Below, piece by piece: positions 1 to 64,000 of a DNA stretch of 64,000 nucleotides. The position numbers were made by a program, and so were the translations under genes. The notes beneath the pieces are model-generated. The model was not told the DNA's origin, did no database searches, and saw nothing but the letters and a program-made list of their open reading frames with translations. The stretch is from Candidatus Nanopelagicales bacterium (GTDB lineage Bacteria > Actinomycetota > Actinomycetes > S36-B12 > GCA-2699445): positions 18,465-82,464 of the forward strand of contig JAXLSJ010000008.1 in NCBI GenBank assembly GCA_046330625.1, written 5' to 3'. Every line of letters begins with the position of its first letter. Position 1 is the first letter of the stretch.

Positions 1-482
1 ACGAAGGTGCCGGGGTAGCCGGGCTCGGGCCACCGGGGATCCCAGTTGTGGCCGTTGGCGACGATGACGCCGTCGAAGTCGAACTCCTCGCCCTGATCGG
101 TGGTCAGGAGCCAGCCGTCCTCGGTGCGGTCGACGGACTCGATGGCGGTGTCGAACAGGTACCGCTCGGTGACGCCGAAGGTGTCGGCGTAGTCCTGCAG
201 GTAGCCGGCGACCTTCACGGCCGACGGGTAGTCCTCCCACTCTTCGGGCATCGGGAAGTCGGCGAACTCGGTGCGGCCCTTGGAGGTGTTGAGGTGCAGC
301 GATTCGTAGGCCGGCGAGACGCCGCTGGTGTTCTCGTAGACCCACAGGCCGCCAACGCGATCACCCTTCTCGAAGCCGACGGCGTCGACGCCGCGCTCGA
401 TGAGTTCCTTCATGGCCGTGATCCCGGCGGCTCCGCCACCGATGACTGCGATACGGGCGTGGGGGCGGGCTGCTGAGGTCAA
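1..482 (-). CDS. FAD-dependent oxidoreductase / flavin-containing monooxygenase-like, N-terminal ~160 codons (gene continues beyond left edge)
   Basis: Not in the ORF track because it runs off the edge. The reverse-complement translation from TTG at 482-480 reads TSAARPHARIAVIGGGAAGITAMKEL (GxGxxG FAD fold). At the window edge it reads ANGHNWDPRWPEPGYPGTF. GC3 is high. Confidence 0.7.
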   Translation of the reverse strand, partial: MTSAARPHARIAVIGGGAAGITAMKELIERGVDAVGFEKGDRVGGLWVYENTSGVSPAYESLHLNTSKGRTEFADFPMPEEWEDYPSAVKVAGYLQDYADTFGVTERYLFDTAIESVDRTEDGWLLTTDQGEEFDFDGVIVANGHNWDPRWPEPGYPGTF

Positions 483-621
483 GATGTGTCCTTCTCGTGG
501 GTGCTGGTACGGCGCCCTGGGCGGGCACAACACTCGTATGCCCGACTCGGCAGTGACCGAAACGTTATGTGCTGCGCCGATCGGGTGGTGTCGCCCGTGC
601 CGAAGGTCCGAGGATGGCGGG

Positions 622-1917
622 ATGGCCCACGAGATGCTTCCGGCCGACGTCGAGGCGGTGATGACGACGGTGGTCGTCCACTGTGGCGAGACCCAGGCCA
701 AGGCATTCCCCGTGGCCGAGTTGCCGGACGTGGCGACACATGGCGTGGGACTGTCCCCGGTCGCCGACGCCTTCGACGTCGGCGGCTCCATCGACACCGA
801 TCAGTCGCTCGCCCGCCCCGACGGTGATCTTCGGCTGATCCCCGACCTGGGGAACGTGAGGTTCCTCGGCGGGATCCCGGGCTGGGCGTGGGCCCCGGCG
901 GACCGCTACCACCAGGACGGTTCGCCGTATGAGGGTGACCAGCGGTTGTTCCTGCGGCGGATGCTCGCGGCCGTCGCCGACGCAGGGCTGAGTGCGAGCG
1001 CGGGATTCGAGATCGAGTGGAACGTCGGCCTTGATCGCGACGAGTTCGTGCCGGGTGTCGCAGGCTCGCCGTACTCGGCGCAGCGCCTGCTGTCGGGCGG
1101 CTCCTATGCGAACGACGTGATGAGTGCGCTGGCGACGGCCGGAGTGCCCGTGCAGCAGTTCCACGCCGAGAACGCCCCCGGCCAGCTCGAGGTCTCGCTT
1201 CCGCCCCGGGACCCGCTGACAGCGGCCGACGATGTCGTCCTGGCCAAACTGGTGATCGCCGCGGTGACCGACCACCACGGACTGCGGCCCACCTTCAGCC
1301 CCGTGGTGGCACCGGGCCTGACGGGTAACGGTGGCCATCTGCATGTGTCGTTCGCGCGGGACGGCGTGCCGCTGTTCGGCGGAGGTTCGGAGTCCGGGGG
1401 GCTTACGAGCGAGGGTGCGTCGATGGTCGCCGGCCTACTGCGACACCTGCCCGGTCTGCTGGCGGTCACGGCTCCGCTCGAGGTGTCGTACCTGCGACTG
1501 CAGCCCCACCGCTGGGCCGGCGCGTTCCAGGTATGGGGGGTCGAGAATCGGGAAGCTCCGCTGCGGCTGATCCCTGGTGGGGCACCCGTGCGGGCGAGCC
1601 TCGAGATCAAGTGTGCCGATTTGGTGGCCAACCCGTACCTGTTCGTCGGATCCGCCCTGGCCCTGGCGTTGTCGGGACTGCGGGAGCCGAACCCCCTGCC
1701 CGAGCCGGTCGTGGGGGATCCCGCGGACGGTGATCACCCGCGGCTGCCCGCCGCGCTGGGCGCCGCGGTCGACCGGTTCCGCGCCGATGAGGTCCTGCGC
1801 ACCGCCTTGGGGGAGCAGCTCCACCGCACGGTCGCGGAGAACCGGGACGCCGAGGTTCGGCGTGCGGCGAGTCTCGACGTCGAGGATCTGATCGCCTCGA
1901 CCCGATGGTGGCGGTGA
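622..1917 (+). CDS. Glutamine synthetase family protein (GlnA-like gamma-glutamyl ligase)
   Basis: Part of track ORF 400..1917. GS catalytic-domain style motifs are GFEIEWNVG, NGGHLHVSF and LEIKCADLVANPYL. I chose ATG 622 (MAHEML...) because upstream codons overlap the divergent gene. The start is uncertain (538 is also possible). Confidence 0.8.
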   Translation: MAHEMLPADVEAVMTTVVVHCGETQAKAFPVAELPDVATHGVGLSPVADAFDVGGSIDTDQSLARPDGDLRLIPDLGNVRFLGGIPGWAWAPADRYHQDGSPYEGDQRLFLRRMLAAVADAGLSASAGFEIEWNVGLDRDEFVPGVAGSPYSAQRLLSGGSYANDVMSALATAGVPVQQFHAENAPGQLEVSLPPRDPLTAADDVVLAKLVIAAVTDHHGLRPTFSPVVAPGLTGNGGHLHVSFARDGVPLFGGGSESGGLTSEGASMVAGLLRHLPGLLAVTAPLEVSYLRLQPHRWAGAFQVWGVENREAPLRLIPGGAPVRASLEIKCADLVANPYLFVGSALALALSGLREPNPLPEPVVGDPADGDHPRLPAALGAAVDRFRADEVLRTALGEQLHRTVAENRDAEVRRAASLDVEDLIASTRWWR

Positions 1918-1925
1918 GCACTCAG

Positions 1926-1984
1926 GGGTGAGTAGCCGCGAAGCTGCGTATCGAAGCCCCCGGTGGTCGAGCGAAGCCGAGACC
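1926..1984 (+). repeat. Degenerate B unit directly followed by an A unit of the intergenic repeat family
   Basis: The sequence is ggggtgagtagccgcgaagctgcgtatcgaagccccc followed by ggtggtcgagcgaagccgagacc. It begins 9 nt after the stop of the GS-like gene. Confidence 0.8.
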
Positions 1985-2011
1985 ACGGGGACCAGCGCCC
2001 CGTTCGACAGG

Positions 2012-2776
2012 TCAGCGCTGTCGGGCGCGGCGGGCGCCCACCTCGCGCACCAGGGGGCGTGGCAGGTACTGCGCCATCAGGCTGAGGGCGCCGTATCGGC
2101 GGCTGGCCACACTGATGAGCCGCCCCTTGTCGGAGTCGCGCAACGCCTGGGACACGACGTCGTCCACGTCGAGCCAGAGCACGCCCGGGATCCCGGCCAT
2201 GTCCATAGACGCCCGCTCGTGGAACTCGGTGTGGGTGAAACCCGGACACACGGCGGTCGCCGCCACGCCGGTCCCGGACAACTCCCCGCTCAGCCCTTCG
2301 GTGAACACCGTGACCCAGGACTTGGCCGCGCTGTAGGTGCTGCCCGTGATCCATCCGGCGACGCTGCTGACGTTGATCAGTCGCCCCGACCCCCGCGCCA
2401 CCATGCCGGGCAGGGCCGCGTGCGACAGCCTCATGACGGCAGTCACCATCACGTCGATCATCGCCTGCTCGTCGGCCACGTCGGAGTGGAGGAACGAGTC
2501 CTCGATGCCGAAGCCCGCGTTGTTGACGAGGATCTCGACCGGGGATTCCGGGTCGGCCAGGATCCGGGCCACGCGGTCGACGTCGGCGCGGTTCGCCAGG
2601 TCGGCCGGCACGGCCACGGCGTCGACCCGGAAGTCGGCGCGCAGTTCGGCGGCCAATTCGTCGAGTCGTTCGGCGGTGCGGGCCACCAGGATCAGGTCGT
2701 GGCCCCGCTCGGCGAGGGCGCGGGCGAATCCGCGGCCCAGCCCCGCGGTGGCTCCGGTGACAAGTGCTCGGGTCAT
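2012..2776 (-). CDS. SDR family oxidoreductase
   Basis: Track ORF 2012..2908. The real start is ATG 2776 (MTRALVTGATAGLGRGFARALAERGH, a TGxxxGxG motif), with NNAGFG and YSAAK motifs. The 44 upstream codons are translated A repeats. Confidence 0.9.
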   Translation of the reverse strand: MTRALVTGATAGLGRGFARALAERGHDLILVARTAERLDELAAELRADFRVDAVAVPADLANRADVDRVARILADPESPVEILVNNAGFGIEDSFLHSDVADEQAMIDVMVTAVMRLSHAALPGMVARGSGRLINVSSVAGWITGSTYSAAKSWVTVFTEGLSGELSGTGVAATAVCPGFTHTEFHERASMDMAGIPGVLWLDVDDVVSQALRDSDKGRLISVASRRYGALSLMAQYLPRPLVREVGARRARQR

Positions 2777-2815
2777 GGGGCCATCCTCCCCCGAATCTTC
2801 TGGAGGCCGAGCGTC

Positions 2816-2870
2816 GGTGGTCGAGCGAAGTCGAGACCGCGCCCCCCGGTGGTCGAGCGGAGCCGAGACC
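2816..2870 (+). repeat. Two tandem A units (2816-2838, 2848-2870)
   Basis: The units are ggtggtcgagcgaagtcgagacc and ggtggtcgagcggagccgagacc(acc). They lie between the SDR start and the MFS stop. Confidence 0.85.
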
Positions 2871-2873
2871 ACC

Positions 2874-4179
2874 TCACCGAACTCGAGAGTCGGCGCCCCG
2901 TGCCTCACGGGCGCGGGCCGACGACTGAGTCACCGGTGGCGCCTCGGCGGCGGGTCCCTCTCGTGTCCGTGGACCGACGACGCGCAGTTGCCGGATCTGT
3001 CTGAAGCCGACGGCACCGACGGACAGTCCCAGAATGGCCAGCCCGCCCGCCGTGAGGGTCGCGGGTATCCCGATGTGCGCTGACACCGGTCCGGCTGCGA
3101 TCGCCCCCAGCGGGCTCAGCGCGTACGAACCGACGGCGTCGTAGGCGGCTACCCGGGAGAGCCTGTCGGTGGGGATGCGTTCCTGCAGGGTGGTGCTCCA
3201 CGAGATCGTGAAGACCTCCACCCCGATCCCGGAGAGCCCGGCTGCGATCACGATTGTCAGCGTCGGCAGGGGTCCGGCCAGGGCGAGGATCGGCAATGCG
3301 AGGCAAGCAGTGCCGAGGGCGCCGACCAGCAGTGGTCGATTCGGTCGCACGCGCATGATCAGGATTGCGCCGGCGGCCGCGCCGAGTGCCTGGCCGGCGA
3401 GCACGGCGCCCCACGAGCCTGGTCCATTCAGCGACTCGTCGGCGACCACCGGACCAAGGACGGTGAAGCACCCCAGGAAGAGCGTGTTCACCAGGCTGAA
3501 CTGGGCCACGATGAGCCACAACCACCGGTGACCGGTGAACTCGCGCCAACCGTGCCGCAGCTCGGTCAGGTATCCGGGAGTGGCGTGCGGCGCCAACGCA
3601 GGAAGTCTGATCCAACGGCGGAAGATCGCGACCACGAGGTAGCTGAGCGCATCGACCGCCAGGGTCCAACCCGGACCGATGGCGGCGACGAGCAGACCCC
3701 CTGCTGCCGCACCGCCGATCAGCGCGGTGTTGGCGGCGAGGCGACTCCACGAGATTCGCCGACGACAGGTCAGCCGGTGGCACTGTTTGCGGCACGATGC
3801 CGTGCGCAGCGGGCAAGTAGCAGCCGAAGGCGGCAGCACGCAGGGCAGACAGGGCGGCGATCACCCACAACGGGCAGGTCCCTGCGAGGACAACGACGGC
3901 CAGCGCGCCCTGCGCAACTGCCTGCGTCAGCTCGGCACCGACGATGACCCGCAGCCGGGGCAGCCGGTCGGCCAACACGCCGCCGAACAGCAGCGCCGCG
4001 ACGGTGGCAGTCAGCGCGGTGGCGGCGACCACGCCGACATCGCTGGCGGAACCGCCCAGGTCCAGTACCGCGAACGGGACGGCCGTGGCCGCGACGGCGG
4101 ACCCGAGTGTGGACGTGAATTCCCCGGCCAGGAGCAGCCGGAAGTTGCGATGTGACAGGGCCCCCGTTGTCGGTCGCAT
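2874..4179 (-). pseudogene. MFS transporter, reading frame broken near 3745-3765 as assembled
   Basis: The N-terminal half (MRPTTGALSHRNFRLLLAGEF...PPADLSSAN) is in the frame of ORF 2905..4335. The rest (...LAANTALIGGAAAGGLLVAAIGPGW... to stop 2874) is in ORF 2874..3839. The shift is +1, i.e. one extra base (plausibly gcctc for gctc). The start ATG 4179-4177 overlaps the upstream stop as TGATG. Confidence 0.8.
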
Positions 4180-4705
4180 CAGGCGCCCTCGTCGTCGTCC
4201 ACCTCGAACAACACCGCGCTGGCGCTGACGTGCAGGGCGCCGGTGGTGCGCAGCGGTAGGGCTCGTTCGTGCAAGGTGGCCATCGCGTCGGCAATCTGGC
4301 GCGCCGCCTTCTCCCACACCTCCCGCTCGACCCACAGATCAGCGTCGGAGAACACCGCCCAGTCGCCTACCGTCGCCCCGCCCAGCCGGCGAGCAACCTC
4401 GGTGGCCACCGCCTGCACCGCCAGGTGTGGGTCGTCGTCGCTGCCGGCAGGGCCGGTTCCGCCGTAAGCCGGTATCGGCGCTCTCGCCCGCCGCGGACGT
4501 TGCGAACCTCCGCGAGTTCGAGGAACCCCGCCGCCGCCAGCTGACGGACGTGGAAGCTGACCGCAGCCTGACTCATGGACATCTCCCGCGCCAGCTCCGC
4601 GCTCGACATCGCCGTTCCCGTCACGAGCGACAGGATCCGCAATCGCACCGGATGTGAGAGGGCGCGCAACCTGGTCCACTCGTCCGGGTCTACCTCCAAA
4701 GACAT
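4179..4705 (-). pseudogene. ArsR-family winged-HTH regulator with C-terminal extension, frame broken near 4446-4450 as assembled
   Basis: The N-terminus is in ORF 4367..4705 (MSLEVDPDEWTRLRALSHPVRLRILSLV...VSFHVRQLAAAGFLE...RERRYRLTAEPALP). The C-terminus is in ORF 4179..4721 (GSDDDPHLAVQAVATEVARRLGG...FEVDDDEGA). Adding one C to ctgcc|ggc restores a single frame. Confidence 0.8.
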
Positions 4706-4765
4706 ATTTGGAGGGTCTCACAACCCACGTGGCCCGGTCAACGGGTCGAGGGTGGCGGCTGGCCC

Positions 4766-5192
4766 GGTGGTCCAGCGGAGCCGAGACCGCGTCCCCCGGT
4801 GTCGAGCGGAGCCGAGACTGCGCCCCCCGGTGGTCGAGCGGAGCCGAGACCTCCGGTCCCCGGGTGGGCGCGCACGTTCCTGCCGTTCTGACGACCGTGC
4901 GAACCGTCCGCTCTCGACCCGCGCACAGTTGTGTCGCAATGGCTTCGAAATGGGCATCGAATACGACATGTCTTTGCGCGGGTCCCGACCCGGCGGCCCC
5001 GGAGGAGTCTCATAACGACAGGTTCGTGCGCGTGTGCTGCGGTCTCGGCGTCGCTCGACCACCGGGGGCTTCGCTCGACCACCGGTGCATAGCTCGACCG
5101 CGGTGGTCTCGGCTTCGCTCGACCACCGGGAGGGGTGGCCGGGGGTGGTGGTCTCGGCTTCGCTCGACCACCGGGGGTGTCGCTCGACCACC
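4766..5192. repeat. Repeat island 1: three forward A units, an AT-richer core, then three full and three partial reverse A units
   Basis: Forward units are at 4766-4788, 4798-4819 and 4829-4851. Full reverse units are at 5041-5063, 5105-5127 and 5150-5172. Partial reverse units are at 5069-5083, 5088-5099 and 5178-5192. The core holds a nested hairpin at 4933-4967 (gtcgcaatggcTTCGAaatgggcaTCGAAtacgac). The island fills the divergent ArsR / acyl-CoA dehydrogenase intergenic region. Confidence 0.85.
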
Positions 5193-5257
5193 GGATAGCG
5201 GGCACAGTCGGCGCGGCACGTACGCTTTCGCAGAAGCTCCCGAACCGAGAGGCTCTC

Positions 5258-7039
5258 ATGTCCCTGCTGTTCAACCCCCGGACCTACGACCCGTCGAGTT
5301 TCGACGACGAGACTTCGCGGCAGCTGTTGGCGCTGGTCGACTTCTTCGAGAGCAAGGGACTCGCGCGCAACAAGGAGGAGTACTACTCCGGCGAGTGGTA
5401 CACCGACTTCCTCGCTCTCGTCGCCGAGAACAAGATCTTCTCGACGTTCGCCACCCCCGCCGAGGTCGGTGCGCTCGTCGGCGACGACGACGCGCGCTGG
5501 GACCTGGCGCGGATCAACGACCTGAACGAGATCCTCGGCTTCTACTCACTGTCCCACTGGTACGCGTGGCAGGTGTCGGTGCTGGGTCTGGGCCCGGTCT
5601 GGCTGTCCGACAACGATGACGCTCGACGCACCGTCGCCCAGTTGCTGGCCGACGGCTACATCTTCGGTTTCGGCCTGTCCGAGCGGGAGCACGGCGCCGA
5701 CATCTACTCCACCGACATGATCCTGACCCGCAGCGGCGACGGGTACACCGCCAGCGGGGGCAAGTGGTACATCGGCAACGGCAACGTGGCGGGCCGGCTG
5801 AGTGTGTTCGGCAAGTTCGCCGACGACGATCCGGAACGACCCGGCGAGTACGCGTTCTTCCTGGTCGACACCCAGCATGAGAACTACGAACTGATCAAGA
5901 ACGTCGTGGCCGGCCAGATGTTCGTCGCCGCCTTCAACCTGCATGAGTACCCGGTGGCCGAGGCCGACATCCTGCACGTCGGCAAGCCGGCGTGGGACGC
6001 GGCGCTGGCCACCGTCAACGTCGGCAAGGTGAACCTCGGCTGGGCCAGCATCGGCATCAGCGAGCACGCGTTCTTCGAGGCGATCACTCACGCGAACAAC
6101 CGCATCCTCTACGGCAATCGGGTGACCGACTTCCCCCACGTGAGGCGCATGCTGGCCGACGCCTACGCCCGACTGATCGCCATGAAGGTGTACGCGGCCC
6201 GGTCGGCCGACTACTTCCGCAGCGCGAGCGAGGACGACCGCCGGTTCCTGCTGTTCAACCCCATCACCAAGGCCAAGGTGACCAGCGAGGGTGAGCGGGT
6301 CATCGACCTGCTGTGGGACGTCATCGCGGCCCGCGGGTTCGAGCAGGACACCTACTTCAGCCGCGCGGCCACGGATATCCGGGCGCTGCCCAAACTCGAG
6401 GGCACGGTGGCGGTCAACATCGCCCTGGTGCTCAAGTTCCTCCCCATGTACCTGGGTGCGGCCCACGGCGCCGCCGCCGAGTACCCCGAGGTGGGTGTCC
6501 GACAGGACGCGGCCGACGACGCGTACCTGTTCCATCAGGGACCGGCCAAGGGGCTGAGCAAGATCGGATTTGCCGACTGGCGTCCCGCCCTCGACCGGTT
6601 CGGCCACCTTCCCAACGTGGCGGTCTTCCGCGAGCAGATCGACGCGTTCACCCGGTTGGTCATGACCGCCCCTCCCAGCGAGGAGCAGAGCAAGGACCTC
6701 GACTATCTGCAGGTGCTGGGGCAACTGTTCACCCAGATCGTGTACGCCCAGTTGATCTGCGAGTCCGCGGCGCTAGCGCTCGACGCGGGCGAGACCCGCA
6801 CCGGCTCGGTCAGCGACCTGTCCGACCTCACCGAGGCGCACGTCGACCGCATGTTCGCGGTGTTCGTGCAGGACATGGCCGAGCAGGCCGTCGCCCTGCA
6901 CGGCCAGGCATCGGCGAACGACACCCAGCGCGACCTGGGGCTGGCCATCGTTAAGCGGCCGGTCATCGACCCTGCCGCCGAACAGCAGTTCGTCACCGAG
7001 GTCCTGTCCTACGACGGCGTCTACGAGATGAAGCCGTGA
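5258..7039 (+). CDS. Acyl-CoA dehydrogenase family protein (long form, ~593 aa)
   Basis: Track ORF 5135..7039. ATG 5258 (MSLLFNPRTYDP) is preceded by gagagg. Motifs are GFGLSEREHGADIYSTDM and GGKWYIGNGNVAG. Upstream codons are translated repeats. Confidence 0.85.
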   Translation: MSLLFNPRTYDPSSFDDETSRQLLALVDFFESKGLARNKEEYYSGEWYTDFLALVAENKIFSTFATPAEVGALVGDDDARWDLARINDLNEILGFYSLSHWYAWQVSVLGLGPVWLSDNDDARRTVAQLLADGYIFGFGLSEREHGADIYSTDMILTRSGDGYTASGGKWYIGNGNVAGRLSVFGKFADDDPERPGEYAFFLVDTQHENYELIKNVVAGQMFVAAFNLHEYPVAEADILHVGKPAWDAALATVNVGKVNLGWASIGISEHAFFEAITHANNRILYGNRVTDFPHVRRMLADAYARLIAMKVYAARSADYFRSASEDDRRFLLFNPITKAKVTSEGERVIDLLWDVIAARGFEQDTYFSRAATDIRALPKLEGTVAVNIALVLKFLPMYLGAAHGAAAEYPEVGVRQDAADDAYLFHQGPAKGLSKIGFADWRPALDRFGHLPNVAVFREQIDAFTRLVMTAPPSEEQSKDLDYLQVLGQLFTQIVYAQLICESAALALDAGETRTGSVSDLSDLTEAHVDRMFAVFVQDMAEQAVALHGQASANDTQRDLGLAIVKRPVIDPAAEQQFVTEVLSYDGVYEMKP

Positions 7040-7572
7040 CCGCGCGCGACGACCTGCTCGCGGCCATCCGCGACAAGGCGGTCGTGATGGGCCGGGTGAT
7101 CCTGTCCAGCGGACAGGAGGCCGACTACTACGTCGACCTGCGCCGGGTGACCCTCGACGGCCACGCCGCGCCCCTGGTGGGCCAGGTCATGCTCGACCTG
7201 ACCGCGGATCTCGACTACGACGCGGTGGGCGGCCTGACGCTCGGTGCCGACCCCGTGGCCACGGCCATGCTGCACGCGGCGGCCGCGCGTGGCCGGCAGC
7301 TCGACGCCTTCGTCGTGCGCAAGGAGTCCAAACACCACGGATTGCAGCGCCGGGTCGAGGGACCCGACGTCGCGGGGCGTCGCGTGCTCGCGGTCGAGGA
7401 CACCTCGACGACGGGTGGTTCCGTGCTCACTGCGGTCGAGGCGCTGCGCGAGGCGGGCGCCGAGGTGGTCGGGGTGGCGGTCATCGTCGAGCGGGGTGCA
7501 GCACCTCGGGTCGAAGAGGCCGATCTGGAGTATCGGGCCGCCTACCACCTGGCGGACCTGGGACTGGACTGA
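7036..7572 (+). CDS. pyrE: Orotate phosphoribosyltransferase
   Basis: Track ORF. PRPP-binding motif VLAVEDTSTTGGSVL and typical PyrE length. The GTG start overlaps the upstream stop (GTGA). Confidence 0.93.
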   Translation: MTARDDLLAAIRDKAVVMGRVILSSGQEADYYVDLRRVTLDGHAAPLVGQVMLDLTADLDYDAVGGLTLGADPVATAMLHAAAARGRQLDAFVVRKESKHHGLQRRVEGPDVAGRRVLAVEDTSTTGGSVLTAVEALREAGAEVVGVAVIVERGAAPRVEEADLEYRAAYHLADLGLD

Positions 7573-8329
7573 GCAGACCGGGCTGACCGCGCTCCGACAG
7601 TCTCGGGTAGCCGAACAGGTCCAGATCGGCGGCGAACCACTCCTCGATCCGCTGCAGCGACTCGGTCGACAGCAGGGCCGCGTGGCGGATGCCCGGGCGC
7701 GGGTCGGAGTCCACGTTGCGGTTACCGCTGCGGCTCGGCAACGAGTAGCGGCGGCAGAGGTCGGCGAAGTCGGTCTCGAAGTCCTCGACCCGGCCGATCA
7801 CCGAGGCTTTTCGGACTCCATCGCGATGGGTCCAGTAGTGCGCGGGATGCAGCGGGAGGTTCGGGTTGTGGCCCGGGACATCGACACAGCGCCGGTCGAG
7901 AAGTGCGACCCACCGGTTCAGGTTGCCGCCACTCCGGTGGAGCAGGTCGCGGGTGGCGGCCAGTTGCAGTTCCGAGGATCGGTTCACGAGACGGTCGCCG
8001 AAGTCGTGGTTCCCCTGCCTGGCCAGATCACGGTGCACCTGTCGGAAGGCGCTGACCACCCGGTCGTAGGGGTTGCGGATGAATACGGCGACGTCGTACC
8101 CGAGCGCCCCCTCGGGCAGGCGGGCGAGATCGTGCTGGGTCAGATGGTTCGAGATCACGCGACCCACCTCGGGCTCGAACCACACGGCGTGGTCGCGGTG
8201 GAATCCGTTGAGCTCACCCAGACGATGCCGGGTCGTGGAGGACGCGGACTTCCACGGCTCCAATAGGATCAGGCGATGCCGGTGGAGGACGAGCACGGGG
8301 GCCACGCTAGCCCGGGTGTCTGGCGACAT
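7481..8329 (-). CDS. Sulfotransferase family protein
   Basis: This is the 3' third of track ORF 7481..9208, starting at ATG 8329 (MSPDTRASVAPVLVLHRHRLILLEPWKSASSTT, a PAPS-loop-like motif). It also shows HPAHYWTH and GRVEDFETDFADLCRR. The 3' end overlaps pyrE convergently by 92 nt. Confidence 0.75.
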   Translation of the reverse strand: MSPDTRASVAPVLVLHRHRLILLEPWKSASSTTRHRLGELNGFHRDHAVWFEPEVGRVISNHLTQHDLARLPEGALGYDVAVFIRNPYDRVVSAFRQVHRDLARQGNHDFGDRLVNRSSELQLAATRDLLHRSGGNLNRWVALLDRRCVDVPGHNPNLPLHPAHYWTHRDGVRKASVIGRVEDFETDFADLCRRYSLPSRSGNRNVDSDPRPGIRHAALLSTESLQRIEEWFAADLDLFGYPRLSERGQPGLLSPVPGPPGGRRPDTPDRPLRPEVLHPARR

Positions 8330-9304
8330 CCCGAAGCCCGGGCCGAAGCGTGGACCCCCGAGGTCGCGGGCGCGTATCTGGCGTCGTTCCGGAGGTTGCG
8401 CGACCTGAGCCGACCGAGGGCCACGACGCCGCTGCGGCTCGCGTTCCTGGGTCAGCGGAGTTACTTCGGCGTCACCGCCCCGCCCGAGGATCTGCCCGGG
8501 CTGACGAGCCACTTCTTCGACCGGATCCCGGGGACCGACCCCAGCGAGGTGACCGGACGGCTGCGCCGCTGGGCCCCGGACGTGCTGGTCGTGTTCCGGC
8601 CGGAGCTGCATCACGACGTCCTGCGGAACGTCCCGGAAACCCTGCGCGTGGGGCTGCTCACCGAACCGGTCCTGATCCCGGGGTGGGAGGGGAACCTCGA
8701 CCTGCAGCGCCGGACCAGCGAGTTCGCCGCGCTCGACCCGTCCAGTTGCGATCTCTACGTCGGCTTCAACCCCACCTTCACCGACACCTGGGAGTCGCGG
8801 GTGCCGATCTGGCGGCACCTGCCGCTTCCGGTTCACGACAGCGTGTACTGCCCCCCGGACGCGGTCACCGTCCCCCGGCGCGCGGGGGGGATCTTCGTCG
8901 GCCGCGTCACGGACCACCGCAACCGGTTCCTGATGCCGCTCAAGCACCGGTTCGACTGGACCGTGGTCGACCACGGGCTGCGCAGCCTGGCGGGGATCAC
9001 GGTAGGGCTCAATCTGCACGCCGACGACTACCCCAACTTCGAGAACCGGGTGGCCTTGCACCTGGCCCGCGGGCACCTCGTGCTCACCGAACCCCTGTCC
9101 CCGCAGTACGACCTGATCGACGGTGTGCAGGTACTCTCCGTCGACCGACCGCGTGACCTGGTGGAGATGGTGGCCGATATCGACGACCTGCCCGAGCGGC
9201 ACCACCACATCGCCCAGCGGGGTCGCCTGGCCGCCGAATCTTTCCGGGCGTCACGCCGCTGGCCGGATCTCCTCGTCGACCTCGCGGCGGCGGTGAACCC
9301 ATGA
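8276..9304 (+). CDS. CgeB-like glycosyltransferase family protein
   Basis: Track ORF. The C-terminal block ITVGLNLHADDYPNFENRVALHLARGHLVLTEPL...LVEMVADIDDLPERHHHIAQRG resembles the CgeB / Glyco_trans_1_2 type. The start is uncertain, since ATG 8276 would overlap the divergent sulfotransferase start by 54 nt. Confidence 0.65.
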   Translation: MPVEDEHGGHASPGVWRHPEARAEAWTPEVAGAYLASFRRLRDLSRPRATTPLRLAFLGQRSYFGVTAPPEDLPGLTSHFFDRIPGTDPSEVTGRLRRWAPDVLVVFRPELHHDVLRNVPETLRVGLLTEPVLIPGWEGNLDLQRRTSEFAALDPSSCDLYVGFNPTFTDTWESRVPIWRHLPLPVHDSVYCPPDAVTVPRRAGGIFVGRVTDHRNRFLMPLKHRFDWTVVDHGLRSLAGITVGLNLHADDYPNFENRVALHLARGHLVLTEPLSPQYDLIDGVQVLSVDRPRDLVEMVADIDDLPERHHHIAQRGRLAAESFRASRRWPDLLVDLAAAVNP

Positions 9305-10107
9305 CCGACCACAGCGAGCGGGCGGAGTGGTTCACCGGCCCCTGGGTCGAATCCGTCACGCGGTACCGATGGTTCCTCGAACGGGCCGCACTGCCTCCCG
9401 TGCTGATGGATCTGGGGTGTGGCAACGCCTCGGGCCTCATCGGGGCCCTGGCGTCGCTTCACCGGTGCCACGACTGGTGGCCCGAGGTGGTGGTGCTGGT
9501 CGACACCGACGCGGACTCCCTGGCCGAAGCCTGCGAGTCGATGGGCGACGTGACCCGCCGACTGGGGCGGGCCGCCCCGACCACGCGGGCCTGTGTCGCC
9601 GACCTGTCGGGGTCCTCGGTCGAGGTGGCTGCCCTGGTCGCCGATTACCGTCCCGCGGTGACCGCCTTCGAGGTGCTGGAGCACCTCGCCGACAGCACTG
9701 CCGCACTGTCCGTCCTGCGATCGGCCGGAGAGCATGCCCCCGCTGCCCTGTCGGTCCCCCACGACGCGTTCTTCCATCCGGCCAACCCCTACCACCTGAT
9801 CACCCCGTCCGAGGCGACGGTGGCGGAGTACCGGGGCTTCCTCGGCCAGTCCTGGACCGCGGAACAGCAGTACCGGGTGTCGGGCACGGCCATCGGCCGG
9901 GTCGGACCGGGAACCGGAGCGGCAACCTTCGAGATCGACCCCGGGGCCGTGCCGGTGGCCAGCCACTTCCTGCTGTCGACCGGCCTCGCCCCCGCCGCGG
10001 AGACTGCCGTGGTCGGACTCGCGGACTCCGATGACGCCGCCCGGCATGTGTGGGCCGTGCAACGCGAGATCGACCTATACCACTACCAGGGCGGCGGGCG
10101 CGCGTGA
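9301..10107 (+). CDS. Class I SAM-dependent methyltransferase
   Basis: Track ORF. Motifs VLMDLGCGNASG and AFEVLEHL. ATGA overlap with the upstream gene. Confidence 0.8.
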   Translation: MTDHSERAEWFTGPWVESVTRYRWFLERAALPPVLMDLGCGNASGLIGALASLHRCHDWWPEVVVLVDTDADSLAEACESMGDVTRRLGRAAPTTRACVADLSGSSVEVAALVADYRPAVTAFEVLEHLADSTAALSVLRSAGEHAPAALSVPHDAFFHPANPYHLITPSEATVAEYRGFLGQSWTAEQQYRVSGTAIGRVGPGTGAATFEIDPGAVPVASHFLLSTGLAPAAETAVVGLADSDDAARHVWAVQREIDLYHYQGGGRA

Positions 10108-11774
10108 AGATCGCGCTGCTGGTGCACAACCTGGGCCGGGGTGGCGGCCAGCTCGCGGTCGTGGCGCAGGCGAACGGGCTCGCCCGGTGGGGGCACTCGG
10201 TCACTGTCGTGGTCGAAGGGGAACCCCTCGACCTGGCGGACGATCTGGACCCGGACGTCCGGCTGGCCCGCCGGGGCGACATCGTCGACCACCGGGACGT
10301 GGTGCTGGCGTCGTGGTGGCGGACTGCCCTGTGGGCCTCGGAAATCCCGGCGGACGCGTACGGGCAGTACGTCCAGTCCTTGGAGGATCGATTCGCCGGA
10401 CCCGGGGAGCGGGCACTGCGACAGTGGTGCGCTCAGGTGCAGTTCGCCGGCTGGCCGGTCATCACCGAGGCCCGGTGGATTGCCGAGACCCTCGCCGTGG
10501 TGGCCCCCGGGCAGCGGTGTTTCCTGGCGCGCAACGGGATCGACCCGTCGATCTTCCCGGCGACGCCCCCGGTGCAGCGCCCCGACGGCCAGCCGCTGCG
10601 GGTGACCGTGGAAGGGTCGTCGGTCTGGTTCAAACGGACCCGGCAGGCGCTGCAGGGGGTGCTCGCCGCGACGGTGCCGATCGATCTCACGTACGTGGCG
10701 GCCTGGGGGGACTGGGTCGACGATGGGCTCGACCTGGATCGTCACCTCGGCCGGGTCCGGCGGCTCACCGACCTCACCCAGCGGCAGGTGGCGGAGGTGT
10801 TCCGGGGGACGGACGTCCTGATCAAGGTCCCGATCGTCGAAGGCATGCCGGGCCCACCGTTGGAGGCCATGCACTGCGGGGCGACCGTGATCGCCTCTTC
10901 GGTGACGGGGATCGAGGAGTACGCGGTCCACGGGTACAACTGCGCCTTGGTCGGGTTCGACGACCCGGTGGCGGTGGGGTGGTGGCTCGACCGGCTGGCC
11001 ACCGATGCGATCCTGCTCGCCCGGTTGCGCCGCGGCGCGTTCCGCACCGCCCGGGTCTGGCCCTCGTCCGCCGAGACGGCGGCAGCCTTCGACCGGGCCG
11101 TGCAGCAGGTGCGGGCGATCGGATACCGACCCGAGCCGGACAGCGGTCCACCGGCCCGCTTGGTAGGCCCCGCGCGGGTCGCAGCTCCGCCGCGGCCGTT
11201 CGACTCCGAGGCCGCGCTTCCGGAGATCACCCCGGGCCGGGGGACTCGCGCTGGGTTTCCGCGCCGACTCCTGCGCCGGTTCCCGGCGCTGCCGAAACGA
11301 CGCCGTGCCGCGGTGGTGGACGAGGAATGGCGCGGGGCCACCGGCTCACCCCATCCGCTGTTCGATCCGGACTGGTATGTGGGGCAGTCCGGACGCCTGC
11401 TGGCCGCGGATCCCTATCGGCACTACCTCGGCGTGGGTTTCCGCGCGGGGCTGTCCCCCCATCCCCTGATCGATGCCGAGTGGTACTGGCGCGAATACCC
11501 CGACGTCGCCGCCCACGGGGTCGAACCGATCACCCACTTCTCCCAGTACGGGGTCGCCGAGGGGCGACGGTTCTCCGGATGGCTTGACGCGGAGTTCGTG
11601 CGGCGGAACCATCCGCGGCTCTCCGACCCGGCCGAACTCCTGCGATTCGTGATGTCCGAACTGGTGCCCGAACGACGGCGGACGGCGCCGGGTCAATCCG
11701 CGGTGCTGGACATCCGCGACGGCCGGCGGATGCTCGCCGGGCTCAGCCGCCCGACTTCAGCGCCGTCAGGTTGA
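10104..11774 (+). CDS. Glycosyltransferase family 4 (GT-B fold) with C-terminal repeat extension
   Basis: Track ORF 10050..11774. GTG 10104 (VKIALLVHNLGRGGGQ) overlaps the methyltransferase stop (GTGA). It carries EGMPGPPLEAMHCGATVIAS. The C-terminus holds tandem HPLFDPDWY / HPLIDAEWY ... HY/HF ... G ... EGRR type repeats. Confidence 0.8.
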   Translation: MKIALLVHNLGRGGGQLAVVAQANGLARWGHSVTVVVEGEPLDLADDLDPDVRLARRGDIVDHRDVVLASWWRTALWASEIPADAYGQYVQSLEDRFAGPGERALRQWCAQVQFAGWPVITEARWIAETLAVVAPGQRCFLARNGIDPSIFPATPPVQRPDGQPLRVTVEGSSVWFKRTRQALQGVLAATVPIDLTYVAAWGDWVDDGLDLDRHLGRVRRLTDLTQRQVAEVFRGTDVLIKVPIVEGMPGPPLEAMHCGATVIASSVTGIEEYAVHGYNCALVGFDDPVAVGWWLDRLATDAILLARLRRGAFRTARVWPSSAETAAAFDRAVQQVRAIGYRPEPDSGPPARLVGPARVAAPPRPFDSEAALPEITPGRGTRAGFPRRLLRRFPALPKRRRAAVVDEEWRGATGSPHPLFDPDWYVGQSGRLLAADPYRHYLGVGFRAGLSPHPLIDAEWYWREYPDVAAHGVEPITHFSQYGVAEGRRFSGWLDAEFVRRNHPRLSDPAELLRFVMSELVPERRRTAPGQSAVLDIRDGRRMLAGLSRPTSAPSG

Positions 11775-12195
11775 CCGCGACCTGGCCGTCCTGCACGAGC
11801 ACGGTGGCCTGCACCCGCATGTCGCCCTTGGTCCAACTGCTCACGCCGCCGTCGGGACCCCCGCCGAAGGTGCTGTCCGGGGTGAACCCGTTGCTCTCGA
11901 GGGCCTTGGTGATCTCGTCGTAGACCTTGCCGGCGTCCCCGGAGCCCTGATAGGTGGCGCTCCAGGTGGGCCCGTCGGCGCCGTCGAGTCGGATCGCGTT
12001 GACCAGCGCGAGGCCCTGCGGTCGGGGGACGTCGGACGGCCAGTCGGCAGGCAGGGTGGCCGTGCCGTCGGGGGTCGGGGCGTCGGCGGTCAGGGTTGCC
12101 TCGGGAACCGGCAGGGTCGTGGGTTCGGAGCCGCCGCAGCCGGCGAGTCCCAGGGCGGCGACACCGACCACAGCGGCGACGGATGCACGGCGCAT
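11743..12195 (-). CDS. Lipoprotein, function unknown
   Basis: Track ORF 11743..12381. ATG 12195 follows ggaaggag. Signal peptide plus lipobox MRRASVAAVVGVAALGLAGCGG. Confidence 0.75.
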   Translation of the reverse strand: MRRASVAAVVGVAALGLAGCGGSEPTTLPVPEATLTADAPTPDGTATLPADWPSDVPRPQGLALVNAIRLDGADGPTWSATYQGSGDAGKVYDEITKALESNGFTPDSTFGGGPDGGVSSWTKGDMRVQATVLVQDGQVAVNLTALKSGG

Positions 12196-12274
12196 CGGAA
12201 CTCCTTCCGGTCGATTCCGAGCCTGCCGCACGCCGCCGCCGCTGTCAGGTCGATCGCGCCACTGTGGGCATCCG

Positions 12275-12667
12275 TCAGCTGGCCCCGGACGGCGAGTCGC
12301 ACTTCGTGACCTGCTTCCGGTTGGTCCCGGTGCATACCTCGAAATAGGTGGGCGACGAGCCGCCGGCCTGGACCTCGGCATACCGCCCGTTGAGTTTGGC
12401 GAAGACGGAGGATTCCGTCTTCGTCGTGGTAGGGCCGGTCACGGTGTACCCGGCGGATCGCAGCTGCTTGGCGTAGAACCGGGTCACAGTGGAACGCGAC
12501 TGGGAGGTTCGGTAGCGGGCATAGGCCACACCGGGGCCGGTCGCCTTCTGGACGCGGACGGCGCCGGGGGGCGGGGTGAGTCCTGCGGCGAGGGCGGGAG
12601 CGACGCCGGTGGCGGCGATCGCTGCGGCCGTGGTGCCGATCCCGACGCGGGTGACGAGTGATGTCAT
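12275..12667 (-). CDS. Secreted protein, function unknown
   Basis: Track ORF 12275..12724. ATG 12667 follows aggagg. Signal-like N-terminus MTSLVTRVGIGTTAAAIAATGVAPALAAG. Confidence 0.7.
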   Translation of the reverse strand: MTSLVTRVGIGTTAAAIAATGVAPALAAGLTPPPGAVRVQKATGPGVAYARYRTSQSRSTVTRFYAKQLRSAGYTVTGPTTTKTESSVFAKLNGRYAEVQAGGSSPTYFEVCTGTNRKQVTKCDSPSGAS

Positions 12668-12820
12668 GGTTCCTCCTGGGTTGGTGACCCATCGAGGGGA
12701 GCACCCGGGCACGGCATCCGCCAAGCCGTTCAGGCGGTCTTGGGGGTGCCTTGAACCGGGCTTGATGCCCGAGCGCCCCGACCCCCCAATCCGCCGTGGT
12801 TCGGGGACGCCTCGACAGCC

Positions 12821-13183
12821 TCAGCAGCGCGGAAAGGTGGACCGACGTCGTGCGCAGGGCCCGGGCTCCGGGGTCCGCATCACCTCGCGGAGCCAGTGGC
12901 GGTAGTGGCTGACCTTGGAGTAGATGCCCGGATAGGGGTCCCAGGCGCACCCGGCGCCCCAACTGACCACACCCACCAGGACACGATGTCCCGCCAGGGT
13001 CCGGACGAGCGGGCCGCCGCTGTCTGCTGTGCACGTGTCGCGCGGCACCGGGGTCAGTCGCGATGCACACAGCTGGCGACGCGGGTATGTCGCCCTGTCG
13101 GTGGGGGCATAGATCTCCCGGCACGACGCCATGTCATGGGCGAGGAGTCCGACCTGGCGCAGGGTCGTGGAGTTGTCCCGGGC
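12821..13183 (-). pseudogene. Remnant (C-terminal ~120 codons) of a trypsin-like S1 serine protease
   Basis: The frame of ORF 12821..13132 shows the catalytic-Ser region DTCTADSGGPLV, then GVVSWGAGCA and PGIYSKVSHYRHWL. Homology-like sequence (ARDNSTTLRQVGLLAHDMASCREIY) extends upstream to the TGA that is the DedA stop (13186-13184). The His/Asp half is absent. Confidence 0.75.
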
Positions 13184-13834
13184 TCAGCCTTCGACGGGCG
13201 GTGCGGACCGTCTGCTGCGGACGATCTCGATCGCGATCGGGATCGCCGACAGGAAGACCACCGAGAGCAGGATGATCTCGAGGTTGTTCTGGACGATCGG
13301 GAAACCGCCGAGGAAGTAGCCCGCCAGCATCACGCCCCCGGCCCAGATGACCCCGCCGATGGTGCTGTAGGTGACGTACTTGCGGTAGTCCATCTGTCCC
13401 ACGCCGGCGATGGCCGTGATGAACGTGCGCACGATGGGGACGAACCGGGCCAGGATGATGGCCCGCGGCCCGTACTGCTCGAAGAACGCGTGGGTCTTGT
13501 CGACGTACTCCTTGCGGAAGAACCGGGAGTCGGGCTTGTCGAAGAGCGGTGGGCCGGCCTTGGCGCCGATCCAGTATCCGACCAGGTTCCCGGCCACGGC
13601 GGCCACGATCATGATGAGGGTGGCGACCCAGATGTTCATCGTGATCGATCCCTGGGCGATGAGCAGCCCGACCACGAAGATGAGGCTGTCCCCGGGCAGG
13701 AAGAAGCCGATGAGCAGACCGCATTCCGCGAAGATGATCAGTACCGCGCCCCAGAAGGCGTAAGGACCGAGGTTGGTCAGCAGCGTCTCGGCATTGAGCC
13801 AGTCCGGCAGCAGGGCGGGGGCTTGGGTGAGCAC
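13184..13834 (-). CDS. DedA family (VTT domain) membrane protein
   Basis: Track ORF. Motifs GFFLPGDSLIFVVG and ARFVPIVRTF, with multiple TM segments. Confidence 0.9.
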   Translation of the reverse strand: MLTQAPALLPDWLNAETLLTNLGPYAFWGAVLIIFAECGLLIGFFLPGDSLIFVVGLLIAQGSITMNIWVATLIMIVAAVAGNLVGYWIGAKAGPPLFDKPDSRFFRKEYVDKTHAFFEQYGPRAIILARFVPIVRTFITAIAGVGQMDYRKYVTYSTIGGVIWAGGVMLAGYFLGGFPIVQNNLEIILLSVVFLSAIPIAIEIVRSRRSAPPVEG

Positions 13835-13959
13835 GGGTGAAGCCTAACCGCGCCGCCGCGGCGCAAACGTGGCCTGCGACACGGGGCGGCGTGGGGCGGC
13901 GCCTCCGGCCGAGGCTTAGCCCGTCCCCCTACGGTGAGGGCACCAGGAAGGGAGCGCGA

Positions 13960-15126
13960 GTGTCCGAGACCGATGTCGACGTGGCCGATGCCCCGCCCCC
14001 CGCGCCGCCGGTCCGACGTCAGGTCACCTTCGTGCCCGGCAACGTCTGGCGGGTCGGCCTTGTCGCGATCGCGCTGCTCGCCTTGGCGCTGTTCCTCCGA
14101 TTCGTGATCGACGACGGCGGCTCGGTGATCTTCACCGTTCTCATGAGTTGGTTCGCCTCGATCGCGATGGCTCCCGCCGTCGACCGGCTGTCGCGGCACA
14201 TGCGTCGGGGCGTCGCGACACTCCTCGTGATGCTCGCGTTCGTGATCGCTGCGGTGATCTTCATCGTGTCGTTCGGGAGTCTGTTCGTCGACCAGGTGGC
14301 CCAGATCGTCGCCTCGCTTCCGAAACTGGTCGAGGGCGCGATCGAGTGGGTCAACCAGCGCTTCAACCAGAACATCGACATCGAGCAGATCAAACAGGCG
14401 CTCAACCTCGACGCCGACAAGGCGCAGGCGCTGGCGACGCAGATCGGCTCGCAGGCGCTCAGCATCCTCGGGTCGGTGCTGGGGTCGGTGTTCGGGCTGT
14501 TCACGTTCGGCCTGTTCACCTTCTACCTTTCGGCCGACGGTCCCCGGCTGCGCCGATGGTTGGCCGCGCTGTTCCCCGAACGTGGCCAGGCGCTGTTCTT
14601 CAACGTGTGGGACATCACGGCACGCAAGACCGGTGGGTACATCGGCGCCCGCGTGATCCTGGCCTTCATCAACAGCTTCACGACGGGCATCGTGTTCTTC
14701 TTCATCGGCATGCCGTACTGGCTGGCGTTGGCGATCTGGACCGGTGTCGTGGCGCAGTTCGTGCCCACGATCGGCACCTACATCGCGATCATCCTGCCGG
14801 TGATCGTGGGGCTGCTCTCGCCGACCCCGTGGATCGGCGTCGCCGCCCTGGTGTGGGCGCTCGTGTACCAGCAGGTCGAGAACCTGACGATCGAACCGCG
14901 GATCAGTGCCCGGGCGGTCGACGTGCATCCGGCGGTCGCCTTCGGTTCGGTGATGTTGGGCGCGGCCCTGTTCGGGGTGGCCGGCGCCTTCCTGGCGATC
15001 CCGGTGGTGGCGATGATGTTCGCGCTGCTCGATATCTATGCCCAGCGGCACGAGATTGTCGGCGACGTGTCGGAGGATTCGGGCGGCGGCAGCCTGGAAC
15101 CCGAGCCCGACCCGACCCCTGCGTGA
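13960..15126 (+). CDS. AI-2E family transporter (PerM-like)
   Basis: Track ORF 13837..15126. GTG 13960 follows aggaagggag. It is a polytopic membrane protein with YQQVENLTIEPRI and a typical AI-2E C-terminal region. Confidence 0.85.
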   Translation: MSETDVDVADAPPPAPPVRRQVTFVPGNVWRVGLVAIALLALALFLRFVIDDGGSVIFTVLMSWFASIAMAPAVDRLSRHMRRGVATLLVMLAFVIAAVIFIVSFGSLFVDQVAQIVASLPKLVEGAIEWVNQRFNQNIDIEQIKQALNLDADKAQALATQIGSQALSILGSVLGSVFGLFTFGLFTFYLSADGPRLRRWLAALFPERGQALFFNVWDITARKTGGYIGARVILAFINSFTTGIVFFFIGMPYWLALAIWTGVVAQFVPTIGTYIAIILPVIVGLLSPTPWIGVAALVWALVYQQVENLTIEPRISARAVDVHPAVAFGSVMLGAALFGVAGAFLAIPVVAMMFALLDIYAQRHEIVGDVSEDSGGGSLEPEPDPTPA

Positions 15127-15734
15127 GCGTCCCGACCGGACCCGTGGGGCCGTATCCGCAGCCCTGGCCCGACGACCCGCGACTCGACCCGGTCCTGCTC
15201 GCCGAGGGCGACTCGCGCAATGTGGCCGACCAGTACCGCTACTGGACCGTCGAGGCGATCGTGGCCGACCTCGACACCCGCCGGTCCGGGTTCCACGTGG
15301 CGATCGAGAACCTGGCGCACGACTTCAACATCGGGTCGATCGTGCGGACGGCCAATGCCTTCCAGGCCGCGGCTGTCCACGTGGTCGGGCGCCGCCGCTG
15401 GAACCGCCGGGGGGCGATGGTCACCGATCGGTACCTGCACGTGCAGCATCACCCCGACCCGGCCGGCCTAGCGACCTTCGCCGCGGATGCTGATCTACCG
15501 ATCATCGGGCTGGACAACGTGCCGGACTCGCAACCGCTCGAGCGGTATGAACTCCCCGAACGGTGCGTGCTGTTCTTCGGCAGCGAGTCCGACGGGCTCA
15601 GTGCCGACGCCCAGGCGGTGTGTGCGGCCACCGTGGCGATCACCCAATACGGCTCGACCCGCTCGCTGAACGTCGGCGCGGCGGCAGCGATCGCGATGTA
15701 CTCCTGGATGCTCCAGCACCGCACCGGGCCATAG
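15123..15734 (+). CDS. TrmH/SpoU family RNA methyltransferase
   Basis: This is the tail of track ORF 14148..15734. GTG 15123 overlaps the upstream stop (GTGA). Motifs ENLAHDFNIGSIVRTANAF, LFFGSESDGLS and SLNVGAAAAIAMY. Confidence 0.85.
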   Translation: MSVPTGPVGPYPQPWPDDPRLDPVLLAEGDSRNVADQYRYWTVEAIVADLDTRRSGFHVAIENLAHDFNIGSIVRTANAFQAAAVHVVGRRRWNRRGAMVTDRYLHVQHHPDPAGLATFAADADLPIIGLDNVPDSQPLERYELPERCVLFFGSESDGLSADAQAVCAATVAITQYGSTRSLNVGAAAAIAMYSWMLQHRTGP

Positions 15735-15821
15735 TGACCGCAAACCTCGCGCGAGGGCACAGACCTCGGCACTGTGCGGCCTCCTGTGCCCGAGGTGTGA
15801 GCGCTCGCGCGAGGTTTGCGG

Positions 15822-17177
15822 TCAGCGGGCCAGCGACGAGGCCAGGGCGCGGGCGGCGACCTGGACGGGGTCCCAGACTCCCGAGAACGGTGGGGAGTAG
15901 GCCAGGTCCAGACCCACGATCTGCTCGGCGGTCATACCGTTCCAGATCGCCGTGGCCGCGGTGTCGATCCGCTTCCCGGCCCCGGCGCCCCCCACGATCT
16001 GCGTGCCCACCACCCGGCCGTCCGCGCGGTCGGCGATGATCTTCACCGCCATCGGGCAGGCGTCGGGCATGTAGCCCGTGGCGGTGGTGGTCTGGATGAG
16101 TCGCGACACGGGGTCGGCGACCTCGGACTCCGACAGGCCGGTGCGGGCGATCTCCGTCGCGCAGAACTTGGTGATCACAGTGCCCACGACACCCGGGAAC
16201 CGCGCATCGCCCCCGGCGATGTTGAGTCCGATCACCCGGCCGTGCTTGTTGGCATGGGTGCCCATCGGCAGGAACCGGCGCTGTCCGGTGAGCCGGTCGA
16301 TCACCTCGACGCAGTCCCCTCCGGACCAGATCCGCTCGTGTCCCAGGACCTGCTGGCGGTCGTCGGTGAGGATCCCTCCGAACTCCCCGATCGGCAGGCC
16401 CGCGGCCCGCGCGAGTTCGCTGCGAGGGGTCACCCCCAGACCCACGAAGACGATGTCCGCGGGAATCTCGCGATGATCCGTCACCACTGCGCGGACACCC
16501 CCGTCCTCGCCCGCGAGGATCTCGCGCACGGCCTCGTCGGTGTGGACGGCGACGCCGCCCGCCGTGAGCGCCTGACGCACGAGGGCACCCATCTCGGGGT
16601 CCATCGACCCCAGCGGGTGCGGCGCCCGCTCGACGACGACCGTGGCCAACCCCCGGGTGACGCAGGCCTCGGCCATCTCCACGCCGATGTAGCCGGCGCC
16701 CAGGACCACGGCGTGACGGGGCGCCCGCGCCAGGGTGTCGATCGCCGCCTGCGCCTCGTCGAGGGTCTGCACGTGGTGCACCCCGGGCAGGTCCAGGCCG
16801 GGGATGGGCGGGGCCAGCGGATGTGCGCCGGTCCCGATGACGAGGTGGTCGAACGGAAAATGCTGCACCTGCCCGCCACTCATCGGCACCGCCGACACGA
16901 CACGATCAGCCGGATCGATGGCCGTCGCCCGTAGGCCGGTGCGCACGTCGATCCCCCGCTCGCGGTGCTCCTGGGGCGACCGGGCCACCAGCGCGTCGGG
17001 TCCGTCGACCTCGCCGGCGATCCAGTAGGGGATCCCGCACGCCGAGTACGACGTCCACGACTGTTGCTCGAGGACAGTGACGGCCACGTCGGCACCCAGC
17101 GAGCGCGTCACCTGGCCGGCCGCCGACATGCCGGCAGCGTCGCCCCCGATCACGAGCACCTGGAGGGCGTGGGTCAT
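15822..17177 (-). CDS. FAD-dependent pyridine nucleotide-disulfide oxidoreductase (NADH oxidase / CoA-disulfide reductase family)
   Basis: Track ORF 15822..17627. ATG 17177 (MTHALQVLVIGGDAAGMSAA) overlaps the LtrA stop (ATGA). It has the single redox Cys motif SYSACGIPYW and a second Rossmann fold AVVLGAGYIGVEMAE. Confidence 0.88.
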   Translation of the reverse strand: MTHALQVLVIGGDAAGMSAAGQVTRSLGADVAVTVLEQQSWTSYSACGIPYWIAGEVDGPDALVARSPQEHRERGIDVRTGLRATAIDPADRVVSAVPMSGGQVQHFPFDHLVIGTGAHPLAPPIPGLDLPGVHHVQTLDEAQAAIDTLARAPRHAVVLGAGYIGVEMAEACVTRGLATVVVERAPHPLGSMDPEMGALVRQALTAGGVAVHTDEAVREILAGEDGGVRAVVTDHREIPADIVFVGLGVTPRSELARAAGLPIGEFGGILTDDRQQVLGHERIWSGGDCVEVIDRLTGQRRFLPMGTHANKHGRVIGLNIAGGDARFPGVVGTVITKFCATEIARTGLSESEVADPVSRLIQTTTATGYMPDACPMAVKIIADRADGRVVGTQIVGGAGAGKRIDTAATAIWNGMTAEQIVGLDLAYSPPFSGVWDPVQVAARALASSLAR

Positions 17178-18343
17178 GTCAGGACCTCCGCAGTGGCCTC
17201 GGTCGAAGGGTCCGGATCGTCGGCCGGCACTCGCATCGGCCCGAGGCCCCGGATCGTGGCGAGCAGGACGATGCTCAGCAGCAGCGCCGTGCCGGCGAGG
17301 TCGAACTCCAACCCGCGGCCGGCGTAGTTGAGCAGGACGACACCGACCACGGCGACGCAACCTCCGATCAGCACCCAGGGTCCACGTCGGGCGAACGGCC
17401 CGCGGCCGATGCGCAGCAGGACCGCGAGGCACAGGAGTACGGCAACCAGCGGCACCGCGATCAACCCGTACCCCGATCCCTGGTAGGTCTCGTTCTCCGG
17501 AAGCAGCAGTTTCGACAGGCCCACCGCCAGCGCGATGGTGAACAGGTGCAGGGGGAGGTGCATCAGCATCCAGGTCCGCTGGCGTGTGGCCATCCCCGCG
17601 GGGGACACGTAGGCGAAGTAGATCCACCAGATGGCCGTGATCACGGCGAACACCAGGGGCAGGGCGTACAGGTCCAGATCCTCCATCGGCTCCTCGCCCG
17701 CCACGAGGGCGAGCTTCAGGAAACTCTCGCCCAGGACGATGATCGTGAACTCACCGAACCGGTGCGTCACCCGGTGGGCGACCTCAGCGTTCCAGACGAC
17801 GTTCCTCCGCAGAGTGCTCAGCACGAGCAGGAGCGCCCCGATCCACAGCACCACCGAGTACTGGGGGGAGGTCACGAACCGGGTCATCATGAACACGGCG
17901 ATCGCGGCCACGAGTCGCCAGGTCTCGGACCGGGTCATTCGGGCGGGATCACCGGGAGTGGTGACCGCGCGGTTCAGCAGCATCCCGGTGGCCAGGACCA
18001 GGCCGAAGAAGAACCCGACCGGCTCGGACACCTCGTCGGTCACGTCCTGCAGGAATTCGTCGGCGGTGATCGCCATGAGGAGCACCAGTGCCATCTGCAC
18101 GACGATCAGCACCCGGGGCAGGACCCCGGAGATCTCGGATCCCTGGAGCCGCAGGGTGGTCATGAGCCAAGTGGTCCAGATCAGGGCGAAGACCAGCATC
18201 AACCAGGCGGCCTGCCCGGCGCTGTAGTCGCGGGAGTAGCTCGCGGACACCACCACGATCGCCGCCACGAACGCGAGGTCGAAGAACAACTCGAGCCACG
18301 ACTGTGCCGGCGCGGGGAAGACCGGGCGCATGCGTGTGGTCAC
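17174..18343 (-). CDS. Low temperature requirement protein A (LtrA) family membrane protein
   Basis: Track ORF. N-terminal WLELFFDLAFVAAI motif and a polytopic membrane profile. Confidence 0.85.
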   Translation of the reverse strand: MTTRMRPVFPAPAQSWLELFFDLAFVAAIVVVSASYSRDYSAGQAAWLMLVFALIWTTWLMTTLRLQGSEISGVLPRVLIVVQMALVLLMAITADEFLQDVTDEVSEPVGFFFGLVLATGMLLNRAVTTPGDPARMTRSETWRLVAAIAVFMMTRFVTSPQYSVVLWIGALLLVLSTLRRNVVWNAEVAHRVTHRFGEFTIIVLGESFLKLALVAGEEPMEDLDLYALPLVFAVITAIWWIYFAYVSPAGMATRQRTWMLMHLPLHLFTIALAVGLSKLLLPENETYQGSGYGLIAVPLVAVLLCLAVLLRIGRGPFARRGPWVLIGGCVAVVGVVLLNYAGRGLEFDLAGTALLLSIVLLATIRGLGPMRVPADDPDPSTEATAEVLT

Positions 18344-18494
18344 GCGAGGGAGCCTAAGCCCGGATCCACCGTCTCATCCGGCACTGGGCGACACTCGCGA
18401 CCCTGAGCACGTCGAGGGGCTGCGCTCTCGGATCACATCAGCGTTCCGGTTCTGACAGGATGCCGACGAGGACCCCGTCACGAAGGAGACAACG

Positions 18495-19514
18495 ATGCCC
18501 GTCGCCACACCCGAGGTGTACGCTGAGATGCTGGATCGCGCGAAGGCCGGCCAGTTCGCCTACCCGGCCATCAACTGCACATCGTCGGCGACGATCATCG
18601 CGGCGCTGGAGGGGTTCTCCCAGGCCGGTAGCGACGGCATCATCCAGTTCTCGTGGGGTGGCGCGCAGTACGCGTCGGGCAGTGTCAAGGACATGGTCAC
18701 CGGCGCAGTCGCCCTGGCCGAGTTCACCTACGTGGTGGCCAAGAACTACTCCGTCAACGTCGCCCTGCACACCGACCACTGCCCCAAGCAGTACCTGAAC
18801 GAGTACATCCGTCCGCTGATCGACATCTCCCTGGAGCGGGTGGCCAACGGGCAGGAACCGCTGTTCCAGTCGCACATGTGGGACGGTTCGGCAGTGCCGC
18901 TCGCCGAGAACCTGGACATCGCCGAGGAGCTGCTCGACAAGACGAACCGGGCCCGCCAGATCCTCGAGATCGAGATCGGCGTCGTCGGCGGCGAAGAGGA
19001 CGGCATCGAGGCCAAACACGACGCCAAGCTGTTCTCGACCGAGCAGGACGGGCTGGACACCGCGGCCAAATTGGGCCTCGGCGAACGCGGCCGGTACATG
19101 GTGGCCGCGACCTTCGGCAATGTGCACGGCGTCTACAAGCCCGGCAATGTCGTGCTGACCCCGAGCATCCTCGACGACATCCAGAAGGCCGTCGGCGAGA
19201 AGTACGGCAAGGACAAGCCGTTCGATCTGGTGTTCCATGGCGGCTCCGGCTCGCTGCTCAGCGAGATCCGCGAAGCACTCGACTACGGCGTCGTGAAGAT
19301 GAACGTCGACACCGACACCCAGTACGCCTTCACCCGGCCCGTCGCCAACCACATGTTCACGCACTACAACGGTGTGCTGAAGATCGACGGCGAGGTCGGC
19401 AACAAGAAGGAGTACGACCCGCGCGCCTGGGGCCGCGAGGCCGAGGCCGGCATGGCGGCGCGCATCGTCGAGGCTTGCGAGGACCTCCGCAGCGCCGGCA
19501 CCAAGATGAACTGA
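18495..19514 (+). CDS. fbaA: Class II fructose-bisphosphate aldolase
   Basis: Track ORF. Motifs FAYPAINCTSS, LHTDHCPK and FHGGSGS. SD gaaggag lies upstream. Confidence 0.95.
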   Translation: MPVATPEVYAEMLDRAKAGQFAYPAINCTSSATIIAALEGFSQAGSDGIIQFSWGGAQYASGSVKDMVTGAVALAEFTYVVAKNYSVNVALHTDHCPKQYLNEYIRPLIDISLERVANGQEPLFQSHMWDGSAVPLAENLDIAEELLDKTNRARQILEIEIGVVGGEEDGIEAKHDAKLFSTEQDGLDTAAKLGLGERGRYMVAATFGNVHGVYKPGNVVLTPSILDDIQKAVGEKYGKDKPFDLVFHGGSGSLLSEIREALDYGVVKMNVDTDTQYAFTRPVANHMFTHYNGVLKIDGEVGNKKEYDPRAWGREAEAGMAARIVEACEDLRSAGTKMN

Positions 19515-19608
19515 CGCCACCCGGCCCCCGCCGAGGCCGTGCGCGGCTGCCGGTCACGGTTCGGCGATTCTCATCGGCTGACACGCCGCCAGGCCTCATG
19601 GTGGACCC

Positions 19609-22093
<2,485 letters not shown>

Positions 22094-22149
22094 GCCGGAT
22101 CGGCGGACGCCGTTACCGCCCCGACCCGGGCATCTGTAACCATCGACGT

Positions 22150-22572
22150 ATGGACATCGACGCCCGCAACGGAATGCAGATCCTGTCCGAGTCCGAATGC
22201 CACGGACTCCTCGCCGGGGAACAGGTGGGGCGGCTGGCCGTCGCACCCGGGGGGCGACCGGACATCTTCCCCGTCAACTACCTGTACAGCGGCGACGGGA
22301 TCCTGTTCCGGACGGCCGAGGGCTCGAAGTTGACCTCCGTGGTGGTCAACCAGGCGGTGGCGTTCGAGATCGACGGCTACGACCCCGACGCCAACGAGGC
22401 GTGGAGTGTGGTCGTGTCGGGGACCGCTCGGCTCGTGTCGCAGGACGACGAGTCGGCATTGCTGGAGGAACTCCCGCTCTTCCCCTGGAACACCGCCCCC
22501 AAGTACCACTTCGTCGAGGTCGTCCCCAGCCACGTGAGTGGCCGCCGGTTCCTGGCCGAGGGCCGCCGGTGA
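22150..22572 (+). CDS. Pyridoxamine 5'-phosphate oxidase family (FMN-binding split-barrel) protein
   Basis: Tail of track ORF 21721..22572, starting at ATG 22150 (MDIDARNGMQIL). It shows GRLAVAPGGRPDIFPVNY and a NimA-like pattern. Confidence 0.75.
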   Translation: MDIDARNGMQILSESECHGLLAGEQVGRLAVAPGGRPDIFPVNYLYSGDGILFRTAEGSKLTSVVVNQAVAFEIDGYDPDANEAWSVVVSGTARLVSQDDESALLEELPLFPWNTAPKYHFVEVVPSHVSGRRFLAEGRR

Positions 22573-23816
22573 AGGTGCTCGTCATCGGGTCGGGGGCCCG
22601 GGAACACGCGCTCGTGCGGGCGCTGGCCACGGACCCCTCCGCGGTGATCGCGTGCGCGCCGGGCAATGCCGGGATCACCGAGGACTGCCAGACACTGCCG
22701 GTCGACGTGGGCGACCCCGCCGCGGTCGCCGGTCTGGCCGAACGGTTCGGCGCGGACCTGGTCGTCATCGGTCCCGAACTGCCGCTGGTCAACGGTGCCG
22801 CCGACGCGGTGCGGGCGGCCGGGATCCCCTGCTTCGGACCCTCGGCGGCTGCCGCGCAGCTCGAGGGCAGCAAGGCCTTCGCCAAGGACGTGATGGCGGC
22901 CGCGGGAGTCCCCACCGCCGCCAGCGCGACGTGCGCGACCGAGACCGAGGCCGCGGCGGCGCTCGACCGCTTCGGTCCCACCTACGTCGTCAAGGACGAC
23001 GGCCTGGCCGCGGGCAAGGGTGTCGTGGTGACGGACGACCGCGACGAAGCCCTGGCCCACGCGCGGCAGTGCCTGCGTGGCGGCCGGGTGGTGATCGAGG
23101 AATTCCTCGACGGCCCCGAGGTCTCGCTGTTCGTGATCACCGACGGCACCACTGCAGTGCCACTGCTTCCGGCGCAGGACCACAAGCGCGTGGGCGACGG
23201 GGACACCGGTCCCAACACCGGCGGTATGGGTGCCTACACCCCGCTGGCCTGGGCGCCGACGGGGCTTGTGGAGCAGATCATGGCCGAGGTGGCCCGGCCG
23301 ACCATCGCCGAGATGGCGCGCCGCGGCACCCCCTACTCCGGTGTGCTCTACTGCGGCCTCGCATTGACCAGCCGGGGTCTGCGGGTGGTCGAGTTCAATG
23401 CGAGGTTCGGGGACCCGGAGATCCAGGCGGTGCTGCGGTTGCTCGAGTCACCGCTGACCGAGGTCCTGGACGCGGCGGCCCACGGCAGGCTGGCGGAGGC
23501 GCCGCCGCTGAGGTGGCGACCCGGGACGGCGGTGTGTGTGGTCGTGGCGGCCCAGGGGTACCCGGGTGACGTCATCACCGGGGATCCGGTCGCCGGGATC
23601 GACCGGGCCGAGCAGGTCGACGACGTCTCGATCGTCCATGCGGGCACGGCGCTCCGCGACGACGTCGTGGTGACCGCGGGCGGTCGGGTGCTGTCGGTGA
23701 CCGCGGTCGGCGCGGACCTGGACCAGGCCCTCGCACGCGCCTACGAGGCGGTCGGGCACATCGACATCCGCGGCAGTCACCACCGCACCGACATCGGCGC
23801 CCGCGCCGGGTCGTGA
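22569..23816 (+). CDS. purD: Phosphoribosylamine--glycine ligase
   Basis: Tail of track ORF 22197..23816. GTG 22569 (VKVLVIGSGAREHAL) overlaps the upstream stop (GTGA). ATP-grasp body. Confidence 0.95.
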   Translation: MKVLVIGSGAREHALVRALATDPSAVIACAPGNAGITEDCQTLPVDVGDPAAVAGLAERFGADLVVIGPELPLVNGAADAVRAAGIPCFGPSAAAAQLEGSKAFAKDVMAAAGVPTAASATCATETEAAAALDRFGPTYVVKDDGLAAGKGVVVTDDRDEALAHARQCLRGGRVVIEEFLDGPEVSLFVITDGTTAVPLLPAQDHKRVGDGDTGPNTGGMGAYTPLAWAPTGLVEQIMAEVARPTIAEMARRGTPYSGVLYCGLALTSRGLRVVEFNARFGDPEIQAVLRLLESPLTEVLDAAAHGRLAEAPPLRWRPGTAVCVVVAAQGYPGDVITGDPVAGIDRAEQVDDVSIVHAGTALRDDVVVTAGGRVLSVTAVGADLDQALARAYEAVGHIDIRGSHHRTDIGARAGS

Positions 23817-23887
23817 GCGACGGCTGATCGCCCGAGCAACCAGAATCCTCTCCCCACTCGGGTGGCAGCCGGGTTGCCGAGCGGGAG

Positions 23888-24768
23888 ATGCCGTCGTTGT
23901 GGTGCAGTGGGGAGAGGATTGTGGTTGTTCTTCCCAGACGAACCGGTCTGATCGTGCGCTTGGCCCAGGGCCTCTATGCCCTGGAGGTCCCGCGGACAAC
24001 TGGCGATCTGCTGCGTTCCGCCCTGGTCTCGGCAGGTCCACACGTGGTGGCATCACACGGCACGGCCGCGTGGTTGTGGGCGCTGCTGCCTGAACCGCGG
24101 CCTGGAGAGGCCCAGCCCTGCATGTGAGCGTTCCGCACGGTTGCTGGTGTCCCGCCATCCCTGGAGTGAGTGTCCATCAGGCGACGTGGACCGAGCCCCG
24201 TATGAGGGGGGACTGGCCGGTCACCGGGCCGCGACGCACGTTGGTGGATCTATGTGGCAGCTCGACGCTGCGACAGTTTCGGTTCGTGGCGCTCGACGCA
24301 CTCCATCGCGGGCTCCTCACCGTCGGTGAGTTCCTGGACACCCAGGGGGTTCCGCAGCGACTCCTTCGCCGGTGGCGGACCGTCGGTGAGGAAGCAGAAG
24401 CGGGCGCTGCGTCGGGTGGGGAGGCCGAGTACTGGCGGATCCTGCAGAGTTCGAGCCTCCCCATGCCCGAGTTGAACGTGGCCGTGCTGCAAGGCCGCTT
24501 CGTCGTCGATGCCCTGTGGGAGTCGCCCCGGCTGGTTGCCGAGATCGACGGCCGCGAGCATCACACCAAGGAGTGGCAGTGGGAAGCCGACTTGCACCGG
24601 CAGAACGAACTGCACGCAGCCGGGTTCGTACTCATCCGGTTCCCGGTGTCGCGGGTGCTCGGTGACCCGGGAGGGGTGGCCGCCGAGACCGCGGCCCTGC
24701 TCCGTCGGAGGGAGACGGAACTGGGGGTGCCCCGCACCGATCGGCCCTACCGCCACCGGATGGGATGA
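23888..24768 (+). pseudogene. DUF559 / endonuclease-domain protein, frame broken near 24095-24120 as assembled
   Basis: The N-terminal part is in ORF 23888..24127 (...VASHGTAAWLWALLPEP). The rest is in ORF 24124..24768, whose frame is open from 24094 (...ALHVSVPHG...VAEIDGREHH...IRFPVSRV). The -1 shift is consistent with a 1-nt deletion. Confidence 0.7.
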
Positions 24769-24775
24769 TGGCCCG

Positions 24776-26192
24776 GTGACAGAGATCGGCAATGTCCTGG
24801 CGGGTCGATACGCCTCGGACGAGATGATCCGGCTGTGGTCGCCGGAGTACAAGATCGGCCAGGAGCGGCGCTTGTGGCTGGCCGTGCTGCAGGCGCAGGA
24901 CGACCTCGGCATCGACGTGCCGGCCGATGCGGTGGCCGACTACGAGTCCCACCTCGACGAGGTGGACGTGCGCTCGATCGCCGAGCGGGAGCGGGTCACC
25001 AAACACGACGTCAAGGCGCGGATCGAGGAGTTCAACGCCCTCGCCGGGCACGAGCAGATCCACAAAGGCATGACGAGCCGGGACCTGACCGAGAACGTCG
25101 AGCAGCTGCAGGTCCGGGACGCGATGGTGCTGGTGCGCGACAAGGCGGTTGCGGCGTTGGCTCAGTTGGCCGATCTCGCGGTGCTCCATCGGGACCTCGC
25201 GATGGCGGGACGTTCACACAACGTGGCCGCGCAGATGACGACCCTCGGGAAACGTTTCGCATCCGCCGCCGATGAACTGTCCCTGGCGGTGGAACGCATG
25301 GACGATGTGATCGCCCGATATCCGCTGCGGGGGATCAAGGGCCCGATGGGCACCGCCCAGGACATGCTCGATCTTCTGGACGCCGACCCCGACAAGTTGG
25401 CGGAGCTCGAGCACCGTGTCGCCGCGCACCTCGGGTTCTCTCGGGTCCTGGATTCGGTCGGGCAGGTGTATCCCCGCAGTCTCGACGCCGAGGTCGTGGG
25501 GGCTGTCCTGCACCTCGCGGCGGGACCGTCGTCGCTGGCGACCACGATCCGGCTCATGGCGGGTCACGAACTGGCCACCGAGGGTTTCCAGCCGCGTCAG
25601 GTCGGATCCTCGGCCATGCCGCACAAGATGAACGCCCGCTCCTGCGAGCGGATCAACGGGTTCATGGTGCTGCTGCGCGGCTACGCCACCATGGCCGACG
25701 ACCTGGCCGGCGCCCAGTGGAACGAGGGCGACGTGTCGTGCTCGGTCGTGCGTCGCGTCATGCTGCCGGACACGTTCTTCACGATCGACGGGTTGTTCGA
25801 GACGCTCTTCGTGGTGCTCCGGGATTTCGGGGCATTCCCTGCCGTGATCCGCGAGGAGCGCGACCGATTCCTGCCGTTCCTGGCCACCACCCGGGTGCTC
25901 ATGGCGGCCGTGCGCAACGGGTGGGGCGCGAGACGGCGCACGAGGCGATCAAGGAGAACGCCGTCGCGGTGGCGCTGCAGATGCGCGAGGGCGAGGGGAA
26001 CGACCTGCTCGACCGACTGGCCGCCGACCCCCGGCTGGGCCTCACCCGCGAGCAACTCAGCGCCGCCCTGGCCGACCCGCTGGTGTTCACGGGCGCCGGT
26101 GGCGCGCAGGTCGATGCCGTCGTGGAGCGGGTGCGTCGGATCGTCGAGCGCCATCCGGGAGCGGCGAGCCACGCCCCCGGGAGATCCTGTGA
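24776..26192 (+). CDS. purB: Adenylosuccinate lyase; two 1-nt frame breaks as assembled (about 25917-25925 and 26174-26181)
   Basis: GTG 24776 (VTEIGNVLAGRYASDEMIRLWSPE) lies in the frame of ORF 24509... The signature is SSAMPHKMN. After ...LMAAVRNG the sequence continues in ORF 25717..26526 (GRETAHEAIKENAVAVAL...ERHPGAASHAPG). The expected ...EIL-stop is in the third frame (TGA 26190-26192). Confidence 0.9.
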
Positions 26193-26572
26193 ACCGCCCG
26201 CTCGAACTTGGACCGCCTGGTCCCCTGCGCCGACGGCTCAACGATCTCGTGCTGACCGGGCACAAGGTGGCCGGATTCGCCCTGCTCGAGGAGTACGCCG
26301 ACGAGGGCGAGGCCATCGAGCACGTCGGAGAGGAACTCGACCTCGTCGACGACGACGGGATCCGGCTGGGCACCGTCCGGATCACCGATGTGCGGCACCT
26401 TCCGTTCGGCGCCGTGGACTGGGGGCTCGTCGAGGCCGAGGGCGAAGGTTTCGCGACGGTGGCCGACTGGGCGCAGGGTCACCGCGACTACTGGGCGTCG
26501 CAGGGTCGCCAGGTGGACGCGGATGACCCCGTGGTGTGGACCCGCTTCGACCTGATCGACCCGCGCCCGCTG
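26189..26572 (+). CDS. ASCH domain protein; end undefined (no in-frame stop before purC)
   Basis: GTG 26189 overlaps the purB stop (GTGA). The sequence reads [36 protein letters not shown]...[40 protein letters not shown]...VVWTRFDLI. The same frame runs into the purC N-terminus. Confidence 0.6.
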
Positions 26573-27465
26573 GTGCCGCCCAGGCCGACGGCCGGCGACC
26601 TGGAACTTCCCGAGGGGTACGAGCACGTGCACTCCGGCAAGGTCCGGGACCTGTTCCGACTCCGGGCGGCGACCTCCTGGTGGTCGCCGCGGACCGGATC
26701 AGCGCCTACGACTGGGTGCTGCCGACCCCGATCCCCGACAAGGGTCGGATCCTCACCCGGATGAGCCGCTGGTGGTTCGAGCAGCTCTCCGACCTGGTCC
26801 CGAACCATCTGCTCGACCTCGAGCCGCCGGGATTGGTGGGCGACCGCGGAGTCGTGTGCCGGTCGCTGGAGATGCTGCCGGTCGAATGTGTCGTGCGCGG
26901 GTATCTGACGGGTTCGGGGCTGTCGGACTATCGCCGGACGGGTGGGGTCTGCGGGATCACCCTGCCCGAGGGGCTGTCCGACGGGTCGCGCCTGCCGAAG
27001 CCGATCTTCACGCCGGCCACCAAGGCGGCCATCGGCGATCATGACGAGAACGTCAACCTCGACCAGGTGGCGGCAACTGTGGGGCCGGCGACCGCCGGGG
27101 AGTTGCGCGACACCTCGACCGCGATCTACGAGCGCGCCGAGGCCGTCGCCCGCGAGCGGGGCATCATCCTGGCCGACACCAAGTTCGAGTTCGGGCGGGT
27201 CCCCGGCGACGACACGATCATCCTGGCCGACGAGGTCCTCACCCCCGACTCGTCGCGCTACTGGCCCGCCGATCGGTGGCAGCCCGGGCGCCCCCAGCCG
27301 TCGTTCGACAAGCAGTACGTGCGGGACTGGCTGACCTCGCCCGAGTCGGGCTGGGACCGGGAGTCCGGCGAGCCGCCGCCCCCGCTTCCCGACGAGGTGG
27401 TGGCGCGGACCCGGGCCAAGTACGTCGAGGCCTACGAACGCATCACCGGGCAGTACTTCGCCTGA
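26573..27465 (+). CDS. purC: Phosphoribosylaminoimidazole-succinocarboxamide (SAICAR) synthase; one 1-nt frame break as assembled (about 26660-26666)
   Basis: The N-terminus [30 protein letters not shown] is in the frame of ORF 24509... The body [27 protein letters not shown]... is in ORF 26536..27465. The GTG 26573 start is a best guess. Confidence 0.88.
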
Positions 27466-27489
27466 GCTCCGGCACCTTCGCCCGCGCGG

Positions 27490-28737
27490 TCAGGGCGCCC
27501 ACCAGTTCCCCGAGACCACCAGCAGCACCTGCAGCCGGATCGTGTCGCCGTAGTAGTCGGTCTTGGAGCCGTAGTTGCCGCCGGTGATCGAGGTCCACAG
27601 GTTGTTGAGCCAGGTCTGGCCGGATGAGCCGCCGAGCATCGCGTTGACGGCCATCGGCGCGGTGAAGGCGAGGTCGTCGTAGCTGACGTAGGCCTTGCCG
27701 TTGGTCCCGTTCTTCACGTAGTAGCCGGCGCGCACCTTGGTCGGCGTGCCGCCGGTCGCACCGCGGATCCAGGTGTTGGTCTTCAGTTGGCTCGCGAGCA
27801 GGTCGGTGCGGCCGTTGGCGATGTAGGACATCGCGAGCCGCCACGGGGTCCGGCAGGCGTTGTAGTCGAAGTCGCCGTCGTGGTTGCTCTCCAGGTAGGT
27901 GCCGCTCACCGGCACGAACGACCCCCCCGACAGGACCATGAAGTCGGGCACGAGTCCGGTGGTGCTGCTGCCCGCTGCGGCCTGGGCGTTCACGATGCCG
28001 GCGATCTTGCTCGACACGTTGTTCCACTTGGTGGCGTTGGCCGGGTCCAGCTTGGCGAAGGCGACCAGGTGGTCGGTCATGAAGTCCGACGGCCGGGTGT
28101 GGTTGTTGTCCGCAGCACTGCCGTGCGCCCAGTCGCCGGGGTTGAGGGTCCAGGTCGTCTGGTTGACGTCGTAGGTGAGGATGTTGCGGAGCATGGCCAG
28201 CGCCGCGGTCCGGTAGTTGACGGGGCCCGCCGATCCCCACTGCGTGTCGGCGAGTTGGAGGGCGTAGGCGATGTCCAGGTCGCCGTCGGTCGCGGAGTCC
28301 GACCCCTCGACGTTCTTCATGACCCCGTTCTTCAGCGTCTGTTTCCACGCCATCAGGTTCGGCCCGACGCTGCTCAGATGCTTGCGGTAGTAGCCGTACA
28401 TCGAGTCGAAGGTCGCCTGATCGGCGAAGTAGGCAGCCAGCACCATGCCGTAGCCGTGGGCCTCGGAGACCGTGCTGGAGGTGCTGTCGTACTTCACCCA
28501 GGTTCCCTGACCGCCGTCACTGCGCAGGTAGGTGCTCTTCCAGGTCGTGTAGAGGCTCTGCACCTTGCTGTCCATGGCGGCCTGGGTGACGTTCGTCGGC
28601 TTGATGACGCCGGCGGTGTAGGTCGCGTGGGCGGGGAAGGGGTGCGTCGCGGTCGCAGCCAGCGCCGGGGACGCGGCGGGAACGCCGAGCAGGGCGACGG
28701 CTGCGGCCGTCGCGATGCTCCCGATGGTGCGTCTCAT
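27490..28737 (-). CDS. Secreted glycoside hydrolase family 8 (endoglucanase/chitosanase type)
   Basis: Track ORF 27490..28776. ATG 28737 (MRRTIGSIATAAAVALLG) opens a signal peptide. GH8 motifs VSEAHGYGMV and ATDGDLDIAYAL. Confidence 0.88.
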   Translation of the reverse strand: MRRTIGSIATAAAVALLGVPAASPALAATATHPFPAHATYTAGVIKPTNVTQAAMDSKVQSLYTTWKSTYLRSDGGQGTWVKYDSTSSTVSEAHGYGMVLAAYFADQATFDSMYGYYRKHLSSVGPNLMAWKQTLKNGVMKNVEGSDSATDGDLDIAYALQLADTQWGSAGPVNYRTAALAMLRNILTYDVNQTTWTLNPGDWAHGSAADNNHTRPSDFMTDHLVAFAKLDPANATKWNNVSSKIAGIVNAQAAAGSSTTGLVPDFMVLSGGSFVPVSGTYLESNHDGDFDYNACRTPWRLAMSYIANGRTDLLASQLKTNTWIRGATGGTPTKVRAGYYVKNGTNGKAYVSYDDLAFTAPMAVNAMLGGSSGQTWLNNLWTSITGGNYGSKTDYYGDTIRLQVLLVVSGNWWAP

Positions 28738-28835
28738 TCCCGGGTCTATCGGTCGCCGCGAGGGCCGTCTTGACATGCCGATGCCATGCTTCGTGGACTC
28801 CCACGCGGGCTTCCACTCACGACTAGGCTGCCCGC

Positions 28836-29948
28836 GTGACCGCGCTGATGATCGTCGCCGGCCTGGTGCTGCTCGTGGCGGGGGGCGAGGTCCTCGTCCG
28901 GGGAGCCGGCAATGTCGCCGCGGCGCTGGGCATGTCGCCGCTGGTCGTGGGCCTCACCGTCGTCTCGTTCGCGACGTCGGCCCCGGAGTTCGCCGTCACC
29001 ATGCAGTCCGTGATGGCAGGGTCGCCGGGGCTCGCGGTCGGAAACGTGGTCGGCAGCAACATCGCCAACATCCTGTTGGTGCTGGGGGTCGCGGCGATCA
29101 TCACCCCGCTCACGGTCAAGTCCCGCGTCGTGCGGTTCGACGTCCCCGTCATGATCGCGATGAGCCTGCTCGCCACGGTGCTCGCGATGAACGGCGTCAT
29201 CGCCCGGTGGCAGGGCGGTCTTCTGGTCCTGTGTCTGGTCGCCTATGTCGTCTGGACGGTGCGGATCAGCCGTCACGACCCCGAGGGCGAGAAGGAGAAA
29301 CTCGATCCCGCCTGGGTCAGCGACGAACTCCGCCCGGAACCCACGGCCGAGCGGTCCGGCCGCAATCTGTTCGCCAGTGTCGTGATGATCGTCGTCGGCG
29401 TGGCGTTGCTGGTGTTCGGCGCCACGCTGTTGGTGAAGGGAGCGACCGAGGTCGCCTCGGCGTTCGGGATCAGCGATCTGGTCATCGGACTGACGGTCGT
29501 CGCGGTCGGCACCTCGCTGCCGGAGCTGGCGACCAGCATCATCGCGGCGATCCGCGGGGAGCGCGACCTGGCGGTGGGCAACGCTGTCGGCTCGAACATC
29601 TTCAACCTGGGTGCGGTGCTGGGTATCGCTGCGGTCCTGACGCCGGGCGGCATCGTGATCCCCGGGGGCGCGCAGAACCTGGACTTCCTGCTCATGACCG
29701 GGGTTGCCCTGCTTCTGCTCCCGGTGGTCTACACCGGATACGCGGTGGGCCGGTGGGAGGGGATCCTGTTCGTGGTCTTCTACGCCGCGTACACGGTCTA
29801 CCTGTTGCTGTCGTCGAGCGAACACGACGCCCTGCAACCGTTCTCGACCGTGATGGTGGCGTTCGTCATCCCGCTGACCCTGCTGTTCCTGATCGTGCTG
29901 TCGGTGTCGGAGTACCGCCGACGGCACGCGCCCGTCCTGCCGGACTGA
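28836..29948 (+). CDS. Calcium/sodium antiporter (CaCA family, YrbG-like)
   Basis: Track ORF. Two alpha-repeat motifs, [16 protein letters not shown] and [12 protein letters not shown]. Confidence 0.9.
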
Positions 29949-29989
29949 CCCGCGTAGCATGGGGACCGTCCCCGAACCCAGGAGCGCCC

Positions 29990-30241
29990 GTGGCCCGCGT
30001 TGTCGTCGACGTCATGCTCAAGCCCGAGATCCTCGATCCCCAAGGCCGCGCAGTGCAGGGGGCGCTCACTCGCCTGGGCCTTGCCGGTGTCGACGACGTC
30101 CGTCAGGGCAAGCGGTTCGAGATCACGCTCGACGGCGCGCTCGACGACGACCGCCGCGACGTGCTCGACCGGCTCGCCGAGGAACTGCTGGCCAATCCGG
30201 TGATCGAGGACTACACCCTGCGGGTGGAGGCCGACGCATGA
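29990..30241 (+). CDS. purS: Phosphoribosylformylglycinamidine synthase subunit PurS
   Basis: Tail of track ORF 28715..30241. GTG 29990 follows caggag. Sequence [19 protein letters not shown], about 83 aa. Confidence 0.9.
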
Positions 30242-30912
30242 CCCGCGTCGGGGTCATCACGTTCCCCGGGTCGCTCGACGACTCCGACGTGCGCCGCGCG
30301 GTCCAGGTCGCCGGGGCCGAGCCGGTCGCGCTGTGGCACGGCGACTCGCAGATCGGCGAGGTGGACGCGGTCGTCGTGCCCGGTGGGTTCTCCTACGGCG
30401 ACTATCTGCGGTGCGGGGCCATCGCCCGGTTCGCGCCGATCATGACCGACGTCATCCACCACGCCGACGACGGCCTGCCGGTCCTCGGGATCTGCAACGG
30501 CTTCCAGATCCTGTGCGAGACCCATCTGCTGCCCGGGGTGCTGACCCGTAACGAGTCCCTGCACTACGTGTGCCGCGACCAGGCGCTCACGGTGTCCCGG
30601 ACCTCGACGGCGTGGACCAGCGGCTATGACGACGGCGAACGCATCGTGATCCCGGTCAAACACGGCGAAGGCCGGTACGTGGCCGACGACGAGACGCTCG
30701 ACATGCTCGAAGGCGAAGGTCTCGTGGTCGTCCGCTACGCCGAGGGCAATCCGAACGGGTCGTTCCGCGACATCGCGGGGATCTCCAACGAGCGCGGCAA
30801 CGTGGTCGGTCTCATGCCCCACCCGGAGCATGCGGTCGAACCCTTGACGGGGACCCCGGGGACCGACGGCCTGCGGTTCTTCACCTCGGTGCTCCAGTCG
30901 CTGGTCGGCTGA
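30238..30912 (+). CDS. purQ: Phosphoribosylformylglycinamidine synthase subunit PurQ (glutaminase)
   Basis: Tail of track ORF 29959..30912. ATG 30238 overlaps the purS stop (ATGA). Catalytic Cys in [10 protein letters not shown], and MPHPEHAV. Confidence 0.94.
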
Positions 30913-30939
30913 CAACCGGGCTGAACGAAAGGTGGCGGC

Positions 30940-31146
30940 ATGACGACGATCGAGCAGTGGTGGCCGCAGGTGGATGCGGCGACGCGCCAGTGGTTGACCG
31001 ACAACAACGGCGACGATCTTCCGGTTGCCGTAGCCCAGCAGATCACGCAGGCGGGTGGGTCCGCGACGCCGGGGGTGCCGATCCCCGACGACGAGGCCGA
31101 CTGGATCGAGACGGTGGCGAACGACGAGACACCGCGGGTTGAGTAG
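30940..31146 (+). CDS. Small acidic Trp-rich hypothetical protein (68 aa)
   Basis: Track ORF. An SD-like aaagg lies 8 nt upstream and GC3 is high. The last codons and stop (PRVE-TAG) are contributed by a B repeat unit. No family recognised. Confidence 0.5.
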   Translation: MTTIEQWWPQVDAATRQWLTDNNGDDLPVAVAQQITQAGGSATPGVPIPDDEADWIETVANDETPRVE

Positions 31147-31673
31147 GCGCGCCAGCGCCGTATCGAAACCGGCCACCGGAGTCGGGTCTCGCTTCGCCCG
31201 AGCCGGGGTCCGGGCTCGGGTCGGGCGCCCCTTGGAGTCAAGGAACCGCCTTCGGCGGTCGGTGTTGGATGGATGCTCCGCCTCGCAGGCTCGGCTGCGC
31301 ATCTGGTTCCGCCTTGACGGGCGCCGACTCCGACCCGGACCCCGTCCCGGGCTCGGTCGGTGGGTACGTGCGGCTTCACGGTGGTCGAGCGGAGTCGAGA
31401 CCACGGCACCACCCGCGTAACCCGCAGGCGTTGCTACGGCCTCATGATCATGGTGAATCGCGATGGGTTGAGCCTGGGAGGTGAGAGCAGCAGCTTGATC
31501 ATGAGGCGATTTCAACGGCCCTGCCCGACGTCAAGGGGTCTCGGCTTCACTCGACCAGCGGGGTCTTGGCTTGGCTCGACCTCCGGGGGCTTCGATACGG
31601 CGCTGGCGCGCCTACTCAACCCGCGGGGGTCTCGGCTCCGCTCGACCACCGGGGGTCGTGCCGCTCGACCGCC
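31132..31673. repeat. Repeat island 2: B forward, nested inverted repeats, A forward, an AT-richer hairpin, then A reverse x2, B reverse, A reverse and a partial A
   Basis: B forward is at 31132-31170 and A forward at 31380-31402. A perfect 11-bp inverted repeat cctcatgatca/tgatcatgagg lies at 31440-31450 and 31496-31506. A reverse units are at 31537-31559 and 31562-31584, B reverse at 31589-31626, A reverse at 31628-31650, and a partial A at 31658-31673. The island sits between convergent genes. Confidence 0.85.
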
Positions 31674-31679
31674 GGTTGC

Positions 31680-33620
31680 TCACCCCGCCGGCAGGCGGGC
31701 GTGCGCCTCGGCGACGGGATCGAGCAGGTCCAGGGCGCGTGGTGTCGAGTCCGGCGGCGGAGACCAGCAGGGTGTCGGGGTCCGGGGTTGCTCCAGACGG
31801 TCCGCCAGACACATCAGGCCGTCATGGGCGGCCGCGGCCAGACCGGCCGGTGGTTCCTCGGTCCCCGACAGTTCGTGCCACCGGATGAGCTGTTCGCTGA
31901 CCAGGCGTAGGTCGGCCATGATGATCAACGCGGTGTGGGGGTCGAGTTCGTGGCGGATCGGCTCCTGGGCCGCGGAATGGGCGGCGGCCTCCGCCCGGGT
32001 GCGGACCCGCAGGACGGCGATCCGGCGTTCGGTCATAGCGTCGGGGGCGCCGGCGAACACCGCGTCGCTGTACGCGGCGCCCGTGCGGGCCAGGTCGGCC
32101 AGATCCCGATGGACCGAGGCGCCGGCAGCCCGGGGGAACACCAGCGACGCCGTCACCACGATCACGCCGGCGATCACCGTGTCGACGAGGCGGGGCACCA
32201 GGGTGGTGCGGACCGGGTCGCCGGTGAGCGCCAGCAGGACGATCACGAACGAGGTGATGCCGGCCACGGCCACCGTGTAGTTCGCATACAGGAACGCCCC
32301 GACCAGCAGAGCGCCGAACCCCACCGCCAGGGCGAAGCTCACCGGCCCGGTCACCACGAGCACCAGGCCGATGGCCAGGACCAGCCCCACGACAGTGCCG
32401 CCGATGCGCATGACGACGCGGGTGACCGTACCCGCCAGGTCGGGCTTGGCGATCCACGCGACGGTGAGGGGGACCCAGTACCCGTGGGCCATCGGCAGGA
32501 GCAGCGAGATCACTGTGGCCACCGCGATGGCCAGGGACAGCCGGAGGGCGTGGCGGACGAACGGATCGGACCAGGTGAGGTGCTCCCGGAGCACCCGGCC
32601 GGGATGGACCGCCAACGGTGGTGGTGGCCCGAATTCGGCGCGCCGTCCCACGGGCCAGGGATCCGTCACGGCGCGGGCTGCCCGCTCGAGTGGTCCGGTG
32701 ACGGCAGTGACCAGAACCGGTGGGGTCCCCTCGGCGACGGTGACGTCGGCCGCCGTCCGCACCTGCGCCAGCGCTCCGGGAATCGCCCGGCGTCGTGGGG
32801 GGAACCGCAGTGCCCCCCCGATGTGCCGCATGGTGTGGGCCACCGAGTGCTCCAACCTGCGGGCGGTGACCCGATGCTCGGTGCTCAGGGCGATGAGCGC
32901 CAGTCGCAACTGGGCGCAGTCGTCCGCAAGACCGACAGCCCATGACCGGGAGGGGCCGCGGACCTCGCCGTCGGTGGCCCGGGCCTGCGCGATCATCGGC
33001 ATCAGCGCGACAGCGGTCGTGGACACCGTGTGGTCCGCCCCCTGTGCTGCGTACCCCACGCCGCGGTAGGCGGTGGACAGCACCGTGCGCAGGCCTTCGG
33101 CACGTCGCAGGAGCCAGCCGGGAACCGCGACCACCAGGTAGGCCACTCCGCCGAGCAGGAGCCAGCCCGAGGCGATGACACCGCCGTCCAACGCCCCCGG
33201 GCTCCCCGAGTACATGGTGACCAGGACAAGCGCGATGGTGCCGCCCAGTGCCGTGCGGGGGCCGATCACCCCCACGTAGCCGCAGACGGCAGCGGCGATG
33301 CTACTCCCCAGCACGTGCAGCACCGGGAAGTCGGCGATCAGGCCGCCGAGACAGGTGGCGACCAGATATCCGGCCAGTGTGATGAGGAGTCCGACGAACC
33401 GGTTTCGATCCGGATCGGTGGAGTCGGCGAATCCCACGAAAGCGGCCCCCAGGGCAAGGGACACGACGGCCGTCGCAGACGCCCAGCCCACGCTCGCGAG
33501 GATCACCGCGCTGACGACGAGGCCGGTCCGCAGGCCGCGGAGCCACAGGATCCGGGCGCGGTCGACGGCCAGCGAGGTGCGCAGGGCCGAGCGGGCCACG
33601 GCCCCGGTCTGCGTGCTCAC
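31680..33620 (-). CDS. FUSC family (fusaric-acid-resistance / YccS-like) integral membrane protein
   Basis: This is the 3' 646 codons of track ORF 31680..35987, starting at GTG 33620 ([13 protein letters not shown]). It has two hydrophobic multi-TM blocks separated and followed by cytoplasmic regions. The upstream part of the ORF is antisense to purL. Confidence 0.75.
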
Positions 33621-33725
33621 CGCGCCAGTGTGGCGAAAGCCGCGGCACCGGGGGTCCAGGTCGGGGCGACTAGACTCAGGGTCGGTGGAATGCGGCTCAG
33701 TCGGCCTGCTGCGAGGAGTGAACGG

Positions 33726-36017
33726 ATGACCCTGGACACGGTCGAGCTCGCTGAGTCGACTCCCGACACCGAGCAGCCCTTCGCCGAGTTGGGGCTCAAG
33801 CCGGACGAGTACCAGCGCATCCGCGAGATCCTGGGCCGCCGACCCACCAGCAGCGAGCTGGCCATGTACTCGGTCATGTGGAGCGAACACTGCTCCTACA
33901 AGTCCAGCAAGGTGCATCTGCGCCAGTTCGGTGACAAGGCGCCGCCCTCGGACGCGCTGCTGGTCGGAATCGGCGAGAACGCCGGGGTGGTCGACATCGG
34001 CGACGGCTGGGCGGTCACGTTCAAGGTCGAGAGCCACAACCACCCCAGTTACGTCGAGCCGTATCAGGGCGCGGCGACCGGGGTCGGCGGCATCGTGCGC
34101 GACATCATCTCGATGGGCGCGCGGCCGCTGGCGGTCATGGACCCGCTGCGGTTCGGCGCCGCCGATCATCCGGACACGAGGCGGGTGTTGCCCGGAGTGG
34201 TCGCGGGGATCGGTGGTTACGGCAACTGTCTGGGCCTGCCGAACATCGGCGGCGAAGTGGTGTTTGACGCCTCGTACCAGGGCAACCCGCTGGTCAATGC
34301 GCTGTGTGTCGGGGCCATGAGACACGAGGACATCCACCTGGCCAGTGCCCGTGGCGTGGGCAACCGCGTCGTGCTCTACGGCGCCCGGACCGGCGGCGAC
34401 GGTATCGGCGGGGTGTCGGTCCTGGCCAGCGAGACCTTCGAGGACTCGGGACCGGCCAAGCGGCCCAGTGTCCAGGTCGGCGACCCGTTCATGGAGAAGT
34501 TGCTCATCGAGTGCACCCTCGAAGTCCTGGGCGCGGGACTCGTCGAAGGTATCCAGGACCTCGGCGGCGCCGGTATCTCGTGCGCGACCAGCGAGCTGGC
34601 GAGCAACGGCGACGGCGGGATGCACGTCCACCTCGACCGGGTGCCGCTGCGCGATGCGACGCTCAGCCCCGAAGAGATCCTCATGAGCGAGTCGCAGGAA
34701 CGCATGTGCGCCATCGTGACGCCGGAGCACCTCGAGGAGTTCCTCGCCATCTGCGCCAAGTGGGACGTCGAGGCCGTCGACATCGGCGAGGTCACCGACA
34801 CCGGTTCCCTCACGATCGACTGGCACGGTGAGCGGGTCGTCGACGTCCCGCCGCGCACCGTGGCCCACGAGGGTCCGGTGTACGAAAGGCCGTTGGCCCG
34901 ACCCGACTACCTGGACGCCCTGCAGGAATCCGGTCCGGACGATCTGGCGCGACCGACCACCACCGCTGGGCTCCGGGACACCTGGCTGCGACTGGCGGGC
35001 TCGGCGAACCTGGGCAGCAAGGCGTGGATCACCGACCAGTACGACCGCTATGTGCGGGGCAACACCGTCCTGGCCCAACCCGAGGACGCGGGCATGATCC
35101 GCATCGACGAGGAGACCGGTCGCGGGGTGGCGCTGTCCACCGACTGCAACGGCCGCTTCGCGAAACTGGACCCGTACGCGGGCGCCCAGCTCGCGTTCGC
35201 CGAGGCCTACCGCAACGTGGCCACCACTGGCGCAGTGCCGCTGGCGGTCACCAACTGCCTCAACTTCGGATCGCCCGAGGAACCCGGTGTCATGTGGCAG
35301 TTCGCCGAGGCGGTACGGGGCCTGGCCGACGCGTGCCAGGTCGCCGGGACCCCCGTGACCGGGGGGAACGTGTCGTTCTACAACTCGACCGGCGATGTGG
35401 CGATCCACCCGACGCCGGTGGTCGGGGTGCTCGGCGTGATCGACGACGTCGACCGGCGCACGCCGCAGGCGTGGGCGGATGACGGCGAGGCCATCTACCT
35501 GCTCGGCGACAGTCGCGACGAACTCGCCGGCTCGGAGTGGGCGCATGTCGTCCACGGCCACTTGGGGGGCCGGCCCCCGGTCGTCGATCTGGAGCGGGAG
35601 CGGGTCCTGGCGCAGGTCCTGGTGGCCGGCAGTCGCGACGGCATGATCAGCGCCGCCCACGACGTGTCCGACGGCGGGGTGGCCACGACTCTCGGCGAGA
35701 TGTTCCTGCGCAGTGGCATAGGGGCCCGCACCTGGGTTCCCGACGGTGTCACACCCTTCGTCCACCTGTTCGGCGAGTCCGCCGGGCGAGCGGTGGTCGT
35801 CGTCCCCCGCAGCGAGGAGCAGCGGTTCACCGCCATGTGCGCCGCGCGGGAATTGCCGGCGGCCCGGATCGGGGTGGTCGACTCCGGCTTGGGCGCCGAC
35901 AGCGACGAGACCGATCAGGTGCTGGTGGTCGCGATCCCGGACGACGACGACCTGGTGATCCGGCTGACCGACCTGCGCGCCGCCCACTCGGCCCTGCTCC
36001 CGAAGCTGTTCGGCTGA
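33726..36017 (+). CDS. purL: Phosphoribosylformylglycinamidine synthase subunit PurL
   Basis: Track ORF 33030..36017, starting at ATG 33726 ([24 protein letters not shown]). Motif [12 protein letters not shown]. About 763 aa, typical of small PurL. Confidence 0.95.
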
Positions 36018-36445
36018 TGCGGCTCACGGGTCGGATCGACTTCGCCATCCGCGCCGCCGTCGAGATCGCGGGCCGCGGCGGCACCGTGCGACTCGACGAC
36101 GTGGCCAAGGCCCAGAACCTGCCGACCGAATACGTGCGGTCCGCCATGCGCGATCTGCGGCGCTCCGGCATCGTCTCCAGCAAGCGGGGCCACGACGGTG
36201 GCTACGCGCTGAGTCGTCCCGCCGACGAGGTGTCGTTGGCCGACATCATCCGCGCGGTCGACGGTCCCCTGACCGAGGTGCGCGGCGAGCGCCCGGACAA
36301 CGTCGAATACACCGGCGTCGCCGCCCCGCTGCGGGATGTCTGGCTGGCGCTGCGGGCCAACGAACGCAAGATCCTCGAGGCCGTCTCCCTGGCCGACGTG
36401 GTGGCCGACGACCTCCCGCCGGTCGTGACCAGCCTGCTGGACTGA
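36017..36445 (+). CDS. Rrf2 family transcriptional regulator (no cysteines)
   Basis: Tail of track ORF 35537..36445. ATG 36017 overlaps the purL stop (TGATG). Sequence [19 protein letters not shown]...GIVSSKRGHDGGYALSRP...SLADIIRAVDGPL. It contains no Cys residues. Confidence 0.85.
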   Translation: MRLTGRIDFAIRAAVEIAGRGGTVRLDDVAKAQNLPTEYVRSAMRDLRRSGIVSSKRGHDGGYALSRPADEVSLADIIRAVDGPLTEVRGERPDNVEYTGVAAPLRDVWLALRANERKILEAVSLADVVADDLPPVVTSLLD

Positions 36446-36578
36446 CCCCTCCCGGGCACTTCGTCCCGGGCATCGTCGGGCCGATGGTCCCGATGTTCTC
36501 CGGCGGGCACTCTCCCGACCATCCTCGCTGGGTAGTCGCGAAGTAACTGCGCGTACAACTGGAGGAGAGGTGATCCCC

Positions 36579-38234
36579 ATGCGATGGTCCATTCTCGGCG
36601 CGGCAGTGGTGGCGTCAGCCCTGTCCCTTCCCGTCACCGTCACAGCACAGGCGGCGGATCCGCCCCCACCGCGGACCCTCACCAAGGCGCAGTACCACCT
36701 GACCAACGGCAACACCGGGATCATCGACCTCGCGACCGGCGGGGATGCTGCCGAGGTGCCCGGACGGCCGACGCCGCTGGTGGTCAGCCTGGGCGACTCC
36801 TACATCTCCGGCGAGGCCGGCCGGTGGGCCGGCAACTCCGAACAGCGCAAGTGGAGCGACTACACCGATGCGCTGGGCGACTCCGCCTACGCCGACGTGA
36901 ACGGCAAGGAAGCCATTCCCGGATGTCACCGCGCGGAGGGCGCGGAGATCCACTTCGGCGGTGGGGTCACCTCCGTCAATCTCGCGTGCTCGGGGGCCAC
37001 GACGGCCACCGATGCGTCGGCGAAGCCCTACAAGCCGGGGATCGACGCCTCGGACACCCAACTGCACGGGGTGAAGGCGCTCGGCCAGACCGCGTTGCTG
37101 GCCCATCTGGCACAGGCGAACCGGCATCGGATCCGGCTCGTGGTGCTGTCCATCGGGGGCAACGACTTCCACTTCGGGACGATCGTCGAGAAATGCGTGA
37201 AGGCGTTCCTCGGGTGGGGCGACTACTGCAAGGACAACCCCGAGCTCCAGGCTCTGGTCGACAGTGACTCTGTGACGGCCCGACGGACCGAGATCGCCGG
37301 CGCGATCGGCAACGTCTATGCGGCGATGAAGTCCGGCGGATACCGCGACGAGGAGTGGACCATGCTGGTCCAGACCTACCCGTCGCCGGTCGCCGACAGT
37401 CAGACCATCCGCTACCCGCAGACCTACGCCCGGCAGTTCCGGGGCGGATGCGGTTTCTACAACGCCGACCTCGACTGGGCCAACGGCACCGTGCTCGCGA
37501 CGGTCAACAGCACGGTGAAGGCGGCTGCCGGCGACGTGAAGGCGGCCCATCCGAATCTGCGGATCCTGGACCTCGGCCCCGCGCTGATGGGGCATCGCCT
37601 GTGCGAGACCGGCACCACGGTGGTCGGCAAGATCGAAGGGGCCCTGTGGGGCTGGGACTGGGCGCCGGTGCGGGCGTGGACCCAGAAGGACGCGGCCGGG
37701 ATGTCGGAGTGGGTTGCGCAGATCCGCGCCGTCCAGACCGGCGATCCGTATGCCCAGGAGGAGTCGCTGCACCCCAACTACTGGGCCCAGAAGGCCTACC
37801 AGTCCTGCCTGACCGAGGCGTACGGCAGCGGCACGGTGCGCGGCGGCGTGTGCTCCTTCGCCGGCCTCGACCGCCAAGGTCTGCCCACGATGCGGGTCGA
37901 CCCGTTGTTCGGGTGGGAGGACCAGCTGGGCGAACTGCCGACGCTGGGCAAGCCGGGACGCGGTGCACCCCATGCGGTGCGGCACCTGCGTGCCGAGGAC
38001 ACGACCGCGGGGATGCGGCTCGCCTGGAAGGCGCCGAGGGGCAAGGCCCCGGTGCGCGCGTACTTCTACCACCTGCGGCGTGCCGGTCACGCCTGGCAGC
38101 CGTGGTTGCGCGCGGGGGTGTCCCACGAAGTCGTGATCCCGATCGCCCGTCCCGGTCGCTACCGCGTCACGGTGGTGGCCCAGAACGAGCACGGGAGTTC
38201 GCCGTCCCGCTCAGCACACGTCCGACTGCGCTGA
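36579..38234 (+). CDS. Secreted SGNH/GDSL hydrolase with C-terminal fibronectin type III-like domain
   Basis: Track ORF 36570..38234. ATG 36579 lies 9 nt after ggaggagagg. It has a signal peptide and the SGNH blocks LGDSYISGEA, LACSGAT, SIGGNDF and LHPN. Confidence 0.85.
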   Translation: MRWSILGAAVVASALSLPVTVTAQAADPPPPRTLTKAQYHLTNGNTGIIDLATGGDAAEVPGRPTPLVVSLGDSYISGEAGRWAGNSEQRKWSDYTDALGDSAYADVNGKEAIPGCHRAEGAEIHFGGGVTSVNLACSGATTATDASAKPYKPGIDASDTQLHGVKALGQTALLAHLAQANRHRIRLVVLSIGGNDFHFGTIVEKCVKAFLGWGDYCKDNPELQALVDSDSVTARRTEIAGAIGNVYAAMKSGGYRDEEWTMLVQTYPSPVADSQTIRYPQTYARQFRGGCGFYNADLDWANGTVLATVNSTVKAAAGDVKAAHPNLRILDLGPALMGHRLCETGTTVVGKIEGALWGWDWAPVRAWTQKDAAGMSEWVAQIRAVQTGDPYAQEESLHPNYWAQKAYQSCLTEAYGSGTVRGGVCSFAGLDRQGLPTMRVDPLFGWEDQLGELPTLGKPGRGAPHAVRHLRAEDTTAGMRLAWKAPRGKAPVRAYFYHLRRAGHAWQPWLRAGVSHEVVIPIARPGRYRVTVVAQNEHGSSPSRSAHVRLR

Positions 38235-38255
38235 GCGTCGGGGTCCCGCGTCCGG

Positions 38256-38792
38256 TCAGCCGGTGCGTCGCCGAGCACGGTAGGCCGCGACGTGCGCCCG
38301 GTTGCCGCACCCGTCGTCGCAGTAGCGTTTCGAGCGGTTGCGACTGAGGTCGACCACGACGGACTCGCAGTCCTCGCCGTCGCAGATCCGCAGGCGGGAC
38401 AGTTCGCCCGCGCGGATCACGTCGACCATGGCCATCGCCGCCTCGACGGCCATCCGCGACGCGAGCGGGGCCTCGGGTCCCGTCGCGTGCAGGTGCCAGT
38501 TCCAGTCGTCGTGTTTGACGAGTTGGGGCAGGGCCCGTTCGGCCCGGAGGAGACGGTTGACCAGGTCGACACACCCGGGTTCGTCGAGTTCCCAGAACTT
38601 GCGTAGTACGGGGCGCAAGGCCTGGACCTGGCGCAGCTCGTGCTCGTCGCCGGTGCGGTTGCCGCTCCAGCGTTCGGTGATCACGAATCGATCCAGCGCG
38701 GCGGTGTCGGGTATTTCCTCCACCCCGCCGGACGAGGTGTTCACCAGCGCCGCAGCCCCGGCGAGCGCCACCTCGGTGTCATGAATGAACAT
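38256..38792 (-). CDS. CGNR zinc-finger (ABATE domain) protein
   Basis: Track ORF 38256..38795. ATG 38792 follows aaggag. C-terminal RLRICDGEDCESVVVDLSRNRSKRYCDDGCGNRAHVAAYRAR. Confidence 0.88.
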   Translation of the reverse strand: MFIHDTEVALAGAAALVNTSSGGVEEIPDTAALDRFVITERWSGNRTGDEHELRQVQALRPVLRKFWELDEPGCVDLVNRLLRAERALPQLVKHDDWNWHLHATGPEAPLASRMAVEAAMAMVDVIRAGELSRLRICDGEDCESVVVDLSRNRSKRYCDDGCGNRAHVAAYRARRRTG

Positions 38793-38881
38793 CAAGTTGA
38801 CTCCTTACGTGGCGCGGGCCTAGTGTCATGACCAAGATACTACTTCGGTCCTTACATGAGCTCCGAGCGAAGGAGTCCGAC

Positions 38882-39850
38882 ATGGCTCGTCCCCTGCGCG
38901 CCGGCGGCTTGGCGCTGGCTCTCGTGTCGTCCTTCGCGTTCGCGATGTCCGGCCCCCTGGCCAAGCCCCTGCTCGACGCCGGCTGGAGCGCCGGGGCCGC
39001 CGCGCTGCTCCGGATCGGCGGCGCCGCGCTCGTACTGCTCATCCCCACTGTCCTGCTCATCCGGAACTCCGGGGTGGCAGGCCTGGCAGGCGCTTGGCGC
39101 TATCTCCTGGGGTATGCGGCCCTGGCTGTCGCCGGGACCCAGATCGGGTTCTTCAGTGCGATCCAGACGCTTCCCGTCGGGCTGGCACTTCTCATCGAAT
39201 ACACCGGCCCCCTGCTCGTGGTGCTGTGGTTGTGGTGGCGGCACGGGCAGCGGCCCACCCGCTGGGTCGTGGTCGGTGGGGCGCTGGCGATGGCCGGGCT
39301 GGTGCTCATCCTGGATCCGTCCTCGTCGGGCGGGCTGGATCCGGTCGGGGTGCTGTGGGCGGTGTTCGCCGCGGTCTGTCTGGCGGGCTACTTCGTGCTC
39401 TCGGCCCAGGTGCAGGACGACCTGCCCCCGCTCGTGGTCGTGGGCACCGGGATGGTGGCGGGCTGGCTGCTGCTCGCGGTGGCCGCTGTGCTGGGACTGC
39501 TCCCGGTCGTGACCACGACCGCGCCGGTCGCGATCGGGGGACAGGTGGTGCCCTGGTGGTGGCCCGCGATCGCACTGGTCCTGGTGGCCACGGTCTTCGC
39601 CTACCTGACCGGGATCGCCGCCGTGCGTCGACTCGGCGCCCGCCTCGCGTCCTTCGTCTCATTGCTGGAACTGGTGATGGCCACCGCGCTGTCCGCGCTG
39701 CTGCTGGCCCAGGTGCCCGGCCCGCGGCAACTGCTGGGCGGTGTGGTGATCCTGATCGGCCTGGTCCTGGTCCGCATCGGCGAACCCGACCCCGAGCCCG
39801 AGCCGGGCTTCCCGACGATCCGCGACACGCCCAGCACACTGTCCGCTTGA
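38882..39850 (+). CDS. EamA/DMT family transporter
   Basis: Track ORF 38828..39850. ATG 38882 follows gaaggag. It has about 10 TM segments and the duplicated EamA pattern. Confidence 0.85.
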   Translation: MARPLRAGGLALALVSSFAFAMSGPLAKPLLDAGWSAGAAALLRIGGAALVLLIPTVLLIRNSGVAGLAGAWRYLLGYAALAVAGTQIGFFSAIQTLPVGLALLIEYTGPLLVVLWLWWRHGQRPTRWVVVGGALAMAGLVLILDPSSSGGLDPVGVLWAVFAAVCLAGYFVLSAQVQDDLPPLVVVGTGMVAGWLLLAVAAVLGLLPVVTTTAPVAIGGQVVPWWWPAIALVLVATVFAYLTGIAAVRRLGARLASFVSLLELVMATALSALLLAQVPGPRQLLGGVVILIGLVLVRIGEPDPEPEPGFPTIRDTPSTLSA

Positions 39851-39858
39851 CGAGTTCT

Positions 39859-39891
39859 CCAGTTTTCCTACACAGTTAGTCGGGAAACTGG
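39859..39891 (+). promoter_or_regulatory. AT-rich inverted repeat CCAGTTTTCC-N13-GGGAAACTGG immediately upstream of the FAD/NAD(P)-binding protein / Rrf2 operon
   Basis: The arms at 39859-39868 and 39882-39891 match 9 of 10 positions. The right arm overlaps the SD gggagg of the ATG at 39900. GC is locally low in a high-GC genome. Confidence 0.4.
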
Positions 39892-39899
39892 GAGGCGAC

Positions 39900-41291
39900 A
39901 TGGGTGCTGCAGTGGTGGCAGTGATCGGAGCCGGTGCGTCGGGCGCCCTGACGGCGGCGGCGATCCTCCGTCGGGCCGGGGCCGACGTGGCGGTACGGCT
40001 GATCGACGCGGCGGACAGCACCGGGCGGGGGGTGGCGTACGGCACGGTGGACCGACGCCATCTCACCAACGTCCCGGTCGCCCGCATGAGCGCCGACCCC
40101 GACGCCCCCGACGACTTCCTGCACTGGCTGCGGCGCCACCGGGCGCCCCAGGTCCGGGTGACCGACTACGTACCCCGGCAATGGTTCGGCGAGTATCTGG
40201 AGGGCCATCTGGCCCGGACGGCCGAGAGGTCCCAGGCCCGGCTGTACCGGATCAATGACGAAGCGCACAGCATCGTGCCCCGGGGTGGGCGGTACCGCGT
40301 GCGTCTCCGCCACGGGCTGAGCATGATGACCGACGCCGTGGTGCTCGCCGTAGGTGCCCCGCGCGCGGACGCCGGCCTGCTGCCGTCGGCCCTCACCGCG
40401 TCGCCGCTGTTCTGCGCGGACCCCTGGAATCCGGTACTGCTCCACCGCGCCACGGATCATGCTGACCGGATCCTCTTCGTGGGTGCGGGCCTGACGATGG
40501 TGGACCTGGCCATCAGCCTGGACCGGCCCGGACGCAAGCTCATGGCGGTGTCACGCACCGGGCTGTTGCCGGCCGCCCATGCCCGACGGCCACCCAGTGG
40601 GATCCTGCCGCCGCCAGTGGTGCCCGACGGGGTCCTGAGCCGCCAGGCCGCGGAACGCCTGATCGTCGAGCAGGTGCGACGCGCGCAGGCCGAATACGGA
40701 GACTGGCGTCCCGGGATCGATTCCCTGCGCCCGGTCGCCGACGAACTGTGGCAGCGGCTGTCCGTGATCGACCAGCGCCGGTTCGCTCGCGGTGAGGGCC
40801 TGCGTGAGTGGGAGGTCCGGCGCCATCGCATGGCTCCCGAGACGGCCGAAAGGCTGCAGGAGATGCGCGACGCCGGACGGTTCACGGTGCGTCGGGCCAC
40901 GATCGCCAGTGCCCGCCGCCACCGCAACGGTGGCCTGCGGGTGCTCCTCTCCGATTCCACCCGGCTCCACGCCCACGCGGTCGTCGACTGCACCGGTGCG
41001 GGGATCCCCGACGCGGTGCGCCAGGGCGGCAACCCGTTGCTGGCCGACCTCGTGGGGCGTGGTCTGGCACGGATCAACGACCAGGGACTCGGGCTGGACA
41101 ACGACCGTGGCGGGGCGTTGGTGTCGGCCGACGGGCGGGTGCAGTCCGCGCTGCGGGTGGTGGGGCACTATCGGCGAGGCCCCGTCTGGGAGACCACGGC
41201 GATCCCGCAGATCAGACTGCAGGCCGTTCAGGTCGCCGAGGATCTCCTGGCCGCGCGACAACCGGCACCCGTCCCCGAGCGGACCCGCTGA
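39900..41291 (+). CDS. FAD/NAD(P)-binding protein (NAD_binding_9-like)
   Basis: Track ORF. N-terminal dinucleotide fold VAVIGAGASGALTAAAIL and a second fold ILFVGAGLTMVDLA. Confidence 0.8.
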   Translation: MGAAVVAVIGAGASGALTAAAILRRAGADVAVRLIDAADSTGRGVAYGTVDRRHLTNVPVARMSADPDAPDDFLHWLRRHRAPQVRVTDYVPRQWFGEYLEGHLARTAERSQARLYRINDEAHSIVPRGGRYRVRLRHGLSMMTDAVVLAVGAPRADAGLLPSALTASPLFCADPWNPVLLHRATDHADRILFVGAGLTMVDLAISLDRPGRKLMAVSRTGLLPAAHARRPPSGILPPPVVPDGVLSRQAAERLIVEQVRRAQAEYGDWRPGIDSLRPVADELWQRLSVIDQRRFARGEGLREWEVRRHRMAPETAERLQEMRDAGRFTVRRATIASARRHRNGGLRVLLSDSTRLHAHAVVDCTGAGIPDAVRQGGNPLLADLVGRGLARINDQGLGLDNDRGGALVSADGRVQSALRVVGHYRRGPVWETTAIPQIRLQAVQVAEDLLAARQPAPVPERTR

Positions 41292-41746
41292 TGCGGCTCA
41301 CGGGTCGAGTGGACTTCGCCATCCGCGTGACCCTCGAGATTGCCGCCCACGAGGGTCGCACCGTGAGTCTGCGCGAGGCGGCCGAGGCCCAGGACCTGCC
41401 CACGGACTACGTGCGTGCCCTGATGCGGGATCTGCGGCGGGTCGGGATCGTCCGCAGCCGACGAGGGTACGAGGGCGGATACACCCTGGGACCCCGACCG
41501 GATCAGGTGTCGCTCGCGGACATCCTCCGCGCGATCGGGGAGCCCCTGGGTGGGGACGACGGCGCCGCCGGCCACCAGTACCCCGGCGTGGCCGCCCCGC
41601 TTGCCGACGTGTGGGCCGAGCTGGACGGACTGCAGGGTCGGCTGCTGGAGTCGGTCACCCTGGCGGACGTCCTGGCGGCGCGGGCCACCGACCGCGGGTT
41701 GAGTAGGCGCGCCAGCGCCCTATCGAAACCCCCGCGGGTTGAGTAG
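41291..41746 (+). CDS. Rrf2 family transcriptional regulator (no cysteines), C-terminus encoded by B repeats
   Basis: Tail of track ORF 40808..41746. ATG 41291 overlaps the upstream stop (TGATG). Sequence MRLTGRVDFAIRVTLEIAAHEG...GIVRSRRGYEGGYTLGP...SLADILRAIGEPL. The last ~20 aa (DRGLSRRASALSKPPRVE) are translated B units. Confidence 0.85.
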   Translation: MRLTGRVDFAIRVTLEIAAHEGRTVSLREAAEAQDLPTDYVRALMRDLRRVGIVRSRRGYEGGYTLGPRPDQVSLADILRAIGEPLGGDDGAAGHQYPGVAAPLADVWAELDGLQGRLLESVTLADVLAARATDRGLSRRASALSKPPRVE

Positions 41747-42191
41747 GCGCGCCAGCGCCCTATCGAAACTGCGGCTCCTATCGGCCACGCCCGCTGCGCC
41801 CGGGATCGGTTGCGTGGGTACGTGTGGGTTGCCCGGTGGTCGAGCGGAGCCGAGACCCCGGACACGCGCATGGAGATGCGGTAATGGCTCCTGTCGGTGG
41901 CCGGGGCTTCTGAGGCGCGCTTGAGAGTGTCGTAATGGGCGCCGGGGAGTGCCCCATTACGTCACTCTGGAGCGCGGTCCGGACCGGCGGCTCCCAGACC
42001 GCCGCCCTAACGGCATGAACGGGTGCGTCTTCGGTCTCGGCTTGGCTCGACCAGGGGGGGTGTCGATACGGCGCTGTCGGGCCTACTCAACCCGCGGTGG
42101 GTGAGGGTTTCGATACGGCGCTGGCGCGCCTACTCAACCCGCGGTGGGTGGGGGTTTCGATACGGCGCTGCCGCGCCTACTCAACCCACGG
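41692..42191. repeat. Repeat island 3: B forward x2, A forward, an AT-richer hairpin core, A reverse, B reverse x3
   Basis: B forward units are at 41692-41730 and 41732-41769, and A forward at 41835-41857. The core hairpin is at 41924-41968 (agagtgtcgtaatgggc ... gccccattacgtcactct). A 12-nt palindrome cggtccggaccg lies around 41977-41988. A reverse is at 42033-42055. B reverse units are at 42061-42097, 42106-42144 and 42153-42191. Confidence 0.85.
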
Positions 42192-42199
42192 GGCTCGGA

Positions 42200-43105
42200 T
42201 CAGGCGGGGGTCGACACGACGTCGGGGGAGACGGCGACCGGAGCCACGACCCGTTCCCGACGGTGCGCCCGGATCCCGATCACCGCACCAGCCGCGACCA
42301 GGGCGGCGACACCGAACGCCGCAGCCAGGCCCGGGACCCCCAGGAGCTTGGCGAAGATCGCCCAGTTCGAGATCAGCACCATCGTGCCGACGAAGACACC
42401 GAGGATCATGCGCGGCGCCCGGTGCGCCAGACGTGCGGCGATCGGGGCGGTGATCGCGCCGCCGGCGATCAGGCCGATGACGGCCAGCCAGGGGATGCCC
42501 GACTCGCCGGCCCCGACGAGGAACCCCATCGACGCGGAGACCGCCACGATGAACTCGGCGGTGTTCACGGTGCCGACCACCCGGTGCGGCTCGTGCTTGG
42601 TCAGGGTCATGAGCGAGGGGGTGGCCACCGGGCCCCAACCGCCGCCGCCGGTCGCGTCGACGAACCCGCCGATGAGGCCCACCGGCCACAGGTGCCGGGT
42701 GCGGGCGTTGATCGCGGGGATCAGGTTCTTCCCGAACCCGAAGCGCAGGATGATGATCACGCCCATCAGCGCCAGGATCAGTGCCATCCACACCCGGGCC
42801 CCGTCCATCGCGATGTTGGTCAGGACGACTGCTCCGAGGAACGCGCCCACCGCGCCTGGGACGGCGATCACCAGAAGCACCCGCTTGTCGACGTTGCCCG
42901 CATGCCAGTGCGAGATGCCCGACACGAACGTCGTGCCCACCTTGGCTGCGTGGGTGCCGGCGGAGGCCGCAACGGCCGAGTAGCCCAGCAGCGTGAGCAG
43001 GGTGGCCGAGGTGATCCCGAAGCCCATCCCCAGAAGTCCGTCGACGAACTGCGCCGCAGCGCCGACGAGGCCGAATGCGGCAATGGTCACGAGGTCCACG
43101 AACAC
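42200..43105 (-). CDS. Sulfite exporter TauE/SafE family protein
   Basis: Track ORF. It is a polytopic membrane protein with QFVDGLLGMGFGITSATLL and GGFVDATGGGGWGPV. Confidence 0.88.
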   Translation of the reverse strand: MFVDLVTIAAFGLVGAAAQFVDGLLGMGFGITSATLLTLLGYSAVAASAGTHAAKVGTTFVSGISHWHAGNVDKRVLLVIAVPGAVGAFLGAVVLTNIAMDGARVWMALILALMGVIIILRFGFGKNLIPAINARTRHLWPVGLIGGFVDATGGGGWGPVATPSLMTLTKHEPHRVVGTVNTAEFIVAVSASMGFLVGAGESGIPWLAVIGLIAGGAITAPIAARLAHRAPRMILGVFVGTMVLISNWAIFAKLLGVPGLAAAFGVAALVAAGAVIGIRAHRRERVVAPVAVSPDVVSTPA

Positions 43106-43215
43106 TCCTTCGTCCCGGCGGCGGTGACGCCGTCCCTATCAAAGCACTAATACAACATTGTTCATGCTATTTGGGCGGGTGACGCCCCGCAACCCATCGG
43201 GAGGACAATGTCGGC

Positions 43216-43842
43216 ATGACCTCCGTCACCCTCGTCCGGCGCCCCAGCCCCGAGGACCCGCCGGTCGGGACCTGGGCCGTGCTCGGGATGGGCGATCACG
43301 GGACCGCGATCCGCGACGCGCTCGCCGGGTCCGGTGTCGACGTGCTGGCCTTCGACTCCCGACCCGGGACCGACGCCGGTGTGTTGTGGGGGCACCACGT
43401 GATCGCCATCGAGGAGATCGACGACATCGACGCCCTCGCCATCACCAGCGTCGACCTGGCCGAACGGGTGCTCGTGACCGACTACGTCACCGGCGTCGTC
43501 GTGAGTGTCGGGGCCTACCGTGACTGGCCGTTCCTCGACCCCGAGACCCTCAACGTCGTGACCGACACCCCGGTGCTCGCGCACCGCATGTTCACCCCGC
43601 GCCACCCCGCCATCGTCGTGTCCGGTCCCGACGCCGCCCCCGCGCTCGAGCGCCAGGCGCAGGTGGTCGCCCGCTACGCCGTCACCTTGCGCGTCGACCC
43701 GCGGGCCGCGCTGACCTTCCACCGACGCGTGTGCGCCCGACTGCTCCCGGGATGGCCGCGTGCCGATCACGACCCGGCCGCCGGACAGGACTACGACGCG
43801 GTCCTCGCCGCCGATCTGGCCGTCCTGGACGGTGGCAGGTGA
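43216..43842 (+). CDS. Hypothetical protein (possible degenerate Rossmann-like N-terminus)
   Basis: Track ORF. SD gggagga lies upstream. The antisense ORF 43162..43770 has junk-like composition. No family recognised. Confidence 0.55.
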   Translation: MTSVTLVRRPSPEDPPVGTWAVLGMGDHGTAIRDALAGSGVDVLAFDSRPGTDAGVLWGHHVIAIEEIDDIDALAITSVDLAERVLVTDYVTGVVVSVGAYRDWPFLDPETLNVVTDTPVLAHRMFTPRHPAIVVSGPDAAPALERQAQVVARYAVTLRVDPRAALTFHRRVCARLLPGWPRADHDPAAGQDYDAVLAADLAVLDGGR

Positions 43843-44138
43843 CCGACGATCGGGCCCGGGTCCGGGCGATCCTCGCCGCTCTGGCCGCTGCTGCCCCAGG
43901 GCGCAGCGTCGAGTTGCGGGTGCCGCCCTTCGGCGCCGTTCAGATCATCGAGGGACCGGCGCACCGCCGCGGCACCCCCAAGGCCACCGTCGAGATGTCG
44001 CCCGCGACCTTGACCGACCTCGCCCGCGGGACGCTCACGTGGACCGACGCCGTCGCGTCGGGGGCGGTACTGGCGAGTGGTGAACGCACCGATCTCGGAC
44101 ACCTGTTCCCGCTGCCCGCCGATACAGTCGGGACGTGA
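43839..44138 (+). CDS. Sterol carrier (SCP-like) family protein
   Basis: Tail of track ORF 43731..44138. GTG 43839 overlaps the upstream stop (GTGA). Pattern SVELRVPPFGAVQIIEGPAHRRGTPKATVEM...LTWTDAVASGAVLASGERTDL. Confidence 0.7.
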   Translation: MTDDRARVRAILAALAAAAPGRSVELRVPPFGAVQIIEGPAHRRGTPKATVEMSPATLTDLARGTLTWTDAVASGAVLASGERTDLGHLFPLPADTVGT

Positions 44139-45163
44139 CCCGCTACGGCTCCCAGTTCGGCCCCGATCTGACCTTCCTCGGCGTCCCCGCCTGTACGTGG
44201 GACGAACCCGAGACCTATGCCGGCGCCGACGTCGTCATCGTCGGCGCCCCCTTCGACGGGGGCACGAGCTACCGCAGCGGCGCCCGGTTCGGACCGCAGG
44301 CGATGCGGTCGACCTGCTACCTGCCCCACGACGGTTCGCGGCCGTCGCTGGCGCTGCGGGTCGACGGCCTGTCCGGCGATCTGGACGTCCGCGACGCCGG
44401 CGACGTCGAGATGTTCAGTGGCGACGCGGCCCGGTCCTGCGCCTCGCTCGAGGAGGCCATCGGGACCATCGCGGCGACCGGGGCGATCCCCCTGGTGCTC
44501 GGCGGCGATCACACGGTCACCTGGCCCGGCGCGACCGGGGTCGCCCGGGCCCGCGGCTGGGGCAAGGTGTCGGTGATCCACTTCGACGCGCACGCCGACA
44601 CCGGCGACATCGAGTTCGGGTCGTTGATCGGGCACGGCCAGCCCATGCGCCGACTCATCGAGTCGGGAGCGGTGCGCGGCGACCGGTTCCTGCAGGTGGG
44701 ACTGCGCGGCTACTGGCCCGGCCCCGAGACGCTGGACTGGATGGCGGACCAGGGCATGCGGTCCTTCGAGATGACCGAGGTCGTCCACCGGGGCCTCGAC
44801 GACGTCATGGCCGACGCGTTCCGGATCGCGACCGACGACTGCGACGGCGTCTACCTGAGCGTCGACATCGACGTCTGCGACCCGGGTCACGCCCCGGGCA
44901 CCGGCACACCGGAGCCCGGAGGGCTGTCGGCCCGACAACTGCTCGATCAGGTGCGCAGCATCTGCTACCACCTGCCTGTGGTCGGGGTCGACGTCGTCGA
45001 GGTGGCCCCGCCCTTCGACCACGCCGACATCACCGTGCTGCTCGGCAACCGGGTCGTTCTCGAGGCGTTGAGCGCGATCGCGCGGCGCCGCAAGGACGAC
45101 CGCGACGGCACCACGTGGGACCCGGGAAGGCCGCTGCTCGACGGCAGGGGAGCGTCCGAGTGA
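44135..45163 (+). CDS. Agmatinase / ureohydrolase (arginase) family protein
   Basis: Track ORF. Mn-binding motifs GGDHTVTWP, HFDAHADTG and SVDIDVCDPGHAPGTGTPEPGG. GTGA overlap at the start. Confidence 0.9.
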   Translation: MTRYGSQFGPDLTFLGVPACTWDEPETYAGADVVIVGAPFDGGTSYRSGARFGPQAMRSTCYLPHDGSRPSLALRVDGLSGDLDVRDAGDVEMFSGDAARSCASLEEAIGTIAATGAIPLVLGGDHTVTWPGATGVARARGWGKVSVIHFDAHADTGDIEFGSLIGHGQPMRRLIESGAVRGDRFLQVGLRGYWPGPETLDWMADQGMRSFEMTEVVHRGLDDVMADAFRIATDDCDGVYLSVDIDVCDPGHAPGTGTPEPGGLSARQLLDQVRSICYHLPVVGVDVVEVAPPFDHADITVLLGNRVVLEALSAIARRRKDDRDGTTWDPGRPLLDGRGASE

Positions 45164-45179
45164 CCTGCGGCTCAGGTCA
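45161..45179. terminator. Short hairpin TGACCTG-cggct-CAGGTCA whose arms contain the stop codons of both convergent genes
   Basis: Perfect 7-bp stem with a 5-nt loop. TGA 45161-45163 is the agmatinase stop, and tca 45177-45179 is the complement of the lipoprotein stop. There is no U-tract, so function is uncertain. Confidence 0.25.
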
Positions 45180-45707
45180 CTCGGCGGCGTTGGCCGCCAC
45201 CAGACGCGAGACCTGCGCCACCTTGCCGGCACTCGCGCCCGGCACCAGGACCGTGACCTCGACGTACGACCCGTCGACGATCATCGCCGTGCGGCCCAGC
45301 GCCGGGAGCACGTAGGCGCCGTCGGTCCCCTTCATCGCCACGGGCGTGACCGCCCCCAGGTTCCGCTCGGCGTTCTGCAACGAGTTCTGGAACGTCGAGC
45401 GCGCGTGGCCGTCGATCTCCTTGGTGAGCACCAGGGCCTCTTGGCTGGTCGCCGTCCACTGGCACTCGACGGCGCCTTCGTCGGACTCCGGGTTCACGGT
45501 CGGCAGCGGCAGGAAACTCGTGCCGGTGATGCTCGTCAGACGTTTGGCGTCGAGCAGCGAGCAGGCGCTCGCGGGATCGAGACTCGGGCGCACGACGTCG
45601 GCGGACTGCTGCCCGGCCGCATCCCGGGCGGAGACGCACCCCGTCAACGACGCCGCGAGCAGGGGCAGTCCCACGAGGGTTGCCGTCAGTGAGGGTCGCA
45701 CCTGCAC
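45177..45707 (-). CDS. Lipoprotein (DUF3558-like)
   Basis: Track ORF. Signal peptide plus lipobox LLAASLTGCVS, and conserved Cys pair spacing. Confidence 0.7.
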   Translation of the reverse strand: MQVRPSLTATLVGLPLLAASLTGCVSARDAAGQQSADVVRPSLDPASACSLLDAKRLTSITGTSFLPLPTVNPESDEGAVECQWTATSQEALVLTKEIDGHARSTFQNSLQNAERNLGAVTPVAMKGTDGAYVLPALGRTAMIVDGSYVEVTVLVPGASAGKVAQVSRLVAANAAE

Positions 45708-45786
45708 AGGGTAAGCGCACCGATGTGCTCCCGGTCACCGAGTTTCGCTGTTCCGTGCGTTCCGTGACCACCCCTACACTGATCGG

Positions 45787-47355
45787 GTGGGGCGCGGAGA
45801 CGGACTGCTGAATCACGACTTGCCCGGCGACGACAAGGGCCCGAAGGACGCGTGCGGCGTTTTCGGGGTGTGGGCCCCCGGAGAAGCGGTCGCCCAACTC
45901 ACCTACTTCGGGCTGTACGCGCTGCAGCACCGGGGCCAGGAGTCGGCGGGGATGGCCGTCAGCGACGGATCCCACGTCGTGGTCTACAAGGACATGGGCC
46001 TGGTCTCCCAGGTCTTCAACGAGTCGGCGCTGGAGAGCCTGCACGGGCACCTGGCCGTCGGACACTGCCGCTACTCCACCACCGGGGCCAGTGTGTGGGA
46101 GAACGCCCAACCCACCTTCCGCCCCACGGCCAACGGCATGCTGGCGCTGGCCCACAACGGCAACCTGACCAACACCCACGAGATGGCCGAGCGGGTCGCG
46201 GCCCAGGCCGCGGAGTCGGGCGAACTACCCCTCAGCGACGCCGCCGTCGCGACATCGGACACCGATCTCGTCGCCGCGCTCCTGGCCGCCCATCCCAGCG
46301 AAGGCCTCGAGGCGGCAGCGCTCGCCGAGCTCCCCCGGGTCGAAGGGGCGTTCTCGTTCGTCTTCATGGACGAGCACACCCTGTACGCGGCTCGCGATCC
46401 CCACGGGATCCGGCCGTTGGTGCTGGGCCGACTCGAGCGGGGCTGGGTCGTGGCCAGCGAGACCGCCGCGCTCGACATCGTGGGCGCGACCTTCGTGCGC
46501 GAGATCGAGCCCGGCGAGTTGGTGGTCATCGACGCCGCGGGGCTGCGGTCCACCCGGTTCGCGCCGGAGAAACCCCACGGCTGCCTCTTCGAGTACGTCT
46601 ACCTGGCGCGCCCGGACACCACGATCCGCAGCCGCAGCGTCGAGGCCGTGAGGACCCAGATCGGGCGTCGGCTGGCCGCCGAAGCGCCGGTCGACGCCGA
46701 CCTCGTGATCCCGGTGCCCGAGTCCGGACGATACGCGGCCATCGGCTACGCCCAGGCGTCGGGGATCCCGTTCGGCGAGGGTCTGGTCAAGAACGCTTAC
46801 GTCGGTCGGACGTTCATCCAACCGTCGCAGTCGATCCGGCAACTGGGCATCCGGCTGAAGCTCAATCCGCTGCGTGGGGTCATCGAGGGCAAGCGTCTGG
46901 TGGTCGTCGACGACTCGATCGTGCGCGGCAACACCCAACGGGCGCTGGTCCGCATGCTGCGCGAGGCCGGTGCCCGCGAGGTCCACGTGCGGATCTCCAG
47001 TCCCCCCGTCAAGTGGCCCTGCTTCTACGGCATCGACTTCGCCACCCGCGCCGAACTCATCGCCAACGGGTTGTCGATCGAGCAGATCCGGGACTCGATC
47101 GGAGCCGACTCCCTGGCCTATGTGTCGCTGGACGGCCTCACCGAATCCACCGAGTTGCCGGCGGGCGAGTTGTGCCGGGCCTGTTTCGACGGTCGTTACC
47201 CGGTGCCCCTGCCCGAGCCGCAGCGGCTCGGCAAGGACCTGCTCGAGGTGTGGGGAGTCGACGAGCTCGCCTCCTCCGTGCCCCGCGCCACCGACCCGGG
47301 CGAGGCAGCCGATCCTGTGCCGGCGCCGGGAGTGCGCACCGGGGCGCCCCGATGA
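45787..47355 (+). CDS. purF: Amidophosphoribosyltransferase
   Basis: Track ORF. Ntn catalytic Cys in ACGVFGVW, and a PRPP loop VVVDDSIVRGNT. Confidence 0.95.
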   Translation: MGRGDGLLNHDLPGDDKGPKDACGVFGVWAPGEAVAQLTYFGLYALQHRGQESAGMAVSDGSHVVVYKDMGLVSQVFNESALESLHGHLAVGHCRYSTTGASVWENAQPTFRPTANGMLALAHNGNLTNTHEMAERVAAQAAESGELPLSDAAVATSDTDLVAALLAAHPSEGLEAAALAELPRVEGAFSFVFMDEHTLYAARDPHGIRPLVLGRLERGWVVASETAALDIVGATFVREIEPGELVVIDAAGLRSTRFAPEKPHGCLFEYVYLARPDTTIRSRSVEAVRTQIGRRLAAEAPVDADLVIPVPESGRYAAIGYAQASGIPFGEGLVKNAYVGRTFIQPSQSIRQLGIRLKLNPLRGVIEGKRLVVVDDSIVRGNTQRALVRMLREAGAREVHVRISSPPVKWPCFYGIDFATRAELIANGLSIEQIRDSIGADSLAYVSLDGLTESTELPAGELCRACFDGRYPVPLPEPQRLGKDLLEVWGVDELASSVPRATDPGEAADPVPAPGVRTGAPR

Positions 47356-48446
47356 CCGACGGACCGTCGTCGTACGCCGAGTCCGGGGTCGACGTCGCCG
47401 CCGGGGAGCGGGCCGTCGACCTCATGCGCGCCAGCGTGGCTGCCGCGCAGCGGCCCGAGGTCGTGGGCGGGCTGGGAGGCTTCGCCGGCCTGTTCGACGC
47501 CTCGGCTCTGCGGGGTTATCGACGGCCCCTGCTGGCCACGGCCACCGACGGGGTCGGCACCAAGATCGCCGTCGCGCGGGCTCTCGGGATCCACGACACC
47601 ATCGGGCGTGACCTGGTGGCGATGGTGGTCGACGACCTCGTGGTGACCGGAGCCGAACCGCTGTTCCTCACCGACTACATCGCGTGCGGGCAGGTCGACC
47701 CCGAACGTATCGCCACCATCGTCGGCGGCATCGCAGCCGGCTGCGCCGAAGCGGGGTGCGCCCTGCTGGGTGGCGAGACCGCAGAACATCCGGGCCTCAT
47801 GGCCCCCGACGAGTACGACCTGGCGGCAGCAGGGACGGCCGTCGTCGAGGCCGATCAGATGCTGGGCCCCGACCGCGTGCAGGCCGGTGACGTGGTCATC
47901 GGACTCGCCTCGTCGGGCCTGCACTCCAACGGCTACTCATTGGCCCGCGCCGTGCTCATGGGTGACGACCCCTCCCGGCTGGAGGTCACGGTCCCCGAAC
48001 TCGGCCGCACCGTCGGCGAGGAACTGCTCGAACCGACCCGGATCTACACCACCGTCTGTCTGGACATGATCCGCACCGTCGGCGGGATCCATGCCCTGTC
48101 CCACATCACCGGCGGCGGGCTCGCGGCGAACCTGGCCCGCGTGCTGCCGCAGGGGATGACGGCGCACCTCGACCGGGGGACCTGGACCCCGGCGCCCATC
48201 TTCGATCTCCTCGCCCGGACCGGCGACATCGCCCGCGCCGAGATGGAGGTGGCCTTCAACATGGGGATCGGGATGGTGACCATCGCCGATCCACGCGTGC
48301 TGGCCACGCTCTTCACCCGCTACGCCGGGTGGGGTCTGACCGTGCTGGGCCAGGTGCGGGTCACCGAGGCTTCCGACATCTCGTCGGCCGCGCCGAAGGG
48401 TGGTTCCGGGGGAGTCGTGGTGCTGACCGGCGACCACCCGAACTGA
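47352..48446 (+). CDS. purM: Phosphoribosylformylglycinamidine cyclo-ligase (AIR synthase)
   Basis: Tail of track ORF 45852..48446. ATG 47352 overlaps the purF stop (ATGA). Motifs GLGGFAGLF and DGVGTK. Confidence 0.95.
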   Translation: MTDGPSSYAESGVDVAAGERAVDLMRASVAAAQRPEVVGGLGGFAGLFDASALRGYRRPLLATATDGVGTKIAVARALGIHDTIGRDLVAMVVDDLVVTGAEPLFLTDYIACGQVDPERIATIVGGIAAGCAEAGCALLGGETAEHPGLMAPDEYDLAAAGTAVVEADQMLGPDRVQAGDVVIGLASSGLHSNGYSLARAVLMGDDPSRLEVTVPELGRTVGEELLEPTRIYTTVCLDMIRTVGGIHALSHITGGGLAANLARVLPQGMTAHLDRGTWTPAPIFDLLARTGDIARAEMEVAFNMGIGMVTIADPRVLATLFTRYAGWGLTVLGQVRVTEASDISSAAPKGGSGGVVVLTGDHPN

Positions 48447-48526
48447 TCGACGGTTCCGCGGTCGGGTCCGGCCGGGGTCCCTCGTGAGCACGCCGGCCCG
48501 ATCGTTCCGGCTCGACGACCCGGTCG

Positions 48527-48736
48527 TCAGCGGGTGTCGTCGTCCTCGTCGTAGTCGTCCTGATACTTCGCGTACGGATCGTAGGGGTCGTCGTCGACCT
48601 CGGCTTCCGGGGTCTCGGGGATGTCCTCGTCGCCCTTCAGTTCGGCCTCAAGCGCCGACAGGTCGGTGTCCGGCCCGCTGTACTTGAGTCGACGGGCAAC
48701 CTTCGTCTGCTTAGCCTTGGCACGGCCGCGCCCCAT
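48527..48736 (-). CDS. DUF3073 family small conserved actinobacterial protein
   Basis: Tail of track ORF 48527..49483, from ATG 48736. Sequence MGRGRAKAKQTKVARRLKYSGPDTDL... with an acidic C-terminus. Confidence 0.85.
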   Translation of the reverse strand: MGRGRAKAKQTKVARRLKYSGPDTDLSALEAELKGDEDIPETPEAEVDDDPYDPYAKYQDDYDEDDDTR

Positions 48737-49072
48737 GCTCGACCCCCTCGCCCGGTGGTCGGGGGTCGTTCGCACGACCCACCTCATGCTGATGAATCCT
48801 CCACACCTTACCCCGGATGCACCGTCACTTTCGCGACTGCGCGACGCTCGCGGTCCCTGCGTCGGCGTCCGCGGGGCGCCTCCGTCCCGGCCCGATGCAC
48901 CCCGGCCAACGCCACGCCGACGGAGGTCCCACGAGGAATCCCGGAAATGGTGTAGCCGATTTGTGACAATCGGTTGCCGCCCGGTGTGACGTGTGCAACA
49001 TTCATCGCACACGGCAGGCGGGTCCGTCGGACTCGGGGAGAGCCGGACCGGCGGCATGAGTGAGGAGCCATC

Positions 49073-49459
49073 ATGGCTGGACGACCCATTGACGGAGATG
49101 AGTTGCTCACCCCGTCCGAGGTTGCGGCGCTGTTCCGCGTCGACCCGAAGACCGTCACCCGCTGGGCCAAGGCCGGCAAACTGACCTCGATCCGCACCCT
49201 GGGTGGCCACCGCCGCTACCGGGCCGGTGAGGTGTACTCGCTGCTCGACCGGACCCCCGGCATGCGCACGGACGTCCCCCGCGAGGTCATCGACAGCACA
49301 CCCCGTCCCCCGGCTGGCGCCCCACGCCCGGTCCCGGTCCGTCCCACCGTCGCCCGTCCCGGCGTCCCCCGCCAAGCCGGCCAGCCGGCGCAGCCGCCGG
49401 CCCGTCCGCCGGCACGTACCATCAACCTCGCTGGTTCGCGCGACGCCAGCCGCCGCTGA
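49073..49459 (+). CDS. bldC: BldC-family (MerR-like, excisionase-type HTH) transcriptional regulator
   Basis: Track ORF. Sequence LLTPSEVAALFRVDPKTVTRWAKAGKLTSIRTLGGHRRY followed by a Pro-rich tail. Confidence 0.88.
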   Translation: MAGRPIDGDELLTPSEVAALFRVDPKTVTRWAKAGKLTSIRTLGGHRRYRAGEVYSLLDRTPGMRTDVPREVIDSTPRPPAGAPRPVPVRPTVARPGVPRQAGQPAQPPARPPARTINLAGSRDASRR

Positions 49460-49487
49460 GACCTCGCCGACCCCACCCCACACCGGT

Positions 49488-49510
49488 GGTCTCGGCTTTG
49501 CTCGACCATC
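49488..49510 (-). repeat. Single reverse A unit between convergent bldC and the hydrolase gene
   Basis: Sequence ggtctcggctttgctcgaccatc. Confidence 0.75.
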
Positions 49511-49513
49511 GCG

Positions 49514-51598
49514 TCAGGCAGCCGGTCCGCTGCTCCCCAACCGGCCCAGGGCCTGGGAATCGGTCATCTGCTTCATCAACTTCCGCATCCCCGCGGGAAG
49601 CTGCAGATCCTCCTGCTCGGCGAAGTCCATGGACACCGTCGATCGACCCCACTTGTTCAACGTCTCGTTGATGCTGGCCACCGCCCGCAGCGCCGTCTTG
49701 GCCACGAGCCGGGCCTCGGCCCACATCTGCTCGCGCTCGCGCAGGGCCGCCTCGATCGCCTCGGCCTGGGTCGCGGAAGCCGTCAGCCCGTAGGCCTTCT
49801 GCAGGGACTCGCGCAGGTCGATGCGGTAGTCGTGCCCGACCCGCTGGAACACTCCGGGCTTCTGGTTCATCGCGTTGAGGAGATCGAACACCGCGATCAC
49901 GAAACTCGAGACGGGCCGGAACAGCGTCTCGCGCGGGACCATCGGCGGCCGGGTGTCGGGTGCCCCGAACCACCACGGCCGGCGCACGAACATGGTGTAG
50001 GCGAACTTGTTCACCGGATCGTCGTTGTGCACGACCATCAGGTGCCGCCCGGTGGCGTCGGGCGCCTCGTCGGGCTGGGTGACCAGGACCATGCGTCCGT
50101 GGGGGTCGATCGCCCGGGGTTGGTCGACCCACAGGTGCCAGGCGCGACTGCGGAAGGGCACGCCGAGGTACAGCCCGGCGGTGACGTCCATGCTGTCGAG
50201 GCGGGCGACCCCGCCCACGGCCGCGACGTCGAGCGCCACCTGGGCCCCGAGGCTCTCGCCGAACTGGTACAGCCGCGGGCGTCGGGCGGGGGGGATCCGC
50301 CGGATGCGCCGGCTGATCGCGTCGAGCACCTCGGCCTGCAACTGCGTGCCTTCGGTGGTCTTGTCCAGGGCGAGCGCCGAGGGGACCAGCGCGTACTGCG
50401 GCACGACGATGGCGCAGTTCCCGCGGGTGAGGTACTCCAGCGCCTCGGCCATGACGTAGTTGACGTAGCCGACACCCGTCGGCGAGGCGACCACGATCAC
50501 GGACCGTTCGAACCCGCCGAGTGCCTCGAGCTCGGCGACCGCCAACTCGGCGCGTTCGGAGACTGCGCCGTCGCGAGGGATGACCGCCCGGACCGGATCG
50601 ATCGCCACGTCGCCCATGACGTTGGTGATCTGCGGGGCGCGCAGGGCCATGAGCACGAACCGTCGGCCCTCTTTCCCGATGGCGTCGAAGTCCACGAGGC
50701 TGCTCGGCCCACAGGACACAGTGGTCGTCGTGGGAGGTGAGGGGTAGGCGGGCTCGACCACCTCGTTGGCCCGCAGCGTGCGATGGCGCACCTTGTCCAG
50801 CGCGAACAGACCGGCAGCGGCCAGGCCGGCGCCGGTGACGCAGTGCGACAGCCACACACCCGTCTCGCCGAGGTCGGTCCCGGCCAGGCGGGTCAGGCCC
50901 AGATTGATCCCGCGGGCGACCGTCTGTTCGGTGATGGCCAGGCCGGCGATGCCGCCCGCGGTCCCCACCGAGATCGCCCCGATGGTGGCGAACGCCTTGA
51001 CGCCCTGGATCGACGACACCGCGTGACGTTCCTCGTCGACCCAGCCGTAGCGGTTGGCCCGAAGGTTGCGGCGAATCATGGTTCCCGCGGCCATGGCGGC
51101 GCCGAAGGTCATGTCCATGACCAGCGTGGTGGCCATGCCGGGGCGGCGCCCCAGAGCCTGGTGGGTGACGGCGTCGGACGCGGTGACGAGTCCCCCGGCC
51201 AGCCCGGTGGTGGCCAGCAACTTGGCGCCCGACCAGACCGTGGCGTACACGAGGTTGTCCCCCGACCGGGGCCGCAGCAGCCGCTCGACCGCAAATCCGC
51301 CGACTCCCGCGACGACGGCTCCCGCCAGCCGTGCGCGCGTTCCCGCGCGGTGTCCGGGAACGCCGGCGACGAGACTGGAGATGCCCGCCCAACCGGTGGC
51401 GCCGATCGCGTAGTGCGCCGTGGCGTTCACGCCCACGACGACCGCCTGCTGAGTGGGGCTGCGGGGGAGGAGGCCGCGGGCGTACGACGGTGCCACCGAC
51501 CAGGCCGCTTGCATGAACCCGGTGCGCACCGACGGATCGGTGGTGAACTCGGTGACCCCCGCAGGGATCCGCCGCATCACGGCGGAGAACACGGACAT
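49514..51598 (-). CDS. Membrane-anchored alpha/beta hydrolase family protein
   Basis: Track ORF 49514..51646, starting at ATG 51598 (MSVFSAVMRRIPAG). It has an N-terminal multi-TM region followed by a hydrolase-like domain (VVASPTGVGYVNY ... FGESLGAQVAL). Confidence 0.75.
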   Translation of the reverse strand: MSVFSAVMRRIPAGVTEFTTDPSVRTGFMQAAWSVAPSYARGLLPRSPTQQAVVVGVNATAHYAIGATGWAGISSLVAGVPGHRAGTRARLAGAVVAGVGGFAVERLLRPRSGDNLVYATVWSGAKLLATTGLAGGLVTASDAVTHQALGRRPGMATTLVMDMTFGAAMAAGTMIRRNLRANRYGWVDEERHAVSSIQGVKAFATIGAISVGTAGGIAGLAITEQTVARGINLGLTRLAGTDLGETGVWLSHCVTGAGLAAAGLFALDKVRHRTLRANEVVEPAYPSPPTTTTVSCGPSSLVDFDAIGKEGRRFVLMALRAPQITNVMGDVAIDPVRAVIPRDGAVSERAELAVAELEALGGFERSVIVVASPTGVGYVNYVMAEALEYLTRGNCAIVVPQYALVPSALALDKTTEGTQLQAEVLDAISRRIRRIPPARRPRLYQFGESLGAQVALDVAAVGGVARLDSMDVTAGLYLGVPFRSRAWHLWVDQPRAIDPHGRMVLVTQPDEAPDATGRHLMVVHNDDPVNKFAYTMFVRRPWWFGAPDTRPPMVPRETLFRPVSSFVIAVFDLLNAMNQKPGVFQRVGHDYRIDLRESLQKAYGLTASATQAEAIEAALREREQMWAEARLVAKTALRAVASINETLNKWGRSTVSMDFAEQEDLQLPAGMRKLMKQMTDSQALGRLGSSGPAA

Positions 51599-51806
51599 GC
51601 GGCCATCATGCCGCGAACCGCCGACCCGACGCGTGATCAACGCCACATACGGAATCCGCAGAACTTGCGGTCTCGATGTATGGAATCGCGAGGTGGCGTG
51701 TACTGTGAGAGCACGCCCCCGGCCCGCGTCGTCATCCCCCGTTGACGCGACCCGGGGGTCCTTCTTTTTCGGGAATGGCGCTTGGGGGCGTCCCGTTCCG
51801 ATATAC

Positions 51807-52598
51807 GTGAACGCTCAAGCACCAATGTTGCCGGCCCTCTACCTGGGCCATGGCGCGCCGCCCCTGCTCGACGACCCGATCTGGCCCGGGCAGCTGCGGG
51901 ACTGGGCCGACCGGCTGCCGCGACCTCGCGCGATCCTGATCGTCAGCGCCCACTGGGAGGCGGCCCCGCTGGCCCTGTCCAGTCCGATCGCCGCGACACC
52001 GGTGATCTACGACTTCGCCGGGTTCGACCCGAAGTTCTTCCGCATGACCTACCCCACCCCGGACGCCTCGGTCCTGGCGGAGCAGGTGAGCGGGCTGTTC
52101 GGCGATCGGCACAAGCCGGTGGTCACCGGCCGCGGACTCGATCACGGCTCCTGGGTACCGCTCACCGTTATGTACCCGGACGCCGACATCCCGGTCCTGC
52201 AACTCAGCGTCCCGACCCAGGACCCGGAGGCGCTCCTCGCGCTGGGTGCGAGACTCCGGCCGCTGCGGGAGCAGGGGGTGCTGATCATCGGGTCGGGGTT
52301 CCTGACCCACGGCCTGCCGTTCCTGCGGCGCGAGGACTGGATGGGGACTGCGCCGCCGCCGGCGTGGTCTCGCGACTTCGACGACTGGGCCGCCGAGGCG
52401 CTGGTTCGAGGCGATGTGGCCGAGCTGACCCGGTACCGATCCGTCGCCCCCGGCATGCCGTACGCCCATCCGACGGTCGAGCACTTCATCCCGCTGTTCA
52501 TCACCCTCGGTGCGGCTGACGATCCCGAGGCGCCGCCCACCACCGAGATCGACGGCTACTTCCTGGGACTGTCGAAACGGTCGCTGTCCGTCGCCTGA
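51807..52598 (+). CDS. Class III extradiol dioxygenase (LigB / 4,5-DOPA dioxygenase, YgiD-like)
   Basis: Tail of track ORF 51453..52598. Motifs LPALYLGHGAP, SAHWE and HPTVEHFIPLF. The start is GTG 51807 or ATG 51825. Confidence 0.85.
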   Translation: MNAQAPMLPALYLGHGAPPLLDDPIWPGQLRDWADRLPRPRAILIVSAHWEAAPLALSSPIAATPVIYDFAGFDPKFFRMTYPTPDASVLAEQVSGLFGDRHKPVVTGRGLDHGSWVPLTVMYPDADIPVLQLSVPTQDPEALLALGARLRPLREQGVLIIGSGFLTHGLPFLRREDWMGTAPPPAWSRDFDDWAAEALVRGDVAELTRYRSVAPGMPYAHPTVEHFIPLFITLGAADDPEAPPTTEIDGYFLGLSKRSLSVA

Positions 52599-52710
52599 CG
52601 TGGGGGTGTGAGAAAACCCGCGTGCGCGGTGCGCGGCCGCTGGCTTCGCGTGCCGTAGCCTGGAGAAACGACACCTCGTCGACTCATGTCATCGACTGGA
52701 GAAATTCGCT

Positions 52711-53106
52711 GTGGACGATTCCGTCAACACCTTTGGATCGTTGTTCCTGACGACCCTCTGGATCTTCCTGCTCTTCGCCTTCATCCTGGTCCTGTTCTAC
52801 ATCTTCTCGGACATCTTCCGGGACCACACGATGAGCGGCTGGGCCAAGGCCATCTGGATCATCTTCCTGATCCTCCTGCCACCCCTGACCTCACTGGTGT
52901 ACCTGATCGCCCGCGGCAAGGGCATGCAGGAGCGTGCTCTCGAGCAAGCCCAGCAGGCACAGAAGGCGCAGGCCGAGTACATCCAGCAGGTCGCGGGTAC
53001 CGACCCGGCCGATCAGATCGCCAAGGCCAAGCAGTTGCTCGACCAAGGTGTCATCGACCAGGGCGAGTACGACCACCTCAAGGCCAAGGCCCTCGGCAAG
53101 GCCTGA
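52711..53106 (+). CDS. PLDc_N membrane domain plus SHOCT domain protein
   Basis: Track ORF. It has two TM helices with WAKAIWIIFLILLPPLTSLVYLI and a C-terminal SHOCT-like QLLDQGVIDQGEYDHLKAKAL. Confidence 0.8.
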   Translation: MDDSVNTFGSLFLTTLWIFLLFAFILVLFYIFSDIFRDHTMSGWAKAIWIIFLILLPPLTSLVYLIARGKGMQERALEQAQQAQKAQAEYIQQVAGTDPADQIAKAKQLLDQGVIDQGEYDHLKAKALGKA

Positions 53107-53121
53107 GAACCTCCGCTGCCG

Positions 53122-53712
53122 CTACTGCGCGCGGCGTTCCGAGAGTTTCCCTCGGAGCGTCGCGCGCAGTTCGTCGTCCAGGCCCAGTTCGTCGGCGAAC
53201 TGCAGGGCCAGCTCCCGCGCCAGCCGGGATCGTTTCCGGTCCTCGACGTCGATGATGACGTCGGCCGCCCGGGCGTAGAAGGGTTCGCGACGGCGCATGA
53301 TCTCGGCCGCGGACCTGGTGTCGTGCAGTGCGGGCCGCTGGGGGTCGCCGGCGGTCTTGGCCGCCAGACGGTCGACGTCACCTCGGAGCCACACCACCGG
53401 ACCCGACGTCTTCAGGGCCGCCACACAGCGTTCGCTGTAGATCTCGGTACCGTCGTCGTCGAGATCCACGATGATGCCGCCCCCGCAGTCGACGATCACC
53501 TGGTCGAGCGCCGCGATGCGCGTCACGATCTCGAACTCCCGCTCCCGGAAGGCGGGCCAGCCGTGGTCGGCCACGAAATCGGGGATCTCCTGGCCGGTCT
53601 CGTAGTGCAGGAGCACGTCGGTGGACAGCACCGGGCGTTTGGCGGCGAATCCCAGACGTCGCGAGATGTTCGATTTCCCCACCCCGCGCATGCCGATGAG
53701 CGCGAGATTCAC
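53122..53712 (-). CDS. Shikimate kinase-like P-loop kinase
   Basis: Tail of track ORF 53122..54516. GTG 53712 overlaps the GT2 stop (GTGA). Walker A LIGMRGVGKSN, then FREREFEIV and VIVDCGGG. Confidence 0.75.
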   Translation of the reverse strand: MNLALIGMRGVGKSNISRRLGFAAKRPVLSTDVLLHYETGQEIPDFVADHGWPAFREREFEIVTRIAALDQVIVDCGGGIIVDLDDDGTEIYSERCVAALKTSGPVVWLRGDVDRLAAKTAGDPQRPALHDTRSAAEIMRRREPFYARAADVIIDVEDRKRSRLARELALQFADELGLDDELRATLRGKLSERRAQ

Positions 53713-54455
53713 GCGTGAACTGTAGCCGTCGGCAGCGGTTCGTAGGCGCGATCCGGGGCCACCGGTTCGAGTCGGAGGTCGGTCTCGTCCGTCAGGTAGT
53801 CGTACCCGATGGCCTGGAACCGCCGGGTGGGGTCGAGCGTCGTGTAGCGGCGGCGACGGGCCTCGCGATCGGCGGGCCACATCATGCGCAGGTGGTAGAT
53901 GGTCAGGTCGGCGCGCGGGAAGGTGCCGTCGACCCGACTGTTGAGGGGGGCCCAGTGGCAGTGCAGTCGCTGCCGGTGGAACTGGTGGTCCCGCCGGGCC
54001 TCGAACAGTCGCGCGGACCACTTCTGACCCCAGATGCCGTCGGCGCGGAACTGCAGGGGGCCGTCCCACAATTCGCGGACAGTGACGGCGTAGGCCCGGT
54101 TGTCGGAGCCGGAGATGATGCGTTCCGCCCGCTTGCGGAACTGCCGCTCCACCCGTTCGTCGGCATCCAGCCCCAGGAGCCATGACGGGCCGAAGTCCCA
54201 CGACGCCTCGACCAGTTCCCGGTGGTTCTCGGCGTCGTTCCAGTCGGTGTCCTCGTGCGCCGGGTGGGAGAGCAGCCGCAGCACCTTGGGCTGGCGCGCG
54301 ACGAAAGCCGCCGACTGGTCGGTGGAGCCGTCGTCGAGGGCGATGATGCCGTCGACGTGCGGGGAGACATTGGCGAAGTATCCGGGGAGGAAACGCATCT
54401 CGTTGCGGAACGACAGCAGGGCCAGCAGTCGACGCCGCCTCCGGCGCCACCTCAC
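53709..54455 (-). CDS. Glycosyltransferase family 2
   Basis: Tail of track ORF 53709..57293, from GTG 54455. Motifs LSFRNEMRFLPGYF, IALDDGSTDQS and LGLDADER (DxD). Confidence 0.8.
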   Translation of the reverse strand: MRWRRRRRRLLALLSFRNEMRFLPGYFANVSPHVDGIIALDDGSTDQSAAFVARQPKVLRLLSHPAHEDTDWNDAENHRELVEASWDFGPSWLLGLDADERVERQFRKRAERIISGSDNRAYAVTVRELWDGPLQFRADGIWGQKWSARLFEARRDHQFHRQRLHCHWAPLNSRVDGTFPRADLTIYHLRMMWPADREARRRRYTTLDPTRRFQAIGYDYLTDETDLRLEPVAPDRAYEPLPTATVHA

Positions 54456-54587
54456 CTCGGGGTCCTGGACGTATGGCGCACTGGCATGGCGACAGGTTAT
54501 GCCCGGATCCCGACAACGCCTCAATGTCGACCTCCGCGATGCCGAAGGAGGGAGCCGGGGGGTGAGATCGAGCGGACGGGACGCGAG

Positions 54588-56342
<1,755 letters not shown>

Positions 56343-56382
56343 GTCCGGGTTGCCGCGAGTCCGTCGGCACCTGCGCGGTGGA

Positions 56383-56553
56383 TCAGCCGAAGAGGCGACC
56401 GAAGAATGTGTTCTTGCGAGCGGCCTCGCGCTCCGCTGCGGTGCAGCGGCACCGCTGAGCCTTGGGCACGCCGCGGAGCACCTCGTTCTTGTGCTGGCCG
56501 CAGCCGGCCCACGTGGTCTTGCTGCACAGCTTGCAGGTCGTCTGTCGGCACAT
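56383..56553 (-). CDS. Small Cys-rich protein, 56 aa (below the ORF-track size cut-off)
   Basis: Hand translation gives MCRQTTCKLCSKTTWAGCGQHKNEVLRGVPKAQRCRCTAAERAAARKNTFFGRLFG-like sequence. The exact reading is MCRQTTCKLCSKTTWAGCGQHKNEVLRGVPKAQRCRCTAAEREAARKNTFFGRLFG. It has six Cys, very high GC3, and an SD-like ggaagggga upstream. It lies downstream of the palindromic operator/-10 module. Confidence 0.65.
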   Translation of the reverse strand: MCRQTTCKLCSKTTWAGCGQHKNEVLRGVPKAQRCRCTAAEREAARKNTFFGRLFG

Positions 56554-56577
56554 CCGCCGTCCCCTTCCCTCGACTCG

Positions 56578-56598
56578 TGACTATACCCCCAGGGGTAT
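56578..56598 (-). promoter_or_regulatory. CsoR/RicR/CstR-type palindromic operator overlapping a -10-like TATAGT (minus-sense ATACCCCTGGGGGTATAGTCA)
   Basis: Inverted repeat ATACCCC-N2-GGGGTAT. It is 20/21 identical to the module at 58894-58914. It lies about 25 nt upstream of the Cys-rich ORF start and 78 nt upstream of the divergent DUF2461 operon. Confidence 0.55.
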
Positions 56599-56675
56599 GG
56601 ATGTGCGCAAGTGCCCAGCTCGATCCCTCCCGCGGATCCCGGGTCCGGCGGTTCGTGCGCCGTTACGCTCGGGCC

Positions 56676-57326
56676 ATGCCATTCACCGGGATCCCCGCCG
56701 AGGCGTTCGAGTTCTACGAGGCGCTCGACGCCGACAACAGCAAGGCCTTCTGGACGGCCCACAAGGGCGACTACGAGAGGTACGTCCGCGACCCGCTCGC
56801 CGCGCTCGGTCAGGACCTGTCCGCGGACTTCGGCGAACCGAAGTTGTTCCGCCCCTACCGCGACGTGCGGTTCTCCAAGGACAAGACCCCGATCAAGGAC
56901 CACCAGGGCCTCTACGTCCTTATGCGCAACAGCGTGGGGTGGTACGTGCAGGTCAGCGCGGCCGGCCTCATGGTCGCGGGCGGTTGGTACGAATCCGCCC
57001 CCAACCAGATCGCGGCCTATCGCGAAGCCGTGGACCACGACCGCAGCAACGCACTGGGGGCACTCGTCGCCGGTACCGCGAAGAAGGGGTTCACGATCGG
57101 CGGCGACCAGCTCAAGACGCGGCCTCAAGGCACGGATCCCGAGCATCCCCGGCTCGAACTGCTGCGGTACAAGACGCTGTACGCGGAGCGTCGCTGGGAG
57201 CCCCAGGCCTGGATGGGGACCCGCCGGGCACTGTCGCGGGTCAAGCAGTCGTGGGAGGACCTGACCCCACTCATGTCGTGGTTCGCCGACCACATCCCGG
57301 CGGCCGAGGGCAGGGACCGGCGATGA
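56676..57326 (+). CDS. DUF2461 (TIGR02453-like) family protein
   Basis: Tail of track ORF 56406..57326, from ATG 56676. Sequence MPFTGIPAEAFEFYEALDADNSKAFWTAHKGDYE...FRPYRDVRFSKDKTPIKD. Confidence 0.8.
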   Translation: MPFTGIPAEAFEFYEALDADNSKAFWTAHKGDYERYVRDPLAALGQDLSADFGEPKLFRPYRDVRFSKDKTPIKDHQGLYVLMRNSVGWYVQVSAAGLMVAGGWYESAPNQIAAYREAVDHDRSNALGALVAGTAKKGFTIGGDQLKTRPQGTDPEHPRLELLRYKTLYAERRWEPQAWMGTRRALSRVKQSWEDLTPLMSWFADHIPAAEGRDRR

Positions 57327-58417
57327 GCGGCGATCCGCCGTCGCTCACGATCGCCGCAGTCCTGCCGCTGAGCGGACCGGAGTCGCTGTTTGGCCACCAG
57401 AGTCTGCAGGGTGCCCGGATGGCGGTCGCCGAGATCAACGCGGCGGGCGGGGTCCGCGGACGTCGCGTCGACCTGGTGGTGCACGACCAGCGCACCGAGA
57501 CCCAGCTCGCCGTCGACCAGACCCGGGCCGCCCTGGCGGACGGGGCGTTCGCGATCCTCGGTCCCACGAGCAGCGCCGATCGCGACGCCATGCTTCCGCT
57601 GTGCGAACAGGCACGTCGCCCGTTGCTCTACGCGACCGACTACGAGGGCGGCCAGTGCTCGCGCTACCTGTTCTGCTACTCCCCCATCCCGGAGCACTAC
57701 CTCAAACCCCTGGTGCCGTTCCTCATCGAGAGGTCGGGGGACCGGTTCGCCCTGATCGGCGCCGACTACGTGTGGCCACGGGGGATCGGCCGGGCGCTAC
57801 GGACGGTGGTCGAGGCCCGTGGGGGGACGCTCGACGCCGAGATCTACCGGCCCATGGAGCAGATGGACTTCGCCGCCGATCTCGAGGCGCTCGATGGCGC
57901 CGGCACGGTGGTGGTCGTGCTGTTGGGGGCCAGCGGTCAGTCCTTCCTCCAGCAGTTCGCGGCCCACGAGTTCGCCCACCGACCGCGACTCGCGGTGATG
58001 GCGTTCAACGAGAACTACATGGCAGGACTGCCGTCGGATGTGGTGGAGGGAATCGTGACAGCGGTCCCGTTCCTCGAGTCCCTCGACCTGCCGGAGGCTC
58101 GCGACTTCGTGGCGCGGCAGCGCGCCATGTTCGGGCCCGACGCGGTGGTCAGCTACTTCGCCGAGTCGCACTACGGCCTGCTGATGTTCCTGCGCGACGC
58201 GATCGAGGCCGTCGGCAGTGACGATGTCGAGGCCGTCATCGACGCCATGGGCGACCGCACCCGCACGGTCGGGAACGGCCCGGTCACGTTACGGGCGTCC
58301 GACCATCACATGATCCTCAACATGGTGATCGCCGAGGTCCGCGACGGGGAGTTGCTCGCCGTGCAGGACGTCGGGCGCATCGCCCCGCCGGATCAGTGCG
58401 CAGGGTCGGATGAGTGA
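57323..58417 (+). CDS. Type 1 periplasmic-binding-fold protein (branched-chain amino acid / amide-binding, AmiC-like) without signal peptide
   Basis: Tail of track ORF 56462..58417. ATG 57323 overlaps the upstream stop (ATGA). Sequence IAAVLPLSGPESLFGHQSLQGARMAVAEINAAGGVRGRRVDLVVHD. No hydrophobic leader. Confidence 0.75.
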   Translation: MSGDPPSLTIAAVLPLSGPESLFGHQSLQGARMAVAEINAAGGVRGRRVDLVVHDQRTETQLAVDQTRAALADGAFAILGPTSSADRDAMLPLCEQARRPLLYATDYEGGQCSRYLFCYSPIPEHYLKPLVPFLIERSGDRFALIGADYVWPRGIGRALRTVVEARGGTLDAEIYRPMEQMDFAADLEALDGAGTVVVVLLGASGQSFLQQFAAHEFAHRPRLAVMAFNENYMAGLPSDVVEGIVTAVPFLESLDLPEARDFVARQRAMFGPDAVVSYFAESHYGLLMFLRDAIEAVGSDDVEAVIDAMGDRTRTVGNGPVTLRASDHHMILNMVIAEVRDGELLAVQDVGRIAPPDQCAGSDE

Positions 58418-58889
58418 CCTCACGGTCGAGGCCATCCTGGCGGGGGCCCGTCGGATCGTCGCCGAAGCGCCCCTGGGGTGGTTGATCACCTCTGGCACCG
58501 ACGCCCAGGTCCACGCGCGGGTCATGCAGCCGTTCCCGGTCGGTGACGATCTGGTGCTGTGGTTCGGGACTTCGCCGAGCAGCCGCAAGGTCGCCGATGT
58601 GGCGGCAACCGGCCACGGCACCGCGGGGTTCTCGTCTGCCGACGGGGCGGGATACGTCACCGCGACCGGACCGGTGGAGATGATCACGGACCCCGCGACC
58701 CTGCACCGACTGTGGCGTGAGGACTGGGACCGATTCTTCCCCGGCGGTCCGGAGACCGGCTATGTGGTGCTGAAGCTGTCGCCGCGGCGCATCGAGGTGC
58801 TGGACTTCGCCCACGGCATCGCGCCACCCCCGTTCGGGGCCGTCGCCGCCGCAGTCGAGTGGCGTGGGACGGAGTGGGGACTCCCCTAG
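58410..58889 (+). CDS. Pyridoxamine 5'-phosphate oxidase family protein
   Basis: Track ORF. Split-barrel pattern (LGWLITSG...VHARVMQPF...LWFGTSPSSRKV...LKLSPRRIEV). It overlaps the upstream gene by 8 nt. Confidence 0.75.
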   Translation: MSDLTVEAILAGARRIVAEAPLGWLITSGTDAQVHARVMQPFPVGDDLVLWFGTSPSSRKVADVAATGHGTAGFSSADGAGYVTATGPVEMITDPATLHRLWREDWDRFFPGGPETGYVVLKLSPRRIEVLDFAHGIAPPPFGAVAAAVEWRGTEWGLP

Positions 58890-58893
58890 GTGT

Positions 58894-58914
58894 ATACCCC
58901 AGGGGGTATAGTCA
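58894..58914 (+). promoter_or_regulatory. CsoR/RicR/CstR-type palindromic operator overlapping a -10-like TATAGT (ATACCCCAGGGGGTATAGTCA)
   Basis: Perfect TATACCCC-AG-GGGGTATA palindrome at 58893-58910. TATAGT at 58907-58912 ends 8 nt before the rhodanese ATG 58921, and there is no SD. This suggests a leaderless transcript. Confidence 0.55.
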
Positions 58915-58920
58915 TGGCCT

Positions 58921-59319
58921 ATGAAGAGACTCGCCCTCGCCCTCATCGCCCTCATCGCCCTCATGACCGTCCTCGTGGCGGGATGCAGTTCCGGCGGCGG
59001 TGCGGTGAAGACGGTGGACGCCCAGACCTTCCTGGACACCGCGAGTCAGCCCGGGGTGACCGTCGTGGATGTCCGGACGCCCGCGGAGTACGCGGCCGGT
59101 CATCTGGACGGTGCGGTCAACATCGACGTCGAGAGCAGCGACTTCGCCCAGCAGCTGGGATCCCTCGACAAGGCCACGACCTACGCCCTCTACTGCCGCA
59201 GCGGCAACCGTTCCGCCGCCGCCGCCGATCAGATGGCCGCGGCAGGCTTCACCTCGATCGACAACCTCACCGGGGGGATCGCCGACCTGGCGGCCGCCGG
59301 CGGGCAGATCGTCACCTGA
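58921..59319 (+). CDS. Rhodanese-domain lipoprotein (sulfurtransferase-like)
   Basis: Track ORF. Lipobox LVAGCSS, and the rhodanese active-site loop LYCRSGNRS. Confidence 0.85.
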   Translation: MKRLALALIALIALMTVLVAGCSSGGGAVKTVDAQTFLDTASQPGVTVVDVRTPAEYAAGHLDGAVNIDVESSDFAQQLGSLDKATTYALYCRSGNRSAAAADQMAAAGFTSIDNLTGGIADLAAAGGQIVT

Positions 59320-59329
59320 GCCGGAGCCG

Positions 59330-61114
59330 TCAGCCCGGACAGATGTGCAGCACGGTGCGGGTGGGTCCGGTGCGCGTGCCCCCGGGGCCGGTGGCCGAAA
59401 CCTGCACGGTGTAGTCCCCGGGCGCCAGTTGCCGGGTCCCGGTCCAGTGATCTCCGGATCGGGAGAGCGGCAGGGCGCCGGTGCCGTAGTCGGCCGTCAC
59501 GCCGGTCACCGAGCCGCTCACCCGCGCGGTCACCCGGAGCCGGAAGGCGTCGCACCGTGTGAAGGAACCGTCTGGCGCCCGGTCGAGGTCGGTCAGTCTC
59601 GTCGTGACGACGACAGGCGGCGTCGGCGTGGGCGTCGGCGTGGGTGTCGGGGTCGGCTTCCGTGTGCGCGTCGGCGTCGGCGTCGGCGTCGGTGTGGGCG
59701 TGCGGGTCGGCTCCGGGGTGGGACGGTGCGAGTGCCTCGGCCGGTGATGGGGTCGTGACGTGCGATGGGGTTTCGGAGAGGCGATCTGCGGCGAGGTCGG
59801 GGCCTGCACCGCCGCAGTGGCGGGGTCGGCGGCAGCCACGTCTCCGGGGGTACTGTCCGCCTGGACCTTCTGCGGCGAGGTCTGCGCCGGATCGTCGGTG
59901 GGCGACGATCCACCGCCGTTCCCGGTTGTCGAGCTCTGATCGGTGGTGGTCGACGCCGAGCCGTCTCCGGTCGCTGCCGGGTCATCGTCCGGCGAGGTCT
60001 GCGGGGTCGTCGCCGCGGTCGGGCCCACGATTCCCGCCGACGGGCTGGGTGACGCGTCGGGGACAGTCGGGGTGACCGGCGGTGCCTCCGCGAGTGGCTG
60101 GTCGGCCGTACTCGCCCGCACGATCCACGCTCCCACCAGCAGCAGGAGCACGGCTGCCGCGGCGATGACAAGCGCCCGGCGAGGACCGGGACCGCGACCC
60201 TGGGGGTCGCCTGGAGCGGCAAGTCCGGCGTCGAGGGGGACGGGGAACCCGTCGGAGGCGAACGGTTCGGCACGCGCCCCCAGTCGGGCGACCTCGGCAG
60301 GGTCGGCCCCGGTGCCGGCGCTGCCGTCCGGACCGAACAGCCGGGCGTGGAGCCCCAGTGGGGCGGAGACAGCGGCGATCGGGGCCGCCATCGCCGGGGC
60401 ACAGGCAAGTACGGCCGCCCGACTCCGGCGCTCGCACTCGTCGCAGTCCTTCAGATGGCGCGCGATCCGCTTGCGCAGCAGGGGGTCCAGCCGGTCCGCG
60501 TCGCGAACGATGCCGGCGAGAGTGGGGCAGTCGCGGCCGCGGGTGCGCAGCAGGAAGAGGCTCATCCCGGCGACCCGCAGGGAGTCGCGGCACCGCGACA
60601 GCCGGGCGTGGACACCCGTCCCGTCGGTGCCCAGGACCTGCGCCACGGCCCCCGCGTCGAGGTCCTGGGCCAAGGCGAGGACCAGGACGTCCCGGTCGGC
60701 CGGGCTCAGCCCGCCCATCGCGGAGTGGACCAGTTCTGCGGATTCCTCGCGGCTGAGGTTCGTCGTCAGATCGGGGGTGTCCGACATCGTGTCCCACACC
60801 TCCTCGTCATCCCCGGCCGAGGTGTACCGGTCCCGCCGGCGCAGGTGCCGGAGGCACTCGTTGCGGGTGATGGCGAACAGCCAGGGCCGCAGTCGCTCGG
60901 GGTCGCGCAGTTGGCCGATCCGGTCGGCGGCGACCAGGAAGGCGTCGTGGACGGCGTCCGAGGCGATGTCCCCGTCGCGGGCGACGCTGATCGCGTAGCC
61001 GTACAGCCGATCGGCATAGGCCGCGTAGACCCCGGCGAGTCCGCGGACCCCGTGATCGCGCAACTGCGCGACGAGGTCGGGATCGTCGGCGGCCATGGTG
61101 CTGAGCGTAGGCAT
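59330..61114 (-). CDS. ECF sigma factor fused to a ZAS-type anti-sigma motif, one TM helix, a Pro/Thr/Ser-rich region and a C-terminal beta-rich domain
   Basis: Part of track ORF 59330..61978. ATG 61114 follows ggagga. Sigma2 is LRPWLFAITRNECLRHLRR and sigma4 is LSPADRDVLVLALAQDLDAGAVAQVLG. An HxxxCxxC motif follows (ARHLKDCDEC), then a TM helix ALVIAAAAVLLLLVGAWIV, a TP-repeat tract and a C-terminal ~90 aa domain. Confidence 0.85.
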   Translation of the reverse strand: MPTLSTMAADDPDLVAQLRDHGVRGLAGVYAAYADRLYGYAISVARDGDIASDAVHDAFLVAADRIGQLRDPERLRPWLFAITRNECLRHLRRRDRYTSAGDDEEVWDTMSDTPDLTTNLSREESAELVHSAMGGLSPADRDVLVLALAQDLDAGAVAQVLGTDGTGVHARLSRCRDSLRVAGMSLFLLRTRGRDCPTLAGIVRDADRLDPLLRKRIARHLKDCDECERRSRAAVLACAPAMAAPIAAVSAPLGLHARLFGPDGSAGTGADPAEVARLGARAEPFASDGFPVPLDAGLAAPGDPQGRGPGPRRALVIAAAAVLLLLVGAWIVRASTADQPLAEAPPVTPTVPDASPSPSAGIVGPTAATTPQTSPDDDPAATGDGSASTTTDQSSTTGNGGGSSPTDDPAQTSPQKVQADSTPGDVAAADPATAAVQAPTSPQIASPKPHRTSRPHHRPRHSHRPTPEPTRTPTPTPTPTPTRTRKPTPTPTPTPTPTPPVVVTTRLTDLDRAPDGSFTRCDAFRLRVTARVSGSVTGVTADYGTGALPLSRSGDHWTGTRQLAPGDYTVQVSATGPGGTRTGPTRTVLHICPG

Positions 61115-61182
61115 GTCGACACGTTTCCTCCGGTGGAGTGCACAAGGTGGGGCCCGTCGGGTGACGGGCCCCACCGGTGGTG

Positions 61183-62181
61183 TCACTGGCGTTCGCTGGT
61201 GACCTCGATGTCGGCGGTGAACCGCAGGTCGGGCGAGCGGTAGACCTGGGCGGTCACGGTCTGCACATGCGTGCCCGCTGCCTTCGGCAGGGTCACGGCC
61301 ACCTGGGCGACGGCCGAGTCGCGGCACTTGCTCGAACCCTGCTGACCGATGCTGGGTCCACCCTCGGGCCAGCAGCCGCCCTTGGTGATGGCGTCGTCGT
61401 CGAAGCCCTGGACCTCGAAGAAGGCCTTCCCGTCCTGGGCGATCCCGTGACCTCCGATGAGGCCGTCGAGGGCGAGTGTCTGTCCGTCGGACACCTTGTA
61501 CCCGGAGAAGGGGTCGGTGTGGGTCCACGACGTCCACAGGCTCGGGATCGTCGGGTCGGCGTCGGGCGCCATCCGCGTCCCGAACCGCACCTCGCCCTTG
61601 CCGACGGTGTCGCCGTTCTCGCTCACGTGCACCTTCAGCACCCGGAAGGACACCGAATGGGTGAGAGGCGTGGCCAGGGGCATACCGGCCATCGGCTTTG
61701 TGGTCGTCATGAACGCCTGCTCGACGGGGATCCTGCCGGGGCCGACCGGGATCCGCGCGACCGCGTAGTAGGTCGTGGCGGGCTTGAGTCCGGTGACCGT
61801 CTTGCTGAACCGGTAGATGCCGGGACCCGTGGCGAGGTCGCCCGGCGTGCCGGGCTTCTCGGGGGTGCCGTTGACCACGACGAAGCTCGGCGTGGTCGGG
61901 AACTGCCAGCGGCCCTGCACCTTGATGGGCTTGCTCCGGCTGAACTCGATGGTCGCGTTGGCCCGGTTCGCCCGCCATCCCAGAGACCAGGCGGTGTCCG
62001 TCGTGGTGTGCAGCCCGGTCGGCGTGATCCAGGCTCCCGAGTCGACGGGGGGTTTGTCGGCAATCGCCGGGGTCGGGGCCGGCGCCGGCGGGGTGTCGGC
62101 CAGGGCCGGAGTGGCGACCGCCAGAAGGGCGATCGTGGCTCCGGCGATGGTGACGGAACGGGTGGTCGGGGTGCGGAACAT
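61183..62181 (-). CDS. Secreted protein with fibronectin type III-like N-terminal domain, function unknown
   Basis: Track ORF. SD gaaggag lies upstream. Signal peptide ...ALLAVATPALA, and an Fn3-like TVTGLKPATTYY. Confidence 0.7.
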   Translation of the reverse strand: MFRTPTTRSVTIAGATIALLAVATPALADTPPAPAPTPAIADKPPVDSGAWITPTGLHTTTDTAWSLGWRANRANATIEFSRSKPIKVQGRWQFPTTPSFVVVNGTPEKPGTPGDLATGPGIYRFSKTVTGLKPATTYYAVARIPVGPGRIPVEQAFMTTTKPMAGMPLATPLTHSVSFRVLKVHVSENGDTVGKGEVRFGTRMAPDADPTIPSLWTSWTHTDPFSGYKVSDGQTLALDGLIGGHGIAQDGKAFFEVQGFDDDAITKGGCWPEGGPSIGQQGSSKCRDSAVAQVAVTLPKAAGTHVQTVTAQVYRSPDLRFTADIEVTSERQ

Positions 62182-62338
62182 GCTGTCTCCTTCGAGTTCT
62201 CGGTGCGCCGGGTGCGCACGCTCACGAGGGAAAGAGGTCCGGGGTCGGCGGATGCCAACAACTTCTCGACACAGATTCCGAAATTCGTCATGTCCCCCGC
62301 GCCATGCCGGTCGGGACGGGAGGTTCTACGCTGGAGTT

Positions 62339-64000
62339 GTGGCTCCACGTGAGGTGGGCGACGTGCTCGGGGGCCTGTTCGACGTCGCCCCGGACGGCAT
62401 CCTGGTGGTCCGCCACGACCAGACGATCGCGGCGGCCAACCACGCCTTCTGCGCCATGACCGGATGGACCGTCGACGAGTTGGTGGGGCGGCCCGCGGCG
62501 GATTTGGTCCATCCTGATGACCTGGCCTCACGACCTCTGGAGGTGGACCGCGGCCGCCGCGGCGACGTGGTGGTCAATGACCGAAGGTTCCGCTGCGCGG
62601 ACGGTTCGTGGCTGTTGTGTCAGTCGTCCGTGCGGGTCACCGATTTCGGCTACGTGGGATTCGTCCGCGACATCAGCGATGTCGTACGGGAGCGCGAGGC
62701 CCGGCTGCAGGCCGAGGACATGTATCGGCAGGCGGCGGTCGGTGCCGCCATCGGTCAGGCGATCATCACGCCCGATGGCACGTTCGTGCGGGTGAATCCC
62801 GCCTTCTGCCGGATCACCGGGTACTCCGAGGGCGAGTTGGTGGGGGGCAATGCCCAGGAGATCGTTCACCCGGAGGATCTCGCGGGCGACCTCGAGCAGT
62901 TCGCCCTGCTGGTTGCCGGCGAGATCGCTTCCCACGTGATGGAGGTGCGCTACCTCCGCCCGGACGGCTCCACGGTGTGGGTGCGGCTCTACACCTCATC
63001 CATCCGGGACTCGGCCGGCACGCCGGTCTCCTTCGTCGCCCAGGTCGAAGACATCTCGAAGGAGAAGGCGGTGGAGGCGGAGCTGCGCCGGTGGAGCCAC
63101 GAGGCCGAACTCCGGGCCGAGTTGGCCAGTGCCTTGGTCACCCATGGGCTGTCACTGCCGGATGTGCTCGAGGTCGCCACCCGGGGCCTGGCCGACGCGA
63201 TCGGCGACGCCTGCGTGGTCGCCCTCATCGATCAGGAGCGCTCGCTGCTCGTGCCGACCGTGTTCCACCACCGGGACCCCGAGGGCGAGGTCGCGCTGCG
63301 CGACGCGCTCACCGGAACACCCGTTGCCCTGGGCGTGGGAGCGTCGGGGACGGTGGCGGCCACGGGTGAGCCGTACCGCGTGAGTGGCCTGTCCCTGGAC
63401 CAGATCCGCAGCGTGGTGGCGCCGCAGTACCACTCCTACGCCGAGCGCTATCCGCCCAGCAGCCTTCTGGTGGTGCCGCTCATCAGCCCCCGTTCCGCGA
63501 TCCTCGGCACGCTGGGGCTCAGCCGTGGTCCGGCCTACAGCGACGACGATGAGCGCCTGGTGTCGGACATGGCCGACCGCATCGCCGTCGCGATCGACAA
63601 CGCCCGGTTGCACCAGCAATTGGTGGAGGACAGCGCCGATGTGGCGCGCGCGAACTTCCTCCTGACGACCGTGACGGATCATCTTCCGGCCGGGGTGTCC
63701 TACTGGGACAGCGACCTCTGCGCCGTGTTCGTCAACCCCGGCTACCGTGCATGGTTCGGGTTGGGGGACCGCGACATCCGAGGGCTGCCCATGGCCGCGA
63801 TCCTCGGCGCTGACGTCTTCGAGCAGACCTGGCCACACGTGCAAGCCGTTCTGCGGGGAGAGCAGCAGGAGTTCGACCGGACCAGCATCGACCCGGCGGG
63901 TGCAACCCGGCATGCCCACGTGGCCTACGTTCCCGACCTGCGCCCGGACGGGACGGTCGCGGGCTTTGTCTCCCTGGTGACCGACGTGACAGCTCGCGTC
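62339..64000 (+). CDS. Multidomain PAS-PAS-GAF-PAS sensor protein, N-terminal 554 codons (continues beyond right edge)
   Basis: Not in the ORF track (no stop in the window). Hand translation of this frame is open from 62252 to the edge. PAS-like segments are FDVAPDGILVVRHDQTIAAANHAFCAMTGWTVDELVGRP and ITPDGTFVRVNPAFCRITGYSEGELVG. A GAF-like segment is LLVVPLISPRSAILGTLGLSRG...IAVAIDNARL. The GTG 62339 start is uncertain. Confidence 0.8.
   Translation, partial: MAPREVGDVLGGLFDVAPDGILVVRHDQTIAAANHAFCAMTGWTVDELVGRPAADLVHPDDLASRPLEVDRGRRGDVVVNDRRFRCADGSWLLCQSSVRVTDFGYVGFVRDISDVVREREARLQAEDMYRQAAVGAAIGQAIITPDGTFVRVNPAFCRITGYSEGELVGGNAQEIVHPEDLAGDLEQFALLVAGEIASHVMEVRYLRPDGSTVWVRLYTSSIRDSAGTPVSFVAQVEDISKEKAVEAELRRWSHEAELRAELASALVTHGLSLPDVLEVATRGLADAIGDACVVALIDQERSLLVPTVFHHRDPEGEVALRDALTGTPVALGVGASGTVAATGEPYRVSGLSLDQIRSVVAPQYHSYAERYPPSSLLVVPLISPRSAILGTLGLSRGPAYSDDDERLVSDMADRIAVAIDNARLHQQLVEDSADVARANFLLTTVTDHLPAGVSYWDSDLCAVFVNPGYRAWFGLGDRDIRGLPMAAILGADVFEQTWPHVQAVLRGEQQEFDRTSIDPAGATRHAHVAYVPDLRPDGTVAGFVSLVTDVTARV

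Follow-up and report, generated by a model that had tools for sequence, protein, structure and literature searches.

The first site-specific nucleases restricted to single-stranded DNA were reported in 2025 (PMC11893778). SsnA of Neisseria meningitidis (Chenal et al., Nat Commun 2025, PMC11893778), a GIY-YIG protein of 94 aa with a single domain, cuts exclusively single-stranded DNA near its directional hairpin repeat, does not act on RNA, and is encoded by a gene that is flanked by its own repeat, the NTS. The published search sequence for such repeats, the SRM pattern, reads HGTCWYN(0-2)YYVSBRHN(0-5)WNVSBRGN(0-2)RNCYNB. A comparable layout, in which a single-copy enzyme gene is flanked by its own repeats (REPtron-like), is known for REP sequences that go with a RAYT, a Y1 HUH transposase. 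A further point of reference is GCGNAGC, an extraordinarily stable DNA mini-hairpin (Hirao and co-workers; review PMC13037366), the work on which concerns a physico-chemical motif and not a genomic repeat family.

The hairpins considered here come as two modules, A and B, in a 64-kb stretch of DNA, the whole of which is called the window. We give a probability of roughly 0.6 to the reading that they are hairpins of the REP/BIME kind and the repeats that belong to a small stand-alone GIY-YIG nuclease, paired with it as NTS/SRM repeats go with SsnA and REPs with RAYTs. Module A (GGTGGTCGAGCGRAGYCGAGACC) has 15 matches at up to 3 mismatches in the window and none in 100 shuffles, and module B has 7 and likewise none in shuffles, counts that lie far above expectation and show the repeats to be real. 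Module A is present in 16 full copies and about 5 half-arms and module B in 8 copies, which makes about 29 in total, and the figure of at least ~25 full or partial copies in a preliminary description of this DNA therefore stands. On a codon-usage gene map, by which 88% of the window is coding, every convincing copy lies inside one of six intergenic regions (1917-2012, 2776-2874, 4418-5258, 31146-31680, 41746-42200 and 49459-49514) or overlaps a gene end, in agreement with the placement first reported. A structure-based scan found 21 matches in the same six regions, while 13 further matches scattered within genes are near the shuffle level (3-11).

Judged from their sequences, A and B are not two families but variants of a single small hairpin scaffold, with compensatory changes in both stems; because the scaffold is common to both, their original designation as two linked modules understates the relation. 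In the scaffold, 5'-CGGTGGTY / GA / G-[inner hairpin]-Y / CGA / RACCACCG-3', an outer stem (CGGTGGTY/RACCACCG) is followed inwards by the internal loop GA / CGA, then by a G:Y pair and last by an inner hairpin. Module A has there a GCGNAGY mini-hairpin with a GNA three-base loop; the loop of 12 nt given earlier for this module is itself structured. The centre of A, GCGNAG(C/T), has its G and A fixed and its N free (A, G, T or C), as in the GCGNAGC mini-hairpin, which A embeds in a larger conserved hairpin. The inner hairpin of B, TA-G[free hairpin]C-G-TA, is longer and free in sequence, and the B consensus from 207 copies, CGGTGGTT GAGTAG..GTATCGA AACCAC, agrees with A in its outer stem and in GAG/CGA. 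GNA three-base loops, in the form C-GNA-G known from GNA-loop DNA, are the commonest loop class in B (55/206). GAGTAG is found in essentially all B copies, the search pattern itself having required it, and some A copies read GAGC-GTAG-TCGA.

The outer-stem pairs found beside the fixed core are GGTC/GACC (148 instances), GATC/GATC (10) and also CCCT/AGGG, GCTT/AAGC, GACT/AGTC, CCCC/GGGG, GGTT/AACC and TGTT/AACA, and there are at least eight compensatory variants of this stem. Among 50 distinct sequences, the covariation score of the outer stem is 0.42 against 0.23 in shuffles, with 0 of 500 shuffles reaching 0.42, and sliding the partners out of register leaves only 0.09-0.16. The G:Y pair in these 50 sequences is G.U in 37 and G-C in 13, and is unpaired in none. 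The inner stem of B is represented by 160 distinct sequences in 197 copies, nearly all of them self-complementary, and wobble pairs in it are not in excess over A.C mismatches (36 against 25), so that sequence alone does not settle whether DNA or RNA, or one strand or both, is what folds. The internal loop could form tandem sheared G.A pairs together with one bulged C, the bulge as read from the sequence being a single base.

The window copies stand at irregular intervals and in inverted arrangement, and the three fused B-ccccc-A units were found exactly where they had been placed (1926-1984, 31562-31626 and 42033-42097). The unit at 1926 joins a diverged B copy (GGGGT GAGTAG..inner hairpin..GTATCGA AGCC; 1926..1960, plus strand) to an A copy of exact consensus (1962..1984, plus), and begins directly after the stop of a glutamine-synthetase-like gene. 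In the second region a degenerate A left arm (2802..2813) precedes two A copies (2816..2838 and 2848..2870), all on the plus strand. The third contains a palindromic composite (4763-5194), with A copies at 4766..4788 (1 mismatch), at approximately 4797..4819 (a one-base deletion in the left arm, GGTGTCGAGCGGAGCCGAGACT) and at 4829..4851 on the plus strand of its left side; its right side, on the minus strand, holds A copies at 5041..5063 (1 mismatch), 5105..5127 and 5150..5172, left arms only at 5072..5083 and 5181..5192, and a degenerate left arm (catagctcgaccgcgg) at approximately 5088..5100.

A second composite (31132-31674) opens with an exact B copy (31132..31170, plus), whose TAG terminates a small ORF at 30940-31146, and an A copy at 31380..31402 (plus); on the minus strand follow an A copy at 31537..31559 (2 mismatches), a fused unit of A (31562..31584, 3 mismatches) and B (31588..31626, 1 mismatch), a further A copy at 31628..31650, and a left arm only at 31662..31673, 7 nt from the stop of a FUSC-family gene. 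The third composite (41692-42191) has two B copies (41692..41730 and 41732..41770) and an A copy (41835..41857) on the plus strand, and on the minus strand a fused unit of A (42033..42055, 3 mismatches) and B (42059..42097, 3 mismatches), an exact B copy (42106..42144) and a B copy with 2 mismatches (42153..42191), 9 nt from the stop of a TauE gene. The last region holds a single A copy (49488..49510, minus, 2 mismatches), 3 nt past the stop of an Abhydrolase_9 gene. All three composites are bounded by inverted modules.

Two of these sites could be compared with related genomes. At the site of the 453-nt composite of the window, the TauE and Rrf2 genes of the nearest relative (L117/L118) directly adjoin each other, and the Abhydrolase_9/MerR spacer of the nearest relative is 15 nt long and without an A copy. 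Two other relatives (L121 and L123) have ordinary stem-loops at the site of 49459-49514, with arms that resemble the right arm of A. A/B copies occupy places where relatives have ordinary terminator-like hairpins. The possibility that the window copies are intrinsic terminators was considered and rejected, there being no T-run after any of them and about as many sense as antisense placements among the collected loci.

The motif is not confined to the window, since the A/B hairpin is found between genes in several phyla, in Actinomycetota, Bacteroidota and Alphaproteobacteria, with at least 113 genome stretches carrying module A and at least 120 metagenome stretches carrying module B. The DNA in question ranges from 0.30 to 0.75 in G+C, and the identical A 23-mer occurs in phyla at 32-75%. 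Variants with other outer stems include CCCT..AGGG in Bacteroidota and GGCT..AGCC in Sphingomonas. Viral contigs gave no match to the hairpin. Adjacent B pairs are predominantly of the +- arrangement (44, against 6 of -+ and 11 direct). Tandem arrays with periods of 24 (L087) and 35 (L025) occur elsewhere, and a CRISPR array was discarded as an explanation, the arrays being without unique spacers and the window copies irregular and inverted. No described family was found for the sequence motif, as the preliminary description had supposed: there are zero Rfam matches in the window at gathering thresholds, and at E up to 5 just three weak, unrelated ones, all lying elsewhere than A/B; the SRM pattern matches neither the window nor the A or B consensus on either strand, while matching the NTS control; and two B strings are both missing from the GTAG/CGTC REP survey, supplements included.

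The pairing with a nuclease is suggested by the gene that the hairpins flank in other genomes. Among about 233 loci chosen solely by the motif, 10 carry the same GIY-YIG gene (tblastn and profile), which encodes a single-domain protein of 91-105 aa that matches Pfam GIY-YIG (PF01541) at E 5e-19. All flanks of these genes that are covered by a contig bear a module, and at each of the 10 loci at least one side has a module that overlaps the stop of the gene or lies 7-61 nt from it. A common 5' spacing is seen in five loci, with B+ at -100 and B- at -23 ahead of the gene, and, where their 3' flank is covered, B+ over the GIY-YIG stop and B- at +66 to +76. Two of the 10 genes are broken, by a stop (L172) and by a frameshift (L059). 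Among 1857 ORFs adjoining modules, GIY-YIG is the sole specific family that recurs, the other large clusters being ABC ATPases, SDRs and translated repeats. Furthermore, divergence of the GIY-YIG protein tracks hairpin type. The hairpin beside a homologue on a Sphingomonas plasmid, GGCTGAGCGAAGTCGAAGCC, shares the core of A/B. Because the 64-kb window holds no GIY-YIG gene, for this genome the link is an inference from the association seen in others, and the source genome would have, or once have had, such a gene outside the window.

By anatomy, hairpin repeats together with a stand-alone GIY-YIG gene, Ssn/SRM is the closest known system, the A/B-flanked proteins being possible members of the Ssn family proper (cd10448). 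In both, short hairpin repeats (20-50 nt) that take their direction from non-palindromic conserved flanks are abundant, rarely within genes and often clustered around them; both have repeats on both sides of a single-domain GIY-YIG gene of ~94 aa (here at the 10 loci and beside the Sphingomonas plasmid homologue), and in both distinct nuclease clades are paired with distinct hairpin variants. The differences lie in the hairpin, its hosts and the associated proteins. Whereas the published pattern (HGTCWY...) is built on CGTC-tagged NTS-like repeats, A/B have another outer stem and a GA/CGA loop in which one C is bulged, their inner hairpin varies freely in length, and their hosts include Actinomycetota and Bacteroidota, which are unmentioned in the main text of PMC11893778. 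The A/B-flanked proteins are 28-43% identical to the N. aromaticivorans pNL2 homologue, the sole homologue with CGTC-type hairpins that was compared, and are about as close to UPF0213. The best solved-structure matches are UPF0213 / YhbQ-YazA proteins (PDB 1zg2 and 1ywl, E 1.7e-16 and 3.2e-12), which are of the same size and single-domain build. Identity to UPF0213 is just 34-44%, however, and in B. subtilis the ends of yazA overlap those of its neighbours trmNF and rsmI, which leaves no room for flanking repeats.

In the mechanism proposed here, the hairpin would fold on one strand of single-stranded DNA, the GIY-YIG nuclease would bind the folded hairpin and nick nearby, and nicking followed by repair, slippage or template switching would spread and amplify copies and half-arms. 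A bolder proposal, which we advance tentatively and consider somewhat doubtful, is that the hairpins with a GA/CGA loop and their own clade of ~95-aa GIY-YIG proteins constitute a distinct multi-phylum system outside the Ssn/SRM definition, whose nuclease would read the single-stranded DNA hairpin through its tandem G.A / bulged-C loop and multiply the repeats, nested and half-arm copies included. Each nuclease-hairpin pair is a possible tool, and the present set provides a precisely delimited candidate hairpin, whose core is fixed and whose stems can be exchanged freely, together with matching small GIY-YIG proteins from phyla that the main text of the 2025 paper does not mention. It also makes it possible to ask in concrete terms whether GIY-YIG nucleases keep up populations of hairpin repeats in genomes as RAYTs do.

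Two alternatives would assign the hairpins to transposases. The REP/BIME half of the initial comparison with REP/BIME- or MITE-like elements is well founded, as the repeats are short imperfect palindromes, extragenic, clustered in mosaic, palindromic composites and present in both orientations, and share with REP/BIME and REPIN elements inverted dimers and compensatory stem changes. It is tempting to go further and regard them as classical REPs/REPINs moved by a RAYT that uses single-stranded DNA and recognizes a hairpin with a 5' GTAG guide, the GIY-YIG gene being a frequent neighbour and nothing else. B does carry GTAG at the 5' foot of its variable GC-rich inner hairpin, some A copies have it within GAGC-GTAG-TCGA, and the dominant +- inverted dimers, with their GTAG ends outward, match the HH dimers of GTAG REPs (PMC3733652). 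However, the corresponding position of A reads G-N-A-G with the second base free, so GTAG is not conserved in A; the recurrent flanked gene encodes a GIY-YIG nuclease, where a RAYT would be a Y1 HUH transposase; among the 1857 module-adjacent ORFs no transposase-like family recurs, nor does one form a cluster between inverted module pairs, where the ORFs are housekeeping genes or GIY-YIG; Actinobacteria are absent from the text of the HUH survey; and, unlike REP sequences, which are as a rule lineage-specific, the A/B motif hardly changes from phylum to phylum. A RAYT is thus a quite improbable mover. The MITE half of the comparison fails. Insertion-sequence deletion derivatives, moved in trans as composite units of the form B..A..centre..A..B, would account for the inverted modules that bound the three composites and for the absence of one composite from the nearest relative, but the composite centres are unique, unrepeated anywhere in 1.8 Mb of collected sequence, module numbers and kinds vary between the composites, and single modules and tandem arrays are common elsewhere. 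With no target-site duplication at the 41692/42191 borders, the one clean filled/empty comparison, and no transposase recurring beside the repeats, we regard this as the least probable reading of all.

Two further alternatives give the hairpins another role. They might serve the host as RNA or DNA, in the form of terminators without a U-tract, 3' mRNA stabilizers or operon punctuation, and have been spread by recombination and selection with no enzyme of their own. Predicted RNA folds are stable (-13 to -14 kcal/mol, z ~ -2 to -2.5), copies sit at gene ends and more often between convergent (~15 loci) than divergent (~7) genes, three related MAGs, their flanks ~89% identical, share an unchanged copy between two operon genes, and the L121/L123 stem-loops described above fit this account as well. 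The copies nevertheless follow no rule of orientation relative to transcription, with 26 sense (+M+) and 23 antisense (-M-); the lack of downstream T-runs in the window also weighs against it, the same 23-mer at 32-75% G+C is hard to derive from local selection for a hairpin, and the two-sided flanking of one small nuclease gene is left unexplained. We consider such an origin unlikely, and host service may be a secondary, exapted role. A structured RNA, namely a protein-bound tandem G.A element that resembles a k-turn and has many sites of transcription, would suit the strict conservation of the GA/CGA loop beside its helix, the covarying helices and the mostly G.U state of the G:Y position. 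Against it stand the Rfam result, the bulge of one base where a k-turn has three, loops that are GNA three-base and odd four-base and not GNRA or UNCG, the presence of copies in both orientations relative to genes, and the indifference to RNA of SsnA, the closest characterized analogue (PMC11893778), and it seems very improbable indeed.

For the annotation of the window, its six intergenic regions prove to be repeat mosaics, not genes or known RNAs. The repeats also explain a class of 'junk' peptides (VVERSRDH and PRVE* here, FDFAQGE-type in other phyla) that inflate ORF calls. Such peptides, noticed from the outset, are real and rewrite gene ends, since a B copy supplies stop codons in two of the three frames. 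In the Rrf2 gene (41309-41746), an 18-residue tail, DRGLSRRASALSKPPRVE*, is encoded by two B copies, the first translated within the tail and the second providing, in its TAG, the stop codon.

Modules A and B are probably hairpin repeats of the kind that accompanies stand-alone GIY-YIG single-strand nucleases, in a variant that is new, and they are one scaffold rather than two families. The core GAGCG-N-AG-Y-CGA is fixed, and the four bases on either side of it are complementary and co-vary. In loci chosen by a pattern that fixes GGTGGTC..GACC, where the stem variants are the other copies in those loci, the outer-stem pairs are GGTC/GACC (148), GATC/GATC (10) and also CCCT/AGGG, GCTT/AAGC, GACT/AGTC, CCCC/GGGG, GGTT/AACC and TGTT/AACA. 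The covariation score of the outer stem over 50 distinct sequences is 0.42, as against 0.23 in shuffles, none of 500 of which reaches 0.42, and slid-partner controls give 0.09-0.16; the inner G:Y position, again over 50 distinct sequences, is G.U in 37, G-C in 13 and never unpaired. For B, copies in a single genome locus, in one relative and on 120 metagenome stretches give the consensus CGGTGGTT GAGTAG-hairpin-GTATCGA AACCAC. Its outer stem is that of A with T:A replacing C:G, GAG and CGA are common to both modules, and its inner hairpin is represented by 160 distinct sequences in 197 copies, nearly all of them self-complementary.

The inverted repeats that the preliminary description saw in A fold alike under two energy models, into an outer stem of 7-8 bp, an internal loop with GA opposite CGA and, further inward, a two-pair stem closed by a three-base loop. 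We read the internal loop as tandem sheared G.A pairs with a bulged C, which is our own reading rather than a computed one, and a comparison of wobble pairs with A.C mismatches gave no discrimination between strands or of use as RNA. The centre of A is GCGNAG(C/T), in which G and A are fixed and N is free, and it matches the GCGNAGC DNA mini-hairpin, which is extraordinarily stable (PMC13037366); in B, too, GNA is the most frequent class of loop (55 of 206 copies). The hammerhead, the k-turn, the sarcin-ricin loop, group II intron domain V and a CRISPR repeat were each checked against the conserved loop by eye and discarded: the conserved bases do not fit in order or number, and the Rfam models for these motifs gave no match.

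The window is 70% G+C, and its best protein matches are to a Candidatus Nanopelagicales MAG (locus tags U0R64_), at 100% identity. In it A has 15 matches at no more than 3 mismatches and B has 7, and dinucleotide-preserving shuffles give none of either. Reading of the clusters adds a diverged B copy at 1926-1960, an A copy with a one-base deletion at ~4797-4819 and five further copies consisting of the A left arm alone. The resulting total of ~29 agrees with the at least ~25 intergenic copies of two modules first described, and the three fused B-ccccc-A units (1926-1984, 31562-31626 and 42033-42097) are present as well. On a gene map built from codon usage, which makes the window 88% coding, all convincing copies fall within six intergenic regions or on the ends of genes, as had been claimed. 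A scan for structure alone found 21 matches in the six regions and 13 scattered within genes, the latter near the shuffle level of 3-11. B gives the last residues and the stop to the Rrf2 gene of the window, whose 18-residue tail is read from two B copies, and to a small ORF at 30940-31146. Three large regions are long imperfect palindromes of the form B+..A+..centre..A-..B-, and their centres are themselves partly palindromic; searched against both the collected loci (1.8 Mb) and the protein sequence of the nuclease, these centres revealed no repeat and no gene remnant.

The association with a nuclease comes from other genomes. Among the ORFs between inverted copies, one of 100 aa was found in two metagenome loci, and tblastn together with a profile from its matches placed its family in ten of the collected loci (L175, L238, L188, L172, L146, L200, L185, L088, L059 and L053), with a module on every flank of the gene that the contigs cover. 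Five B-type loci share a common spacing, with B+ at -100 and B- at -23 followed by the gene, and where the 3' flank is covered B+ lies over the stop and B- at +66 to +76. Because B+ overlaps the stop, the protein ends in ..PVVE*. The frames at 2984-3298 of L238 and 868-1182 of L172 end in this way within a B copy, so that the final residues and the stop of the associated gene come from the hairpin. In the A-type loci, from a Salinibacterium MAG and Nocardioides gansuensis, A- copies lie +7 to +110 downstream of the gene; L059 has an additional A+ at -61, and in L088 A-type units are found on the other side also. When all 1857 ORFs no more than 150 nt from a module were clustered by local all-against-all comparison, the GIY-YIG family was the only specific one to recur across hosts (9 loci), the remaining large clusters being ABC ATPases, SDRs and translated repeats of one genome.

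The hairpin-flanked protein, which in the Salinibacterium MAG has the sequence MPYVYIIECADRSYYVGSTWDIDRRL..., consists of one GIY-YIG domain (Pfam E 5e-19), and the solved structures nearest to it are those of the UPF0213 proteins BH0048 and EF2693. It has no PADLOC defence-system match and only a weak, sub-threshold NCBIfam match, and two of the ten genes are broken. Identity within the hairpin-flanked clade is 45-57% across phyla (40-57% with the Sphingomonas homologue), compared with 28-43% to the pNL2 protein and 34-44% to YazA and BH0048. On plasmid or chromid records, the Sphingomonas parapaucimobilis homologue is flanked by GGCTGAGCGAAGTCGAAGCC, with the same core, and that of Methylobacterium by longer hairpins with ends CCTGAGG..CTCGAAGG; a more distant homologue, on pNL2 of Novosphingobium aromaticivorans, has CGTC-tagged flanking hairpins.

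The known system nearest to this arrangement is that of Neisseria meningitidis SsnA, a 94-aa single-domain GIY-YIG protein that binds and cuts only single-stranded DNA, upstream of the directional hairpin repeat NTS, a subset of dRS3 (PMC11893778). The ssnA gene is flanked by NTS, and thousands of cd10448 homologues have their own 'Ssn-related motifs' (PMC11893778). The layout of gene and repeat is the same as that of A and B, but the sequence differs: the degenerate pattern of the Ssn-related motifs matches NTS and neither A nor B. Chenal et al. (2025) remarked on the likeness of the SsnA system to REP elements and their RAYT transposases (PMC11893778). B has a GTAG foot, although the pattern used to collect its copies required GAGTAG, and forms dimers with GTAG outward; however, no transposase recurs near the modules among the 1857 neighbouring ORFs, and A does not keep GTAG. 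The modules had at first been likened to REP/BIME or MITE elements, an interpretation that is partly supported; MITEs were rejected as their identity, as were terminators, CRISPR arrays and Rfam RNAs. Rfam gave no family matching A or B at either gathering thresholds or permissive E-values, in line with the first description, which could name no described family; a literature search by sequence strings returned nothing relevant, and the motif is not described in a survey of GTAG/CGTC REPs, checked with two B strings, or in the RepRanger paper.

The element has a well-defined structure and is spread unusually widely among taxa. Scanning a single genome of each species found A in at least 113 stretches, from Actinomycetota (Nocardioides, Marmoricola, Rhodoglobus, Salinibacterium, Gordonia, Micropruina and Pseudarthrobacter, among others), Bacteroidota (Bacteroidales, Lentimicrobium, Ferruginibacter and Aureispira) and one Melioribacteraceae MAG. 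The same 23-mer sits in actinomycetotal loci of 63-75% G+C and in Bacteroidota and Melioribacteraceae loci of 32-50%, and B-type copies occur on metagenome contigs of 30-75%. The two modules are found together in the window, in locus L103 and in six metagenome loci. Viral contigs contained neither, so a phage vector is not indicated. A also forms tandem arrays (8 copies of period 24 in L087, 5 of period 35 in L025), some loci have runs of left arms or left arms followed by right arms, and in Bacteroidota A units are nested in the loop of a sister hairpin, CACCCT-GAGCG..AGTCGA-AGGG. Examples from Bacteroidales/Bacteroidota MAGs, at 2600-3100 of L056 and 1700-2010 of L072, sit amid runs of the heptamer TCATTCG/TAATTCG on both sides, with a long C-run as well in L056. 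In the Candidatus Nanopelagicales MAG HJP_bin4 (L001, L016, L082, L086, L090, L098 and L101), A lies within a repeated composite of ~200 nt or more. This composite has A+ and A- separated by 13-14 nt and, upstream, a block that is conserved (tggtggcgcgcccgtcggcgcgtgaaagaccgggcgagtac); some of its copies carry an additional block starting GGTCTGAGTCGAAAATGGCC.

Among relatives, the modules show an insertion-like pattern of presence and absence. The stretch from Abhydrolase_9 to TauE is collinear between the window and the nearest relatives found (L117-L120; 88% protein identity); in the latter the TauE and Rrf2 genes abut, whereas a 453-nt composite separates the two in the window. Likewise, the Abhydrolase_9/MerR spacer measures 15 nt in L117, while that of the window measures 54 nt and includes one A copy. 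L117 has four B copies of its own elsewhere, each with a different inner stem. At the Abhydrolase_9/MerR site, more distant relatives have ordinary stem-loops with arms like the right arm of A. Perfect stem-loops made of two inverted copies of CGAAGCCGA(C/T)CACC, at 12289-12323 of L121 and ~7520-7570 of L123, hint that arms of the A family can also fold as ordinary hairpins, or that such structures gave rise to A. One A copy is common to three related MAGs at the same operon junction, where the copy is identical and its flanks are 89% identical, which is weak evidence of constraint. The acyl-CoA dehydrogenase region of other relatives (L114-L116) has no copies, is not collinear at the sites of interest and offers no clean empty site. 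The gap between the SDR and acyl-CoA dehydrogenase genes is ~105-112 nt in L114 and L115 but ~2.4 kb in the window (2777-5257), where it carries an MFS-like gene with A clusters on either side (2802-2870 and 4766-5192); these clusters may mark the border of a rearrangement or insertion.

A survey of 89 high-G+C motif instances placed 26 in sense and 23 in antisense between co-directional genes, 23 between convergent and 9 between divergent genes, which indicates no sense rule but a preference for 3' regions. Non-canonical loops are found in most of the 24 'coding' cases, and numerous copies occupy almost the whole of a very short spacer. Among adjacent B pairs '+ then -' predominates (44, versus 6 '- then +' and 11 direct), and adjacent A pairs are 22 '+ then -', 9 '- then +' and 52 direct.

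The hairpin is conserved and directional, with exchangeable stems and '+-' pairing, and it flanks a small nuclease gene. By analogy with SsnA and given the preference for DNA-type loops, the top strand would fold while single-stranded, for instance during replication, repair or DNA uptake, and the nuclease would bind the GA/CGA loop and outer stem and nick nearby. Repair of the nick or template switching, in combination with slippage among the repeats of GAGCG and AGTCGA, would account for one-sided arm arrays as well as for new and nested copies. The TGA and TAG that B brings in two frames would make copies tolerable at gene ends, and some copies may now serve in place of local stem-loops. 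For this particular genome we infer the nuclease link from its association in other genomes, the gene being absent from the 64-kb window.

The window also has several minor features. Region 31146-31680 has two more local inverted repeats (31195-31359 and 31429-31517). One has arms of 30 nt with 80% complementarity and a separation of 105 nt, and the other is a hairpin formed by CCTCATGATCA..TGATCATGAGG; neither recurs elsewhere or matches Rfam. A third short motif, GTGGGTACGTG(C/T)GG, lies directly upstream of A+ in two composites (31361-31375 and 41815-41829), with a possible inverted trace (GCACGTACGC) at ~5215-5224. At 23835-23917 the Rfam model of the drz-agam-1 ribozyme matches below its threshold (23.7 bits, where the gathering score is 37; E 2.2), probably by chance. 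Tandem repeats of 6/12/18-nt period (CGACnCCGAC.. and its complement) at 54916-55409 and 59618-59737 lie within long ORFs and are probably low-complexity coding repeats. Finally, segments 35972-36352 and 41246-41623, 5.27 kb apart and 72-73% identical, span two paralogous Rrf2-family regulator genes (36017-36445 and 41309-41746).
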